A stretch of DNA of 64,000 nt from Emiliania huxleyi CCMP1516. Lineage: Eukaryota. This document shows positions 1 to 64,000 of this stretch, in pieces. The stretch covers positions 785,660-849,659 of the forward strand of contig NW_005201392.1 in NCBI RefSeq assembly GCF_000372725.1. The letters are read 5' to 3'. How positions within the stretch are numbered: position 1 is the first letter of the stretch; the number at the start of each line of letters is the position of its first letter. The translations under genes and the position numbers were made by a program. Below the pieces are notes generated by a model that saw only the letters and a list, made by a program, of their open reading frames with translations, ran no database searches and was not told where the DNA came from.

Positions 1-2170
1 AGGCGGACCGCGAGACGGCACTCGAGCAGAGCCTCAAGGTCAAGTACGCCCGCCGCCTCCTCGCGCGGGCAAAGGTCCGAGCGAGGCGCGCGCGCGAGGA
101 CATCTCCGCCGCCGCCGGCATCTCGCGCCACGGCTACCTCTGGCGACTGCTCATATAACACAGCATGAGATGACATCACGTAACAGGCATCTCGCACCAC
201 GGCTACCTCTGGCGACTGCTCATATAACACAGCATGAGATGACATCACGTAACAGGCATCTCGCACCACGGCTACCTCTGGCGACTGCTCGACTCGCCGC
301 ACTCTGTCGGCAGCGCCCTCTCGCCCGAGGCGTTCGGATCAAGTCGCGCGCCACCCGCGCGACGAGCGCCCCGTCACGCGTGCTGCGGTGAACAGGCTCT
401 CATGTCGCTCGCCGCCGTCGCGTCGAGCTCGCGCGCCACGGCAGCTCGCCTGCGGCCGCGCCGCTCCCTCGGGGGCGCCTTGTCTGACAGCTCGGGAGCC
501 GTCCTGCAGGCGCGCCCGCAGCGGCACCGCTCCCTCGAGGAGGGCGGGCGGGCCTCGCTCTCCGACGGGTGGCAGTCGCGCCGCTCGATCTTGCGGGCGA
601 GCCAGGCGGCGGCGGCGGGCTGGCGCCGCGTCTACGTCGTGCTCGGCGGCGGGCGGCTGCGCGAGTACCGGAACTTGCAGGCCGCCCGCGACGACATCGT
701 TTCGCGCCTCGTCCTGACGGCACAGCGCGGGCCTAGTGCGCTGACTAGGCTTGCTCGATGGTGCGTGAGTGGTTGCGGCGACTCATTAGGCGCAGCGCGG
801 GTCCGACGTGCGCGCGGCGCGTGTGGTGCCACCGCGCGAGGATCGCGCGTGGTGTGCCTCGAGCTGGACGTGGCGTGGACGTGTCACGGACGCGTCTTTG
901 GACGTGCCTCTAGGGCCGCGAGTGGTGCCTCGAGCTGGATGTGCAGGGGCTAATGAAGGCGCTCGAGCGGAAGACGTACGCGTGCGAGACGCAGGAGGGC
1001 CGCGCCGCCCGCCGGAGCACGGCCGCGGACACGCCCGTCACTCGTCCCCTCTCCGCGCAGGAGGGACGCCGCCGGTGGGCCGATTGCGCGCGGTTGGAGG
1101 CGCGGACACCCGCGCGGCTCAGCCTCGAGTCCGCCATCGGCCAGGCCGGCCACTCCATCACGAGCGCCTTCAGCCATCTGCGGCTGCCGCTCGGCCTGCG
1201 CAGGGCGCACGTCGCGCCGTTCGAGGAGGGCGCCGCCACGCCGACGCGGACGCCGCCCTCGCCCGTCTTCCTGTCTGCCTGCTCGCACGCCGCCGCGCCA
1301 CGCGGCGGCTCGCGCCCCGCCTCCCCGGCCGCCGACCCCGCCGCCGAGCCGTCGGAGGGGCAGGCGCGCGCCTCGACCGCCTCGTCGGCTCCGCGGCGCC
1401 TGGCCGGCGCGTGCTCGTCCGCCACGGGGACGGAGTGGTGCAAGCCGCTGCCGCTCCCCCCCTCGCTGGCGGTGGGGGGCGCCGAGCCTGAGCCGCACTC
1501 CTCGCGGGGCACTCCCACGAGCCCTCTCGGACCCCGTCCTTGGTAGGCCCTCGAGCCGGCGCAGCGCCTCTCGGGCCGTTCGCCCAGCTCGCCCCGATGG
1601 CAGCGCCTGGCGCAGGCCAAGCTCGAGGAGATTGGCAAGGAGATCTCAAAGACGAGCGAGGAGATCGGCAAGGCGGCGCAGGCCAAGCTCGACGAGATTG
1701 GCAAGGCGGCGGGCTCGTCGCAGCGCAAGGCGCAGGAGCGGGTGAGCGCGCTCGTCCACTTTGCGCAGGAGCAGGTGGCGATCTCTCGCCGCTCGTCGAG
1801 CCCCGCCGCCGTGAGCATATCTGGGGGCGGCAAGGCGCGGCCCTGCCGGCCTTCGCGCCCGCCCCGCCCGCCCCGAGAAGGGGACGCGTGCGCAACCTTC
1901 CCGGGCGCGTGCAGCAGCGAGACCCCGGCAATCACCGCCTGCCCGCTGCGCGGCGGCGCCATCATGTGCCGCTCGAGCTCGTCGCCGTCGACGCCACGCG
2001 GAGCAGCGGCCGAGGGCGACGCGGGGGCCTCGAGCACCGAGACGCCGTCCACACCGCACAATCTCCCGCGCATTCTGTCGGAGGATGTTGCCGGCCCGCA
2101 GGAGATACCGGAGGCGAGTCGACGCGTCCCCCCGCCGCTGGCGCGGACGCTGCACTTCTCGGTCGAGTGA
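1..2170 (+). CDS. Partial multi-exon gene: possible ArfGAP-like C-terminal helix followed by a PH domain and a low-complexity tail (5' end outside window)
   Basis: Nt 3-74 translate as ADRETALEQSLKVKYARRLLARAK (resembles the ArfGAP 'I.AKY' tail) and end at a GT donor. GISHHGYLWRL (255-287) is in frame with ORF 402-953, which contains WRRVYVVLGGGRLREYRN (PH strands). Downstream exons lie in ORFs 941-1546 and 1742-2170; exact splicing is not resolved. Confidence 0.5.
117..290 (+). repeat. 69-bp tandem duplication (about 2.5 copies) spanning a splice acceptor
   Basis: Unit ggcatctcgcaccacggctacctctggcgactgctcatataacacagcatgagatgacatcacgtaaca repeats; each full copy is followed by G to give CAG, and the exon start occurs three times. 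Confidence 0.9.
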
Positions 2171-2436
2171 GGCGCCCCTACCCTTGCGCAGTGAGATTAT
2201 ACGTCCGGCGGGTGTACTGTAGCGTGTGCACCCACAACCGGTGTGCGCGTATGGTGTCTTGAGTCATGTGCACATGTACATATGGGCGCACGTCGGAGCA
2301 GCGTCCGAGCAACGTCGTACTGCGGAAAGTACAGAGCTGCGCCGTGGAGTACTATGCCGAGAACACAACACAGTCAGACAGCGATCCTCGCGGGCTCTCT
2401 CCACTTTGCTTTTTAATGTTAATCTGCTGTGCACAC

Positions 2437-3456
2437 TAGCGGCGACCTCAAGAAAAAACTCGGACCCACGAAGACAAGGAGCGCGCGCCAATGGCCGCCT
2501 CCGTGACACTCCCACCTCCTGGGCCGGCGCGGGAGTTTTACTGCCGAGTTTCTCCCGGCCGGCCGCCTCCTGACACGCCCACTGACCGAGCCCATCGAAA
2601 AAAATTCGGCGCGCCGCACTGCTCTGACCCCTGCTCGCCCCTGCTCGCCCCTGCTCGCCACTGTCGCCTCGGTTGCCGAGGCTGCCGCGCACCCGCGCGC
2701 TACGCGACTACGAACTGCACCAGCTGGGCTCGAACCAACGACCAAAACGTCCCCGACCCGAACGCTGCACCAACTAGGCCACACCGCAGGCTCGATATGC
2801 AATACGCACAAAACTGGCCGCTCATAAAGCACTACTCATTTGCCGAGGCCACGCGGCGCCCCTCCACAGCCAGCCTACCCTCCTATCGCGCCACTCGAAG
2901 CCCCGCGGCCGCCTCTCGCCTACCGCGCTGCCCTCGCCTGCCACCGCACCGCCCGCGCTCCAGCCTAACCAGCTCTGCATCTCGCAACACACACTTGACA
3001 GGGACAGACCAGGCGCAGGAAAAGGGAGCGGGGCCCGAATCCAAGGGACCACCCCGTCGGGCGGAGGAGCTGTGAACTCAGGTCCAGCAGGAAGGCTGCT
3101 GGCTCCTGACTCATCCCCCAAATCCCCCACACCTTGGCGGCCTGAAACCTTACCATTCCGACACCTCACACACACCCCTCCCCTAGGGCTAAGCAGTGCG
3201 CGAGCCCACCCGACTTCAGGCGAGACGTTGACCACTCCTTTGGAACAGTTCTGTCAGTGGCTGCACTAGACGCCCACAGAGGCGCGCGGCGCGGGCAGAT
3301 GACTAGGGGAGAAAAAGCGGAGAACCTAGCTCGCTGGGAGATGTGCGCAACCTAAAGACGGGAATAGGGGAGAGAAGTGTCAGTGTGAGGGGAGGGCGTA
3401 GGCTGGCGTTTTTGCCTTTGAAAACTGAACAGTTTTTTTTTTAGCGGCGACCTCAA
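2437..3456. mobile_element. About 1-kb insertion bounded by a 15-bp direct repeat (putative TSD)
   Basis: tagcggcgacctcaa occurs at 2437-2451 and 3442-3456. The inner ends read aagaaaaaact... and ...agtttttttttt (imperfect inverted termini). No recognisable transposase. Confidence 0.55.
2716..2788 (-). pseudogene. tRNA-derived (pseudo-tRNA or SINE-head-like) sequence
   Basis: The minus strand has an A-box TGGCCTAGTTGG and a T-arm/B-box GTTGG-TTCGAGC-CCAGC at tRNA spacing (73 nt). The acceptor stem is only partly paired and there is no anticodon stem. Confidence 0.6.
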
Positions 3457-4243
3457 CCGACTATGGAGGACCCGTCACCAGACGACGCAGGGCGGACGAC
3501 GGGGAGGCGCGGAGCAGACGCGCAGGGCGAGACGAGGGAGGGAGCAGGATGTTGCGGAGATCAGCAGGAGGATGTACGACGAGATTAGGAGCAGCAGGGA
3601 CCCGAGGGACCATGTGGAAGACGGCTAGTGCTAGTCCCCCATCGGGAGGACGACCCCGGCTAGTCGCCGACCACACCCACAAAGAACCCTGCACAAAGAC
3701 CGCAGGGCGGGGACCTGTTCCTTTTTACCCATCTCCTAGTAGAGGTGTCCGTTTTATTTATTTATTTACTCACTGTGGGGGGGGCCGCGCGCCCCCGCCG
3801 CGCCCCCCCGCCCCCCCGCCTCCGCGCACCGCGGCGAACACCGGCCGGCACCTCGGTCCTCGCGTCTGTGGGCACTCAGTCTGTGGCTCAAAATCTCTGT
3901 GGGCGGGGGGGCCCTAGTCCGCAGTGAAAAAGACAAACCCTCGAAACTTAAAACGGTCGCGGATGCGAGAAAAATTCTGTGTCGCAAGTGAGAAGTGACA
4001 GTTTCGCGCAACCAGCACCAGGGAGAGCTCTCCGAATGGAACCTCCGTGCCACCCTCCGGCGCGGCGTTGCGCAGACGCCCTGGCACCTACAATGTCGCG
4101 CCCGTCAACCGCTTCCCCCGCGGGGCCTTGCTCCCCACGGCTGCGAACTGGCCTGCTGACCGACAGGCCGTGCGCATGAGCCCCCCCTCCCTCTTCGTCA
4201 CGGCCTGGAGCTCCCCCCCCCTCCCTCCCCGCCCCCCTCTTCA

Positions 4244-7018
4244 TCACTGGGCCAACATGGCTCGCACCGCCTCGAGCCGCGGCGCGCACGCCGCGGAGAC
4301 GGCGGCGGAGTCGACGCGGCCGAGGAGCGCGCGCAGCACGTCCGCGTGTGCGCCGTCCGCGCCGGGCACGATGGCGTCGAGCAGCGCCCACGCCTGGGTT
4401 CGACACTTCCTCCTGAGGCATCAGTAGTGAGCAACGATGGCGTCGAGCAGCGCGCGCCTGCTCGTGCTGGTGCAGCAGCGGCAGCAGCGCCTGGTACGCC
4501 GCCTCGACCGCCGGCCGCGCCTCGACAGCGACGTGTGGGTGGCAGAGCAGGCCGAGCAGCAGCGCAGACAGCTCGGGCCGGCCGAGCGCGAGCGCGAGGG
4601 ACGCCTCGCCGTGCTGCGGGAGGGCGGCGAGCAGCGCGGCGGCCTGCTCGACGGGGAGCAGCTTCGGCGCCGCGGCGAGGCCGCTGCAGAAGGAGGTCAC
4701 GCGCGGGCTCTTCGAGCGCGCGATGGCGCCGAGGTGCGCCACCACCGCCTGCAGCACGGCGGCGAGGAGCGGCGGTGGCAGCAGCGGCATCACGTCGGCG
4801 ACCAGCTTCTGCCCCTTTTCGCAGCAGAGCAGCTCGGGCGAGACCGCGCCCCCCTCGGGCGGAGGCGCGCCCTCCGCCCCTCCGGGCGAGCGCAGCCGGC
4901 TAAAGAGGCGCTCGAGCAGCACGCGGCGCTGCTCCTGCCCCGCCGGGGTGCGCACGGCTGCCGACGAGGCGTGCACGCGCAGCCCGATGAGCGCCTCCCG
5001 CGCGGCGGCAACCTGGCTGCGGGTGTGCCAGCGGCTGGCGGAGAGGAGCGCGGGCGGGCCCGCGCCGTCCGGCGGTGCGCCCGTCTCGTCGGAAGGGAAC
5101 GCGCCGTCCGGCGGGTCGGGCGGGCCGCCCATCTCGATGAGCGGCTTGGGCGCGGCGATCTTTGCGGCGATCGGGCGGGTGGAGACGTTGCCGGCGCCGA
5201 GCGAGGCGCCAACCTGCTCGTTGGCTAGGGTTAGGGTTAGGTGTGGGTGTGGGTAATGGGGTAGCAGAGCCGAGCGATGCGCCGACCTGCTCGTTGGTCG
5301 CGTGCTGCGTCAGCCGGCGCGAGGTGGTGGTGGTGCTCGGCGCGGAGAGAGCGTGCTTCGCCTGGCGCGGAGAGGGGAGGAGGGGGGGGGGGGGGGGGGC
5401 GGTCGACGGGAGCGCGGAGAGGAGGGTGTGCGCGCGAGGTTGCCTTGGAGTGGCCCCCCTTCATGATCCAAAAGTGGTGGTAAAAGTCGTCGTCGACGGG
5501 GTCGTTCATCTGCAGCTGGTACGCTTGGTGGCGCAGGATGAGCTGCAGCTCCTGCCCCGTCATCCGCCGGCCCACCCGCGAGCCGGGCGCCTGCAGCTCA
5601 CCCGTCGGCGATTGGGTCCTCTCGCGTGGCTCATCACTAGAGTTCAGCCATCACTAGAGTTCAGCCATCACTAGAGTTCAGCCATCACTAGAGTTCAGCC
5701 ATCACTAGAGTTCAGCCATCACTAGAGTTCAGCCATCACTAGAGTTCAGCCGAGGCGCCTGCTGCCCGTCCATGGCCAGCCGCTAGGGTCAGGGTCACGG
5801 TAGGGGTAGGGGTAGGGGTAGGGGTTAGGGTAAGGGTTAGGGTGTGGGTACGGGTTAGGGCCAGACCTGCAGCTCGTCCATGGCCGGCCGCTGCTGCCGC
5901 GCGTGCGCCTGCTGCTGCTGCCGCGCCGCCTGCTGCTGCTGCATCACCGCCATCTGGCGCGCGACCTGCTGCTGCTGCGCCACGACCTGCGCGAGCAGGG
6001 CCTGCTGCTGCGCGGGCGGCAGGTGGGCCACCCTCGCCATCGCTGCCTGCAGGTGGGGCGGCAGGCCAGCCGCTGCGACCGGCGGCACGCCCGGAGGTGG
6101 GGGAGGCTGCTGCAGCTGCGGCAGAGCTGCGGGCACCGGCACCCCCCCCGGAGGCGGAGGCATGCCGGCTGGAGGCACTAAGCCGGCAGGAGGCGGAGGC
6201 ACTAAGCCGGCAGGAGGCGGAGGCATGCCGGCTGGAGGGTGCGGCGCCAATGGGCGAGGAGGAGGCGGCGAAGCGCCGAGCGGCGGGAGTGGCTGCGGCG
6301 GCGCGGCAGACTGCGACAGCGCGGCCCCGCCCTGCGGCGGCGGCGGCGGCTGCGGCGCGCTCACCGCGGCCTGGCGCGCAAAGCGCTGCTCGAGGTCGAG
6401 AGGGGGTCGGGCGAGGGCAACCTCGAGGACGTTGCCGCCGAGCGGAATGCCCTGCAGGCTCGCGCGCGCGCTCTCCGCGGTCGCTGCGTCCGCGTAGCTC
6501 AGCGTCGCCGTGCTCGACTCCCCCCCCCCCACCAGCTCAAACTCCTCGAGCGGACCAAAGTGAGAGAGCAGCTGCCGCGCCTGCTCCTCGCTCAGCGAGG
6601 CGGGCAGGCCGGAGACGCGGAGCGACCGCGACCCGCCGCCGGCCAGCGCCGGCGCAGCCTCGCGAGGCGGCGATTCGAGCCCCTCCAGCTTGCCGAGTAG
6701 GCCCGCGTCGAGGCCGTCGAGCGCGAGCAGGTCGTCCGGCCCGAGCAGCCCGCGGGTGGCGGCGGCGCGGTGCGGCTCAAGCGCCCCGAGCGCGCCCTCC
6801 GCGCCGAGGTCGAAGAACCCGCCGCCGCCCTCGACGCCCGCCCGCTCGGCGAGGAAGGACTCGTGCAGCGCCGCCAGCTTCTCGGAGTTGAGCTCGAAAA
6901 AGTCCTTGCCCGTGCCGACATTGTCGCCAAAGGTGTCGTCGTTGAACGCGTCCTCCTGGGCGACGACGTCCTCCACTATCGCCTCGTCCACCTCCTCGTC
7001 CTCGGGCGGCTGTGACAT
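4244..7018 (-). CDS. PAT1: PAT1/PATL-family mRNA decapping activator with an additional RRM domain (multi-exon)
   Basis: N-terminal EDAFNDDTFGD and GFFDLG motifs, a Pro/Gln-rich region, middle-domain MTGQELQLILRHQAYQLQMNDPVDDDFYHHFW (PAT1 DPY.DDFY signature), and a helical C-terminal domain ending AMLAQ* at 4244. Introns include 5214-5286 (GT-AG) and 4394-4457 (GC-AG). Confidence 0.8.
5632..5750. repeat. 17-bp minisatellite (catcactagagttcagc) x7, intronic
   Basis: Seven consecutive exact copies inside a PAT1 intron. Confidence 0.95.
5783..5860. repeat. Degenerate telomere-like (TTAGGG/TAGGGG) tract in a PAT1 intron; a second tract lies at 5226-5262
   Basis: tagggtcagggtcacggtaggggtaggggtaggggtaggggttagggtaagggttagggtgtgggtacgggttaggg; reads CCCTAA-like on the pre-mRNA strand. 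Confidence 0.85.
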
Positions 7019-7200
7019 CGCCAGTCTCCGGACCTTTTAGGCCTACGCCGCGAAGCTGCGAGCCGCGAGCCGAGAACGCGCTCGCACTACCGCGGGTAGC
7101 TCCGCCGGGCCACGCCTATTTCTTTTTTCATACAAAGACCCTGGAGCCACAGTACAATTATTATTATTATAAAGCGCAACTATTAATTCTTTTCCTCGCG

Positions 7201-8538
7201 ATGTCCACCCCGCCGCGCCGCCGCTCGCGCCGCCTCGCCTCCGCCTCCACCGCCGCCCCCTCGCCAGACGCGCCGCCGCCCGCCCGCCTGCTCGACCTCC
7301 CCAGGGAGCTCCTCGAGCGCGTCCTCTCCCGCTTCGACAGCCCCATCGACATCGCTCGCGCCGCGGCCGTCTCGCTTCTCTTTCACGCCTCGCTTGCGGA
7401 GGTGGGCATCCGCTTGTGGGCGCAAGAGCGCGGCTTCGAGCTGCCGGCGAAGCCAGAGGGCGAGGACTGTGCCGTGCGCTGGCTGTGCTATTCGGCGCTG
7501 CTGCACGAGTCCAACCCGCCGGCGAGGGCGGCGGCAGGCGAAGGGCACAGCGTCTTCATCGACGGCGAGGGGCGGCTCTCGTCGTGCGGGTCAGCGGCAA
7601 CGGAGGGCGAGGAGGAGGAAGACGACGACGAGGAGGAATCTCCAGGCCTTCTCGGTCACGGCGAGGGCGTGACGCGGCTCAACACGCCGACCCACGGCGA
7701 CCAGCAGGTCCAGTGGCTGCCCAAGAAGGTCGAGGCCTTTACTGGCCAGCGCGCCGTCGCTGTGTCGGCTGGACTTACGCACAGCATCGCCCTCACCGCC
7801 GACGGCGCCGTCTGGAGCTGGGGCTGGGGATACTCTGGCCGGTTGGGCCACGGCGACCAGCAGGACCAGCTCCTGCCCAAGAAGGTCGAGGCCTTTACTG
7901 GCCGGCGCGTCGTCACTGTGTCGGCTGGCCAGGGCCACAACCTCGCCATCACCGCTGACGGCGCTGTCTGGAGCTGGGGCCTTGGAGGTGTTGGCGAGCT
8001 GGGCCACGGTGACGATCAGGACCAGCTGCTGCCGAGGAAGGTCGAGGCCTTTGCTGGCCAGCGCGTCGTCGCCGTGTCGGCTGGAGGGGCTTACAGCCTC
8101 GCCGTCACAGCCGACGGCGCCGTCTGGAGCTGGGGCCGGGGATACTCAGGCCAGCTGGGCCATGGCGACGAGCAGCAGCAGCTGCTGCCGAAGAAGGTCG
8201 AGGCCTTTGCAGGGCGGCGCGCTGTCACCGTGTCGGCGGGAGATTTGCACAGCCTCGCCATCACCGCCGACGGCTCCGTCTGGAGCTGGGGCGATGGATA
8301 CTTTGGCCGGCTGGGCCACGGCGACGATCAGAACCAGCTGCTGCCCCAAAAGATCGAGGCCTTCGCTGGGCGGCGCGTCGTCGCTGTGTCAGCTGGAGTC
8401 TACCATAGCCTCGCCATCACCGCCGACGACGCTGTTTATGCTTGGGGCCTGGGCGAAAGCGGCTGCCTAGGCCACGGAGAGGACCTGTCGAACCAGCTGC
8501 TGCCCAAGAAGATCGAGGCGTGGGCGCCGGGGCAGTGA
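7201..8538 (+). CDS. F-box-like plus RCC1-repeat (UVR8/HERC-like beta-propeller) protein, intronless
   Basis: LLDLPRELLERVLSRF (F-box-like), followed by about six RCC1 repeats HSLAITADGAVWSWG.G..G.LGHGD..QLLPKKVEAF. ATG at 7201. Confidence 0.88.
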   Translation: MSTPPRRRSRRLASASTAAPSPDAPPPARLLDLPRELLERVLSRFDSPIDIARAAAVSLLFHASLAEVGIRLWAQERGFELPAKPEGEDCAVRWLCYSALLHESNPPARAAAGEGHSVFIDGEGRLSSCGSAATEGEEEEDDDEEESPGLLGHGEGVTRLNTPTHGDQQVQWLPKKVEAFTGQRAVAVSAGLTHSIALTADGAVWSWGWGYSGRLGHGDQQDQLLPKKVEAFTGRRVVTVSAGQGHNLAITADGAVWSWGLGGVGELGHGDDQDQLLPRKVEAFAGQRVVAVSAGGAYSLAVTADGAVWSWGRGYSGQLGHGDEQQQLLPKKVEAFAGRRAVTVSAGDLHSLAITADGSVWSWGDGYFGRLGHGDDQNQLLPQKIEAFAGRRVVAVSAGVYHSLAITADDAVYAWGLGESGCLGHGEDLSNQLLPKKIEAWAPGQ

Positions 8539-9779
8539 GAAGGTTTGGTGCCCGTGTGCGAGCTCCGTTTTCTATAGTGTGTTGAGCAGCGAAAAAAGGC
8601 AATTTCTGATGCGCCCCCGCGGGCCGCACAGCGCGCGCACACGACCGCGCGGCAAAGCGCGCACGGGCTGACACCTCGTAGTGGGCGGTGCGCCACGGTG
8701 GGGTCACGGCAGGGGGTGCTCACACTGCGCGGCCGCTGCCAGAGCGCGAAATTTCGCGACTTCGTGCTCGTGTATCTTTAGTCAGAGACATGTCTCTCGT
8801 CTCTCCTCTGAGTCTGACCCCTCCGCCCTCGTGTGAGCTGTGTGACACCTCTCTCTCTGACTGTGGGGGGTCACGTTAGAGAGAAAGAAAGAAAAAGAAA
8901 ACGCTAACCGACATCCCAAGCTAGGACTCGAGAGCTAGGAAGCTAGGCTAGCTACTCGTCGCCCTGAATGGTTGCCCAGGTTAGTCAGGACACGGATCCC
9001 GGCGTGAACACGCCGATCTGACAAAATCCCGAGTGCCTACCGCACGCGCCGCGTCGCGGCGCGTGCGGTAGGCTTTGTTTGAAGTTAAAAGTCGAATCAG
9101 AGCGGTGTCGGCGTTGTGTCCTGAGTTTTCTCCCCCGGACCGCCCAACCGGGACCGCTCCGGGACGCACGCCGGCGAAGCACCATCAAGCTGCTGTACGG
9201 CCCCGGAATCGCCTCCCCTGGCTTAGCTAGAGTGAGAGATATTGTGCACATGGTCTGTCTCTACAATATATACACTGACACTCTACCTCCCAGAGCTCGT
9301 CCCGGTCCGCCACGGCCATCCTTGGGCTTGGCCTCCGGAGGGCCCCCGGCCGCGCGGTCGGCGGCGGCGTCACAAATCCGACCACAGAGCACCGGGACGC
9401 GGTCGGGCGATCTGAGGCCCAACTAGGCGTATGCATTGCCCATCCAGTGCTATCACCTGGACCCATCAACAGGCGCCTGGGGCGCCGTGGCACGAGGTGT
9501 TGTTCACACCTGGGCAAGCACATTCATGCGCAGCACCGAGTAGGCTAGCAGTAGGTGCTAGCACCCGACTAACTACGGGCTGATTCTATTATATCCGTAT
9601 ATATTTGAGATCGCGGCAAGCCTCGGTGCCTGGCGCGAGGTCGCTTTTTTCACAAGTGGAAGAGCGGGGCATAACACGCGTGCCACCTCTCTCCTCACAC
9701 ACGTCACATGGTCCCTCGCATCGCTGCCCCGGCGCTCTCTCGCTCGCCCGGCGACGGCGGCGGCGGGAAGGAGCACGCA

Positions 9780-11156
9780 CTACGCGCAAAATCCTCGCGC
9801 AATTTTGCCCACGGGTCCCGCAGCAGCGGCCTCTCGCCCGCTTCCCCTTCCGCCGCCAGCACGCCGCGCAGCCCGCAGCTGCCTGCCGCGGAGCAAGGCC
9901 AGGGCGACGGCCGCAAGTGCCTCCACAGCAGCGCCTCCGGGTAGAGGCGACTCGCCAGGGAGGAGGAGGAGGAGGATGGATGGAGGAGGAGGAGGAGGAG
10001 GATGTGGTGGTGGAGAAGGCCACGCTTGGGACGGGCGCAGAGGCGAGCGCGCCGCTGGAGGCGTTGGCGAGCGCCTCTCCGAAGAGACGCTGCAGCAGGG
10101 GCGCCTGTTCACAGCTGCAGCTGTGAAGAGCTGCTCGTGACGGCTTGAGGTCGCGCAGCAGCACGTTATGAGTGCTCCGTGCCAGCCGCGCAGAGAGATG
10201 GTGGCGTCCACAAGACAAGCGCGTTATGAGTGCTTGCGCGAGGCTTGGCGGGGGCGGCGGGGGCGGCGGGGGCGGGGGTGGGGGCGGGCGAGGCGCGCCG
10301 ACGCGGTCGTCGCGGCGAGCAGCTGGTCGAAGGCGAGGCCTAATCTCGGGTAGTCTCGGGTAGTCTCGGGTAGTCTCGGGTAGTCTCGGGTAGTCTCGGG
10401 TAGTCTCGGGTCATCTCGGGTAGTCTCGGGTAGTCTCGGGTAGTCTCGGGTAGTCATCTCGGCCAGCCGGTCGAAGGCGAGGCCTGCGGAGGCGCAGTGC
10501 CACGGCGCGTAGACCGCGCTCGCCGACGCAGGTAGCGTTGGCGGCAGCGGCAGCGGGGCGGTGAGGAGAAGGTCCGGCCTGTGCGACATGGCTCGAGCGT
10601 GCGATGGACGTGTCGTGGACATGTCTCCAGAGTGGGGAGCAACGTCCGGGCCGTGTCCGGAGCACGAGGGTTGCGCTTGGGAAGGCACGCTCGGCCTAGG
10701 TCGACGGGCGGAGGGCTGCTGAGCCGGGCGCAACTTGGGAGGCGCTCGGCAGAGAGAGAGAGAGGGAGGGAGGGAGGGAGGGAGGGGGGGAGGGAGGGAG
10801 GGAGGGAGGGAGGGAGGGAGGGAGGGAGGGAGGGAGGGAGGGAGGTAGGGAGGGAGGGAGGGAGGGAGGGAGGAAGGGAGGGAGGGAGGGAGNNNNNNNN
10901 NNNNNNNNNNNNNNNNNNNNNNNNNNNNNNNNNNNNNNNNNNNNNNNNNNNNNNNNNNNNNNNNNNNNNNNNNNNNNNNNNNNNNNNNNNNNGCGAGATC
11001 GACCGTCACGAGGACGGAGATGTCGCCGCGGGGCGGGCAGGCGCTATGTTGCACACACTTCTCAGCGCGGGCGGAGCCCAGAGCAGTCGCGTCGAGGACT
11101 CGTCACGGGTCGACCTGCTGCTTATCCAAAGGTTTCGAGAAGGCTCATGGGAGAGA

Positions 11157-11237
<81 letters not shown>

Positions 11238-11712
11238 GGGAGGGAGAGAAGACACGCGCCTCGGCGTGCCGCCGCAGCCACTCGCAGCCCGCCATCTTGC
11301 GTAGCATTCGCAGCGTGTTGCGCTCGACTCGTCCGAGCGCCTCGGGCAGCCCCGCGGCCGCCAGCAGCGCGTCGGTGGGCGTCGAGAGGTCTGGCGGAAG
11401 CTGGCTTTGCGCTCGCAGCCTGGTCAGCGTGGGCGTGCGGCCAAACGCGGACTCCAGGAACGCCTCGGAGGGCGCGTCCTCGAGCCAGACCAGCACCGTG
11501 AAGCCACGGCCGGCCGCCGGCTGCATCACGTGCGAGCCTAGCGCTGCGGCCGTCGCAGCGAGCGAGGAGCGCCCACGCGCCGCTCCCGAGATCTCGATTG
11601 CGACGACGCTCGACGCCACGGTGGCCTCGGCCGGGGCTCGACGCCAAAGCGGCAGCGCGATCAGCAGCAGCGGCAGGAGCAGCAGCTGGGCGACTCGCAC
11701 TCGTACTCGCAT
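9780..11712 (-). CDS. Hypothetical multi-exon protein with an N-terminal signal anchor, possibly glycosyltransferase-like (spans a gap)
   Basis: MRVRVRVAQLLLLPLLLIALPLW signal anchor; later exon RPDLLLTAPLPLP...VYAPWHC..GLAFDQL. The 3' end is uncertain and a gap lies at 10893-10992. Confidence 0.4.
10343..10455. repeat. 10-bp intronic minisatellite (tagtctcggg)n, about 11 copies
   Basis: Directly visible tandem array between two copies of the exon-junction sequence. Confidence 0.95.
11151..11232. repeat. (GA)n microsatellite, intronic
   Basis: About 40 GA units. Confidence 0.95.
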
Positions 11713-13605
11713 GTATATGCGGAGCTCTCGATGTGCGGACGGGCCCCTCCGCGTCGAGCGAGAGTCTCGACGTCGACGCACACCGACGTGCACGAGGCCT
11801 AAAGGACCAGCACCAGCGAGGCGACGGAAAACAATCCTCTTGCGAGCCGATGCTTCACTCATGCTTCGGTGTGAATCACGCCCGCTGTGAAAACATTTTG
11901 CGGGGGATTTTTTCGCCAGTCAATAGAGCATGAAAATACCTTTCAGACGGTACCTTTCTGTCCTCCAGAGTCGAAGAACTCGACCGGTGGCTGGCCGCCA
12001 AAGTGGCTGGACGGCGCCGCGGCGCACACTGGTGAGCCGCGGAGCACACCAAGGGAGCTGTCCTCGGCGCAGCCGATCAGCTCCCGCGGCCTGGGTGATG
12101 GCAGTGGCACTCTCTGAGGCTCCCTGATTTTTTCTGGTATTTGTTGAGCACTCTCTGGTCACCATCGCCGGGCGAGCCTGGCTCTCGCTGCACAGCGGCG
12201 CGACCCGCGGTGAGGCTGCCGATCGTCGAACTGGGCTTAGCTCTCAATCAAGATATTGTGCATATGGTCGGTCTCTACAATATCTTGACTGAGCACGACC
12301 GATGAATCGGCAGCACGGAGACAGGAAGGCTCGCTGTGTGAGTCGGCCACGCAGAGGGTCGGAACCTGGGTCGCAAGAGGCTATCACGTCAAAGCGTCCG
12401 AAAAAGTCCTTCTTGAAATTCTTTTCCAAGTACTAGCACGCGCCAGTTCGCACCTGTGTCGAGCCTGTGTGCTGTGAGAGAGAGTTGTTTTGTTTAAATT
12501 CTTTTCCAAGGTTTAGTGTGTGTGAGTGTGTCACTCACTCACTCACCAAGGTTTAGCGATTTAGAATCTCAGCGATTTAGAATCTCACTCACCAATCCAC
12601 CCACCGCCGGTAGTGTGACTGTAGTGTGACTGTTTTCGGCGGTCGGTTCGTTGCGCGGAGCTCTTCCTCGCCCACTCGCGTCACGAGGTTCAGCTCGAAT
12701 GAGGCATGGCCGGGGGGGGCAGCCATCGTAACCACCAATCAAAATCGGCCTGATTTGTCACGCCAAGCCGGGCCAGCCCGCGGTCGGTGCGGCTGGCGTG
12801 CCCCGCGACCCTTAGTAATGAGCACTTGAGCACTGGATAGGGTCGATTCCGCATGGTGCGGACGGGACCCACCCCTCGATCGTTCGTCTCGCCCTCCCTC
12901 ACTGCCTCACTGGTGTGTTCATTGGGGGGGGTCATAACAAACACGGTCATACAGGTAATGGGAGAAAAGAAAGGGAGACGCGGGCGGCTTTGCCATCTGT
13001 CTCTGTTTGTCGGCGCAGGCGATGGGGGCGGCGGCGGGGGACACCGAGTCCGCAGCGGAGCCCGCCACGGCGCCTAACCCCGCGCCCCCCGCGGCGCCGG
13101 CCCCGGCCGCAGCCGTGCAGGCCGCGGCCCCTCCCGCGGCTGCAGCCGCACCGGCTGCGGCAGCGGGCCCGTCGAATGCGACGACGGCCGCCATTAGCGC
13201 CCTCCTCGCCCAGCGCATTGCTTAGTGGTGCGCTCGCCTCCCTCCTGCGCGACGCTCATTCGAGCGCGTTGTCTGTCTTGGCGCGCGCGCAGCGCGCGAA
13301 GAGGTGTGAAGAGGGGGGTCGTGTCCGGTGTGAAGGGTAACCCACCAGGGTATCAGCCTATCCTCTAGGGGCCCAATGCGGGTCCTCTCAAGAGGGTATC
13401 AGGGTATAGCCCTGGGGTATGATCTTGCATACAATGATACTATACCAGGCTGAAGTGTCGAATCCAGGCTCTCTCCTTGTTGAGACACGTGGCAACGGTG
13501 AACGAGCAAGCGTTGCGACCTGTCCGGCGGTGGAGGTGGCGACGGGCGAGGCGACCACGCTCGCGTGGGCGCCGACGATCGTCAACTCGAGGTGACGCCA
13601 CCGAC

Positions 13606-14439
13606 ATGAGCGTGCGCAACCCGGTGGTGCCGCATGCGGCGCTCGAGAGCGGCGCCGTCGCGCCGCGCTGCATGACCTACGGCAGGGGCTTCCGCCCGCC
13701 AGACATGATGGACTGCACGCCCGGCCACCTCCACGGCTGCACGACGCCGCCCGCGAAGACCCGGTCCGGCGTCGAGTCGGTCGGGCAGACTGGCGGCTGG
13801 AAGCTGGACCCGGGCAAGCCGTACCTGCTCGATCTGGGACTCGCGAGGGCGATCGCGGCGGTCGCGCACCGGCACACGCTCGTCGAGCTCGGCGCCGGCC
13901 TCGGCTGCTACTCGCTCATGCTGGCGCACTGTGGCGTCCACGTGCTGGCCGCGATCGACGGCGCCGAAAAGGTGAACGAGCTGTCGGGCGGCGTGGTCAC
14001 GCGCGCCGACCTGACGCAGCCCATGCGGTCTGCGGCCGACTGGGTGATGACGCTGGAGACGGGCGAGCACATCCCGTCGTTCCTCGAGTCGGTCTTCCTG
14101 AACAACACGGCCGACAACGCCCACTGCGGCGTCGTCCTCTCGTGGGCCTTCCCCGGCCAGCCCGGCATCGGCCACGTCAACACGCGGCCGCAGGGCTACG
14201 TGGTGGCGCAGATGGCGTCCCGTGGGTTTAAGGTCGACGCGAATCACACGCAGCGCCTCCGCCGCGCGGCGTCGCTTTGGTTCCTGCAGCGAAACGTTCT
14301 GGTCTTCACGAGGATCGCGCCGAGCGCACGCGGCAGAGCGTGCCAGCCGCCCGACTTCTCGCTGAGCGACGCCGAGGTGAACCGGATATGCGAGACCAGG
14401 CACACGAAACACAGGTCAGCAACACGTGAGATCACATGA
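13606..14439 (+). CDS. Class I SAM-dependent methyltransferase
   Basis: Motif I LVELGAGLGCY, AIDG, DWVMTLETGEHIP, and GVVLSWAFPGQPGIGHVN. The start codon is uncertain. Confidence 0.8.
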   Translation: MSVRNPVVPHAALESGAVAPRCMTYGRGFRPPDMMDCTPGHLHGCTTPPAKTRSGVESVGQTGGWKLDPGKPYLLDLGLARAIAAVAHRHTLVELGAGLGCYSLMLAHCGVHVLAAIDGAEKVNELSGGVVTRADLTQPMRSAADWVMTLETGEHIPSFLESVFLNNTADNAHCGVVLSWAFPGQPGIGHVNTRPQGYVVAQMASRGFKVDANHTQRLRRAASLWFLQRNVLVFTRIAPSARGRACQPPDFSLSDAEVNRICETRHTKHRSATREIT

Positions 14440-14885
14440 CTTCATGAGAGACGCGCGACCGACCCGTCGCGGACACGAGGTCGCCCGTATTACACAGTAA
14501 CAGTATCGGCTAACCCGATCCTCACAAGACGCGACAGGGGAGAGATCGTTCATGTATGTGAATTCACATGAAAGATTTTTACATGTGAAAGTGAACGGGT
14601 CGCGAACCCTGGAGGGCGGGCATGAGTAGCAGCGCCCCGCGCGCCTTGTGATCACTCGCCGCTTGGGGCACGGATGCCGCTTGGCACACCCACCGCACCA
14701 CCCCAGGCCCCAACGACTTTTTTTTGCGCGATGCGGGTGAGTGTACGTAGTGCATACGAGTGTAGGTTTGCCTTTGGTATTGCATTCTCTCTCTCTCTCT
14801 CTCCCTCCCTCCCTCTCCCTCCAGTAAGAGCCGTGTAACACTAACAGAGGCTAACAGCTATACGGCGTATTTGTGCGTGACAGAA

Positions 14886-17800
14886 CTAAAGCAAAGACTG
14901 AAAGTGACGCAGCCTCCTCTCCCGCGTCTCTTCCGTCGCCAGAGGCCGCTTGCGCTCTCCAACTGGCCGCGCCCCCGCCGCGCCATCCATGAGGGAGTCG
15001 CGGACCGCACGTGCGATCGCCTCCTCCTCGCTCTCTGCCAGCGACGCTCGCAAGGCCGTGGCCAGCTGCTGATCTTCCCGCCGCGCCAAATCTCCACCGT
15101 GGGATGCCTCGCCCTCGTCGCCGCGGCCACCCAGCAAGCCTTGCACACCCGCACCCGTCGAGAACTGCTTAGCCGCCTCCACCAGCATCTCCTCCATCTC
15201 CTCGAGCTCCGTCTCCTGCTGTGCCGCCTCTGTCCGTGCCCAGCGTCTTTGGCGCACGTCCGGCGGGATCTTGTCCTCCCAGTCGGGGTCGCCCTGCATC
15301 CGCGCCACCGCCGCCTCCAGCATCGCAAACGAGTCCTCCGCCGCCTCCACCTCCTCCTCCGCGTAAGCGTGGGGCTCCATGGCGTCGAAGGGCAGCGGCC
15401 AGCTGTCGAAGGACATGCTGAGGCGCGCCTACCGCAATCGGTGCACGCGTGGCGTGGCTGCTGGCGTTGCATGGCCAGGGTGGATCGCTGCTAGCGTGCC
15501 TCCTCGCGTGCCGTGCCGCGCGGGACCGTCAGAACCACGCCGATCTCCCAGCTCGACATCTGAATCATCTCGGCATCGCCCGCGCTCGGCCGCGACGGGT
15601 CGCCCCAAGCAGTGGGAGAGAAGTTGTGGGACCCCACGTACGCCCAGCCGAAAGACGGTTGCGGCGGTGAGGAGGAGTTTGCGGAGGTGGCGGCGCTGGT
15701 GGAGCGCTCCTTGCGATAGAGCGCCACGACGATTTTGGAGTGAGCGCGAGTCACGCGTCGGGCGAGGCTGGGCGCTGTCGACTTCTCCTACAGGACACGC
15801 CGCCGGGCATGTCACAAAACACGCCCCGCAAAAGCGCCGGCCCCTGCACAGCCACCCTCTCCTCGGCGACCCGCCGATGGACGCCGCGGCCTCGCCCGAT
15901 GTCGAGGTCGGCGAGCAACGGCGGCGCGCCGGCTGCGACGCGAGTGGCATGCAGCGCCGTGAACGCCTTAAACGCTTTGGCGTTGTTCATCAGCGCGCCG
16001 GCCGCGTGGCCTAAGCTCGGTGCAATCTCGGGTGCTCTCGAGTGATCTCAATGTCCTCCCGATCGGGGCTGTGCGTGGCCTGTGGGCAGCACGAGCGTCG
16101 GCGTGCACGCGCCTGGCTGCACCGCCGGCCGCAGCGTTTCCTTGAGCTCATTCGCCGTGGGCGGCTTCTCCGCTCCCTCGGGCATGGGCAGACCGTGCGC
16201 CCGCACCGCCTCGACGCAACGAGCCTTCGGCCACTCGCTCGCGTCGTTGACGCAAGCGCCGAGCGTCGGCCGCAGCACGTCGCGCAAGGCGTGTACAGGA
16301 GGCTCTTTGTGGCCGCCAGCCGGAAGAGGCACCCCTCGTGCCTCGAGCGCGGCGACGAGCTGCCCGCGGCTCCAGCTGTCAATGTCGACCTTGAGCGAGG
16401 GGCGAGGGGTGAGGGGCGAGGGGTGAGGGGCGAGGGGTGAGGGGCGAGGGGTGAGGGGTGAGGGGCGAGGGGCGAGGGGCGAGGGGCGAGGGGTGGAAGT
16501 GTGGCGGCACCGTGTCGTCGACCGCCGACGCGAAGGAGTGGAAGAAAGAGGGGGAGTGCCCGAGCGATGCAGAGTAGGACACGAACGCAACTCGCTCTGC
16601 GAGTGGCCATGGCCCGCTGGCCCTCAGCACCTCGCGCAAGCGGCCGACGCCGAAGTTGCAGCGCAGCGCGGCGGCAAGGTCGAGCCACGCGCTGGTCGGC
16701 ACACCCGACGCTCCGGGCTCGCGGTGCTTCCGGCTGACGGAGAGGTCGACATAGACAGACGCGCCCTGCAGCACGGATGGCAGCTCGACCCTCCCCTTCT
16801 CCAGCGGCAGTTGCGGCTGCACGGCACTGCCCACTCCCGTCGTGGCCTGCCGCTCCCGGAAGACAACCTCGACGCGGACGGCGACCCGGACCTCTCCTGC
16901 CGCCCACAGCTCGCGCAGCCCCGCCGCGTCGCGCCGCGCGAGCCGGCCGATATATTTAGGGCCCACGCCGCAGGCCGGCCCTCCGGCGCCGCCCTGGCTT
17001 GGGCGCCACCGGACCCTGAATGCGTTTGCGTCATAGGCGTTGGCGTCCTCCGCCTCGATCTCGAACAGAGCGCGAGGACCGCCGCCCGGCGCAACCAGAG
17101 GGTCGTTCTCCAGCCTGTACGGCCCCACCCCTAACTGGTAGGCACCGCGGCACGCGGCGACGAGCGAGGCCAAATTGCCCGCCATGGCCTCGTCGTACTC
17201 CCAGCACATCAGCCGGCCGCCGAGCCGGCCGAGGCGGCCGCCGCCTCCGCCGCGGTCGCCGCCGCCACTGCCCCCGCCGCCCCCGCCGCCGCTGCCCCCG
17301 CCGCCGCTGCTGCCGCTGCTGCCGCCGCAGCCGCCGCTGTCGCCGCCGCCCCTGCCGCCGCTGTCGCCGCCGCCACTGCCCCCGCCGCCGCCCCCGCTAC
17401 TGCCGCCGCCGCTGCCACCGACGGTGCGGCGGAGCGGGTGCATGCCGGGCATCGAGAGGACGAGGAGGACGCCGGGCGGGACGAGGGAGAGGTCGTACCT
17501 AAGCAGGAAAGTTGCGGGAAGAGTCCGAGAGAGGAAGGTGGCTGAGGGAGGGGCGGTGATCTCAGCTGCTCTCGGCTGCTCTCGGCTGCTCTCGGCTGCT
17601 CTCGGCTGCTCTCGGGTGATCGCGTGTGATCTCGGCAGTGCTGCGGAGAGTGGGAGGGCGGCGCGCACGTGGCGAGCATGTCCGCCCAGTCGAGCAGCCG
17701 CGCCGCCGCCGCCCCGTCCCCCTCTCGGTGCAGCGCCTCCACCGCCGGCTCCGCCATCGCACGCAAGCACTTGTGCAGCACGGAGCCGAAGCGCCAGCCA

Positions 17801-18944
17801 ACGGCGGAGCAGGGTAGGACGAGGTCGGGCCGGGGTGTGTGGAGGAGGTCGAGGGGCGGTGAGCGCCAGACGACGTCGCCTTTCGGGCGGGCGGGACAGG
17901 CTGATGATGGTGGGGAGGAGGGGGAGGGGGGGGGGGGGGCGACGGTGACCTCGCCTACGCTTCCCCTCTCCGAGAGGATGTTGTCGATGTTGCACGACAT
18001 GATGTGCGTGCGGAGGTGTGCCCCTGCGACGCCGCCCTCAGCCGCCCCGCTCGCGGCCTGCACAAGCGAACGAATTCACTGATCGATGACTGAATTCACT
18101 GAGTGAATGAATCAATCACCTGCGCGTGCCGCACGAGCAGCAACTTGGTGTGCTGGATCGAGTGCTTGGCACGGCCCTGCAGCAGCGGGGGGCGAAGACG
18201 CGTCGGTCTGGTCATGTGCAGGTAGGAGTGAGTAGCAACTCCTCACGCCTTGGCGGGCGCGCGCTCCGGCTCGTCGCCTGCGAGGGGCGGGTAGAGGACG
18301 GCGCACCGCACGCGAAAGGCGGTCTTGCCGTCCTCGCTCGCCGCCGGGCACGCCACGTAGTGCGGGTTGTTGGCGAAGCCTTCGCTCGCGCCGACTGGGC
18401 CGTCCCTGCTGGCGCCGACGCCGTCCGTGTTGCGCCAGTCAGACACGAGGAGGACCTCCTCGAGGCGCGGGCAGGTGGCCTCGAGCCTCCGCCGCAGCTC
18501 GTCCAGCTGGCTGCGAGCGTGCCCAAACGACGACAGCAGCACGTGCGTCACAGACTCGGCCGGCTCGATCATCTCGCGAAACGAAATCGCCCACGGCCGC
18601 TCCGGTTCGGTCGCGTGGTCGCGAAGCTGGCAAAAGGAGGGCGGCGGCTGCGGCGAGTCCTCCGTGAGGTCGATGGAGGCGCCGACAGAAGCGTCCACTC
18701 TGGGCAAGTCCTCCGTGAGGTCGATGGAGGCGCCGATAGAAACCTCCACTCTGGCCGGCACAATGCTGTTAAGCGGGAGCAGGTTCTCTGGCTTGAACGT
18801 CGCTCGCCCGCGCTCGCCGCCGGGGAATGTCACGACATATCGCTGCTTCAGACTCTGGTACTTGACCACTTTCACCGTGACGCCGTTGAGGAGCGGCTGA
18901 GATTGCAGCCCAGCCAACCGGGCAATGCTGCCCTCCTGCAGCAT
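14886..18944 (-). CDS. TDP1: Tyrosyl-DNA phosphodiesterase 1-like protein (PLD superfamily) with a HIRAN-like insert, SAP-like helices, SIM-like and UIM-like motifs (multi-exon)
   Basis: First HxK motif IQHTKLLLVR (about 18130-18160), second AHSKIVV (about 15730-15750), GWAYVGSHNFSPTAWG...SSWEIGVVL and WPLPFD, all matching TDP1. Exon boundaries only partly resolved. Confidence 0.8.
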
Positions 18945-20388
18945 GTGGACGAAGTCAGGGCCGGCCGAGGAGGGGTCGGGACTCAGGAGCCGGCCGAGGA
19001 GGGGTCGGGACTCAGGAGCCGGCCGCGCAGGAAGTTGAGGGAGTTTTCTTTTTTTGACATTTTAACTAAAAAACAAAAACGCCAGTTATTCCGGCCGCGG
19101 CGGTTTTTCGTTCACGTATCACTATCAGTTCGCCTCGGAGAGCGCGCGGATCGAGAGCGAGCCCAGGCCGGCCTAGGCCCGGAGCTGAGGCGACGCCCCC
19201 CACAGCGCACAGGCCCCACCGCCGTATAGTGCCGGCGCACACCCGCACACACCGACGCGAGAGCACCCGCCGAGCGGGTGGACTGTTTTTATGTATGTAA
19301 ATTATTTATTTACGATTAGACACACGCACCTGGCTCCTGGGAAACGGCGAGAATCGCAGCAACCAGCATGCAGTTCAGCGCGGAAGGGGGGGGGGGGGGG
19401 GGCGACGTCCCGACACGGCAGGTTGGAGCTGACCCCGGGAGAGAGAGAGAGAGAACAGCGACGGCAGCCCCCAATGACCGTAGACAGACATGACGAGCCG
19501 ACAGCGATGCAGCGGCAGCGAAGGCGGCGAGGAGGGCCCGCGCTGCAGAGCTCCGCCGGGCGGCAGCAGAGACATCGGCGGACGGGGGAGCACGCGGGAC
19601 ACGTCGGCATAGGAGCCAGGGGGGTGGGCTGGGAGAGTTGAGTCAGATGCAACAGCACCGTCTCGGCAGCGAGGCCCATGATGGCGACGGCGGCGGCGGC
19701 GGCGAGACGGCGGCGAGGGTGGCGACGGTCACGATGAGGGTGGCTGTTGAGGAAACGGTACTAATATATGGTTTAAGTTATGCCTAGAAGCATGCGCGCG
19801 GTGTGTGCAGACCGCCTGCTGCGGTGCGTCGTAACATTTAGCGCCGGGTGTGACGACCCGAGAGTGTGGTGTCTAGGTGTCGAGCGGTGTGGCGTGTGGT
19901 TCACCGCTGCCCCTCAGGGAGGAGATCATCCACCTCTGCTATAGCACGTGTTCTTTTCGTACTGAGTGCATAGCTCCTACCCCTCTCGCCACAGTCAGAC
20001 GAGAGGCGAGAGGCACAGCCACAAAAACCACTACGCGCTCCCGGCCTTCTCTGTTCTTTGAGACTCCTACTCTCCCTACATACATCTACACGGTATCCGC
20101 TCTACCAGATAGAAGGGACAGGACGGGTCGCGGGTACGGGTGTAAGGAAAGCGTTGAGCGATGCCGACGGTCGGAGATTGCCTTGTGTGAGTTGATCGCA
20201 CTTGAGGACTCGTTGAGAGAGAGCCGCACGGCATGTACTTTTTACTTCTCTGTTTTATCACATACACAAGTGTGTAAACTCACTCAACGCAGTAGCTAAA
20301 AATGGAGCTCTTACGTAATTGCACACTCACTATGTGCACCAATGAACAGGGCGAGAGAGCGTGTCCTGCGACAGCTTTTGTCGGGTGC

Positions 20389-21639
20389 CTAGGCTCTCTC
20401 AAACATGGCTCCGCAGCCATCGGGTGGGTCATTGCTGAGCTTGACCCTGATGTTCCTTGCTGAGACGGTGCATGACTGTGCCGTCGACTTTGACGGACAA
20501 CCCCCCGGGCCGTATTGCCCAGGGACAGCTGCCCAGATGTCGCTCCGGAGCTGGAACTTGCACTCACCCTGCACGCATCCGACTGTGCTGTACCAGTCGC
20601 TGTACGTTGTGGAGGACACGTACTCCTCACACGTGCCCTTCGATGTCTGATCGCACACACCCATCGTGGCCTTGCCGCTGCTGCCGAGAGTTTGATCGAC
20701 AGTGAGCGTGTAGTGGAGCTGCATGCCCGTCGCCGGGTACTGCTGTTGAAAGCAAATCGAGTCGCCGTGCTGGTTCGGGGCACAGGTGTTTTCTCCGAGG
20801 CTAGTCGCCACAGTGTTTTTGCCGCCGTTCATGCACGTTTCGACGAAATCAATCTCGCCAGACGCGCCTTGATTGCAAATTGGTTCGGACCCCCTGTTGT
20901 CGCACCAATTTGGCGGGGTCGGGGTGATCCACAGCGGGGCAACCCACGTTTCATCGCAGTCGTCGATCGCAATGTCCGCCTCGATCGAAACGAGTTCCTT
21001 GAGCGGGAAATCGCAGCTCCTCACCGCCTCGCACGCTGGTTGATCGCCCTTTGCTAGCACGATTGAGGTGGGATCGCCGGAGCACTGTTGGTATGTCGAT
21101 GGGTTGGGAGTTGGCACCTGGCAGTTGTTGTGCACCTCGCCGTCCTCCAATGGCTTCCAAGCAGAGGTGAGCTGGTTGAATGGCTCAATGTTGCCCTCGC
21201 AGAGCTCCACCGATGGGGAAGGCGAGGGCGAGGGCGAGGGTGAGGGCTCCATGCAGTAGCACGAGGACGAGATTTGGTAGTTCTTTTCAAGTCCGGGGCA
21301 GCACTCGTCGCCCTCGATGTTGCACGTTCCCAACTTCGGAATGCAATGGGGCGGTTCGGGTCCGTGCTCCATGCTGCACACGGCAAGGTTAGGGCCGATG
21401 CACTGCTCTTCGTTGTCACCGCTGCAGACGTCGTTGTGGATGTTGTAGCAGCACTTCCCTTCTTCGAACTGCGCGTCGGGACAGGTGCTGCACGTGCTCG
21501 GGCAGGCAGGCAGAGCAACGCCCGCCGAGGAGTCGAGATCGACCACACGGTTCTCCTGCCCGTCAGGTACGATGATGGGCAGAGCATTTGCGACCCCAGC
21601 GCCGACGGCGATCAGCATCAGCTTTGAGAAGACCGGCAT
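20389..21639 (-). CDS. Secreted Cys-rich protein with an (SP)n linker and a GH16-like glycoside hydrolase domain, intronless
   Basis: Signal peptide MPVFSKLMLIAVGAGVANA, Cys-rich modules, PSPSPSPSPSPS linker, then WVAPLW...SGEIDFVE (GH16 E.D..E catalytic pattern). Confidence 0.65.
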   Translation of the reverse strand: MPVFSKLMLIAVGAGVANALPIIVPDGQENRVVDLDSSAGVALPACPSTCSTCPDAQFEEGKCCYNIHNDVCSGDNEEQCIGPNLAVCSMEHGPEPPHCIPKLGTCNIEGDECCPGLEKNYQISSSCYCMEPSPSPSPSPSPSVELCEGNIEPFNQLTSAWKPLEDGEVHNNCQVPTPNPSTYQQCSGDPTSIVLAKGDQPACEAVRSCDFPLKELVSIEADIAIDDCDETWVAPLWITPTPPNWCDNRGSEPICNQGASGEIDFVETCMNGGKNTVATSLGENTCAPNQHGDSICFQQQYPATGMQLHYTLTVDQTLGSSGKATMGVCDQTSKGTCEEYVSSTTYSDWYSTVGCVQGECKFQLRSDIWAAVPGQYGPGGCPSKSTAQSCTVSARNIRVKLSNDPPDGCGAMFERA

Positions 21640-22524
21640 GGTTAGATCCTGCGGAGACAGTGAGAGACACGGTGAGGCAGGCGCGATCGATGGTGACGGA
21701 GGGCGCATGCGGCATGGTGGCAGACAAGGCAGACGACGCGGCGTGGCAGGGACAGTGGGAGGCGAGGCGCGCGCTGGCGGAGAAGGGCGCGCAGTGGCGG
21801 TCAGTGGCAGACGGCGTGGCGTGGCAGGGCCTGGGCTGGCAGCTCACGATGGATGTGCGATGTGAGAGGTCCTGCCGATTTTCAGCGGCTCCTTGCAGGT
21901 CGCAGTTTCGTACGTCCGAGCAAGTCCAGGATTCAAAGGAGGCGTTGTGTAAGGTGCCTATATCGGCTTCCAGTATCGGACCTTCAAGACATGCGCTTTT
22001 GGCCGGTGGCCTCCTCTTTTCTTTCATAGTCGTCATTCATAGTCATGAACGCTGATGTTGCTGGCAAGACAGAGAAGCTCGGACAACATCACAGCGGCGA
22101 CACCAACCGCGCCCCCAACCGCCCCCGTGTCGCGTGTGTCAACGTGTCAAGCCGGTGTCCAGGGATAGAGACGTGTCGTCGAGGGAGGGGTGTGTCGAGA
22201 GTGGTGTCTAGTGTCGAGCGGTGTGGTTGCTGGTTCACCGCCCTGGGGTGGGTCGTTTTTTTTGTGGTGCACGGGGTGCTGACGCCACGGATCGTCTTCA
22301 CGATAATGACCTTTGTGTATTTTGTGTCACAATGTGAATTCGCGCGGCTTTCAATCGTAGTGTCTGTGCTAGTCGAACACCCCCCCCCCCCTCGGTCGAC
22401 CCCTCGTTCACCAAAACTCTCCGCGACGCACGTCAGGGCGAACAGGCATGCTGCCTGCGTAAGTGCGTTCATGGTTGCCCCGCGCCCGCGCTTTCCCCCC
22501 TGGGATGAGGCTCAGGCTAGCGCG

Positions 22525-25500
22525 CTAGCGGTCGCGGTCGTACCGGCCGCCGCGGCGATCTCCAAGGTACTCGCTCTCTTGCCGATCACGTCCCAGCCGG
22601 CGCTCTCTTGCCGGCGGAGGCGACCGGCGCTGCTCGTGCGCACGGTCCGAGTCTCGCTCTCGCTCTCCGTGCCGGCCGCTCTGCCAATCGGACGAGTGTC
22701 GGTCCCGGTCGGCGCCGCTCCCGTCGCCGTACCTGCGCAAGCGCTCCTCGTGGTTGCGGTCGCCGAAGCGGCGCTCGTCGGACCGCCGATCGGCGGGCGG
22801 TCGCTCGGCCGCCCCTGCCCAACCACGCACAGGGGGTCGATCGGTTGGTGTTTTGCATGTGGAGGTGTTGGGAGGTGGGAGGTGGTGGCGGGCGGGTGGG
22901 GGTGGGGGTGGGTGGGTGTGTGGGGGGGGGGGGGGGCTCGGTGCCCGTCGCCTTGTCCCGTCCGCGCGCTTCCGATGTGGCGGCTCCCGCCTGGCAAGAC
23001 TGCGCCCGGCGGAGGCACACTGGGAGGCGCGTCGGCCGGTGGACCGCTCGTCGCCTGGTAGAGGAGAGGTGTGCATCACAAAGGGTGGAGGCGTGGAGAC
23101 CGAGGGGGTGGACTGGCCGCTCGTCGCCTCTGCCGGCGGCGGGTCGGCACCTCGCCCATCGTACAGGGCAGCTTGAAGCGAATTGTACGCCGTGGGCGCC
23201 GCCAGCTGCTGGTGGCCAAACGACGCACAGCCGTTATCGCGACCGCCGCCACCGCCACCGCCACCGCCGTCGCCGCTGCCGCCCGAGCTCGAGCTTTTGG
23301 CACGGCTGCAGTCCCGCTCTCCCGACTCGGCGGAGCGCTTGATGCCTGCGTCGGGGAGACGCGTCAGCAGCGCGGCGCAGCAAGGAGCAGCTAGGAGCAG
23401 CGGAGGGGCGCAGGCAGGCTAGTGGCAAGCTAGCGGCAGGCTGAGGCGAGAGCAGAGGCGTGGAGCGGTGGGCGGAGTTGAGAGCGGGGCGGCACACGCC
23501 TCTGCGGTCCCCGCAGTCGTGCGAAGGCGCGTGCGAAGGAGGCTGGCCGCCCCTCGCCCTTCCACCGTCGGCCAAAGGACGGCGGGACGGACCGCTCGGT
23601 GGCGGGGCCGAAGGCGACGGACGCTCATAGCCGCCAGGCGGCGCCTCCCGCCGCCCACGCTCCGCGCTTCCGCCGAAACGCGGGTGCCCCCGATCGGAGC
23701 TTGCACCACGCTCATAGCTCGCAGCGCGGTCGTAGCTACCGCGCTCATAGCCGCCACGGTCATAGCCGCCACGATAGCTCGCAGCGCGCTCGAAGTTGCC
23801 GCGCTCGTAGCTGCCGCGGTCATAGCTGCCGCGGTCATAGCTGCCGCGCTCGTAGCTGCCGCGATCGTAGCTGCTGCCGCGGTCGTAGCTGCTGCCGCGG
23901 TCGTAGCTGCTGGCGCGGTCGTAGCTGCTGGCGCGGTCGTACTCGTCGTGTCTGGCCCGCGTGCTTCCAATGTCGCGGCTGCCATTCGGCAGGTGAGGCG
24001 GGAGGGCGTGGGCCTCGGGCGGCGGCGTGGTCCGCACAGTTACCCCGCGCCCCCCGCCGTCGCTCTCCCGCCGCGCCGCCGCCGCGCCGCCAGCCTGCTC
24101 GCCGCCAGCCTGCTCGCCGCGCTGCTCGCCGCGCGGCGGGCCGGCGGCGGGAGGCGCGGCGGGAGGGGTGGAAGGACCCTCTGCCTCCACAAAGACCTAC
24201 TCCGCATCCGCCACGTCGCTGCACTTGCAGCCGAGAGGCGGGCTTGCTGTGCCGCCAGGGGGGGCCACCTCGATGATGTGGCCGTCGAGGGTGGAGCCTG
24301 GGGGGGGGGGGGGGGGGTCGAGACAAGGCCGGTGTCGTGCACGGCCGCCTCCAGGCGGGGGCCAGTGTGTACTGGTGCGCTCTCCCGGGAGTGAGCCGCA
24401 CAGCTCTGCTTCCACAGGCGCTGGAGCGGATGCCGTGCGGGCGTCCAGTGCGGGCCCGGCGGCCAGCGGCTCGAGAGCATCTGCTCATCTAGGCGGGGGC
24501 CGTTCAGGCGAGGGACAGCAAAGTCGAGGTCCTGTGGGGAGGGAGGGAGGGGGGGAGGGAGGGGGGGAGGGAGGGAGGGAGGGTGGCCGGTGTGTCCCTG
24601 CCTGGCGTGTGTGGCGTGCCTGTGTGTGCCTGTGTGTCCCTGTGTGTGCCTGTGTGTGCCTGGCGTGCCTGTGTGTGCCTGTGTGTTGTGGGGCCAAGTG
24701 GGGCGGGGTTGGGAGGACTCGCGGGTCGCTTTGCGCGTCTCGATAGTGTCGAAAGCGTGTCGGAAGTGTCTATCGGAAGTGTCTAGGAAACGCAGCCTCG
24801 CGGGAAGCGAACTCGACGATGCTGAGGGTGGGGTGCGGGCGAACAGTGTCAGAGATGGAGAGGCCGGCGAGTAGGTAGCGGGGGAGGGGAGGGCGGGGAG
24901 GGAGGGGAGGGCGGGGAGGGCGGGGAGGGCGGGGAGGGAGGGAAGGGAGGGAGGGGAGGGAGGGAGGGGAGGGAGGGGAGGGCGGGAAGACGGGAGGAGG
25001 CGAGGCACCCGTGTCCGTTCACGTCGATGTCCGAATAGATGATGTCCCCGATCTTTCTCATCTCGTCACGAAGCGTCCTCCACCTGCGCATGGCCCGAGG
25101 CGGGGACGGCGTCTCGGAAGGCACCCTGGATTGAGAAAAAAGAATTCTCTGGCGCCAGAGCGGCAAGGATGCTCCCGGCGGGCGGGTACCCCGGCAGACG
25201 GGTACCCCGGCGGGCGGGTACCCCGGCGGGCGGGTACCCCGGCGGGCGGGTACCCCGGCGGGCGGGTACCCCGGCGGGCGGGTACCCCGGCGGGCGGGTA
25301 CCCCGGCGGGCGGGTACCCCGGCGGGCGGGTGCCGCTGCTTGGGGGTGAGGCAGCAGGGGGCAGTGAGGAACGGGGAGGCCGTGTCTCGCACTCGTACGC
25401 CGGAGGCAAGTTGCGGAGGACGGCGCGGTGCCTAAGGGACATGTCACAGAGGCGTCCTGGACATGTTCCGGACATGTCCTGCACAAGCTGCGGAGGACGG

Positions 25501-26135
25501 CGCGGTGCCGCTGCGAGCGCGGCGCGTCAACAGGAGCGGCAAGAGAGAGAGCTGCAGAGTTGCCCGCCGGCGCCGCGTTCTTGCCCTTGTTTTTCGCGAG
25601 CTCGGCCTTGACACGCTGCTGGCCTGCGTCATCCGCGCACCAACGTCAGCAATCCGGCTCGAGTGCCAGTTTGAATACTCAGCCTGTTATTTCCGCATCT
25701 AGGGCAGCTGGCCGAGGAGCGCGTCTTGCATTCCCGCCACGACCACCTCTGCCGCACGCGTGTCGGAAAACTCCTGCGCGCGGACGTGACGGAGCGGCGA
25801 CGAGGTGGGCGAGAGGCGGGCGCGCAGCGACGACCCGGCGGCGATAGTGGCGCAGCAGTGGTGGCGAGAAGTGGCGGCGGTCGCGGCAGTCGCGACACTG
25901 GCGGCGAGGGACCCGGGCGTTGCGCTCGCAGTGGTGGCGGCGGTGTGGTGGCGGCGGCGGCGGCGAGATGGCGGGACTGGCGGCGAGGAAACGGCCCTCA
26001 GCGCACCACGAAGGCAAACCCGCCCGGGTTGCGAGCGATCCACACTGATGCCGGCATCGCAAACTTGCTGCAGGCATGCATGAGCTCATCCTGGCCCACG
26101 TGCGGGTCCAGGTTGCCGATATAGACGCGGGACAT
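22525..26135 (-). CDS. SR-like RNA-binding protein with two RRMs and an Arg/Asp/Gly-rich tail (multi-exon)
   Basis: RRM1 MSRVYIGNLDP...VWIARNPGGFAFV|EFSD. RRM2 HRAVLRNLP...WRTLRDEMRKIGDIIYSDI (SRSF1-type pseudo-RRM pattern). Tail has SYDRG repeats and ends RGGRYDRDR*. Confidence 0.75.
25176..25331. repeat. 16-bp intronic minisatellite (ccggcgggcgggtacc)n, about 9-10 copies
   Basis: Tandem array containing the palindromic GGGTACCC core. Confidence 0.95.
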
Positions 26136-26898
26136 TGCGCTAGTGTGAGATTAGGCCGCGCGGCACCCGGGGAGTGTGCACTAGGCGGCCACAAAGCTAG
26201 GGATAATGGGTGAACAAAAAAAGAAATAATGCCCTCGCCGAAGGGGACGGAAAGGCGGCATCATCCGTAGAGGCACGAGTGTTCGAAGAGAGAGTGGACC
26301 TGAGTAACAACATGACCTGTAGACAAATGATCGGAGTGGGAGTCAGAAATGTGGTCCTTGCGCGAGGGGAGCTCGATAGACTCGAGGGGCCAGGATACGC
26401 CGCGAGGAGGACGGAGTTGCGCCGAAAGGCGAAAGAAGCCGCGAGAACAAGGGACCGGCAGGCGGCGGCGTCACAGGACGAGGCAGAAGAGAACGACGCG
26501 ACAGAGGAGGAAATGACAAGGAAGGGAGAGAACGACGAGAGTGGGACGACCGCGAGGTGGCATGTCGCATGAAGGTTGCAGCGAGAATCGGCGAGAGACT
26601 GCGAAGAGAGATAGGAAGAGGCAGACTCCCTAGGGTGGGCGACGGCTAGCGCACCACACACCTCTCCTTAAAATCCCTGTGTGGTGGCGGCGTGCCGTCC
26701 TCCCATCCCTCCCTTGGATTGTCTGTTTTCTTTCTTTCTTTCTTTCTCCGGATTCTTTCTTTACGCGCTCCGGATCACGCCCGGCAGCCCTAGCCAGGCC
26801 CCACGCGGTGGCCGCGACCGCGACCGCGGCTCTCGCTCGAGCCCGAACTGCCCGTCAGACGTGTCGGAATTGTCGGAGAATACTAGTAGCGACTAGCA

Positions 26899-27254
26899 CA
26901 CCTCTGAGAGATTTTTAGCAATACCAGCGATCTTTGTCAAGCGCAACAACTTCAACCTGCTGCTCCACGAGACGTTCGGCGGCGGCTTCTCGCCCACCGC
27001 CGTTCTCAAGCTGCGCCGCCTCGCGCGCAAAGCCGCGCGCGGCAGCGTCGACCGCACGGCCTACTCGCCCAAGTACTCGCTTTCTTTTATGTCCCACCAT
27101 GCAGAGCGCATCTCTCTCTCTGTTGTGCGAGGCGTGAACCGCGCCATTCGCTCTCACCTGGCAACCCTGTCTGCACGTCTCGCGCGCGCGTGAACAGGGC
27201 TCCAGGCCCCAAATGACGTGTGAGTGTTAGAGTTGTTTTGTCACCTCTGAGAGA
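26899..27254 (+). mobile_element. 5'-truncated non-LTR retrotransposon (restriction-like endonuclease clade) with a 13-bp TSD
   Basis: cacctctgagaga at 26899-26911 and 27242-27254. Frame 26918-27193 (absent from the ORF track) reads LLLHETFGGGFSPTAVLKLRRLAR...HAERISLSVVRG, typical of the C-terminus of RLE non-LTR elements. 3' tail is gttgttttg. Confidence 0.7.
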
Positions 27255-27523
27255 GAGAGTTGTTTTGTTTTGCACCTCTGTCAAGCGTCTTCCCCAGAAA
27301 CCCGAGGAGTCACACACACACACACCACCTGTGTGATGCCGCCCTGCGAGCGGGGCAGGGTGCGCACTGTGCCTCTGTGTACTGTGTTCATGCGTCGCCC
27401 ATCTCTCCTGGAACTCGTCCGTAGCTTTATTTATTCGGAGTCTGATTATAAGTTTTACGGATTTCGGCTGAGGGATTCGGTTGAGTGGACCTCCGGCCGT
27501 CCGTGACAGGGTTCTACCTCCGC

Positions 27524-28375
27524 ATGAGGGTAATGCAGTCCTCTACTGAGAGCCCGATGGAGGCTATTGCGGCAGCGTCCTTCATCGAGAGCCCATTCCC
27601 TACACGAGCCGAGTACGAGGACTACTTGAGGCTCCTGGAGCGTGCTCCTTCAGAAGCGCAGCGCATGCGACTCAATGCGAACAACAAAGAACAGAGAGAA
27701 CTCAATGCGAGGGCGCTGCTGGCGGAGGAAGAGGCGGAGAAGGAGGCGGAGCAGCGCGCCAAGGAGGGGAAGAAGGGGAAGAAGAAGAAGAAGAGGAAGG
27801 GGAAGGGCGGCGGGGGCGGCGCTGGGCCGTCGCGGGAGCCCGAGGTCGCGGATGAGGCAACGCTGGTGGTGGAGGAGGAGGAGGAGTTGGCGGCGGCGCT
27901 CGAGGAGAGCGCGAGGCTGGAGGAGGGGAGGCGGGCGGCGGTGGAGAAGCCGCCAGAGCCGCGGGGAGAGAAGGGCGGCGGGGGCGGCGCTGGGCCGTCG
28001 CGGGAGCCCGAGGTCGCGGATGAGGCAACGCTGGCGGCGGAGGAGGAGGAGGAGTTGGCGGCGGCGCTCGAGGAGAGCGCGAGGCTGGAGGAGGGGAGGC
28101 GGGCGGCGGTGGAGAAGCCGCCAGAGCCGCCGGGGGAGAAGGAGCCGCCGACCGACTTCGTCTGCCCTATCACGACCGAGATCATGAGCGACCCGGTGAT
28201 GGCGGCCGATGGGCACGCGTATGAGCGGTATGCGATCGAGCGCTGGCTCGCGACCAAGTCGACCAGCCCGATGACGGGCGAAGAGCTTGGCAACACAGGT
28301 CTCTTCCCCAGTCACATTCTGCGCAGGATGATTCGAGAGTGGCAGCGGGCGCAGCCTCCAGGTCAGGTTGAATGA
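27524..28375 (+). CDS. U-box E3-ligase-like protein with two UIM-like motifs from a 168-bp internal duplication
   Basis: FVCPITTEIMSDPVMAADGHAYERYAIERWL...SPMTG (U-box); EEEELAAALEESARLE occurs twice (copies start at 27802 and 27970). Confidence 0.85.
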   Translation: MRVMQSSTESPMEAIAAASFIESPFPTRAEYEDYLRLLERAPSEAQRMRLNANNKEQRELNARALLAEEEAEKEAEQRAKEGKKGKKKKKRKGKGGGGGAGPSREPEVADEATLVVEEEEELAAALEESARLEEGRRAAVEKPPEPRGEKGGGGGAGPSREPEVADEATLAAEEEEELAAALEESARLEEGRRAAVEKPPEPPGEKEPPTDFVCPITTEIMSDPVMAADGHAYERYAIERWLATKSTSPMTGEELGNTGLFPSHILRRMIREWQRAQPPGQVE

Positions 28376-29164
28376 TATCCTTGGCCGCGCGTTGTCGGTA
28401 TTTGCGGAGATCATAACGCAAAAAACCAGCCCTGGGCGAACCGTCTTCGGTTTCGTCGTCCATAGTGCTCCCGGCAATTGAGGATTGCTTGCTCTGCCCG
28501 CCGCCGCTGCCGCTCTGCCAGAGGCGCGCCACACGCACATGGCGTCCCCGCGCCCCCCCGCCCCCCCCCGTGAGCCGTGTCAACCAGAACAGTGCCCACG
28601 TGAAATACCGACGAAAAAGTTATTAAAAAACTTGTCAAATCTCAGTGAAAGCTGAAACGCAAACGGGGGCGGCCGAAACGTTTCATGCTGAAAATGAATT
28701 CAGATCCGTCCGAAAAAGTGAATGGAAATTCGTCACTGCTCACTCTCAGTCTCACGAAGCACGAACCTTCGTGGCGGGGTGCTGCTGCTGCGTGCTGGCT
28801 CGACGACTGGCTGCAGCCTGCACTGCGCGGCGGCCGGCGCCGCGGCCCAGACGACACTGCCAGAGCCCACAGCCCAGGTGGACCCCACGGCGCCGCGCGC
28901 CCTCGACACGCACTCGCGACTGACGACTCTCGAGTCGTCTCGTCTCATTCTGCCGCTTTCGAAGAGATAGAGGGGGGACTGCCTGATCAATTTTATTCAG
29001 AAAAGGGGTGCTGGGCTGACAAAAGCCAGTGCGCTCGCGTGTGTCTCCGCATCGAGTGGCATCTCAGACACAGGGAGCCGTGCGGCAGCGAAAGCACGCG
29101 CGACCCCCTCCAGACGGGGCGCAGCTAGCGCCGACCCTCGGGTGCGTCGTGGCAGGTCCCTCGC

Positions 29165-29899
29165 TTACGCCGACTCGGGGTTAATGGAGCGGACAATGTC
29201 CGAGTCGCCGGGATCGGTGATGGACAGGACGCTGCAGCGGAACATCTTTCCGCAGGCGGTGCCAAGGGCAATGTTGTTGCCCGAGTAGTGGTGCACGCCC
29301 GTCTTCGCGAGCATCGCATAGTACTCGATCTCCGACTTGCGGAGGGGCGGGCAGTTCGAGCCGATGAGGACGAGCTTGGCTGCAGACGGGGGGGGAAGGA
29401 TGGGCGTAGGGGCGAGGCTCGGACCCTTGCACCGCAGTGGCCGGGAGTGTTCGCCGTCGGGCGTCGGCAGGCGGCGACAGCGGCGGGCGGTGGGTGGGTG
29501 GGGTGTTGGGGGGGGGGGGGGGGCATTGGAGGTCGGGGGCGCCGGCGTCTCCCCACCCGAGGGCTATCGGCGTCGCGTGAGGGCAAGAGCGGGGCAGCGG
29601 CGCACCCTTGCCCTGGCGCAGCGACTTCATCGTCGACTTGTACCCCAGCACCGCCTTGCCCGATTTCATCACCAGCGCGAGGCGCGCGTTGATGTTCTCC
29701 GACGTGTTCTTCTTCTTCTGCGGGGGCGGCGGGGTGCGCGCTCGGCGACTGTGGGCTGCACGCATAGAGGCGCCGGCCGCCGTGTGGACGGCACGCTTCG
29801 GCGGGGGGCGGCGGGAGCGGCGGGGAAGGGCCGCGGGGGCCGCGGGGGTCGCGGGGGGGCTGGGGCGTCCGCCTTGGTGACTTTCTCAGCGGGAGCCAT
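29165..29899 (-). CDS. RPL30: 60S ribosomal protein L30 (eL30), 3 exons: 29873-29899, 29606-29717, 29165-29379
   Basis: Spliced product [91 protein letters not shown]...DPGDSDI. Intron 1 is GC-AG and intron 2 is GT-AG. Confidence 0.97.
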
Positions 29900-30181
29900 G
29901 CTGCTCGAGAGGAGGCACACGGCACGCTCCGGCCGTTGTTTTCTTTGTTTCACCACAGGACAGAGAAGCCTGGCTGTTCTTCACCTTTCTACCTACCTAC
30001 CTACCTACAGAGACGGAAGACAAAGGAGGCAAGAGGAGGCTCACGACACTTAGACATTGGGCTGAAGAGTTATGGGGGCCAGGGGCCAACCAAGACGATC
30101 GTGCCGGGGCAAATTTTCGGGGCGGACAGAAACCACGGGAGACGCTCCGGCCTCTGTTTTCTTTGTTTCAACAGACAACCG

Positions 30182-30700
30182 TCAACACTCGGACACAAGA
30201 GACAAGTCACAAGACTCGCTGTCGTCCGGAGGGTAGACATATGAGCCGTGGCGAAGCAGCACCTGGTACGCAGCCTGCTGCCCGAGGTGGGTCGGTCGGA
30301 GCTGCGTCACCCGCCCAGTGCTCCACTCCCCAGCGCGCGAAAAAGTCTCCCCAGCACGGCCGTAGGGGAGGCACACCACGAGCTGGCCGACGGCGAAACG
30401 GAGTCCGTCGGCGCGGCACTCGGAACACGACGCCTCCTCAGCGCACGCAGCCTCATCAACCGCGTCAAGTTGCGGAGCGTGCGCGCCACGGCCTGCTTCC
30501 ACACCCAAAAATGCCCGCGTGGGCCGCGCAAGCAGCGGGGCCCATGAGCGGAGCCTGCTCGTCGCGAGCGCTCTCTCGCAGCGGCGGGGGGGCGTCCTTC
30601 CACGAGCGCTCGTTGTTGTGCAGCACCTCGACCGGCAGAGCTCCCGACACGAGCTGCCGGCAGAGTCCGGAAAGGCCTGCCCACTCGCTGCTGCCCCACT
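30182..30700 (-). CDS. Small hypothetical protein with a beta-barrel (SH3-like) module
   Basis: LRFAVGQLVVC...W.TGRV...YQVLL.HG.YVYPPDD resembles a recurrent algal module. The 5' structure is unresolved. Confidence 0.4.
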   Translation of the reverse strand, partial: SGAAASGQAFPDSAGSSCRELCRSRCCTTTSARGRTPPRRCERALATSRLRSWAPLLARPTRAFLGVEAGRGAHAPQLDAVDEAACAEEASCSECRADGLRFAVGQLVVCLPYGRAGETFSRAGEWSTGRVTQLRPTHLGQQAAYQVLLRHGSYVYPPDDSESCDLSLVSEC

Positions 30701-30935
30701 TGTCGCTGTGTGCTCGCCGATCGGCGCGACTGGAGGTATTTTTTTTGCACCTCTTTAGGTATGTTGTTTGTGCACCTCTTGGTGGCGAAACTCCAACAAA
30801 TCGTTTCCTGCCCCCACCCCCCCGGGGGGCAGCGACCGACAGACAAGACTTGACGGTTTCAACGGTGCCTTGTGCGACGGTCGCTGTCGCTCGTCGACGC
30901 TGCCGGCCTGCGCGCGGGCGGAGGCGTCGCCGAGC

Positions 30936-31879
30936 ATGTCCGAGAGCATCTTCGTCTACTCGCGTCTGCGGAGCGTCTCAAACGAAGGTCCGCCTTCCCG
31001 TCTCGAGCCGTTTCTGCGTGCGCCCTGCGCCGCCAGATCCTCCGCGCTAGAGCCGTAGCCTCGCGAACGCCGTAGCGACATGGAAAGGTGCGGAGAGCTC
31101 GGCTACGACCCTGTAGCACTAATCTCACGCGTTTGGAGTTTGCTCGTTTCAGCGATCAAGAGCAGTCAGCCATTCGATAAGCTCCCCATCATCACGCTCG
31201 AGGACGGCACCACCATCGCCCAGAGTGCCGCGATCGCACGTTGGGTGTCTCTCCGCGTGTAGCCCATGAGGCAGAGGCGGTACGAAGCTCAGCCCTCAGT
31301 GGACGCTCGGTCGCAGGTCGCACACTTCGCCGGCCTGCTACCTGACGATCCGACTGCCATCGCCAGGCAGGATATGATCTACGAGGGCGCACAGGCACCG
31401 GCACCTATCCGTCCCCTCGCAGCTGCCTAGCACCGCGCAGTTTGGGAACCATCCCTCGCCCGCACCGTCCCCAGCGACGCCCACTCCGCAGGAGCTCTGC
31501 AGTGGCAAGCCGACGTCGGGGACAAACATCAACCCGCTCTGCAATATTCTAGACCCAGCCGGCGCAGACTTTGGGGCGGCGAAGGAGATCTACCTCCAAA
31601 ATTGGCCCACTGCGCGCGCCAACTTTGTGTCGCAGCTCGGCGGCGGCGCCTTCTTCGGAGGCACCGCGCCAATGTACTCCGACTTCGCCATCTGGCACGT
31701 TTGCGACAACACGCGCGCGATCGAGCCGGGCGCGCTGAATGGGGAGCCTCGGCTGGGCGAGTGGTTCGATCGCGTGCGAGCCCTGCCGGCGGTTGAGGAG
31801 TACCTTCAGGGACGACCCGCCCGCGGGGTTGGAGGGGCGGCAAAGGGCGGCGTCGGGCTGCCAGGCTCTCTAATGGCGG
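30936..31879 (+). CDS. Glutathione S-transferase (multi-exon, runs into a gap)
   Basis: QPFDKLPIITLEDGTTIAQSAAIARW (GST N-domain) and FFGGTAPMYSDFAIW...WFDRVRALPAVEEYL..RP (C-domain). Confidence 0.88.
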
Positions 31880-32293
31880 NNNNNNNNNNNNNNNNNNNNN
31901 NNNNNNNNNNNNNNNNNNNNNNNNNNNNNNNNNNNNNNNNNNNNNNNNNNNNNNNNNNNNNNNNNNNNNNNNNNNNNNNGTCTCTCGCCGATTCTCGCTT
32001 CAACCTTCGTGCCACCTCGCGGTCGCCCCCTTCTCGTCGTGGTCTCCCTTGTCGCTTCTTCCTCTGTCGCGTCGCTCTCCTCTGCCTCGTCCTGCGACGG
32101 CGCCGCCGCCTGCCGCTCCCTTGCTCTCGCTGCTCGGCGCAGCTCCGCCCTCCTCGCTGCATATCCTGGCCCCTCGATTCTATCGAGCTCTCCTCGACCC
32201 TGCCGCGGGCTTTTCACGCTTCTTTTTCTTTCTTTCTTTGGAAACGTCAATAATGTCGGCAGCATCTGAGTGTGAGGAACACCGTTATCGCCC

Positions 32294-33940
32294 ATGATTT
32301 CCCCTCTCGTGGTCACGTTGTACGCGGCTGCTCTGGTGCCCGCAGCGTCAAGTCCGCTCTACGAGGTGGATTGGGACGTCATTGATCTGGAATCGTGGGA
32401 CGGCGTGAAACTGCGAGTCCGCGCTGGTTTCCCAAAGCTCAGCGGCGGGTCAGAGGAGCGGTTTCCAATGGTGCTCATGGCGAACTCGTGGTCCGTGCCC
32501 AATGTGGAGTACGTAGCCAAGCAGCTGCAGTGGGCCGAGGCAGGGTACGTCGTCGTCGAGTACGACGCCCGCGGTTGGTGGTCCAGTGAGGGCACAATCG
32601 ACCTCGCTGGTCCTTCAGATATGAAGGACGCCAGTGCCATCATCGACTACGCACTCGGTCGGCGCAAGTGGCACGTGGACGCGGGCGCCATTGCTACGTG
32701 TGGCATTAGCTACGGCGCTGGCATTGCCGTCCTCGCCGCAGCACACGACCCGCGCATCAAGGCGGCGGCCTCGCTCAGCGGGTGGGGCAACCTGACCGAT
32801 GCGCTGTACGCGGCCAACTCTCCGTCGCGAGTGTGGGCGAACTTGCTGCTCGTGTCCGGAGAGATCTTTGGACGTGAGCCCGCAGACCTCTGGAGAATCT
32901 GGAACTCCATCAACACGAGGAACAACATCAGCGGGGTGAAGGCGTGGTCGGATATGCGCTCGCCTGTGGCGGTGGTCGACAAGCTGGCCGCGCGGAACGT
33001 GAGCGTCTTCCTCTCCAACAATTTTGAGGACCGGCTCTTCAAACCCGACGCGGCCCTCCGATACAGGCAAATCCTCCACGGTGCCGGCGTGCCTACCCTC
33101 ACCATGCTGAACCAGGGCGTGCACGCCAGCGCTGAGATGCCTGGCCTCGTTGGGAAGGAAAACGCCGTCTTTTCAAGGGTCAAGTCATTCCTCGACGCGC
33201 GCCTGAAGAGGCCGGCGGCGCCTTTGCCGGGGCCGCCCGTCGTCGTCGAGGAGCGCCCGCTCACCCTGTTTGCCCGCGCCGGCCGCCTACTCGAGTTCGC
33301 GTCGTGGCCGCCGGCCGAGCAAGCATCGGTCTCCTACAGCCTGCAGGGTCGCGGGCCGGGCGACTCTGCCGGACGGCTCTCGCTGCCACATAAGCTGCCG
33401 CCCGCCGGATCAGCTGCCAGCACCATTTCGTTCAGTCCGCTGAGCGGGCTGAGCGCGGGGATGCCGGTCGTGGGCGAGGTGATGCAGACGGAGATGCGGA
33501 TGCCAATCGTTTCCGACTTCGCGCTCGTTGATCAGCACCGCGCAGCCACCTACTTGGGCGAGTCGCTAAGCCAGTCCGCCGTGCTCTGCGGCGCACCCAA
33601 CGCCACTCTGTCGGTGACACCGAGCGCAAGCGCCTTCCAGCTCGTCGGCTACCTCTATTCCGTCGATCCGATGGATATCGGCACTCTGCTCACGCACGGG
33701 CCGCGCACCGTGTGGAAAGACGAGGGAGCTACAGCTGGCAACCCTCTTTCGGTCGTCGTCAACATGCGACCGACGTGCGCGACGCTGCGCAAGGGACACC
33801 GGGTTGGTTTTGGGGTCAGCCTGTTCTCCATGATGTATACGCCGTCGAACGCTGACCCGGCGCTGACGGTGCTACTCAACAACAGCGCCTCGCGGCTCTC
33901 GCTTCCATGGCTGACTGCTCTGCCAAGCAAAGAGGTCTGA
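32294..33940 (+). CDS. CocE/NonD (peptidase S15-like) alpha/beta hydrolase with a signal peptide, intronless
   Basis: DGVKL, GYVVVEYDARGWWSSEG, nucleophile elbow GISYGAG, and a C-terminal jelly-roll (LCGAPNATL...LRKGHRVGFGV). Confidence 0.85.
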   Translation: MISPLVVTLYAAALVPAASSPLYEVDWDVIDLESWDGVKLRVRAGFPKLSGGSEERFPMVLMANSWSVPNVEYVAKQLQWAEAGYVVVEYDARGWWSSEGTIDLAGPSDMKDASAIIDYALGRRKWHVDAGAIATCGISYGAGIAVLAAAHDPRIKAAASLSGWGNLTDALYAANSPSRVWANLLLVSGEIFGREPADLWRIWNSINTRNNISGVKAWSDMRSPVAVVDKLAARNVSVFLSNNFEDRLFKPDAALRYRQILHGAGVPTLTMLNQGVHASAEMPGLVGKENAVFSRVKSFLDARLKRPAAPLPGPPVVVEERPLTLFARAGRLLEFASWPPAEQASVSYSLQGRGPGDSAGRLSLPHKLPPAGSAASTISFSPLSGLSAGMPVVGEVMQTEMRMPIVSDFALVDQHRAATYLGESLSQSAVLCGAPNATLSVTPSASAFQLVGYLYSVDPMDIGTLLTHGPRTVWKDEGATAGNPLSVVVNMRPTCATLRKGHRVGFGVSLFSMMYTPSNADPALTVLLNNSASRLSLPWLTALPSKEV

Positions 33941-34429
33941 ACCCGTAAGAAATCATAGAGGAGACGCGGAGAGCAGGGGTGTGTGGATTCTGGAGCTCTA
34001 AGGGGGGATAGAGAGAGGAAGGGAGATTGGTGTGCCTGTTTTTCGCGCTAAGCATTTTTTTTTCGTATACGCGTACCTCGAGGTACACGGATAAAAAAGG
34101 AGCGCGTGTGTTCGTGATCGTGTTGGTCAGCGGCCCGTGCCGGTCCCCAGTCGCGGGTGATGCTCTGATAAACCCTCCGGATCTTCGACAAAGGTCGGAT
34201 ATTTCTTTTTTCAAAGTGCAAGGTGTGAATAAGTGGTTTATGATAGGGCTACTACGACGAACTATGCGGCAATCGACTGGGCGCCTGGCGCCCGACCACC
34301 CCCGCGCAAAGACCTCGTAGTAGCCCTCCCCGTAACCGCCTTGGCCGGACTTGTCCAGGCCGCTGTCGCAAGTGCTGTCGCCGCGCAGATCGGCGCGAGC
34401 AGTCGCTCGAGGGGCTCTACTGGCTGGCG

Positions 34430-34849
34430 GTGCTCAAGGGGAAGGCGTACACGCTGGCCGAGGACACGGTCGTCAACACCGACACCATCCCCGCGGGCTA
34501 TCTCGTGGTCAAGGCGCAGTGGCTCAGGCTCGAGCAACGCGAGTGCGAGGGCAAGCTTCGCTCCTACACGCTGCTCGAGGCCGAGACGCTCATCATCGTG
34601 AATCACATGGTGCGGCTGGCGGGCTTGCGCTTCTCGCCCGGCCCGGGCGGCCCTGCGGACCGCCAGCTGAGGAGCGCGCGCGAGAAGCTCTATTATATTG
34701 GCCTACAGACGCATTACTCGCTCGAGGCGTGCTGCAGTGAAGACCAGTCTTTTGTTTGGAGGCGTCGATTTGTGCAAAAATGTGTGTTAGAGAGCGCTAG
34801 ATGGCAAAATTTTCTTCGCCTCCGGCGGGGCCGCTCGCCGCGGGGCTAG
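34430..34849 (+). other. Protein-like fragment next to a GC palindromic, possibly subterminal motif; may be a transposon remnant
   Basis: Reads as real protein (YWLAVLKGKAY...GYLVVKAQWLRL) but has no clear start. It is followed by aaaattttcttcgcctccggcg, which recurs with one mismatch at about 59286-59307. Confidence 0.3.
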
Positions 34850-34920
34850 AGAGTGACTTTTGTCGATGTCGGCTAGAAGTGCTGCACGTTTTTCAGAATT
34901 TCACCCTCGCTCTCTAACTC

Positions 34921-36204
34921 TCAAATGCGACACTCGATTGGCCGGCCCTCGGCGCCCTCCAGCCCAGGCAGGAAGTGAAACACCCTCGCAAACTCGTACG
35001 GCCTGGGCGAGAACTGGGCGAGCACCTGTTCTAGGATCCTCGGCAGGAGACGCGACTCAAACGAGTCGGGAAGGGGGAGCCAGCCGACCGCAATGTCGAT
35101 GTCGCTCGTGACGGCGGGCCGCTGGAGGAAGCCAGCCTTCAGGATGGACGCGTCGGTGCAGAACCAGATCCGCATCTTCTCCGCGCGCACCATCACGCTC
35201 GGTCTGCCCGCCTCGGCGCCGTCCTCATCCTGCTGAAGCTCGACGGACGGCTTGAACCACGACTTGGAGCGGAGGGCCAGCGTGACGCCCTCCTCGAGTG
35301 CGAGCTTCGCCTCGATACACACGTCGGCGCAGACCAGGGTGTTCTTCTTGAGCGCCGCCAGGTCGAGCGCCGAGTACGCAGCTGGCCACTCCGCCGCGTC
35401 TCGCTCGAGGTCAGCGTAGTCCTGCAGGCGGAAGCACCGGTCGCACGTGACGCTCAGATCAAAGAGCTTTTGCTGCGCGTCTTCGATCGGCTTGCCATCG
35501 CGCTCGGCGCAGAGCTGATAGCCCGAGCTGCCCAGGGCGAGGCCGCCTCCTGCGCCCTTGAGCGCCTCCACCATCTGCGCTGAGAAGCTAGCCTCGAGCC
35601 GCGGGGCGAGCGTCTGCAACGCGATGTTGAGGAGATCGCTCGCCGCCAGCTGCTCGGCGGGGCCAGCATCGCCAAGGCCCGCAATCTCGCGAGACAGGGA
35701 GGTGGACAGGCGCTGCATTGCGCCGCTGGTCGAGTCGAGCTTCGAGACCAGCTCCTCCGAGTCGGCCCGCCTCCTCTCCGCCGCCCGGCCGTGTGGCCCG
35801 AGGCGCCGGTCAAGCCGCGCCTCCAGGCGGTCGCGCAGCGCCCGAAGCTCCCTGTTGTCGCCCCGCAGCCGCGCCAGCTCTGCACGCAGCCGCTCGGCCT
35901 CAGCCACCGCAGCGCTGGCTTCTGCCTCTGCCCTCTCGGCCTCTGCGTCGGCCTCTCTGACTGTGCCGTTGCGCCTCGCTCGCTCTATCCTCTTTACCAA
36001 AGTGCGGAATTCGGCGAGCGAGATGGACGGGCTGCCAGCCTCTGCGTCGGCAATGGCGTGCTTCATCCTAAAACGTGGCATGGACACCCGCGCAGCCTGC
36101 TTGAGCGCCTGCTCCGCCTCGGCGGCGGTGAGCAGGCCGTCGGAGTCGGCATCGTGCTCTTCAAAGGCGAGCGAGATCACGTCGGGGCGGCAGCCCCAGA
36201 GCAT
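34921..36204 (-). CDS. Protein with an EF-hand pair, a coiled coil and a possible SMP/TULIP-like C-terminal domain, intronless
   Basis: FEEHDADSDGLLTAAEAEQAL is a canonical EF-hand and SISLAEF a degenerate second one, followed by a heptad-rich segment. The C-terminal domain assignment is weak. Confidence 0.65.
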   Translation of the reverse strand: MLWGCRPDVISLAFEEHDADSDGLLTAAEAEQALKQAARVSMPRFRMKHAIADAEAGSPSISLAEFRTLVKRIERARRNGTVREADAEAERAEAEASAAVAEAERLRAELARLRGDNRELRALRDRLEARLDRRLGPHGRAAERRRADSEELVSKLDSTSGAMQRLSTSLSREIAGLGDAGPAEQLAASDLLNIALQTLAPRLEASFSAQMVEALKGAGGGLALGSSGYQLCAERDGKPIEDAQQKLFDLSVTCDRCFRLQDYADLERDAAEWPAAYSALDLAALKKNTLVCADVCIEAKLALEEGVTLALRSKSWFKPSVELQQDEDGAEAGRPSVMVRAEKMRIWFCTDASILKAGFLQRPAVTSDIDIAVGWLPLPDSFESRLLPRILEQVLAQFSPRPYEFARVFHFLPGLEGAEGRPIECRI

Positions 36205-36801
36205 GGGACGCTGGTCGTGAGCTCAGCACAGTGGCACCTCGCTGAACAGTTGCACCTCGCTGAAGTTTGGCACCTCGCGTGTGTGTCGAGCAAGGTGGTG
36301 AGACGTGGGCCAACCAAGGTGCCTCTGCCCCGCGCCGAATTGAAGAAAGAGCCCGACCAGTTGGTGGTCCACCGAGACCGCGCTGCGAGCCTGTCGTGTC
36401 CCTTGTCAGGAGCAGGAGAGCCCACTTGTGCCCCTGATCGTCCTTCCAAAATCCTGCTCATGCAGGTGGGGACCACCCTGTCCTCCTCCCCCATCCCTCG
36501 TTTTGGCTTGTCTTTTTATTTCTTTCCTTTACGCGCTGGTGCCCCTATCGTTGGTCTGGCTGTGTTTCACGTCGTCCTCGTTCCTCCCTGTGCGCCCGTC
36601 CGACCATGCCGACTACGGCCTGTGGCACGCTGCCCGCCTCGGCCACTTTGGCAGGAACAAGATCATCGGGCCACTGCGCTACAGGGGTTACGTTTTCCGC
36701 CCCGGCAGCGACCGCTGTGAGTGCGCTGCATGTCGCCTCAATCGTCGCCGCAAAGGCCACCCGAGTCAGCCGACCAACCGCCGAGTCTACACCCACTTCG
36801 G

Positions 36802-37234
36802 CGAGGAGCGCTTGCGCAGGTACGGCGACGGGAGCGGCGCCGACCGGGACCGACACTCGTCCGATTGGCAGAGCGGCCGGCACGGAGAGCGAGAGCGAGA
36901 CTCGGACCGTGCGCACGAGCAGCGCCGGTCGCCTCCGCCGGCAAGAGAGCGCCGGCTGGGACGTGATCGGCAAGAGAGCGAGTACCTTGGAGATCGCCGC
37001 GGCGGCCGGTACGACCGCGACCGCTAGCGCGCTAGCCTGAGCCTCATCCCAGGGAGGAAAGCGCGGGCGCGGGGCAACCATGAACGCACTTACGCAGGCA
37101 GCATGCCTGTTCGCCCTGACGTGCGTCGCGGAGAGTTTTGGTGAACGAGGGGTCGACCGAGGGGGGGGGGTGTTCGACTAGCACAGACACTACGATTGAA
37201 AGCCGCGCGAATTCAGATTGTGACACAATACACA
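36802..37234 (+). repeat. Inverted near-identical copy of the 3' coding end and 3' UTR of the SR-like gene (about 22313-22750)
   Basis: Encodes the identical peptide EERLRRYGDG...RGGRYDRDR*; the UTR matches with a few substitutions. Confidence 0.92.
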
Positions 37235-37325
37235 GTTGGACGAGCATTTTTTCTAACCACGTGGACCTATTCTGCGGCCCGATAGCTATCTGGGCTGAGG
37301 GACCAACTTGAGAATCGTGCTTTGA

Positions 37326-38403
37326 GTTGGGTTGTTTCGTGTTGGGTTGGGTTGTGCTTGGGTTGGGTTGTTCCGCGTGAGGTTGGGTCGTCGGCGCGAA
37401 GGGTGAGTCTCGACCGCCGCCGCTCACGCCAGCGGACGGCCACTGCCGGTGTTTTTGGCTTCGCCACCGTCCAAGGCGTGCGCCATGCGCTCGCCGGCAT
37501 CGAGCGAGCAACGTGATCGACCGAGCGGCTTGCTGTGTGGCCGCCTTCTTGTGGCTCTCGTCGAGAGCGTTTTGCGTCCCGGCGGGTGGGAGAATGTGTG
37601 TCGTCTGAAGTGTCACTGTGTGCGTCACATCGATGTGGATAACAAGCACGGTCGATCCGTCAAAGCGATACACTCGTTCCTATCACGCTGGAAGGCTTGC
37701 ACGGAGCTCTGTGCCGGCACACAGAAGAGCCGTGCGGCAAGAAGAGCTCGATGGGGAGCGAGAACCGTCAGATTTTCAGGTGTAGCCTGAAGTCCGTCGC
37801 GACGCACTCAATCCCTCCCGAGCGAAAGCCTGTGGCTCTCTCGAACTCGTCGATATATTGCGAATAAACTGCTCTTCCCGCATAGCTTGCAGAGTCAGAG
37901 GCGCAGAAAGGCTACGAGTGGGGGGGACTGACCGCATCAAGGCGGACTTCCGACACCTCCGTGAGCACCTCTGGCAGTTCTCGCTCCCCATCGAGCTCTT
38001 CTTGCCGCACGGCTCTTCTGTGTGCCGGCACAGAGCTCCGTGCAAGCCTTCCAGCGTGATAGGAACGAGTGTATCGCTTTGACGGATCGACCGTGCTTGT
38101 TATCCACATCGATGTGACGCACACAGTGACACATCAACGACACACATTCTCCCACCCGCCGGGACGCAAAACGCTCTCGACGAGAGCCACAAGAAGGCGA
38201 CCACACAGCAAGCCGCTCTTTCGATCACGTTGCTCGCTCGATGCCGGCGAGCGCATGGCGCACGCCTTGGACGGTGGCGAAGCCAAAAACACCGGCAGTG
38301 GCCGTCCGCTGGCGTGAGCGGCGGCGGTCGAGACCTCACCCTTCGCGCCGACGACCCAACCTCACGCGGACAACCCAACCCAACCCAACAACCCAACCCA
38401 ACC
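37326..38403. repeat. Long inverted repeat: arms about 430 bp, spacer about 210 bp, TTGGG/CCCAA tracts at the outer ends
   Basis: Inner ends are gagctcgatggggagcgagaac (about 37744-37765) and gttctcgctccccatcgagctc (37977-37998). ORF-track peptides are mirrored on opposite strands. Confidence 0.92.
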
Positions 38404-39119
38404 CTTCCCCGGTCCTCACTGGCTTGCCGGGGTCATGGGCCCCCCCCCCTCTAGCGCCGCCGGAGGCGGCGTAGCTTCCGAGAAGCTCGGTCAGACACAC
38501 GGGGGAGAGACGGACACCACATCATTACGAATGACGCAAAAATACGTCACGGAGAGCGAGTAGAATGGCTAATTTCGCCGAGAGCGCGCCGCGGGCGCAC
38601 CTGGTATACGGCCCCGGAATGAGTCACTGATTAAAGTTGGGCGCCTTTGGTCGAGGCTTCCCCGGTCCTCACTGGCTTGCCGGGGTCATGGGCCCCCCCC
38701 CCTCTAGCGCCGCCGGAGGCGGCGTAGCTTCCGAGAAGCTCGGTCAGACACACGGGGGAGAGACGGACACCACATCATTACGAATGACGCAAAAATACGT
38801 CACGGAGAGCGAGTAGAATGGCTAATTTCGCCGAGAGCGCGCCGCGGGCGCACCTGGTATACGGCCCCGGAATGAGTCACTGATTAAAGTTGGGCGCCTT
38901 TGGTCGAGGCTTCCCCGGTCCTCACTGGCTTGCCGGGGTCATGGGCCCCCCCCCCTCTAGCGCCGCCGGAGGCGGCGTAGCTTCCGAGAAGCTCGGTCAG
39001 ACACACGGGGGAGAGACGGACACCACATCATTACGAATGACGCAAAAATACGTCACGGAGAGCGAGTAGAATGGCTAATTTCGCCGAGAGCGCGCCGCGG
39101 GCGCACCTGGTATACGGCC
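38404..39119. repeat. 253-bp tandem repeat, about 2.8 near-identical copies
   Basis: Units start at 38404, 38657 and 38910 with cttccccggtcctcactggcttgccgggg. Confidence 0.95.
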
Positions 39120-39614
39120 TAAGTCCGGCCGGAGCGCGGCCTGGACTTGGGCCTCCTCCCAGGTGCGCCCGCAGCAACTCTTTAGTCTTTTTTGTGTATT
39201 TGCCGCACCGGACATGTCTCGAACCTCGTTGCCCTGAAACTGCGCATACCACGTCACGAGGAGACCATGCACGGTGCAGTCGCCGTTTGAAAACATTTAG
39301 CCTTTCAAAACAGCAAGGGGGCAGGGTTGCACTCGATTCCACGCACTGACTCCCACCTCCGCCCGCCCCATGACTCTCGAGGGCCCTATGGCCGTGCGCA
39401 CCGCCGAGGCGCGTGCAGTCAGTGGGCTGCTGAGCACGGCATCCGCCCTCGAAGGTGCATGGCATTTGGCAGCGCGGCTTCCAGGAGTGAGGGAGAGTGG
39501 AGCAACAGAATTCACGGCCGGCTCGCTACTACCCTCAAGGAGGGAGATCGCGGCGGGTCCATGTCCAACTGTGCTGGAGGTGTTGTTGATTGAGTAGTAC
39601 AAGAGGTAGTAGTC

Positions 39615-39689
39615 GAGAAAAGTAGTTCGAGAAAAGTAGTTCGAGAAAAGTAGTTCGAGAAAAGTAGTTCGAGAAAAGTAGTTCGAGAA
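39615..39689. repeat. 14-bp minisatellite (gagaaaagtagttc)n, about 5 copies
   Basis: Directly visible tandem array. Confidence 0.95.
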
Positions 39690-39896
39690 GTAGGTCAAGA
39701 AAAAGAAATGTCGAGCAGCAGCATCTGCCGGGGGAGATTGCGGTGTCGTGAGCAAGCATCTGGAGGTAGGGCCGGGCTTATCTCGATGGCTGGAAAGGGC
39801 AACGGGCACGAAGGGTGTGTGTCTAAAGGGGTGCAAGCTAGAGAGGAAGGCGACAGTGTACCGTCAAGCTGTAGGCAAGGTCGAGGCCTCGACGGC

Positions 39897-42097
39897 TCAG
39901 GCTTCGGCGCCGTCAGGCTCCCGCTCCGCCGCCGGGAGGGTGATGGTTGCTTTGCCGGCAGGCCACTGGGCCAGCACCTCACGGCGGACCTGATCAGCTG
40001 TCCGCTGCGCTCTCCCGCCAGTAGGGCGCACCGGATGCGTGAACGCATCACTGCGCGCGAGACGGTCGAGAATGCGCAAAGGGATGGGCTTCACGCCGAT
40101 GCCGCCGAGGACCTCGTCACGGCTCACGCAAACCTCGCACTCCCTCGCCTTCTTGTTGTAGGTTGTGCTCCAGCTTGCCTTCCGCTTCGATGAGCCGACC
40201 TGCAGCTGCGAGGGCCCAGGCAGGCTGAAGGAAGAGATGGAGGCGAGGGTGGCGGCAAGGGCGGCGGAGGGCACTGGCGGCTGTGGCCCGAACGGCATGG
40301 CAGACGGCATGGCGGAGGTGGCCGGCATGTTAGGAGCGGGAGGTGGGAGCGGCGGGAGAAGCGACGGGAGCGGCAGGAGCAGCGACGGGAGCAGCGGCGA
40401 GCCGGTGGCGGCATTGAGGGTGGCGTCCGGTGGCGACATGGGCGGCGGCGGCATGGGCGGCGGTGGCATGGGCGGCGGCAAGAGCGTCACAGAAGACACG
40501 AGCGGCAAGCCATCTGCCGGTGTGCACAGCGGCATAGCTGCTGCCATCGGCAGCCCACTGCCCGGCGTCAGAGGCACAGAGGCGACGGTGGCGGGAGCGG
40601 CGGCGGTGGACGGCGCCCCGCCGGCTAGCATCCTCACCGCCACCTCCTGGTCGAGGCCACCCGCCTGCGGAGCAATCGCGGGCAGTGGCACGGGCAGCCG
40701 TGCTGCCGCCACCTGCGACGAGCTGCCAGCCCCTGCCACCTGCGACGAGCTACCGGCCCGGCGCTGCCCATCCAGCGCGGCCCGTTGCGCAAACCGCGCA
40801 GACTCCGCCGCAACTTGCTGGAGAGCAGCAGCACTCGTCCTGTTCGGCCGCAGGCGGTGCAGGTCCGGAGGCGTCGACGACCGGCCCGAGAAAATCTGCT
40901 CGACCTTCTGCAGGTAGAGCAGCTGGGCCGTGTCGTACACGTCCCTCTCACTGGTCGGGTGGCGCTGCCTCGCCTCGGTCATCGACTCGGCCATGAGCTG
41001 GAGCTCGAGCTCGAGCCGCGGCACGATCGGTCTGCTGTTGGCGATCGTGGGCCGCGGAGACTTGTGCGCCGCGTTCCAGCGTCCAACTGGTGCTGATGCG
41101 GCGGCGGCGCCTAGCACAACAGCCGACCCACCTCCTCCCCCCCGCCCCGCCGCCGCCGCCGAGCGCCGTGGCGACGTGGCCAGCGCCGCCAAGTCCTCCT
41201 CATCGCCGCTCAGCGGCGCGTCACCAGCAAACGAGAGCGCGCCAAACTGCGGCGGGATCACCTCCACCATGTCGGCCGGGAGCAGAGGTAGAGAAGAATC
41301 ACCTCCCGGCCCGATCACCACTGCAGTAGCCATGGGCTCCGCCTCCGCCGCCTCCCCCTCCTCCTCCTCCGCCGCCGCCGCCTCTGCCGCCTGCCCCTCC
41401 GTCTCCGCCTCTGCCTCCGCCTCGCCCGCCTGCACCGCCTCGCCCGCCTGCGCCGCCTCCACCTCCGCCTCGCCCGCCTGAATCGCTTGCGCCGCCACCT
41501 GCGCCGCCTGTGCCACCACCAGCTGCGAGCTCCTGACCTTCTCCAGATGGCGCAGGTAGTCAAAGCCGAGAGCCTCCCACTCGGCATCACCCTCGCGCGC
41601 TCGTGGCTGATGAAGGAGACGGGTGGCGCGCCGCCCGCCTTTGCCGCCTCTGCCGCCTTGAGAGCCCTGTCCATCATGTCGTTGTCGAGGGCGTCGAGGT
41701 CGTCGCTGGTGCCGGTGGGTGCCGCAGCCGCGGCGCCTAACGCTGCCGACCGCGCCGCCGCCTCCGCCGCCCGCTCCGCCTCCGCCTGCTGCCGCCAGGC
41801 GTTGATCGGCTCGTCGTCGCACGCGACGCACATGTGCTGCCACTGCTGGCGCGGCGTCCGGCACTGGGCGTCGACGTAGGGCTGGGCCAAAGTTCCCACG
41901 TCGTGCCGAGTGCAGCCGCTGGCACCGCCCCTCTCCACGCATGCAGCGCCGATGCAATTGAAAGGGTAGTGTACGCGTCGCCTGTCGCCGCACCGCACGC
42001 CGCTCCATGCAGGTGGACAGGTGCTTGGCCGCGCCGGTGCCGGCGCCGGTGCTGGCTGTGCGCCCGCGGAGCCCACGGCCCCGCAGGTCGCGTCCAT
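39897..42097 (-). pseudogene. Large intronless reading frame split across two frames (Cys-rich N-part, acidic/Pro-rich C-part); possible transposon-derived remnant
   Basis: ORF 41315-42097 has a Cys/His cluster. ORF 39897-42008 becomes protein-like only after about 41590 (EWEALGFDYLRHLEKV), implying a frameshift. No family recognised. Confidence 0.3.
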
Positions 42098-42502
42098 CGC
42101 CTACCCCGCCCCCGCCTCCACGGCAGGGGCGGGGCAGCTGCCCCGCTCCCCCCGAGGGGTGGACTGCGAGGCTCAGCTCGGGGACTGCGATGCTTGAATA
42201 GGAAACTTGTACATATAGAGGCTGCCGGACTGCGAGGTTTGCGACGCCCCCGGGGCACCAGTTTTCACCTTCCCCAAAGCACGATTCTCAAGTTGGGCCC
42301 TCGGGCTGCATCATTACATGTTCATATCTGGACTGCAACGGCGCGCAGCGCCGAAAAAAATTTGGCTTGTGCCCGGTGTGGACGCCGTTGTTTCCCCGGT
42401 CGGGGGGGGGGGGGGGGGCGCCCCTGCGTTTCGCTGCGGTCGGGCGAAAATCTAGTACTGCCCAAAAAGAAAACACACGGGCCGGCGCTTCCGACGGCAG
42501 CG

Positions 42503-45500
42503 ATGGTGGCACCCTTCCGCCGGTTCGCCCGCTCCTACCACTTCGCCAGCCCGGCGTACCACGCGGCCTTCTCGCCGCGGGTCGCTGTCGACACGGCTCC
42601 CATTCGCGCCGCAGCGCTGGCCGCCCACGGCCGCCTCGTCGCCGAGACTTCGCCGAGCGGCGGCCCCGCCTCGTGGCACGCCTCGCCGATGGTGTCGCTG
42701 CTCGGCGGGAAGCGCCTTGAAGGTGGCGAGCGCGTCCTGACGGTCGACGCCTTCGGCGCCACCAACGGCGCGCAGCTGCTCGCCTCGACGGACGAGATGG
42801 AGGCGCGGCGATTGCCCTCTCCCTCCCGCCTCCGCCATCCTCTCCGCTGACTGACACGGTCCCCGTGCGGTTTCTCCCGAAGGCCCTCCTGAGGCAGATC
42901 GAGGGCCCCGCGGCGCCGCGCGCCGACCTCCGGCCCGCCATTCGCCGCCTCGAAGCCCGGCTGCTCGAGCAGGTCCGCCTTCCGAGAGCCTCTGCACCGC
43001 CGCTTCGCCTCCTCCCGGCCGCCCTCTCGCCGCGTCCGCTGCCACCGCCGCCACCAGCACGGCAACGCGTGTGTGCCCAATCCGCTCACTCCTGCCCCTC
43101 CGCCGCCAGCGCGCCGGCGAGATGATTGCGGCGCAGCTGGTCGACTTTGGGAAGCAGGACGGCGTGACCGAGTTTGAGGAGGCAACGAAGAAGCGCCCAG
43201 CAATACACACACAAGCACACACGCGCGGCACGCTCAAGCACACACACACACCGCCCCGCCCCGCACCCTCCCGGCCGTGCGCGTGGATAGCGCGGCGCTT
43301 CGTGCATCTCCCTTCCTCTCCCTCTCTCTCTCTCTCTCCCTCTCCCCCCCGCTCCCTCTCTCATTGCCGCTTCCTTTACCGCTGCCTCCCTCACCGCCGC
43401 CTCCCTCATCGCAGCCTCCCTCAACGCCGACTCCCTCAACGCAGCCTCCCTCTCCGCCGCCTCCCTGTCCGGTATCTCCCTCGCCGTCAGGCGGTCGTCT
43501 CGTTCGACCCGTCGCAGCAGCAGCTCAAGGCTGAGTGGGCCAAGCTCGTCGGCGGGGTGGCGGGGCTCGAGCAGCTCGAGCAGTTCGAGCAGACCGAGGA
43601 GGAGTTCGCCGCCGAGCGGGTGCAGGCCTCTCTCCACCGCACTGTCCGGGTCGAGGCGCCGTACACGGGACGCGGCGAGCTCCTCGGCGCGGGCGCCGCC
43701 GGCGGCGGGCCGCGCTTCCCGCTCGCGCAGCAGTTTTGCACCAAGCTGGTCACGCTCGGCCACATCAAGTCGTCGCGCCCCGACGATGCCGCCTTTGTCG
43801 ACTACTTTGGCGCCTCGCCAAAGTGGCTCCGGGCGGGCGTCTTCGACTGAGGGGGGTGGCGACCCCGCGGCCCAAACCGCCGCCTCAGCCCCGCCGGGGA
43901 GGCAGTCAGTCAAAGCCAAATCAGTGGGGGAGGAGCGGGCACGGCGCAAAACGGGTCGGGGATTCGGCGCGCGCCAGATTTTGCGGGGGCGAAAGGGCGA
44001 ATCCCTGCCCTCCCCTTTTCCACCTCCGTCAGGGTTGTGCTCCCGTGGGGGGTCACGCCTAGACGCTTCGGCCCTCTATATACAACTATTTTATCNNNNN
44101 NNNNNNNNNNNNNNNNNNNNNNNNNNNNNNNNNNNNNNNNNNNNNNNNNNNNNNNNNNNNNNNNNNNNNNNNNNNNNNNNNNNNNNNNNNNNNNNNNNNN
44201 NNNNNNNNNNNNNNNNNNNNNNNNNNNNNNNNNNNNNNNNNNNNNNNNNNNNNNNNNNNNNNNNNNNNNNNNNNNNNNNNNNNNNNNNNNNATCGCGTCG
44301 ACGCAGGCGCCGCGGAGAAGCGAGCGCTGGCGTGGCACGCACGGAGTGTCCTCACCCCTCGACGAGCCCTCACCCCTCACCCCTCGACACGCCCTCCCGG
44401 AGGAAGGAGGGCGGAGCTGAGGAGCTTCTCCTCCCGCCGCCCCGCTGCTGGCCGCTCCTGGCCGCTCTCACACAAACCCCTCCCTCTCCCTCCCTTCCCC
44501 TCGCCGCCAGGGGCCCAACCTGATGGTCGCGCTTAACTAACTAACTAACTAACTAACTAATTGGATTAGGGGCCCAACCTGATGGTCGCTCTCGGACTGC
44601 CTCCTTCGGTGGCGAAGGCGGCGGCCGTCTCAGCGGGGAGATGCCCCGAGATCGCCCGAGATGCCCCGCGATGACCCGAGAGCGGGGGTGAGCAGGCTGC
44701 GGCCCTGTCTGCCACCATCGAGAACTCGGGCCAGTGCACGGCGCTGCGGGTGCTGCTCGCTCCGCAGGCCGAGGCGACGGACGCCGCCGTCGGAGCGATG
44801 CTCGCCGTCGACGCGGCGGCCACCGGAGCCGATGCCGCCTCCTACCTCTCGGCAGGCCAGTTCGCCGGGCTAATCAACTACTAATCAACTACTAATCAAC
44901 TGCTAATTAAGTGCTCACTACCTCTCGGCAGGCCAGTTCGCCGGGCTGCTCGCGCCGGCGCCGGTGGCGGAGGACGGCCGGCCGCCGCGCACGCCGAGCG
45001 GTTACACGGCGGTCACCCGACGCCGGAGGGGGGCTCCTAGGAGGAGCGCTGAAGCTGCGATGCACCTTCCTACAGGCGCACGCGGCGTCGGAGGGTGTCT
45101 CGTACCGTGTCTCGGTCGCATCGCCCCTCATCGCCCCTCATCGCCCCTCTCATCGCCCCTCTCATCGCCCCCATCTCCTGCCCTCTCCCCTCCTCTCCCC
45201 TCATACATGCGCACTCAACACAACAACTTGCACATTTGCATGCAACCACCTTGCACTTCCACGTTCGGCCGCGTGACCTAAACCCGGGGCTTCACGTCCA
45301 CCACCTGATAGGACATGCCGCACGCGGCCACCGTCTCGGTACGGCCGGTTGGCTGCAGATAGGTCAGCGGCGGGAACAGGTACTCCGCCTCGTTTGGAAA
45401 CGCGGACAAGAAGGATACGTTCGGGCCTCGGTCGTAGAAGGAGTCGGTGATCAGCCGCAGCAGCACGTGGTCGGAGGTCATCGTGCGGCTCGCTGAGTAG

Positions 45501-47473
45501 CGCAGTGCGACGCTCAGGTCAGACGTCGTCGACATGGGGGCGAGCTCCGTGCCCCCGTCGGCCATGAAGCTGTCGGGCGCGGCCACGTCCTTCATCCCGC
45601 GGTAGAGGAGGAGCTGCGAGCTGGCGCTCTCGCGGCTGACCTCGGCCTCCACTGAGCGGAGCTTCGTCAGGGCGTCCCGGAGCAGCGCGACCGTCGCGGG
45701 CAGCGGGTGGGGCTCTCCCCGCTCGTACCGCGCCCAGTTTCGGAGGGGGTTGTTGATCGACTCGAAGGCGGCGGTGGTGTACAGCCGCAGGGCGACGACG
45801 TGCGCCTGCTCGAGGTTGGCGAGCCGCGAGTGCTCGTGCGCCACAAAGTCGCGAAGGAGCATGCCGCGTCTCGCCGCGCCGTCGCAGACAGTGCGCGACT
45901 CCAGCACGGCGCCGTTCTCGTCGCAGTCGCGCTTGAGGCCGCCCTGAAAGGTGAGGTCGCTCGAGNNNNNNNNNNNNNNNNNNNNNNNNNNNNNNNNNNN
46001 NNNNNNNNNNNNNNNNNNNNNNNNNNNNNNNNNNNNNNNNNNNNNNNNNNNNNNNNNNNNNNNNNACTGGCGCCAGGTCGTGCTCGACGTGGCGACGCCA
46101 CCCGCCGGCGTCGACATCGCGTCGGACGAGTCGGCAGCACGGACGAGCGTGCATGGCCCGGCCGGCGCGTACACGCGTGCAGTGACGCGTCTGACTCGCG
46201 CCCGTAGGCCGACGCCGTCGGTGCGTGGCTCGTCCGACACCAGCCCATCACTTGCTCCGTCAACGGCGCCGTCGGGCGCGACGCGGCGCCGGCCGTCGCC
46301 GCGGGCTCGCCGCCCGACCACTTTCGGTTCGCGCGGCGCGTGTTCGAGCGGTCGGCGCTCTGCGTCTACTCGGTCGGCGACGCGGACGCGCCCGTGCTCT
46401 CGGCGCAGGCGCGGCCGCAGGACGGCGAGTGCTTCGGCGAGCTGCCGCCGCTCTCGTCGATGGCGGATGTCACGGTCTTCCCGATGGTGGTGCCCTCGGC
46501 GCAAGCAGCCTATTTCTCGCACTACTCGACGGAGCACCTCCGCGCGCTCGGCGCCGCCGCCGCCGCGCCGCCGCCGCCCGCCGCTTCGCCGTCCGCGGCG
46601 CCGTCGAGCGGCGAGGCCGCCAAGCGCGCCGCCGCGGTCGTCGACGCGTTTGTGTCGGCCGCGGGGGCGGCCGAGGCGCGCGGGTACGTGCGGCAGATCG
46701 GCGCATATCTCCTCACGGCGGCGGACGGGCCGCGTCGCGCCTTTGGGCAGCGCACGGCGCTGTATGGCCTGCAGCGGCCGCCGATGGATGGGCGGCGCAC
46801 GGCGCTGCGGGTCGGGCCGGCGGCCACGAGCTTGGACGAGCTGCTCCCGCTCGCGCTGCCGTTCGCGATGACCAACGCGCGAGGCCAGGCGGCCGGCTAA
46901 CTTCTCTTCTCTCTGCTCAGCGCGACTCCTCTCTCTCTCTCCCTTCCTCTCTCTCTCTCTCCCTCCTCTCTCCGCCGCCTCCCTCACCGCCGCCTCCCTC
47001 ACCGCCGCCTCCCTCACCGCCGCCTCCCTCACCGCCGCCTCCCTCACCGCCGCCTCCCTCACCGCCGCCTCCCTCTCCGCCGCCTCCCTCTCCGCCGCCT
47101 CCCTCGCCGTCAGGCGGTCGTCTCGTTCGACCCGTCGCAGCAGCAGCTCAAGGCTGAGTGGGCCAAGCTCGTCGGCGGGGTGGCGGGGCTCGAGCAGCTC
47201 GAGCAGTTCGAGCAGACCGAGGAGGAGTTCGCCGCCGAGCGGGTGCAGGCCTCTCTCCACCGCACTGTCCGGGTCGAGGCGCCGTACACGGGACGCGGCG
47301 AGCTCCTCGGCGCGGGCGCCGCCGGCGGCGGGCCGCGCTTCCCGCTCGCGCAGCAGTTTTGCACCAAGCTGGTCACGCTCGGCCACATCAAGTCGTCGCG
47401 CCCCGACGATGCCGCCTTTGTCGACTACTTTGGCGCCTCGCCAAAGTGGCTCCGGGCGGGCGTCTTCGACTGA
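42503..47473 (+). CDS. Aldehyde-dehydrogenase-fold protein, multi-exon, scrambled by gaps and duplications
   Basis: DFGKQDGVTEFEEA (resembles ALDH E.GK...EV), GPNLMVALG and ENSGQCTALR (resemble GGK.P and N.GQ.C.A with the catalytic Cys). The last exon occurs twice (about 43490-43850 and 47113-47473). Confidence 0.55.
45278..45965 (-). CDS. Second copy of the ADP-ribosyltransferase exon (matches 50544-51231), truncated at a gap
   Basis: Same peptide SSDLTFQGG...EAEYLFPPLTYL...VDVKPRV*, at a constant offset of 5266 nt. Confidence 0.85.
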
Positions 47474-48024
47474 GGGGGGTGGCGACCCCGCGGCCCAAAC
47501 CGCCGCCTCAGCCCCGCCGGGGAGGCAGTCAGTCAAAGCCAAATCAGTGGGGGAGGAGCGGGCACGGCGCAAAACGGGTCGGGGATTCGGCGCGCGCCAG
47601 ATTTTGCGGGGGCGAAAGGGCGAATCCCTGCCCTCCCCTTTTCCACCTCCGTCAGGGTTGTGCTCCCGTGGGGGGTCACGCCTAGACGCTTCGGCCCTCT
47701 ATATACAACTATTTTATCACGCTCTCGCCTCTTTTTCCAAGAGTGAAGTATTCGAGCTGCGGCCGTGTGATCGGCCGTGTGCGCATCTGCGCATGCTGTA
47801 GAGAGGTTAGTGGTTACGTGACCCCCCCACGCGTCACGGGGGCCTGTACGGGGTCGACACGGCCAGCGGACGAGCCGGGAAAACCCCTCGCCCTTTCGCC
47901 CCCTGTGTCGGTGAGAGAGTTCTTTTTGTTGTCGTCCGCGCTTTGCCTGTTGTGTGTGAATCGTGCGTGTGCGAGAGTATATACTGGATCAAAACGCCAC
48001 GCTGCCACCCTTTTGTACTACACT

Positions 48025-50125
48025 CTACACGCTCTCCGTCGATGGAGGCTGGCACTGGATGCGCGGATGTGGGTCCGTGTGCGGCGAGATCTTTAGCGCA
48101 GCGTAGGCGCAGAGGATGAGTGCGTGCATCACCGCGCTGAGCGCGTAGGGCAGAGAGGTCCCGATCCGGGCGCTCCTCGGGTCCGCCCCTATTAGCATGC
48201 CCACACGCGAGTGGCGCGGTGCTCACGCGCCAAGCTCCTCGAGCAAGCGAGGGGAGAGGCCGCGCACCCTCGCCCCCGATCGCGTAGAGCGCGTTGACGC
48301 AGACGATGGGACCAAGGCACTCGCCGAGCGAGAAGAGCACGCGGCTCACGCCTGCAGTCATCCCACAACGGCACGCTCGCTCTCTCCAACGCCATCCCGC
48401 GCCTGCTCTCCACGGGGGCGGCGAGGCGACGTCACCCGTCAGAGCGCCGGTCCCATTGACGGTGTGCATGCGTCCGACCGTCGAGACGCGGTTCTGGTTC
48501 GGGTTCACCGCCAGGCAGAGACCAGGCGTGAGCACCTGGGGGGCAGGTCTGTATGTGAGAGCGCCCAGAGGGCCGCTTCCTAGGCGGTCACCTCCCTCTC
48601 TGGCCCCGCACGCACTCCAATCATCAAGGGGAAGGCGACCGGGTGCCGGTTGATCCACGGCAGGGCGAGGAGTGTGCAGGCGGCCGTCTGCCAGCCGTGC
48701 CCGATGTAGATGGACATGGCAATCGAGTAGCGCGCCACCTAGTCCTTGGGCGGTTGGGTGTGGGTGGGGGCCCAAACTTTGGAGTGCAGGTTTCCCTCCT
48801 GCTTCTGCTACTTGTGACATTCTGCTACTACTTGCGCCACCAGCTTCGGGACGACGTAGACTGCGGTGAAGAAGGTCAGGGCCGAGGAGGCCACCGCGCA
48901 CCTGACCCCGCGTGGCGAGGGTGAGCTATGGCAGCCCTTAAGGCTGCTTGCTGCTAGGCGTGACGAGCCGAATGGGGAGCGTGCTCTAAGCTGCTGGCGT
49001 GCGGTCGCGCACGCGGCGATGACGGGCACTCTGAAGCCGAAGTAGAGCGCGTAGTGGACGGCGGGCAGCGCTCCCTGGATGACCACCGTCCAGCCGCTCG
49101 CAAACGACGTCAGCGCGTGCGAGATGAACTCCTGTGGCGCGGAGACAGGTGGGGCGTCTTCCGCGGCGAGGAGGGTCACAAGGGGAGTGGGTGGAGAGGA
49201 GAGAGGAGAGGAGAGGTAGCGGGGAGGGAGACGAGACGAGACTGAGTCGGAGAGATGATGAGACGAGGCCAGAGCAATAAGAGCGCGCCCGAGTCGCGAG
49301 GGCCCGCCGGATGCCTTCTGGCTTGTTCTTCCGCATCGCCACAATGTTGTCCAGCACGGGCGGAGCAAAGTACACCGGGAGGAGCGCGAGCAACGCGATC
49401 GCTGTGGAGAGGCCCATCACGCCGCCCCAGATGGCAAACGGCTCTCCAAACGGCACCGCGACGGCGGCGCCTCCGAGGGTCAGTCCGCTCAAGATGAAGC
49501 CTCCGAATTTTCCAATGGACGCGACCAGGGCGGGACCCGGCTCCTGGCGGTCGAAAAGGAACACAAAGGCGGGCACGGTGGGGACAGCGAAGCCAGCCAG
49601 CAGGCGGACGGCGAGGAGCGCAGCGACCGCACCGAGCGGAATGCCGTCGATGGAGAAGAAAGCTGTCACCGCAAAAAAGGTTACATTCAAGAGCATCACC
49701 ACTGTCAGCGCCTTGCGGCTGCCGAGTTTCGCGCTCTGGACGCCCCAGAAGAGGTGGCCCGGCATCTTTGCGAAGGACTGCGCCGTCAGGATGGCACCGA
49801 CCCACCGCCGCGCCCACTGTGCGCCCTCGTCTCCGACGATGCCCTGCGACGACGCCCACGCGAGCAAAAAGACGGGGAGCGTCGGCACAATCGAAGCGAG
49901 GCCAAAGAAGTCGGCGAAGACGGCGCAGCCCGGAGCCAAGTACGGCCTGCGGAAGGCTGTCACGATACACCGAGGCGTGGCCGACTCGGGTGGCGGTGGT
50001 GAGGACGGTGCGGCGGTCGACGGCAGTGCGTCGACTGGCGCAGCGGCTGCTGGTGGCAGTGCGTCGACTGGTGCAGCGGCACCAGGAGCTCCAGCGCCAG
50101 CAGTCGGCGCACAAACACCCGCCAT
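48025..50125 (-). CDS. Major facilitator superfamily transporter (multi-exon)
   Basis: TM1 CAVFADFFGLASIVPTLP, motif-A-like FWGVQSAKLGSRKAL, and LLAVRLLAG. Further hydrophobic exons run down to LPYALSAVMHALILCAYAAL...TESV* at 48025. Confidence 0.8.
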
Positions 50126-50229
50126 ATCGGCGATTTGTCACGCCGCATTTGATACCCCGCCCCATGTGTGTGTGCGCGTGTGCGTGCGTGTGCGAGTGTG
50201 TGTGTGGGGGGGGGGGGATCTTCTTCTTC

Positions 50230-50230
<1 letters not shown>

Positions 50231-50305
<75 letters not shown>
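50231..50305. repeat. (TG)n microsatellite upstream of the MFS gene
   Basis: About 37 TG units. Confidence 0.95.
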
Positions 50306-50308
<3 letters not shown>

Positions 50309-50543
50309 TGTGTTGTGTCCGGTCGCGTTCCAACCGTTTGCTTGTTGAGCACTTGAGCACTGGATAGGGTCGATTCCGCATGGTACGGGACCCCTCGATC
50401 GTTTGCTTGTTGTAAAATGTACAACCCTGTCAAGAGTTGACGTGAACCCCCCCCCCCCCCCCCCCCTCATCCACGCGCACTCAACACAACAACTTGCACA
50501 TTTGCATGCAACCACCTTGCACTTCCACGTTCGGCCGCGTGAC

Positions 50544-53205
50544 CTAAACCCGGGGCTTCACGTCCACCACCTGATAGGACATGCCGCACGCGGCCACCGT
50601 CTCGGTACGGCCGGTTGGCTGCAGATAGGTCAGCGGCGGGAACAGGTACTCCGCCTCGTTTGGAAACGCGGACAAGAAGGATACGTTCGGGCCTCGGTCG
50701 TAGAAGGAGTCGGTGATCAGCCGCAGCAGCACGTGGTCGGAGGTCATCGTGCGGCTCGCTGAGTAGCGCAGTGCGACGCTCAGGTCAGACGTCGTCGACA
50801 TGGGGGCGAGCTCCGTGCCCCCGTCGGCCATGAAGCTGTCGGGCGCGGCCACGTCCTTCATCCCGCGGTAGAGGAGGAGCTGCGAGCTGGCGCTCTCGCG
50901 GCTGACCTCGGCCTCCACTGAGCGGAGCTTCGTCAGGGCGTCCCGGAGCAGCGCGACCGTCGCGGGCAGCGGGTGGGGCTCTCCCCGCTCGTACCGCGCC
51001 CAGTTTCGGAGGGGGTTGTTGATCGACTCGAAGGCGGCGGTGGTGTACAGCCGCAGGGCGACGACGTGCGCCTGCTCGAGGTTGGCGAGCCGCGAGTGCT
51101 CGTGCGCCACAAAGTCGCGAAGGAGCATGCCGCGTCTCGCCGCGCCGTCGCAGACAGTGCGCGACTCCAGCACGGCGCCGTTCTCGTCGCAGTCGCGCTT
51201 GAGGCCGCCCTGAAAGGTGAGGTCGCTCGAGCCAGCCTCGGCGTACAGGACGTAGGCGAGGCACTCCTTGTCGACATCCGTCCCAGCTAGGCTCACCTGC
51301 AGGGAGAGGCGACTAGGGTGAGAGAGGGGGAGCGCGAGATTGTGCGGCGATCCGGCGATGGATCACAGTCACCTCGTTCACGATGGCCGCGGTCCCGTCG
51401 ATCCGGCCCTGGTGAACGATGTTCTCTGGCACGCACATGTACGCCTCGACGCCTAGCGCCGCTTGCGCTGGCCGGCCGAAGACGAGCTCGCGCGGCGCCG
51501 AGGCGAAGCGGTCGTAGGAGTCGAGGATGTTGGTCAACGTCACCTCCTCGGCGTTGAAGCGCCCCGACATGCGACTGAACACCTCCGTTATCTCCGACTC
51601 CATGCGATGGAGTTCATCCTTGGGTGCCACGGTGACTGGGCGTTTGCGGCGAAGTGCGAAGTACAAGCACAGCAGGAGAAGGGCGCACGCCCCAACGGCG
51701 CAAATGGCCGATACGACACTCCGGGAAAGAAGACCCTCCCCGATGCTAAATGACGATGGCGTGAATGGCGGGGTCGGGGTCGACGGCGGCAGTGGTGGTG
51801 CTTGCGGCGGCGGGGGCGACGCGTCAAACGGCGGTTCCGCCTCCCCAAAGTTGTAGATCACGCCGCTGCTCTCGCGAGATCCGCCCTCCCAGACCCACGT
51901 GTCGTTGCTGAATTGTGCTACGCGTTTCTCAGAGAAGCCATCTTGGTCGAGCAGGTTGAACAGCTGCACATTCGCGTTGCTCCTGTCGCCCTTTTCGTCG
52001 AACTCCACGCGCCCGGAAAGGCCGTCAAACGACAGGGTCTGCTTGGACTCCCAGAACTGCGTGCCAAACTTCACCGGCAGTGGCCCCGTCGGGGCCACCT
52101 TGCAGGACAGCAGCCCTGCCGCTATGACAGCGTCGTAAGCAAACACACTGCCATCGCGCAGCACTGCACTCGTTTTTGGATTGACGGTACTGAAAAAGTC
52201 GTCGATGATCTGCCAGTCGGCAGGCAGGAACGGGTTGAAGTCTCCAGGCTGAAGCTCCGGCCAGCGCTGGTTTGCGAACTTGGTCCACTGCGGGTTGCCG
52301 TCGGTCGCACCGACCGCCTTGATCTGCAGACTGCCGTTCAGCGCTATCCGCGCCGCCTCGCTCAGTGGCGCGCCGCCGTCGATTTCGAGCGTGGTGCCTC
52401 CCACACTCTCAGTGAACACCCAAGAGGTGCCACGTCTGAGTAGACCAGTGTCTATCGCAGACCTTACAATAAGGCGAATGCTGTATTGGTTGAAAGCAAG
52501 AACAAGCACTGCCTTGGCCCCGCTGCTGCTCAGGCTGTCGACAGCAGAACGGATCGAGTCATCGCGGATCGATGCATCTTCGGAAAACTCTTCGCTGACA
52601 ACTGTCAAGCCGCTGGCCTGGCACGCTGCCTTTGCTGCTGCCTCGTAGGCGCGCCCGTACGTGGTTTGCTCATGTATCACGGCCACGGTCGAGAGCCCGA
52701 GCTCACGCTTCCAAAAGGAGCAGAGGCCCGACGCGGCCGCAACGTCCGAGGGGATGGTCCTCATGAAGCGAGGATAGAGGACGGTATCGGACAGGTCGGC
52801 TGAAGTTGACCCGTATGAGATCTGCGGGATGTCACGAGCACCGGTGGAAGTCGCCGTGGTGGTAGAGACTGTGTCGAGAATAGGACCGATGACGACGTCT
52901 GTGCCAGATAGATCTCCCAGCGATAGGTCCGCCTTGGCAGCTGTGCCGCCGCTGTCGAGCAGCCGGAATTGAAGCTGCTTGTCGCATCCCTTCAAGGACC
53001 CAAGTACGGGCAACGCAGCAGGCTCCCGCGAGTTGAAGTCCGTGACAGCCGTGAGGGCGACTGCAACGATCGCCTGCGCGAACGGGAGAGTGAGCCAGCA
53101 CGCGCCACTGACGGACCAGTCGAAAGCGCAATTATCGGCGGACGCTTTTGCGTCCGACTGCCAGGTGAGGACGGCGACGCTCACGTTCACGGAAGCGAGC
53201 GCCAT
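50544..53205 (-). CDS. Putative single-pass receptor: Venus-flytrap (ANF-receptor/class C GPCR type) ectodomain, TM helix, R-S-E mono-ADP-ribosyltransferase; exons 51373-53205 and 50544-51296
   Basis: VFT motifs VVIGP, IPQISYGSTSADLSD..YPRFMRTIPSD, FAYDAV and FDGLSGRVEFDEKGDR. TM VVSAICAVGACALLLLCLYFAL followed by RRKR. A 76-nt GT-AG intron (51297-51372) joins AIVNE|VSLAG in frame. ART motifs LYRG, PMSTT and EAEYLFPP. About 861 aa; the start codon is uncertain. Confidence 0.85.
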
Positions 53206-53378
53206 GAGGGCAAGGTCACGGTGCCGGCGCGGCACGGCGTGTCTTTGTCACGCCTCGATTGTTTGAAGTCGAATTTTTTGTTTCACTGATGAGCGAGCAC
53301 CACGAAAAAAGGTCAAGGTCGTCCTGAGCCATCCGAGTTTCTTCTGTTCGGGCATGGTCGCCGCGTCAGGCGACACGA

Positions 53379-54367
53379 ATGGCCAAGCTCTCCTCTCGCG
53401 AGGATCGGTGGCACGGCCACAAGCTACTTGGACTGTACGCGCTCCTACACTTCGCGTACCGCTACCACGCCTTTTTTGCCGGCGCAGATGACATGGGCTT
53501 CGCCGACCAGAACGGCTGGAGTTCTGCCGCAAGTCTAGCGCCTCACCTGCTGCTGCAGCTCAGCGGATTGACCTTCTCCATTCCACGCCGTCGCATCGTC
53601 ACGGGCTCACGGATCTGGCCCGAGTACCGCTGGCATGCGCTCGTCTTCACACTCCGCTCGCTGGTTCTCATGGCCATCGCGGTGCGTTATCCGCATGCCG
53701 AAACGTGCCTCCCGCCACTGCTTGTTGTCCTCTGCGCCATGGCGGCGGCCGACATTTCACCGCTTGGTACGCGCGGCGTGGCGAGTCGAGCCGCACGATT
53801 CGCGACCTGGCCGCGCCCGCGGGCGCCCAGTACTTGATGTCGGCGACGCAGTTCCACGCGACGACGGGCTGCTTGCTCACACGTGGCCGCCTGAGCGTGC
53901 AGCTCGTGTCGCTGTGCGTCATCCAGAGCGCCGCCTTTGTGATGACGCTGCAGCGGCGCGGCCTCATCACCCACCGCCAGGACCTGTGCCTTTACGCGGG
54001 TCTCCTGGGGTTTGGTGCGCCCACGTCCACCTCTGCCCCTCGCCTGGCCCTCGCGTCGGTCCACGTCGACCTGCTGTGTGCGGGACTAGGCCTCGCCGTC
54101 GTCCTGGACGACTTCAGCGCACGCGGCGTGCTGCCCGTGGCCTTCACCGTCGCCAACGCCGCGGCGATCGCGCGGCTTGACGGCGGAGCGAACAAGTACA
54201 TCTTGTGGGCGGCGGTCGGCCTGCTGCTGCCCGCGCTGTGCGCGCCTGAGCGCGCTGCGGCGCGAGTGTGGCGCGTGCTCGGCCCCGCCAGCGGCTGCGG
54301 ACTCGTTGCGAGCGCTTGGCGTCGCGGGCACTCCGAACGCAGGTTAGGAGGGGCAAAACCGTTATAG
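53379..54367 (+). CDS. Multi-pass membrane protein of unknown function with an apparent frameshift near 53755
   Basis: Hydrophobic protein-like sequence in ORF 53379-53837 up to MAAADI continues as TAWYARRG...in ORF 53705-54367. No intron is visible at the switch. Confidence 0.6.
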
Positions 54368-54594
54368 ATGTCAGGCGGGTAAGTACATGTATTCATGTGT
54401 ATGTGTGTACGTTTTTGCGAGCAGGGAGGTAATAGGATGAGCTTGCATCCATAAAAAGAAAATTTGAAGGGGCAAGGGCAAGAGGCTTTGATTCTCTCAA
54501 AAGAAAGAAAAACGATCGCGACTCCGCTGTCTGTTCCCCTCCATCTTGGCAGCCGCTCGGGCCTCTCTCCCGCTCCATCCGACAAATGCGCCGC

Positions 54595-55577
54595 ATGCCC
54601 ACTGCGCTCGTGACCGGTGCGTCGCGCGGCCTCGGCCTCGAGTGGTGCAGGCAGCTTTCCGATAAAGGGTGGACGGTCTACGCCGCGTGCCGAGCCGGTC
54701 CGGCCGCTCCCGCACTCGCACCTCTCAACGTCACGCCGGTCATGCTCGACGTGGCCGATCCGGCCTCGGTTGCCGGACTTGCTGCTGCGCTCGAGGGCGT
54801 CGACCTCGACTTGCTCGTGAACAATGCGGGCATCCGGCCAGATGAGTGCGGCCCCGACAAGACGCTCGGCGAGATGGACTATTCCGCTATGGAGGCCACG
54901 AGGAGAGCGGCCGGTAAGCTCTGTCACGGCCCGTTCAAAATCAACATTCTTGCACAGGCCGTGCTCGCAACCAACACGGTCGGGCCGATGCGAGTGCTCT
55001 CCGCTTGCCTGCCGGCGCTCAAGCGGGCGGGCGCGTTCAAAGTGCTCAACGTCAGCTCCGGCCTCGGCTCCTGCTCGCTGGCAGCGCACACCCGCCGCGC
55101 GTTCGGCAACATTGCGGCCACCGACCTCGCATACCGCTCCTCCAAGGCGGCCCTCAACATGGCCACGGCGCTGGCCGCCCTCGAGCTGGGCGAGCCACGC
55201 CCGAGCCACCTCCGCGACACTTCCGAGACGGCCAACTCGCCGGCGTGTGTTGGATGATCAGGCGAGTCGCACCCGCAGTCTTGCGTCGTCGCCTTTGACC
55301 CCGGCTGGGTGGCGACCGACATGGGCCTCCGCGGCGGCAAGGACTCACCGCCGCTCAAGGCCGGGGTTCGCAAGCAGCGACCAGCCTGACGGCACGCACC
55401 GGAGGCCAAACTGAGCCTCTGCCGGCATAGGTGGAGGACGCCGTCCGGCGCAGCATCCAGCGGATGGAGGGCCTCACGCCCGCGGAGACGGGCTCGTACG
55501 TGTCGGGGCCCGGCACGGCGGCGGCGGTGCGGGAGGACGGCTCAATCGGCTATGGCGCGTCGGTGGTCGCGTGGTGA
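54595..55577 (+). CDS. Short-chain dehydrogenase/reductase (C-factor/CsgA-like), multi-exon
   Basis: TGASRGLG, LLVNNAG, NVSSGLGS, catalytic YRSSK, and FDPGWVATDMG. Confidence 0.9.
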
Positions 55578-55780
55578 GGCCATTTCTGGTCGTCATTCAC
55601 TTTCTCCATTCGTGCGTGTGAGGCCAAAAAATTCTTTTTTTGACTTGTACCCTCCGGCGAAAGAAGAGAGTGCTGTGTATAGCGCCCCAGCCTGCTCCGA
55701 GCAGCGAGGAGTGGCTGCGCCAATTGCAGACAGTGGAGAGTGCCAGCGAGCCTTCCGCTACTCCATTCCGCTTCGGTCTC

Positions 55781-57975
55781 ATGCAAAAAGGCATCTTGTC
55801 GAACGCTGCACCGCTTGCAGCCTTCGCATCGCGCCGCTGCCGAGGAGCGACTCTTGTCATGCATCAGCTCTCCTCATCGCCCCCGCCCACTTGCCCACCG
55901 CCGATCAATCAGCTCCAGCCAGAGTGGTTTTCATCTACGCCTCCCGAGCTGGCCGCACTCAACAAGAGGGTCATCGAGGAGGCTGAGAAGACGCCCACAA
56001 TGATGGAGCTCGGCGTGCCAGCCTACCGCACGCTCCGGCACGCAGCCTTCAAGCACGGCGACCCGGCACGCTGCGTGGATGTGAGCCTCGCCGGGCTGGA
56101 CGGCTCGCCCGATGTGGCTGCCCGCCTCTTCTTCCCGTCCGCGGCGGCGGAAGCGGCGCCGCGAGGTGCATTGCTGCACCTGCATGCCGGCGGTCTAACT
56201 ATGATAAGTGATGGGTGAATCATTAATCCATGAATCACCAATCCATAGGCGCACTGCTGCACCTCCATGGCGGAGGCTTCGTCATCGGCTCTGCGATGGG
56301 CCAGAACGACGAGCGGCTGCTGCGGCACGCGGAGGCGTTGTGTTAAATGTACACCGGGCGCGGGCACGCACGCGCAATGCACACTCAATGCTCACTCGGG
56401 GGACGGGGATGCGGCCCACTCCACGCCGTTGCTTCTGGCCAGACAGCCGGAGGACAAGACGACTGACACGCATCAGGCGTGCGGTCTGACGGTCGTCTCG
56501 GTCGACTACCGGCTGAGCCCGGAGCACACCCACCCCGCGGCGCTCGACGACTGCCACGCCGCCGCACTCTGGCTCGACTCGCCCGAGGGCCGCGCCGCAG
56601 CGCGGATCGGACCCGAGGCACCCCTGCTGATGGTTTGCGAGTTCCAGATGCGGAACACGAGCCCGTGTATTCCGACCAGCGCATCGGCTGTGTTCAGCTG
56701 CATTGGCCACACTCCTCTCCCTCTGTTCGTTTCCCGTGGATTCAAGCGGTGCGCGATGCCGCTTCCCCGCCCCGACTCGGGTGTGTTCGTGGCGTAGGTT
56801 GGCGAGTCGGCGGGAGGCGACCTCGCCGCTGCCTGATCGTCCGCCTCGCGCGCGAACGTTCTCTGAGCCCTCTCCTGCAGGCTACCTCGCCGCGTCGCTG
56901 CTCGTCCGCCTCCCCCCGCCGGAACGGCGATCGCTCTTTGCGGCGGTCGCCCTGACCTACGGCTGGTTCGACCTCGCCGAGACGCCCTTCTTCAAGGCAC
57001 CGCGCTTCCAACCAGCCCACATACCCCTGGTGCTAGGGAGGGCCGCCAGCAGAGCTGACGCCGGCGGTGCTCTCTGTAGCCCCCTCTAGCGCGGGGCGCG
57101 GGGCGCGTCCTCCTGCATCCCTTTTCACCCCCCCTGTCAGGCGTGGGGCGAGAAGAGACTGGTCGAGACCGCAGGAACCTTCTACGAACCTTCTAGCAAC
57201 CTTCTAGGCGTGGGGCGAGAAGAGACTGGTCGAGACCGCGAATGAGCTGCGCTGGCTCCGCTCGCAGTGCTCCCGGCGCCGACCTACAGCGAACCTGCTC
57301 TGAATGCCTCTCCGCACGCCCCTCTAGGTTCCGCTCGCAGTACCTCGGCACCGGCTTCGACGCGGCCACAGTTTTGCGCGACCCGGACTCGCCGCTGCAG
57401 TGGACCCTTCCGTGAAGCTCCTCTGAACCTTCCTGCAGGCGCGGCTGCGCGACCCGGACGTCTCGCCGCTGCACGCCGACCTCGGTGGCATGCCTCCCGC
57501 CCTGCTCAGGTCTGGCCACACGCGAGCTCCGTCCCTGCCACCTCACCCGGGGTTGTGGTTTGCGTTGCCATTATGCGCTGACCAGCCCCATCCCGCTGCT
57601 CAGCGTGGGGACCGAGGACGCTCTCCTCGAGGATTCCCTCTTCATGTACGCGCGCTGGATCGGTGGCCTAGATGCGGAATAAGATCTGTTTTACTCGTAG
57701 TATTCCAGCTGCACTCGCGAGGACACAAATTCGACGGCATCCGGCTGTAGTTTGCTGTATTCGCAGCCCACGCGATGCTCTCTACCTTCACGATATGTTC
57801 CCCACCCCGACTTTCATGCTCATGGCGTAGGCTCGCAAGCGGCAACCGCGCGGAGCTGCGCGTCTACCCCGGCGCCGCACACGGGATGGGTCACTTCGGG
57901 CCGCACCAGCACACCGAGCAGGGGGAGGGGGCGCTGCGAGCCCTCGAGGCGTGGTACGCGGCGCACTTGCCCTAG
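55781..57975 (+). CDS. Hormone-sensitive-lipase-family alpha/beta hydrolase (esterase), many introns
   Basis: After splicing: [57 protein letters not shown] and YPGAAHG. Confidence 0.88.
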
Positions 57976-59371
57976 GTAGCAGGCTCTGCCTCGGTGCGGA
58001 TTTATTGTGTCGTGATCGTGCTCTTTTGGGGGTGCGCGACCTCTGTGTATCCTGTTGTTGATGTTGTACCATTTATTTTCGAATGATTTATTTTTGTAGA
58101 GCCGCCGCCCTTGCGGCCTTGGGGGGGGGGGGGGGGGGGGCACATGGAAGTGGCCGCCCTCAGACTCTTATATATTTTTAGAGATCTCAAGAGCGAGTGA
58201 CGGGTAATCGTGGCCGTGGCCAAGAAAGATCAAATATTAAGTGCTCTATTTTGCCTACCGCAAAAAACTCGACGGTTTTGGGCGTTTCAGAGCACGCTGA
58301 ATCGATTGGCTTAGCTATAATTCTCGCCAGCCCCTTCCTTTCATAATTATTGACTCAAAACTCGATGATCGCGCGACTTTGGAGCCGTTATAGCTAAGCC
58401 AAAACGTTCCTCTCGAAAAATTGACTTAGGAAGCCGCAAACGGCAGCTTCTGAAAGCCTCACCGGCGCTTATTATTTGATCTTCTCCAAAACTAGGCCTG
58501 CGGCCAAAATTTTCTAAAGGCCGCTGCGCGGCCAGCGCGATGCGCAACCAGTCAGCGACCGACAGTCAGCAGCAGACTGTGACGATTGGCGGCCTCGCGC
58601 CCTCAGTCGACCTCCTCTACCAACTCCCCTGCCCAGCCCATATGCCTCATCCACGGTGGCGCAACCACTCGCGCAGGGAGAGAGAGAAAGTCGGCGATCT
58701 GCGCCGTGCAGATGAGCTCCGCCTCGTCTGCGTCGAGGACGCCCATCGCAGGGCTGTCATAGCGCCATTGCATATGACGTACTGCATGTTGTTCATTACT
58801 TCGCAGGTGCCAAAGTCGAGGATAATCTCACTCAGCGATGGCGAAGGCTGCACTCCCGGCCGGCGGTAGGAGGGATGAAGGTTAATGTACTTCGCAGTGT
58901 ACGGTGCCTTCCGGCGCGAACAGTGCCCGGGACGAAAGAGGAGGCGACGTCTCCCTCGTCCATGGACGGTGTAGCCAGCTTGAGAGACGGGAACGAACGG
59001 CGGTGAATCGCCGACAGCGGCGCCTTCGTTCCTTTCCAGTGAATCGCCGGCGGGTGCCCTGAGCATTGTATCTGTCGGCCAGTTGCCGCACCGCCGGCAG
59101 CAGCTCCGCAGCAGCCGCCCAGATGGCGCCGGTTAGGACAGGAGCGAAGCCGCGTGGACACGGCTGAGCGACGCCGTGCGTCTCGTTTGGATGCTGCAGG
59201 CATGCCGGGCAGCGCGCGTGCTCCATACCGCGTTCGGGCGCCCGCCGAAATCTTCGATTTCTTTGGCGTAGGAAAAAAAACCCTGAAAATTTTCTTCGCC
59301 TGCGGCGCGCAATTAATTTCGATACTTTCGCTTTCACAGCTCTTTCACACGACTTTATCCGTCACTCGCTC

Positions 59372-59800
59372 TCAAACACGACAAAAAGAAACGCACGCCA
59401 ACCATGCGAGGAGCGTCCGGCGCTGCTCGACTTCCGCGAAGCTGCGCACCTGGCCGGCTAGCAGCACGGCCATGGAGGCTGTGGCGCTGGACGGCAGCGG
59501 CGGCAGCGGAAAGCAGCCCCTGATCGCATCGCCCTGGCACACCTCGTCCTTGCTAAGGTTGGAATGCGGCCTGCATAGCCGCCACGTGTCGTCGTCGGGG
59601 TCATTTCCCTTCTTCTGGTAGGGGCCAGCGTAGTAGCTGCTACAGTTTCCCAAGTCAAGCACAGTACGGCAAGCGTCGCCTCCGGGGACCATCCAGTTCG
59701 CTGCACGGCGGCGGCGGCGGCGGCGGCGGCGATAGCGGCGGCGGCGGCGGCGATAGCGGCGGCGGTAGCCGAGGCGGCGATGACGCGGAGCGGCCGCCCT
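59372..59800 (-). pseudogene. Truncated gene fragment (Pro-rich linker, Cys module, start of an 'AVLLAGQVRSF' domain)
   Basis: The reading frame ends shortly after MAVLLAGQVRSF, next to a repeat motif at about 59286-59330. Confidence 0.3.
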
Positions 59801-61132
59801 GGGATGAACGCAAGAGGGCGGCTGGCGGCTGGCAGGCGGTGGCAGAGCTCAAACGCTGTTCACAGCCTTGTTATTGACAAGAAAATACGTCCGATGGCGC
59901 ATGCGCTGGTCTGTGAGAGGTTGAGGTGCGAGCCCTGGAGGCCCTGGGGATGGGGTGAGACTACCCGCGGGCCTAGAAGGCCCGCGCGCAGGGGGGTGGG
60001 ACATTGAGACCGGTCATGAATGAGTGCGCGACACGCATGTTAATAAAAATCTCTCTCGCATGTTGCGAGCAGCGTTGTTGATGTTTTGCGCGTCGCCACA
60101 GACGGCGGCGCGAGAGAGCTGTTGCGAGTGGTGCTGGGCGAAGCCCCGGGCGTTCACATAAAAGCACATCTCCGGGCCCACGACACACCGGTTTCTTCTT
60201 GAAAGTAGGGGGGGGGATATTTTTGTGCCCAGACTGCCTTACTGGGACGGTAGAGTCGAGATCCGCGAGCGAGAGGTGGAACTGGAGCCCTGGTGCGACG
60301 GGTGAGGTGAGCCACCATCACTGTCTATGCGCGCGCGCTGCACATGTACCATCAGCCGTTACAGAACCGTGGACCCGCTCGCGTATCCATGGTGGGGAAG
60401 GGCACCGCGCCTCCTTTGCCCGCACGGGGTCGACGGCTTCCATCGCTGTCGTCGCTCTTCCTCTCGCGGCCGGGCGTGGTATGAATCTGCGCAATCGCTC
60501 TGTACGTGTATACACACTTTCTTGCAGTACCTCTGTGCAGCAGTAGGTCCTCCCTCATCTCGCCCGCCTCTAGAGGTTGTGATGGAGAATGCAATCTCGC
60601 TTGAGAATACCTCATGGGCTGTTTTCTTATTTAATTATCAAAAGGTAAGAAATTCCGCTCTGCCGAGCGATGCCCGGGTCCGACCGCGCGCCGCCGCCGC
60701 CGCGCCACCCGCACCCCGGCCGCCCGCAGGGCCAGCGCCCCACGAGGGTATCTAGATACATCGTGACAGCTGACGACGGGATTACCACTGGCGTGTCGTC
60801 CTCATCGGATTCGACTTCTCCGGACTCCTTCCGTTCGGCGTGGCTCACCCTCCATGCCGTAACAGGCGCCCTCATCCTACATTCTTTCTCGCTCCTCTGC
60901 CCATGTTTTGGTCTTGTCGTTGCCAAGGTTTCGAGAGCGAAGATTTTGAAAACCAAGAAATCACGACTCTCTCTCTCTCTTCTCTCTTCTTCTAGGTTTC
61001 GTGTCCATCAGGCCAACTCAGAGCCCTTGGGGCACTTTTGGGTTACCCAGGCCGGCCAGGGCAAGGGCGGAGGGCGAGGGCGGAGGGCGGAATGCATGGG
61101 CGCCAAGTGGGAGGGAGCGGGCGGGGTGGAAC

Positions 61133-63251
61133 GCACAGAGGGGGGATGGCGAGGGCGGAGGGCGGGAAGGCGGGAGGAGGAGGGCGACGGAAGTTGGCAT
61201 GGGCGGGCGGCGGGTAGTTCGGAGTGGCGGGGGCGAAGGCGAGGGTTCTTGATGACGAGCTGCATGTGCTCCATCTGCAGCGAGAGGCGGCAGATCGACC
61301 GTTCGAGGCGCTCGAGGTCGGCGACGAGGCGTCGCGGAGATCGCGAATGTGCTTGTCGCGCTTTTTGATCTCCCTGTGCTAGAAGTCGATCTTTTGCTGC
61401 AGATTCCGAATCTGAAGCTGCAGAGCCTGGTCGCCGGAGGCTGCCATGCTGGACCAACTGCCGGAGTTGGACGTAAGAAGAAAACGCATCGAGCGGTATT
61501 CCCCCCTTGGGTTATCGGCTCCTATAATGGGGTCTTTTCATCGCAGCGCAAATCTATCGCAGCGCACTCGCCATCTGAGAGAGAGAGAGATTTATGGCCT
61601 TCTTTGCCATCTGTGAGCCTAGCGCAGCGCGAACTCGCCGTCTGAGCCTAGCGCAACGCGAACTCGCTTTGAGCCTAGCGCAGCGCCTCGGACATACCAT
61701 TTTGGCTCGCCAACAAGCCCTCCGCGCCCCCACACCGTTAGGATACTTGGAGCACTTGGAGTGCAGTTGGCAGCCTCACATCCAGGGCCGGGGAGCTAAG
61801 AAGCGCACCCAGCGGGCCGGATGATCGGGATCGGGTTACGGGCTAGAGAGCCCTAGCCCCGGGGGTGCGCGTTCTCAGGGAAAGGGCCTTAAAGTAAACA
61901 CGGGTCTCCGAGGGTTAGTCCGCGCTCCAGGTTTCCCCTAGCAGCGGAGCGCCCCCTCTACTCGGAGCTAATAAACACCAGACCAGAGACACGCCCACGA
62001 CGTACATCCTCACTCGACGTCACCCCTCGAGGCTTCTCCGTTCGGTCTCCCCCCCTCGAAAATAAAATAAATAAATACAACGGACATCCCAAGCTAGGGC
62101 TGGGTCGAGGACAGACACGTCCCCACCTTTGCAGGATTTTGCAAAAGCGAGGGGGGAGGGCGCATCGCCGCGCGGAGAGGGCTGGGCACAGGGCACAGGG
62201 GATCTCTCTCGCATAGGATATGCACTCGGCGGCACGAGGGCAAGGCTGGGCGTCCTATGTTTGTGCTCCCCCCCGGACCCCTCGCTCTCGGGCACTAACC
62301 ATCTGACCACTCATCGACGGGGCTTGGCGAGCGGCCTCTCCCCCCCTCGGTCCGGAGGGGCCCTAGAAAACTTTACAACTCAAGTCTTCTGGGAAGCATT
62401 TTTCCAAAAGCCCCAAGGCGGTGGAGTTCGCCGTCGAAGGGACACGTCCAGCGATCGCCGCCACGATCCCCTCACCGATTCGAGGCACGTGCTGGCTCTG
62501 TGCTGGCGATGCACAGGTTGCTCCTCTACGCTCTCGCTGCCATGAACGGCGGTCCCTTCTCGTCCGACCCANNNNNNNNNNNNNNNNNNNNNNNNNNNNN
62601 NNNNNNNNNNNNNNNNNNNNNNNNNNNNNNNNNNNNNNNNNNNNNNNNNNNNNNNNNNNNNNNNNNNNNNNCGCACAGAGGGGGGATGGCGAGGGCGGAG
62701 GGCGGGAAGGCGGGAGGAGGAGGGCGACGGAAGTTGGCATGGGCGGGCGGCGGGTAGTTCGGAGTGGCGGGGGCGAAGGCGAGGGTTCTTGATGACGAGC
62801 TGCATGTGCTCCATCTGCAGCGAGAGGCGGCAGATCGACCGTTCGAGGCGCTCGAGGTCGGCGACGAGGCGTCGCGGAGATCGCGAATGTGCTTGTCGCG
62901 CTTTTTGATCTCCCTGTGCTAGAAGTCGATCTTTTGCTGCAGATTCCGAATCTGAAGCTGCAGAGCCTGGTCGCCGGAGGCTGCCATGCTGGACCAACTG
63001 CCGGAGTTGGACGTAAGAAGAAAACGCATCGAGCGGTATTCCTCCCTTGGGTTATCGGCTCCTATAATGCTTAATGGGGTCTTTTCATCGCAGCGCAAAT
63101 CTATCGCAGCGCACTCGCCATCTGTGAGCCTAGCGCAGCGCGAACTCGCCGTCTGAGCCTAGCGCAGCGCGAACTCGCTCTGAGCCTAGCGCAGCGCCTC
63201 GGACATACCATTTTGGCTCGCCAACAAGCCCTCGCCCCCACACCGTTAGGG
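61133..63251. repeat. About 600-bp direct duplication (61133-61742 and 62672-63251) across a gap, each copy with short internal tandem repeats
   Basis: Near-identical sequence with small indels; the internal tgagcctagcgcagcgcgaactcgc unit occurs about three times per copy. Confidence 0.9.
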
Positions 63252-63338
63252 CACTACTTTTTCTTCTTTCTATGATTGTGTACCCCCCCCGACTCTATAC
63301 CCCCCATCAAGCCAGGCGGATACCGACTTTTCGCTCAT

Positions 63339-63735
63339 ATGGCGGACGAGGAGGCCAAGCAGCCCGAGCAGCCCGAGCCCGATGTCGCTATCCCCGCCCT
63401 CATCCTCGAGGGAAAGGTGGATGATGACGCGGTGCGGCTCTCACATGCGGCGCCGCCGAGCGCGCGGCGCCGCCATGCCTCAACCCCTCGCCACCACCGC
63501 GCAGGGTATGAAGTCCGTCGACATCTGCATGCCCACGCCGGGCGTGTCGTGGTACGACCGCTGCTTCGCGGGCTTCTCGCTCCAAGTGTGCCGGCCCGAG
63601 ATTCCGTGCCTCCAGAAGGTGAGCGACCCGCAGTTCTTCGGCAAGGACGACAAGATGTCCTTCTTCGCCGCGCTCATCATGGGCGCGCAGCACGCGCTCG
63701 GCATGACCGGCGGCATCGTCACCACGCCGAGCCTC
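63339..63735 (+). CDS. Nucleobase:cation symporter-2 (xanthine/uracil permease, UapA-like), 5' part
   Basis: PQFFGKDDKMSFFAALIMGAQHALGMTGGIVTTP matches the NCS2 TM1 'QH' motif; truncated by the gap. Confidence 0.85.
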
Positions 63736-64000
63736 NNNNNNNNNNNNNNNNNNNNNNNNNNNNNNNNNNNNNNNNNNNNNNNNNNNNNNNNNNNNNNNNN
63801 NNNNNNNNNNNNNNNNNNNNNNNNNNNNNNNNNNNCCCCCCCCCCCCCCTCCCTTCCCCGTGCCTTCCCCCTGACTTCGCCTTCGGCTTCCCCCTCCCTT
63901 CCCCCTCCCTTGCCCCTCCCTTACGCCTCCCTTCCCCCTCCCTTGCCCCTCCCTTCCCCCTGCATTCCCCGTCCCTTCCCCCTCCCTTCCCCCTCCGTTC

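What the first reader, a model, noticed from the sequence alone, without database searches (positions are those of the whole stretch)
4370..57480. Pervasive junction-duplication introns: introns carry a copy of their own splice-junction sequence plus simple-repeat filler
Seen in at least ten places across six unrelated genes: 117-290, 4394-4457, 5214-5286, 5760-5890, 10325-10485, 25407-25510, 44509-44589, 44842-44947, 56166-56248, 56815-56900, 57139-57239, 57255-57345 and 57373-57475. In each, a 15-35-nt stretch at or around AG|GY is present twice, separated by minisatellite or AT-richer filler; the copies range from identical to clearly diverged. Established: duplication of an AG|GY proto-splice site and double-strand-break repair with filler DNA are proposed intron-gain mechanisms, rarely seen at this density. 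Inference: an ongoing intron-creating or intron-remodelling process, which would also explain the many GC donors.
Basis: partly seen in the sequence, partly recalled or inferred. Interest (0 to 1): 0.8.

Follow-up and report, generated by a model that had tools for sequence, protein, structure and literature searches.

The report
Alga builds introns by duplicating junctions
Many short introns of the bloom-forming alga Emiliania huxleyi consist of a copy of the neighbouring exon sequence plus a simple repeat and are cut out precisely, which likely records a mass, transposon-free way of making new introns.

Summary
The window is Emiliania huxleyi. All 13 named sites carry the repeat. RNA contigs splice 3 of the 4 named sites that have a listed joint exactly; 57139-57239 lies inside one 211-nt intron. 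A search with one filler motif, (CTAGGAACCTT)n, found the next exon's start copied upstream at 76 of 82 sites elsewhere in the genome, against 1.2% for mismatched pairs. The copies are 17-40 nt, locus-specific, and copy plus filler total about 68 nt. In one gene chosen for its repeats, 10 of 14 RNA-spliced introns carry a 12-33-nt junction repeat. Homologues on long contigs run uninterrupted across these positions, which points to gain. No intron-less allele was seen in five DNA or presumed-DNA runs, so 'ongoing' is not shown. Best reading: a simple repeat is inserted at a staggered cut, the target is duplicated, and precisely spliceable products survive. The enzyme is unidentified. It works like an introner but showed no inverted repeats, fixed duplication length or fixed element body.

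The parts
118..255 (+). Predicted GC-AG intron: 35-nt copy of the next exon's start plus AT-richer filler, the 69-nt unit itself doubled
   Evidence: 34/35 match, frame open after removal; tandem 69 x 2.5; not RNA-tested
720..789 (+).
   Evidence: sequence; 10/11 match one base off register; not RNA-tested
841..913 (+).
   Evidence: not RNA-tested
4394..4457 (-). Predicted 64-nt GC-AG intron, copy of next exon start with a 2-nt gap, in a PAT1-like gene (gene name from recall; Pfam gave only an RRM)
   Evidence: not RNA-tested
5214..5286 (-). Predicted 73-nt GT-AG intron; copy spans the junction (11 nt up, 18 nt down); telomere-like filler
   Evidence: not RNA-tested
5591..5866 (-). Predicted 276-nt GT-AG intron holding an inner copy of the upstream exon end (5758-5784), telomere-like filler and a 17-mer array
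   Evidence: 23/26 match; removing 5759-5866 alone leaves no open frame; boundary read from the sequence; not RNA-tested
10340..10483 (-). Predicted 144-nt GC-AG intron: 20-nt copy plus an expanded 10-mer array
   Evidence: 19/20; array; not RNA-tested
25432..25508 (-). Predicted 77-nt GC-AG intron: 25-nt copy plus GGACATGTCC-type filler
   Evidence: 24/25, frame restored; not RNA-tested
44511..44569 (+). Duplicated acceptor and exon start (20/20) with (TAAC)n filler; likely inside an upstream intron
   Evidence: homologues P0189 and P0190 continuous here; not RNA-tested
44618..44695 (+).
   Evidence: read by eye; homologues continuous
44856..44931 (+). 76-nt GC-AG intron between two perfect 30-nt copies that contain AG|GC
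   Evidence: 14/14 up, 16/16 down; homologues P0185, P0189, P0190 continuous across it; metagenome ORFs of cluster P0184 read into it
55190..55261 (+). 72-nt GC-AG intron with a weak, old copy
   Evidence: RNA joint; 2 of 120 null draws as high
56166..56248 (+). 83-nt GT-AG intron of the alpha/beta-hydrolase gene; diverged 28-nt copy of the next exon
   Evidence: RNA joint; 0 of 120 null draws; shared with a diverged lineage
56633..56797 (+). 165-nt GT-AG intron with a 10-nt remnant copy
   Evidence: RNA loose end at 56642; protein P0165
56817..56880 (+). 64-nt GC-AG intron: diverged ~33-nt copy plus GAACCTT-type filler
   Evidence: spliced in P0005, retained in P0003
56997..57207 (+). 211-nt GC-AG intron whose last 67 nt (57141-57207) are a perfect 32-nt copy of the next exon plus (CTAGGAACCTT)n-type filler
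   Evidence: RNA joint 56994>57206 in two runs; 32/32; also in L022
57255..57327 (+). 73-nt GC-AG intron with a diverged 27-nt copy
   Evidence: RNA joint; 0 of 45 null draws
57365..57438 (+). 74-nt GC-AG intron with a diverged ~35-nt copy
   Evidence: RNA joint; 0 of 120 null draws
57510..57603 (+). 94-nt GT-AG intron ending in a 13-nt copy of the upstream exon end
   Evidence: RNA joint; 0 of 120 null draws

Best explanation
These are precisely spliced introns made of a 17-40-nt copy of the adjacent exon plus a short simple repeat, and they were likely born when a repeat was copied into a staggered cut in an exon, duplicating the target. Inferred steps: (1) two offset nicks 17-40 nt apart leave overhangs; (2) a polymerase extends one end on a template of an abundant 10-11-mer intron repeat, most likely a pre-existing intron, with reverse transcription primed at the target slightly favoured over DNA-templated end joining (about 55:45, a judgement); (3) the other end anneals through a few matching bases or a few extra bases and the gap is filled; (4) selection keeps products that are removed without trace: the copy starts at GC/GT/GA (donor) and the filler ends in AG (acceptor), or the copy itself holds AG|GY, and the total reaches the workable size of about 63-76 nt. 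The process has recurred with several repeat families, sometimes twice at one junction. Shown: the anatomy, its recurrence and the splicing. Inferred: gain, geometry, template and enzyme.
For: Recurrence: 76 of 82 non-redundant filler sites carry the copy (score >=30) against 1.2% of mismatched pairs. Anatomy: in 57 clean sites copy 17-40 nt (median 27), total 60-86 (median 68; 54 of 57 within 63-76); copy and filler length anticorrelate, rho -0.85; 58 further repeats with other fillers nearby, 45 of them at offsets 58-80 where about 6 would be expected. Splicing: 10 of 14 RNA joints in L044 have 12-33 letters fitting both sides; of 10 RNA-defined window introns 4 have a significant copy, 1 is borderline, 1 holds an inner copy. 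Selection on the donor: of the 62 copies starting with G only 2 start GG, against 28% background; retention breaks the frame at 54 of 56 sites. Joint: microhomology of 2 nt or more in 11 of 21 clean joints against 15% in simulated blunt joints (p 8e-5); the other 36 of 57 have extra or diverged bases. Templated filler: the same variant units recur at different loci and twice in one contig; DNA runs hold the fillers next to many other flanks. Gain: hydrolase orthologues (60-70% identical, one clade 100/100 with a Phaeocystis cordata cluster) are single ORFs on 14-34-kb contigs in two sub-lineages; homologues of the 44.5-kb gene on 7-31-kb contigs are continuous across the 44618 and 44856 sites, and two of the three appear to run into introns elsewhere.
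Against: No presence/absence polymorphism was seen: no DNA joint for any duplication intron in X8, X3 or X1, X2, X9, though contigs drop rare alleles and tables were cut. Most loci come from two assemblies that may be one population, and were chosen by a motif ending in TAGG, so the fixed 3' end is partly built in. Short-read assembly may disfavour long arrays and sharpen the length peak. No polymerase or endonuclease was looked for. Rarity of such repeats in neutral DNA (1-2 of 11 in the window; one 45-nt case in L010) is not explained by random breaks plus selection.
Confidence: 0.7

Rival explanations
1. Renewal of old introns: a break in an existing intron is repaired on the spliced RNA or cDNA, which copies the first 17-40 nt of the next exon over the intron's 5' part (aborted intron loss). 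Positions would be old.
For: Explains the copy starting exactly at the junction, the near-constant total length and the scarcity outside genes.
Against: Homologues lack introns at these positions. At most 6 of 82 filler sites lack a copy, so copy and filler arrive together. Cases where copy 1 follows an intact acceptor (57141, L037, L099) cannot come from a spliced template.
Confidence: 0.1
2. Plain tandem duplication of about 68 nt of exon containing AG|GY, with the 3' part later overwritten by an expanding minisatellite.
For: Gives a constant total length; some copies do hold AG|GY inside (5214, 44856, three in L044).
Against: 49 of 71 sites share at most one base upstream of the junction, so the acceptor exists only because of the filler; 27 of 57 copies are still perfect while the filler is complete; no filler-free stage was found.
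Confidence: 0.1
3. A classical introner: a non-autonomous DNA transposon or a discrete SINE with a fixed body.
For: Shared multi-copy sequence, target duplication, donor taken from the duplication and acceptor carried by the insert, as for known introners (10.1101/2022.06.06.494994, passages).
Against: Duplication length varies 17-40 nt; no terminal inverted repeats or fixed 5' end by inspection of 70 printed fillers; several unrelated fillers share one geometry.
Confidence: 0.07
4. Artefact: assembly duplication, or reverse-transcriptase template switching between direct repeats posing as splicing.
For: The window is a gapped draft with duplicated blocks; direct repeats favour template switching (own knowledge).
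Against: Independent assembly L022 has the same structures; the joints fit G(C/T/A)..AG ends and rebuild a protein collinear with orthologues; DNA runs with the same repeats show no such joints.
Confidence: 0.01

Closest known systems
Introners that carry the 3' splice site and take the 5' site from the target-site duplication (Symbiodinium, Polarella; 10.1101/2020.10.14.339549 parts 1-2 of 4 read; 10.1101/2022.06.06.494994 passages)
   Same: Donor recruited from the duplicated target, acceptor from the insert, GC/GT/GA donors, mRNA unchanged, many introns per gene.
   Different: In the parts read, those duplications are 3-8 nt and fixed per family and several families have inverted repeats; here 17-40 nt, variable, with only a simple repeat as insert and several repeat families in one geometry.
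E. huxleyi entries in the introner survey PMC12130899 (passages; 12 of 14 supplementary files searched)
   Same: Three small families are listed (5, 6 and 45 copies); two span about 66-69 nt and one is noted '10bp terminal direct repeats', 'co-opt 5', carry 3''. They may be the tip of this class; I could not see their sequences.
   Different: Mechanism given as unknown or LTR, duplications of 2-4 nt called; 'huxleyi' does not occur in the main text; no long variable duplication or large-scale class is described.
[quoted passage not shown]
   Same: Direct repeats at the ends of new introns, staggered breaks, inserted filler, splice sites from duplicated exon.
   Different: The review counts 5 repair cases and 188 duplication cases over all species and warns that short repeats are at background level; here the repeats are long, far above background, and the filler comes from a few recurring repeat families.
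Interstitial telomeric repeats inserted at breaks (PMC2246262, passages)
   Same: A simple repeat added at a break with microhomology, sometimes with target duplication; telomere-like filler occurs at 5214, 5760 and in L055.
   Different: There duplication is a minority outcome (6 of 130 rodent loci, 4 of 25 primate) and no introns result; most fillers here are 10-11-mers, not the telomere repeat.
Target-primed reverse transcription by non-LTR retroelements (recalled, no call)
   Same: Variable-length duplication, repeat tail abutting the second copy, variable 5' end with microhomology or extra bases.
   Different: No element body was seen; duplications are longer than the 7-20 nt recalled for L1; both filler orientations appear to occur for some families.

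Membership tests
Introner (transposon-derived intron family) | Related sequence shared by many introns at unrelated loci | tested here: met
   124 stretches with one filler motif; several other families
Introner (transposon-derived intron family) | Target duplication of a short length fixed per family | tested here: not met
   17-40 nt, continuous range
Introner (transposon-derived intron family) | Terminal inverted repeats or a fixed element body | tested here: not met
   by inspection of the fillers printed: pure or lightly varied arrays starting at any phase
Introner (transposon-derived intron family) | Absent from orthologues or polymorphic between strains | tested here: inconclusive
   absent in unnamed homologues on long contigs; no polymorphism in five DNA or presumed-DNA runs
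Introner (transposon-derived intron family) | Autonomous partner or transposase | not testable with these tools
   no whole genome held
Tandem genomic duplication of an AG|GT exon segment | Both splice sites come from the duplicated segment | tested here: not met
   true of a minority (5214, 44856); 49 of 71 share at most one base upstream
Tandem genomic duplication of an AG|GT exon segment | Intron made wholly of duplicated gene sequence | tested here: not met
   about 30-50 nt of foreign filler at the clean sites
Intron gain by double-strand-break repair | Direct repeats at intron ends above background | tested here: met
Intron gain by double-strand-break repair | Microhomology or extra bases at the repair joint | tested here: met
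   11 of 21 with >=2 nt against 15% simulated; 36 of 57 with extra or diverged bases
Intron gain by double-strand-break repair | Dependence on end-joining enzymes | not testable with these tools
   needs experiment
Non-LTR retroposition (TPRT) | Variable duplication, repeat tail at the 3' end, variable 5' end | tested here: met
   the 3' end is partly fixed by the search motif
Non-LTR retroposition (TPRT) | A longer master element and a partner reverse transcriptase with the same tail | not testable with these tools
   no genome; only short shared 5' variants seen
Telomerase-inserted interstitial repeats | Insert equals the telomere repeat | tested here: not met
   telomere-like only at 5214, 5760 and L055; most fillers are other repeats; that the alga's telomere is TTAGGG is recalled

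The most novel reading that the evidence does not exclude
Introns beget introns without any transposon: a reverse transcriptase uses the repeat-filled 3' end of excised intron RNA as template at nicks in transcribed exons, so each insert arrives with an acceptor, takes its donor from a long target duplication and becomes a template itself. This self-feeding cycle would have produced on the order of ten thousand E. huxleyi introns and would account together for the alga's intronic 10-11-mers and its GC donors.
Probability: 0.25. Interest if true: 0.92.

Novelty: new variant of a known kind. Interest (0 to 1): 0.78.

Why it matters
Most recently gained introns have no traceable origin, and mass gain has so far been laid to transposons. 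Here each intron carries its own record: a locus-specific duplication that dates it (55 mismatches in 1553 copied bases, 27 of 57 perfect) and a filler that types it. If the reading holds, a model alga shows repair-type intron gain at large scale, which makes the mechanism testable with existing strain genomes. It would also give a concrete source for the reported majority of GC donors (56-65% in PMC4028052, passages) and a reason why gene models skip these introns (the public model P0002 misses several). Rough scale: 9 strict cases in 63 kb is one per 7 kb, about 2x10^4 for a genome of roughly 150 Mb (size recalled; one window only).

Tried and rejected
No whole genome is held, so no genome-wide count. 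Filler motif in viral contigs: 0 hits. Paralogue test among the fetched loci: all hits were the same locus in another assembly or filler repeats, so uninformative. Automatic coding/strand classifier: 58-60% of random positions scored coding-like, so it cannot show exon targeting or filler orientation and was not used. Protein search with the exon at 4461-5213: no hit, so the three PAT1-like sites lack protein support. A hint of synonymous-biased divergence between copies (56166, 5214, 44618, by eye) did not hold in the larger set: 11 synonymous, 21 non-synonymous, against 26% synonymous for random changes. First microhomology measure compared unlike definitions and was replaced. Preference for existing acceptors: 9 of 57 have YAG before copy 1, about 4 look like real acceptors, near my rough chance estimate, so no special targeting is claimed. 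One DNA joint at a 147-nt non-duplication intron of L044 in X9 has unknown letters between and is not counted as an empty allele. Rows dropped: 3 of 85 sites with GC under 0.55; 10 of 82 without a clean ungapped copy and 1 duplicate, leaving 71; 14 of 71 with a non-GC/GT/GA start, copy over 40 nt or length outside 55-90, leaving 57. The 2013 genome paper was not held; that it reports 10-11-bp repeats in introns is recalled. Ten literature searches listed no paper that, by title and abstract start or the passages read, describes this class; subscription journals and two supplementary files of PMC12130899 were not seen, so prior description is not excluded.


Full report
Identity. No genome was held. 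The first exon of the hydrolase gene matches an Emiliania huxleyi CCMP1516 protein at 100%, so the window is from E. huxleyi; it is a gapped draft with 696 N. A majority of GC donors and much intron retention are published for this species (PMC4028052, passages).

Observation. All 13 named sites hold a near-identical repeat of about 20-35 nt with a spacer. A scan blind to splice signals found 11 isolated interrupted repeats against 0-2 in 10 shuffles; 9 of the 11 sit at junctions by my reading, one is intergenic and one lies in an open frame. RNA contigs confirm exact removal at 56166, 57255 and 57365 and show that 57139-57239 lies within one 211-nt intron. Of 10 RNA-defined introns in 54.9-57.8 kb, 4 have a copy that no null draw reached, 1 is borderline, 1 holds an inner copy and 4 have none; an eleventh joint (55581>55741, AT..AG) was left out. 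An independent metagenome contig has the same five hydrolase structures.

Beyond the window. DNA runs showed the hydrolase fillers attached to other flanks, so I searched metagenomes with one filler motif and got 124 stretches, 122 loci, mostly from two assemblies. At 76 of 82 non-redundant GC-rich sites the sequence after the motif's AG is copied upstream, against 1.2% for mismatched pairs. In 71 junction-anchored sites the donor is GC 43, GT 15, GA 2, GG 2, other 9 (the last look mis-registered); most share only a G upstream; copy and filler lengths anticorrelate (rho -0.85). In 57 clean sites copies are 17-40 nt, totals 60-86 with 54 in 63-76, and 27 copies are perfect. The flanks of these loci hold 58 more interrupted repeats with other fillers (CCCCATATCT, GGACATGTCC-type, GAGAT/ATCTC 10-mers, TAACCC, AT-rich), 45 at offsets 58-80. 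In L044, picked because it had the most such repeats, one RNA contig splices 14 introns; 10 have 12-33 letters fitting both sides, and one 146-nt intron is two successive events with different fillers.

Gain or renewal. Orthologues of the hydrolase form one clade with a Phaeocystis cordata cluster (100/100); two sub-lineages have single ORFs on contigs of 14-34 kb that cover all ten E. huxleyi intron positions. Homologues of the 44.5-kb gene on contigs of 31, 7 and 10 kb run straight across the 44618 and 44856 sites, and two of them appear to run into introns elsewhere. Gene calls in these collections read into introns rather than splice them (P0006, P0008, P0021), so continuity implies no intron; the organisms are unnamed and their DNA was not seen. 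Against 'ongoing': no duplication intron was skipped in five DNA or presumed-DNA runs (tables cut, contigs drop rare alleles), and proteins of a diverged lineage (P0003 93% identical over the first exon) read into the introns at 56166, 56817 and 57255. Copies differ by 3.5% on average, slightly overdispersed: recent and repeated, but fixed wherever tested.

Mechanism. A locus-specific duplication of variable length with foreign sequence between the copies is the footprint of an insertion at a staggered cut (established for transposition and break repair; own knowledge and PMC3443670, passages). The copy-filler joint has microhomology more often than blunt joining would give (11 of 21 against 15%) or extra bases. 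Variant repeat units recur between loci and within a contig, and neighbouring introns in one gene often share a family (hydrolase, 44.5-kb gene, PAT1-like gene; by eye), which suggests copying from existing arrays. Selection explains the register: GG starts are nearly absent and retention breaks the frame at 54 of 56 sites. Fillers lacking AG appear to survive where the copy holds AG|GY (L044). The narrow total length most simply reflects a lower limit for splicing plus few long fillers; a 45-nt case in apparently non-coding DNA (L010) fits, but assembly bias is possible. What random breaks do not explain is the rarity of such structures in neutral DNA; this leans towards a transcript-coupled, RNA-templated step but rests on one window, since my coding classifier failed.

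Comparison. It works like an introner that carries the acceptor and co-opts the donor but fails on fixed short duplication, inverted repeats and fixed body. It meets the tested marks of repair-mediated gain at a scale not found in the review I read. Telomere-repeat insertion at breaks is a partial analogue. The introner survey lists only three small E. huxleyi families, one annotated with 10-bp direct repeats. An earlier AI note on another haptophyte (e1-2577349) describes a 66-nt intron with a 15-nt duplication; I did not test it and treat it as a lead that the process may be wider. Ten searches found no description of this class, but the 2013 genome paper and most subscription journals were not available.

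Verdict. A real, spliced and widespread feature; gain is likely; the enzyme and current activity are open. New variant of a known kind, interest 0.78.

Noticed in passing
window 50470-53210 (-) and a partial copy at 45200-45965 (-): Gene that looks like an extracellular ligand-binding receptor domain, a transmembrane helix and an ADP-ribosyltransferase-like domain (labels from recall, not searched); an RNA contig of a paralogue about 90-94% alike was laid on it.
   Followed up: no
window 43490-44096 vs 47113-47720; 61100-61730 vs 62680-63240; 36830-37130 vs 22470-22760; 37480-38400: Near-identical duplicated or inverted blocks, some next to N gaps; the 42.5-47.5 kb gene is scrambled relative to homologue P0185. 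Likely draft-assembly or haplotype artefacts.
   Followed up: partly
window 54520-58046: One RNA contig joins the short-chain dehydrogenase gene to the hydrolase gene through a 159-nt AT..AG skip (55581>55741): read-through transcript or chimeric contig; the public model P0002 also fuses the two.
   Followed up: no
window 55781-57975: Outside its eukaryote-like clade the hydrolase's nearest relatives are mostly unnamed acetyl esterases, bacterial where named, suggesting an old bacterial origin; it has ten introns in about 1.1 kb of coding sequence.
   Followed up: partly
window 38404-39119: Perfect 253-nt tandem repeat, 2.8 copies, in apparently non-coding DNA.
   Followed up: no
window 57141, 5759, 44511; L044 2786-2933: Inner AG|G sites left inside longer introns could act as recursive splice sites; contigs cannot show this.
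   Followed up: no
L044 3112-3260: A contig of presumed-DNA run X9 skips this 147-nt non-duplication intron while another X9 contig keeps it; empty allele, replaced intron or RNA carry-over.
   Followed up: no
window 7200-8540: Intron-less gene with five 156-nt repeats (RCC1-like, from recall); paralogous stretches occur in L024, L040 and L061.
   Followed up: no

Follow-up and report, generated by a model that had tools for sequence, protein, structure and literature searches.

The outputs of known catalytic receptors include kinases, cyclases, phosphatases and TIR domains. The natriuretic-peptide receptor guanylyl cyclases and the trypanosome receptor adenylyl cyclases are single-pass proteins in which a Venus-flytrap (VFT)-type ectodomain is followed by a cytoplasmic catalytic domain, and the trypanosome family, like the one considered here, is expanded, with varied ectodomains. 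Venus kinase receptors combine a VFT ectodomain, one transmembrane (TM) helix and an intracellular enzyme; they form dimers, and joining a VFT to a kinase gives a working design (PMC2680970, excerpts).

Here we consider a gene within a 64,000-nucleotide stretch of Emiliania huxleyi CCMP1516 DNA (the window), in which a VFT and a TM helix are followed by an ADP-ribosyltransferase (ART) domain. Its product differs from Venus kinase receptors in having an ART output without a tyrosine kinase, in being algal and in carrying a tail that is exchanged among paralogues, and from the receptor guanylyl and adenylyl cyclases in lacking a cyclase or kinase-homology domain and in having an output predicted to use NAD+. 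The VFT is nearest to mGluR1/5 in the PDB and related algal VFTs occur on 7tm_3 proteins, a likeness to class C GPCRs (mGluR, T1R, CaSR), yet the window protein has one TM helix and an enzyme in place of seven TM helices and a pocket serine is replaced. On the enzyme side the best fold match, N-terminal helical lobe included, is to the vertebrate ecto-ARTs (ARTC; ART2.2, Z 17.2), with which the R-S-ExE motif is shared. Whereas ARTCs are mostly GPI-anchored ecto-enzymes (PMC3102197, in part), the window ART lies C-terminal to a TM helix and an RRKR cluster, has no hydrophobic C-terminus or anchor and is 18% identical. The bacterial R-S-ExE effectors HopU1, XopAI, Tre1, ExoS and Vis have the same fold (Z 13–15, E 1e-7 to 1e-5), but identity is 16–20%, there is no secretion or delivery part, and the window gene is intron-bearing, endogenous and encodes a membrane protein.

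The preliminary description of this DNA knew of no characterised protein with such an architecture, and this held within the literature searched (listings and the starts of abstracts), where we found neither a VFT-TM-ART protein nor any catalytic receptor with an arginine-type ART output. The architecture is likewise not described in the excerpts covered of PMC9503650, PMC3971589, PMC3482391, PMC3102197 and PMC2680970; the supplementary architecture figures of PMC3971589 could bear on algal VFT fusions. The receptor-enzyme design is itself known; the ART output and the exchange of sensors and enzymes appear to be new.

The reading that we favour, at roughly even odds, is that of a receptor whose VFT binds an extracellular small molecule and thereby activates an ART, predicted to be cytoplasmic, that transfers ADP-ribose to arginines. 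By analogy with receptor guanylyl cyclases and Venus kinase receptors, ligand would close the VFT of a dimer, and the TM helix and juxtamembrane segment would reposition the two ART domains, which would then use NAD+ to ADP-ribosylate arginines on nearby cytoplasmic proteins.

Gene structure and membrane placement

Two exons on the minus strand make up the gene, and their spliced frame encodes 861 aa and a stop. Its features are as follows, related proteins and loci being given P and L numbers.

51373..53205, minus strand: exon 1, 611 codons (aa 1–611), with a short leader, VFT, stalk, TM helix, juxtamembrane helix and the first ~40 aa of the ART domain
53191..53205, minus strand: leader, start MALAS, without the L-rich signal core of paralogues; common to L003, L007 and P0132
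51841..53190, minus strand: Venus-flytrap / ANF-receptor domain, about aa 6–455; Pfam PF01094 at aa 77–418, E 7.6e-32
52890-52873, minus strand: VFT pocket motif IGPILD, from the sequence
52821-52801, minus strand: VFT pocket motif ISYGSTS, from the sequence
51766..51834, minus strand: Pro-rich stalk; identity to L004 climbs from ~85% to ~100% over stalk and TM helix
51640..51717, minus strand: predicted TM helix, aa 497–518, then RRKR, aa 519–522; hydropathy peak 2.58
51568..51621, minus strand: predicted juxtamembrane helix, about aa 529–546 (helix 155–172 in the P0002 model; gap-free match)
50547..51495, minus strand: ARTC-fold domain, about aa 571–861, spanning the intron (P0002 model range 197–487 aligned to ART2.2)
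51297..51372, minus strand: intron, 76 nt, phase 0, GT, pyrimidine tract, CAG, inside the ART domain
50544..51296, minus strand: exon 2, aa 612–861 and stop, the bulk of the ART domain; PF01129 match and fold matches
50867-50865, minus strand: R755, catalytic motif
50798-50796, minus strand: S778, catalytic motif
50657-50655, minus strand: E825, catalytic motif
50651-50649, minus strand: E827, catalytic motif

The preliminary description had proposed that a 76-nt GT-AG intron fuses two open reading frames into about 861 aa. As many as 171 GT/GC-AG donor-acceptor pairs in the tested range likewise join both frames, so frame fusion alone is weak and the intron needed independent evidence. An exact 76-nt skip was found in contigs of all eight runs examined, in two sets of four (8 of the 12 listed, from five studies; none is recorded as RNA, and their RNA nature is a guess), and this bears the proposal out. 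In four of the eight the contig extends for no fewer than 31 letters to either side of the intron. Unspliced pieces are also present in two runs (X12 record 10 and X10 record 2). One contig (X1 contig 5) joins the end of the VFT (51869), the stalk and the helix to the splice junction with two differences, and none of the contigs examined covers the window copy from end to end. An intron occupies the corresponding position in each of the three related genomic loci; the one in L006 (1914-1977) is 64 nt long and has a GC donor.

The complete order of leader, VFT, TM helix and ART is present in the 838-aa paralogue P0001, on a contig of 2621 nt. Contigs rich in paralogues can be chimeric, and an assembly chimera is possible for this single contig; the P0001 tail, however, differs from that of the window (85% in the juxtamembrane segment) and is therefore not a copy of a known piece. 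Both VFT-ART and VFT-phospholipase C (PLC) architectures are present in long genomic records, the former in the window and the latter in the 647-kb scaffold of P0126. Two simpler accounts were rejected: that the ART exon is a separate gene, because the ART fold begins in exon 1 and joined contigs exist, and that the fusion arose by chance in one assembly, because it recurs in the independent loci L004, L006 and L007 and the proteins P0001 and P0002.

The domain order proposed earlier, a VFT, a Pro-rich stalk, one hydrophobic helix with RRKR and an ART, is confirmed by Pfam and hydropathy; the ANF_receptor profile was recovered, and every motif quoted at that time is present in the spliced protein. 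The best PDB sequence matches of the VFT are mGluR1/5 (E 6e-11) and T1R3, and together with the Pfam match they identify the ectodomain of the single-pass receptor-enzyme design. Hydropathy gives a single TM peak above 1.9, and Pfam finds no 7tm_3 match in the window protein, so that the seven TM helices of a class C GPCR are not seen. Flanking charges (K/R 1 and D/E 1 before the helix, K/R 5 and D/E 2 after it) predict that the enzyme lies on the positive side. The positive-inside rule and the paralogues with L-rich leaders both support a cytoplasmic ART, in agreement with the receptor placement first suggested, but surface targeting of the window copy is a different matter. An L-rich leader occurs in 15 of 16 listed family proteins and, by inspection, is absent from the window copy and P0132, the window protein starting with MALAS directly ahead of the first VFT strand; with the signal-peptide core missing, surface targeting of this copy is doubtful. 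We infer that type I topology is good for the paralogues with L-rich leaders and doubtful for the window copy, and the clearest full-length type I example is P0001.

The pocket also sets this copy apart. In mGluR1, the Ser of the GPGSSS motif binds the amino-acid carboxylate. Most paralogues keep Ser at the position aligned to that motif, and the window copy, L003, L007 and P0132 have Asp there, a replacement that suggests a different ligand for the Asp-bearing group.

Considering these features, the family might be real and the window copy mis-targeted or decaying, its VFT not exported and without a surface receptor role. The signal core is absent, the pocket motif is altered, a related contig runs unspliced out to 53233 without an upstream ATG, and the nearest relative, L007, is frameshifted and has a VFT dN/dS of about 0.55. 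Nevertheless, the 861-aa frame is open with no loss of the catalytic triad, and four sequences that differ by as much as 30% have the short start in common. The first 17 residues carry no charge and may yet serve as a weak signal, and six ectodomain cysteines are kept, as are three sequons. We judge this account rather improbable. Frameshifts occur in two of the three metagenome VFT-ART loci (L006 in the ART exon, L007 in the VFT), and may reflect sequence error or decay.

The ADP-ribosyltransferase domain and its relatives

Exon 2 matches the ART profile of Pfam (PF01129) with an E of 3.4e-6, above its cut-off. A PDB sequence search with the same exon gave weak matches only (XopAI, E 0.07; Tre1-type, E 0.08), and a single-sequence model of it had a pLDDT of 41.7. 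The fold evidence comes instead from an alignment-based model of the paralogue P0002, whose exon 2 region shares 97.6% identity with that of the window and for which pLDDT was mostly above 90 over residues 210–487. VIA-align placed ART2.2 first (rmsd 3.3 over 210 residues, at the Z score given above), and the 21 chains with Z of at least 8 were all ART-fold or ART-like, the next row having Z 4.6; the top Foldseek matches were HopU1, XopAI, Plx2a, ExoS, VIP2 and Vis. The structural check proposed in the preliminary description thus recovered an ART fold, by way of the paralogue model. Since the fold match begins ~40 residues ahead of the splice junction, the intron interrupts the ART domain.

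In an alignment (A1) of 80 relatives, chosen from the 120 listed of 306 matches with tandem-ART, truncated and some near-duplicate rows left out, the catalytic residues are conserved as R in 80/80, S in 79/80 and the two glutamates in 80/80 and 79/80, with all four in 79/80. The domain therefore has the R-S-E triad of the ARTC class in its ExE variant and, in the model, the fold of that class, and the R-S-ExE assignment made earlier stands. The ExE variant denotes arginine specificity (PMC3102197, in part), from which we infer that the window ART would be arginine-specific. Between the window and L006 the ART exon has a dN of 0.025 and a dS of 0.268, a coding-sequence comparison that shows purifying selection on the ART.

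Exon 2 has matches in 306 longer proteins. Prymnesium parvum, Phaeocystis cordata and Baffinella frigidus are among the sources named, and haptophytes dominate the atlas clusters nearest to the ART. Arginine-specific ARTs have been reported as seemingly lacking in unicellular eukaryotes (PMC3102197, in part), whereas the family found here is large, conserved and centred on haptophytes, and many of its members are membrane-bound, with the catalytic domain predicted to face the cytoplasm. Among the 120 listed relatives, crude hydropathy predicts one TM helix in 49, several in 32 and none in 39, so the ART needs no receptor. No TM helix follows the catalytic Arg in any of the 120, and the ART side is the more positive in 43 of the 49 single-TM proteins. 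The closest relatives of the window ART are P0003 and P0004, each with a single TM helix and an unrelated ectodomain, and four others (P0033, P0070, P0090 and P0108) have an LRR ectodomain before the TM helix. These LRR-TM-ART proteins are the ART counterpart of LRR receptor kinases. Soluble relatives carry ankyrin, WD40, zinc-finger or FHA/WWE domains, and some are tandem double-ART proteins (P0005, P0023, P0073, P0093, P0095, P0102 and P0107).

These counts bear on an inverted topology, in which the helix would serve as a signal anchor and leave the VFT in the cytoplasm, with the ART an ecto-enzyme as in the vertebrate ARTCs. The best fold match is indeed the ecto-enzyme ART2.2, the window copy has no clear signal peptide, and one sequon lies in the ART. 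However, the basic cluster falls right after the helix both here and in those 43 of 49 single-TM relatives, the 39 listed relatives without a TM helix have cytosolic-type domains, and the sister tails on related VFTs (PLC, kinase, phosphodiesterase and TIR) are established cytoplasmic enzymes. We regard an outward-facing ART as highly improbable.

Repeated exchange of sensor and enzyme halves

The VFT of the window protein has a paralogue in E. huxleyi, EMIHUDRAFT_215146, with 70% identity, and belongs to a family in which several outputs are found. PI-PLC follows the VFT and TM helix in P0123-P0126 and in the loci L001:4405-7638, L002:2962-5424, L005:854-4282 and L008:2-4653; all three close VFT-PLC members checked have SHN and TH catalytic-type motifs, and the VFT-TM-PLC proteins are predicted receptor PLCs. 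Single-TM VFT proteins also carry a cyclic-nucleotide phosphodiesterase (P0136), a protein kinase (P0184) or a TIR domain (P0186; PF13676, E 4.7e-5, below cut-off). In P0133-P0135 the tail is HET-like, an atlas lead only (rank 2, score 0.93, near a putative HET cluster), and has no HET or TIR match in Pfam or NCBIfam. Loci with HET-like, TIR, kinase or phosphodiesterase tails after the VFT and TM helix, found as VFT relatives, are L009-L012, L014 and L015, and related algal VFTs are also found on seven-TM (7tm_3) proteins. Some relatives have two or three VFTs in tandem (L016:134-2968, L017:1563-4397 and P0183), and L008/P0129 has an extra small Cys-rich segment, a relative, P0121, having a weak chitin-binding match.

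ART-bearing and PLC-bearing VFTs are intermingled. VFT subtypes about 65–70% apart share ART tails that are 95–100% identical, whilst the VFT of P0001 (ART) is 98% identical to that of L002/P0124 (PLC), that of L006 (ART) 91% identical to that of L005 (PLC) and that of L004 (ART) 84% identical to that of P0126 (PLC). In a tree of 14 VFTs, from which the near-duplicates P0130, P0124 and P0135 and VFTs of unknown output were left out, a single clade of the five ART-bearing VFTs was rejected (AU p 1.7e-12, IQ-TREE). Between the window and L004, dS is 0.50 in the VFT, 0.02 in the TM-juxtamembrane segment and 0 over the 78 available ART codons, and the intron is identical; TM-juxtamembrane dN/dS values for L001 and L002 were disregarded as the sequence there is non-homologous. 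In two pairs the junction of exchange falls inside the TM helix. At the level of sequence, these comparisons show that sensor and enzyme halves have been repeatedly exchanged, at the stalk or inside the helix.

VFT and ART matches occur together in 5 of the 294 proteins examined, all of the close group, and also in the loci L004, L006 and L007; the best 150 matches of P0001 against 1.84 billion representatives include no distant example. Within these sets the join was seen only among close relatives, so it is of recent origin, and it may simply reflect shuffling. It might be that the protein is a membrane-tethered enzyme regulated by something besides its ectodomain, the VFT having been acquired recently by shuffling as a passenger that determines no more than location or abundance. 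The unrelated ectodomains of P0003 and P0004, the narrow distribution of the join and the recency of the swaps are all consistent with this. On the other hand, at least four VFT subtypes have been joined to the ART tail (window/L007, L004, P0001 and L006/P0130), dN lies below dS in the VFT (0.17/0.50 and 0.23/0.67), and the VFT family serves six further output types, and we think a passenger role distinctly unlikely. Taking the missing signal core, the Asp pocket, the frameshifts and the young, narrow join together, the favoured reading of a ligand-controlled receptor is firmer for the family than for the window copy.

Possible roles of the receptor, and the gene neighbourhood

The analogy to receptor guanylyl cyclases and Venus kinase receptors drawn in the preliminary description is strengthened by this family context; ligand binding, ligand control of the enzyme and catalysis are predicted. 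A different use of the same parts would be destruction of NAD+ or toxic ADP-ribosylation in immunity or cell death, with the VFT detecting a metabolite of a pathogen, a grazer or damage and the ART killing or arresting the cell. The outputs of the VFT family include TIR (P0186, below cut-off) and the HET-like domain (the atlas lead), the ART is found fused to LRR, ankyrin and WD40 repeats, diverse sensors sit on a homogenised tail, and ARTs have been recruited several times as eukaryotic immune effectors (PMC9503650, in part). Against this, the PLC, phosphodiesterase, kinase and 7TM tails are modules of everyday signalling, the HET-like tail lacks a HET or TIR match in Pfam and NCBIfam, and the intact ExE favours arginine transfer. 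A role in immunity or cell death is unlikely in our view.

For the signalling receptor, the family would amount to a combinatorial panel in which varied sensors are wired to ART, PLC or other outputs. We put forward a broader proposal tentatively, at somewhat less than even odds: that coccolithophores possess a combinatorial set of catalytic receptors, with VFT sensors recombined at the stalk or membrane helix onto ART or PLC tails; that the ART-tailed receptors form a new class among catalytic receptors; and that, with the LRR-TM-ART and multi-pass relatives, arginine ADP-ribosylation is a main receptor output of haptophytes, in the role that kinases have in plants and animals. Under this proposal, receptors with a common sensor could pair and cross-regulate. 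If ligand control is true, the family offers a testable route for chemical sensing by a bloom-forming alga, and its natural sensor-enzyme exchanges show which transmembrane couplings interchange.

Around the gene lie the following features.

45181..45965, minus strand: further copy of most of exon 2, together with its 3′ flank, coding part identical; adjoins a 100-N gap, 45966-46065
48989-50125, minus strand: weak MFS transporter match (Pfam)
53355-54360, plus strand: divergent gene, first exon without a Pfam match
54436-55254, plus strand: short-chain dehydrogenase (Pfam)

The neighbouring genes have no evident link to the receptor gene. The copy at 45181-45965 is either an assembly duplicate or a tandem paralogue. 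Rfam gave no match at 50150-50560, and within that range, just downstream of the gene, the ~58 nt at 50345-50402 recur between differing flanks in numerous unrelated contigs from each of the four runs of the first set, which indicates an interspersed repeat.
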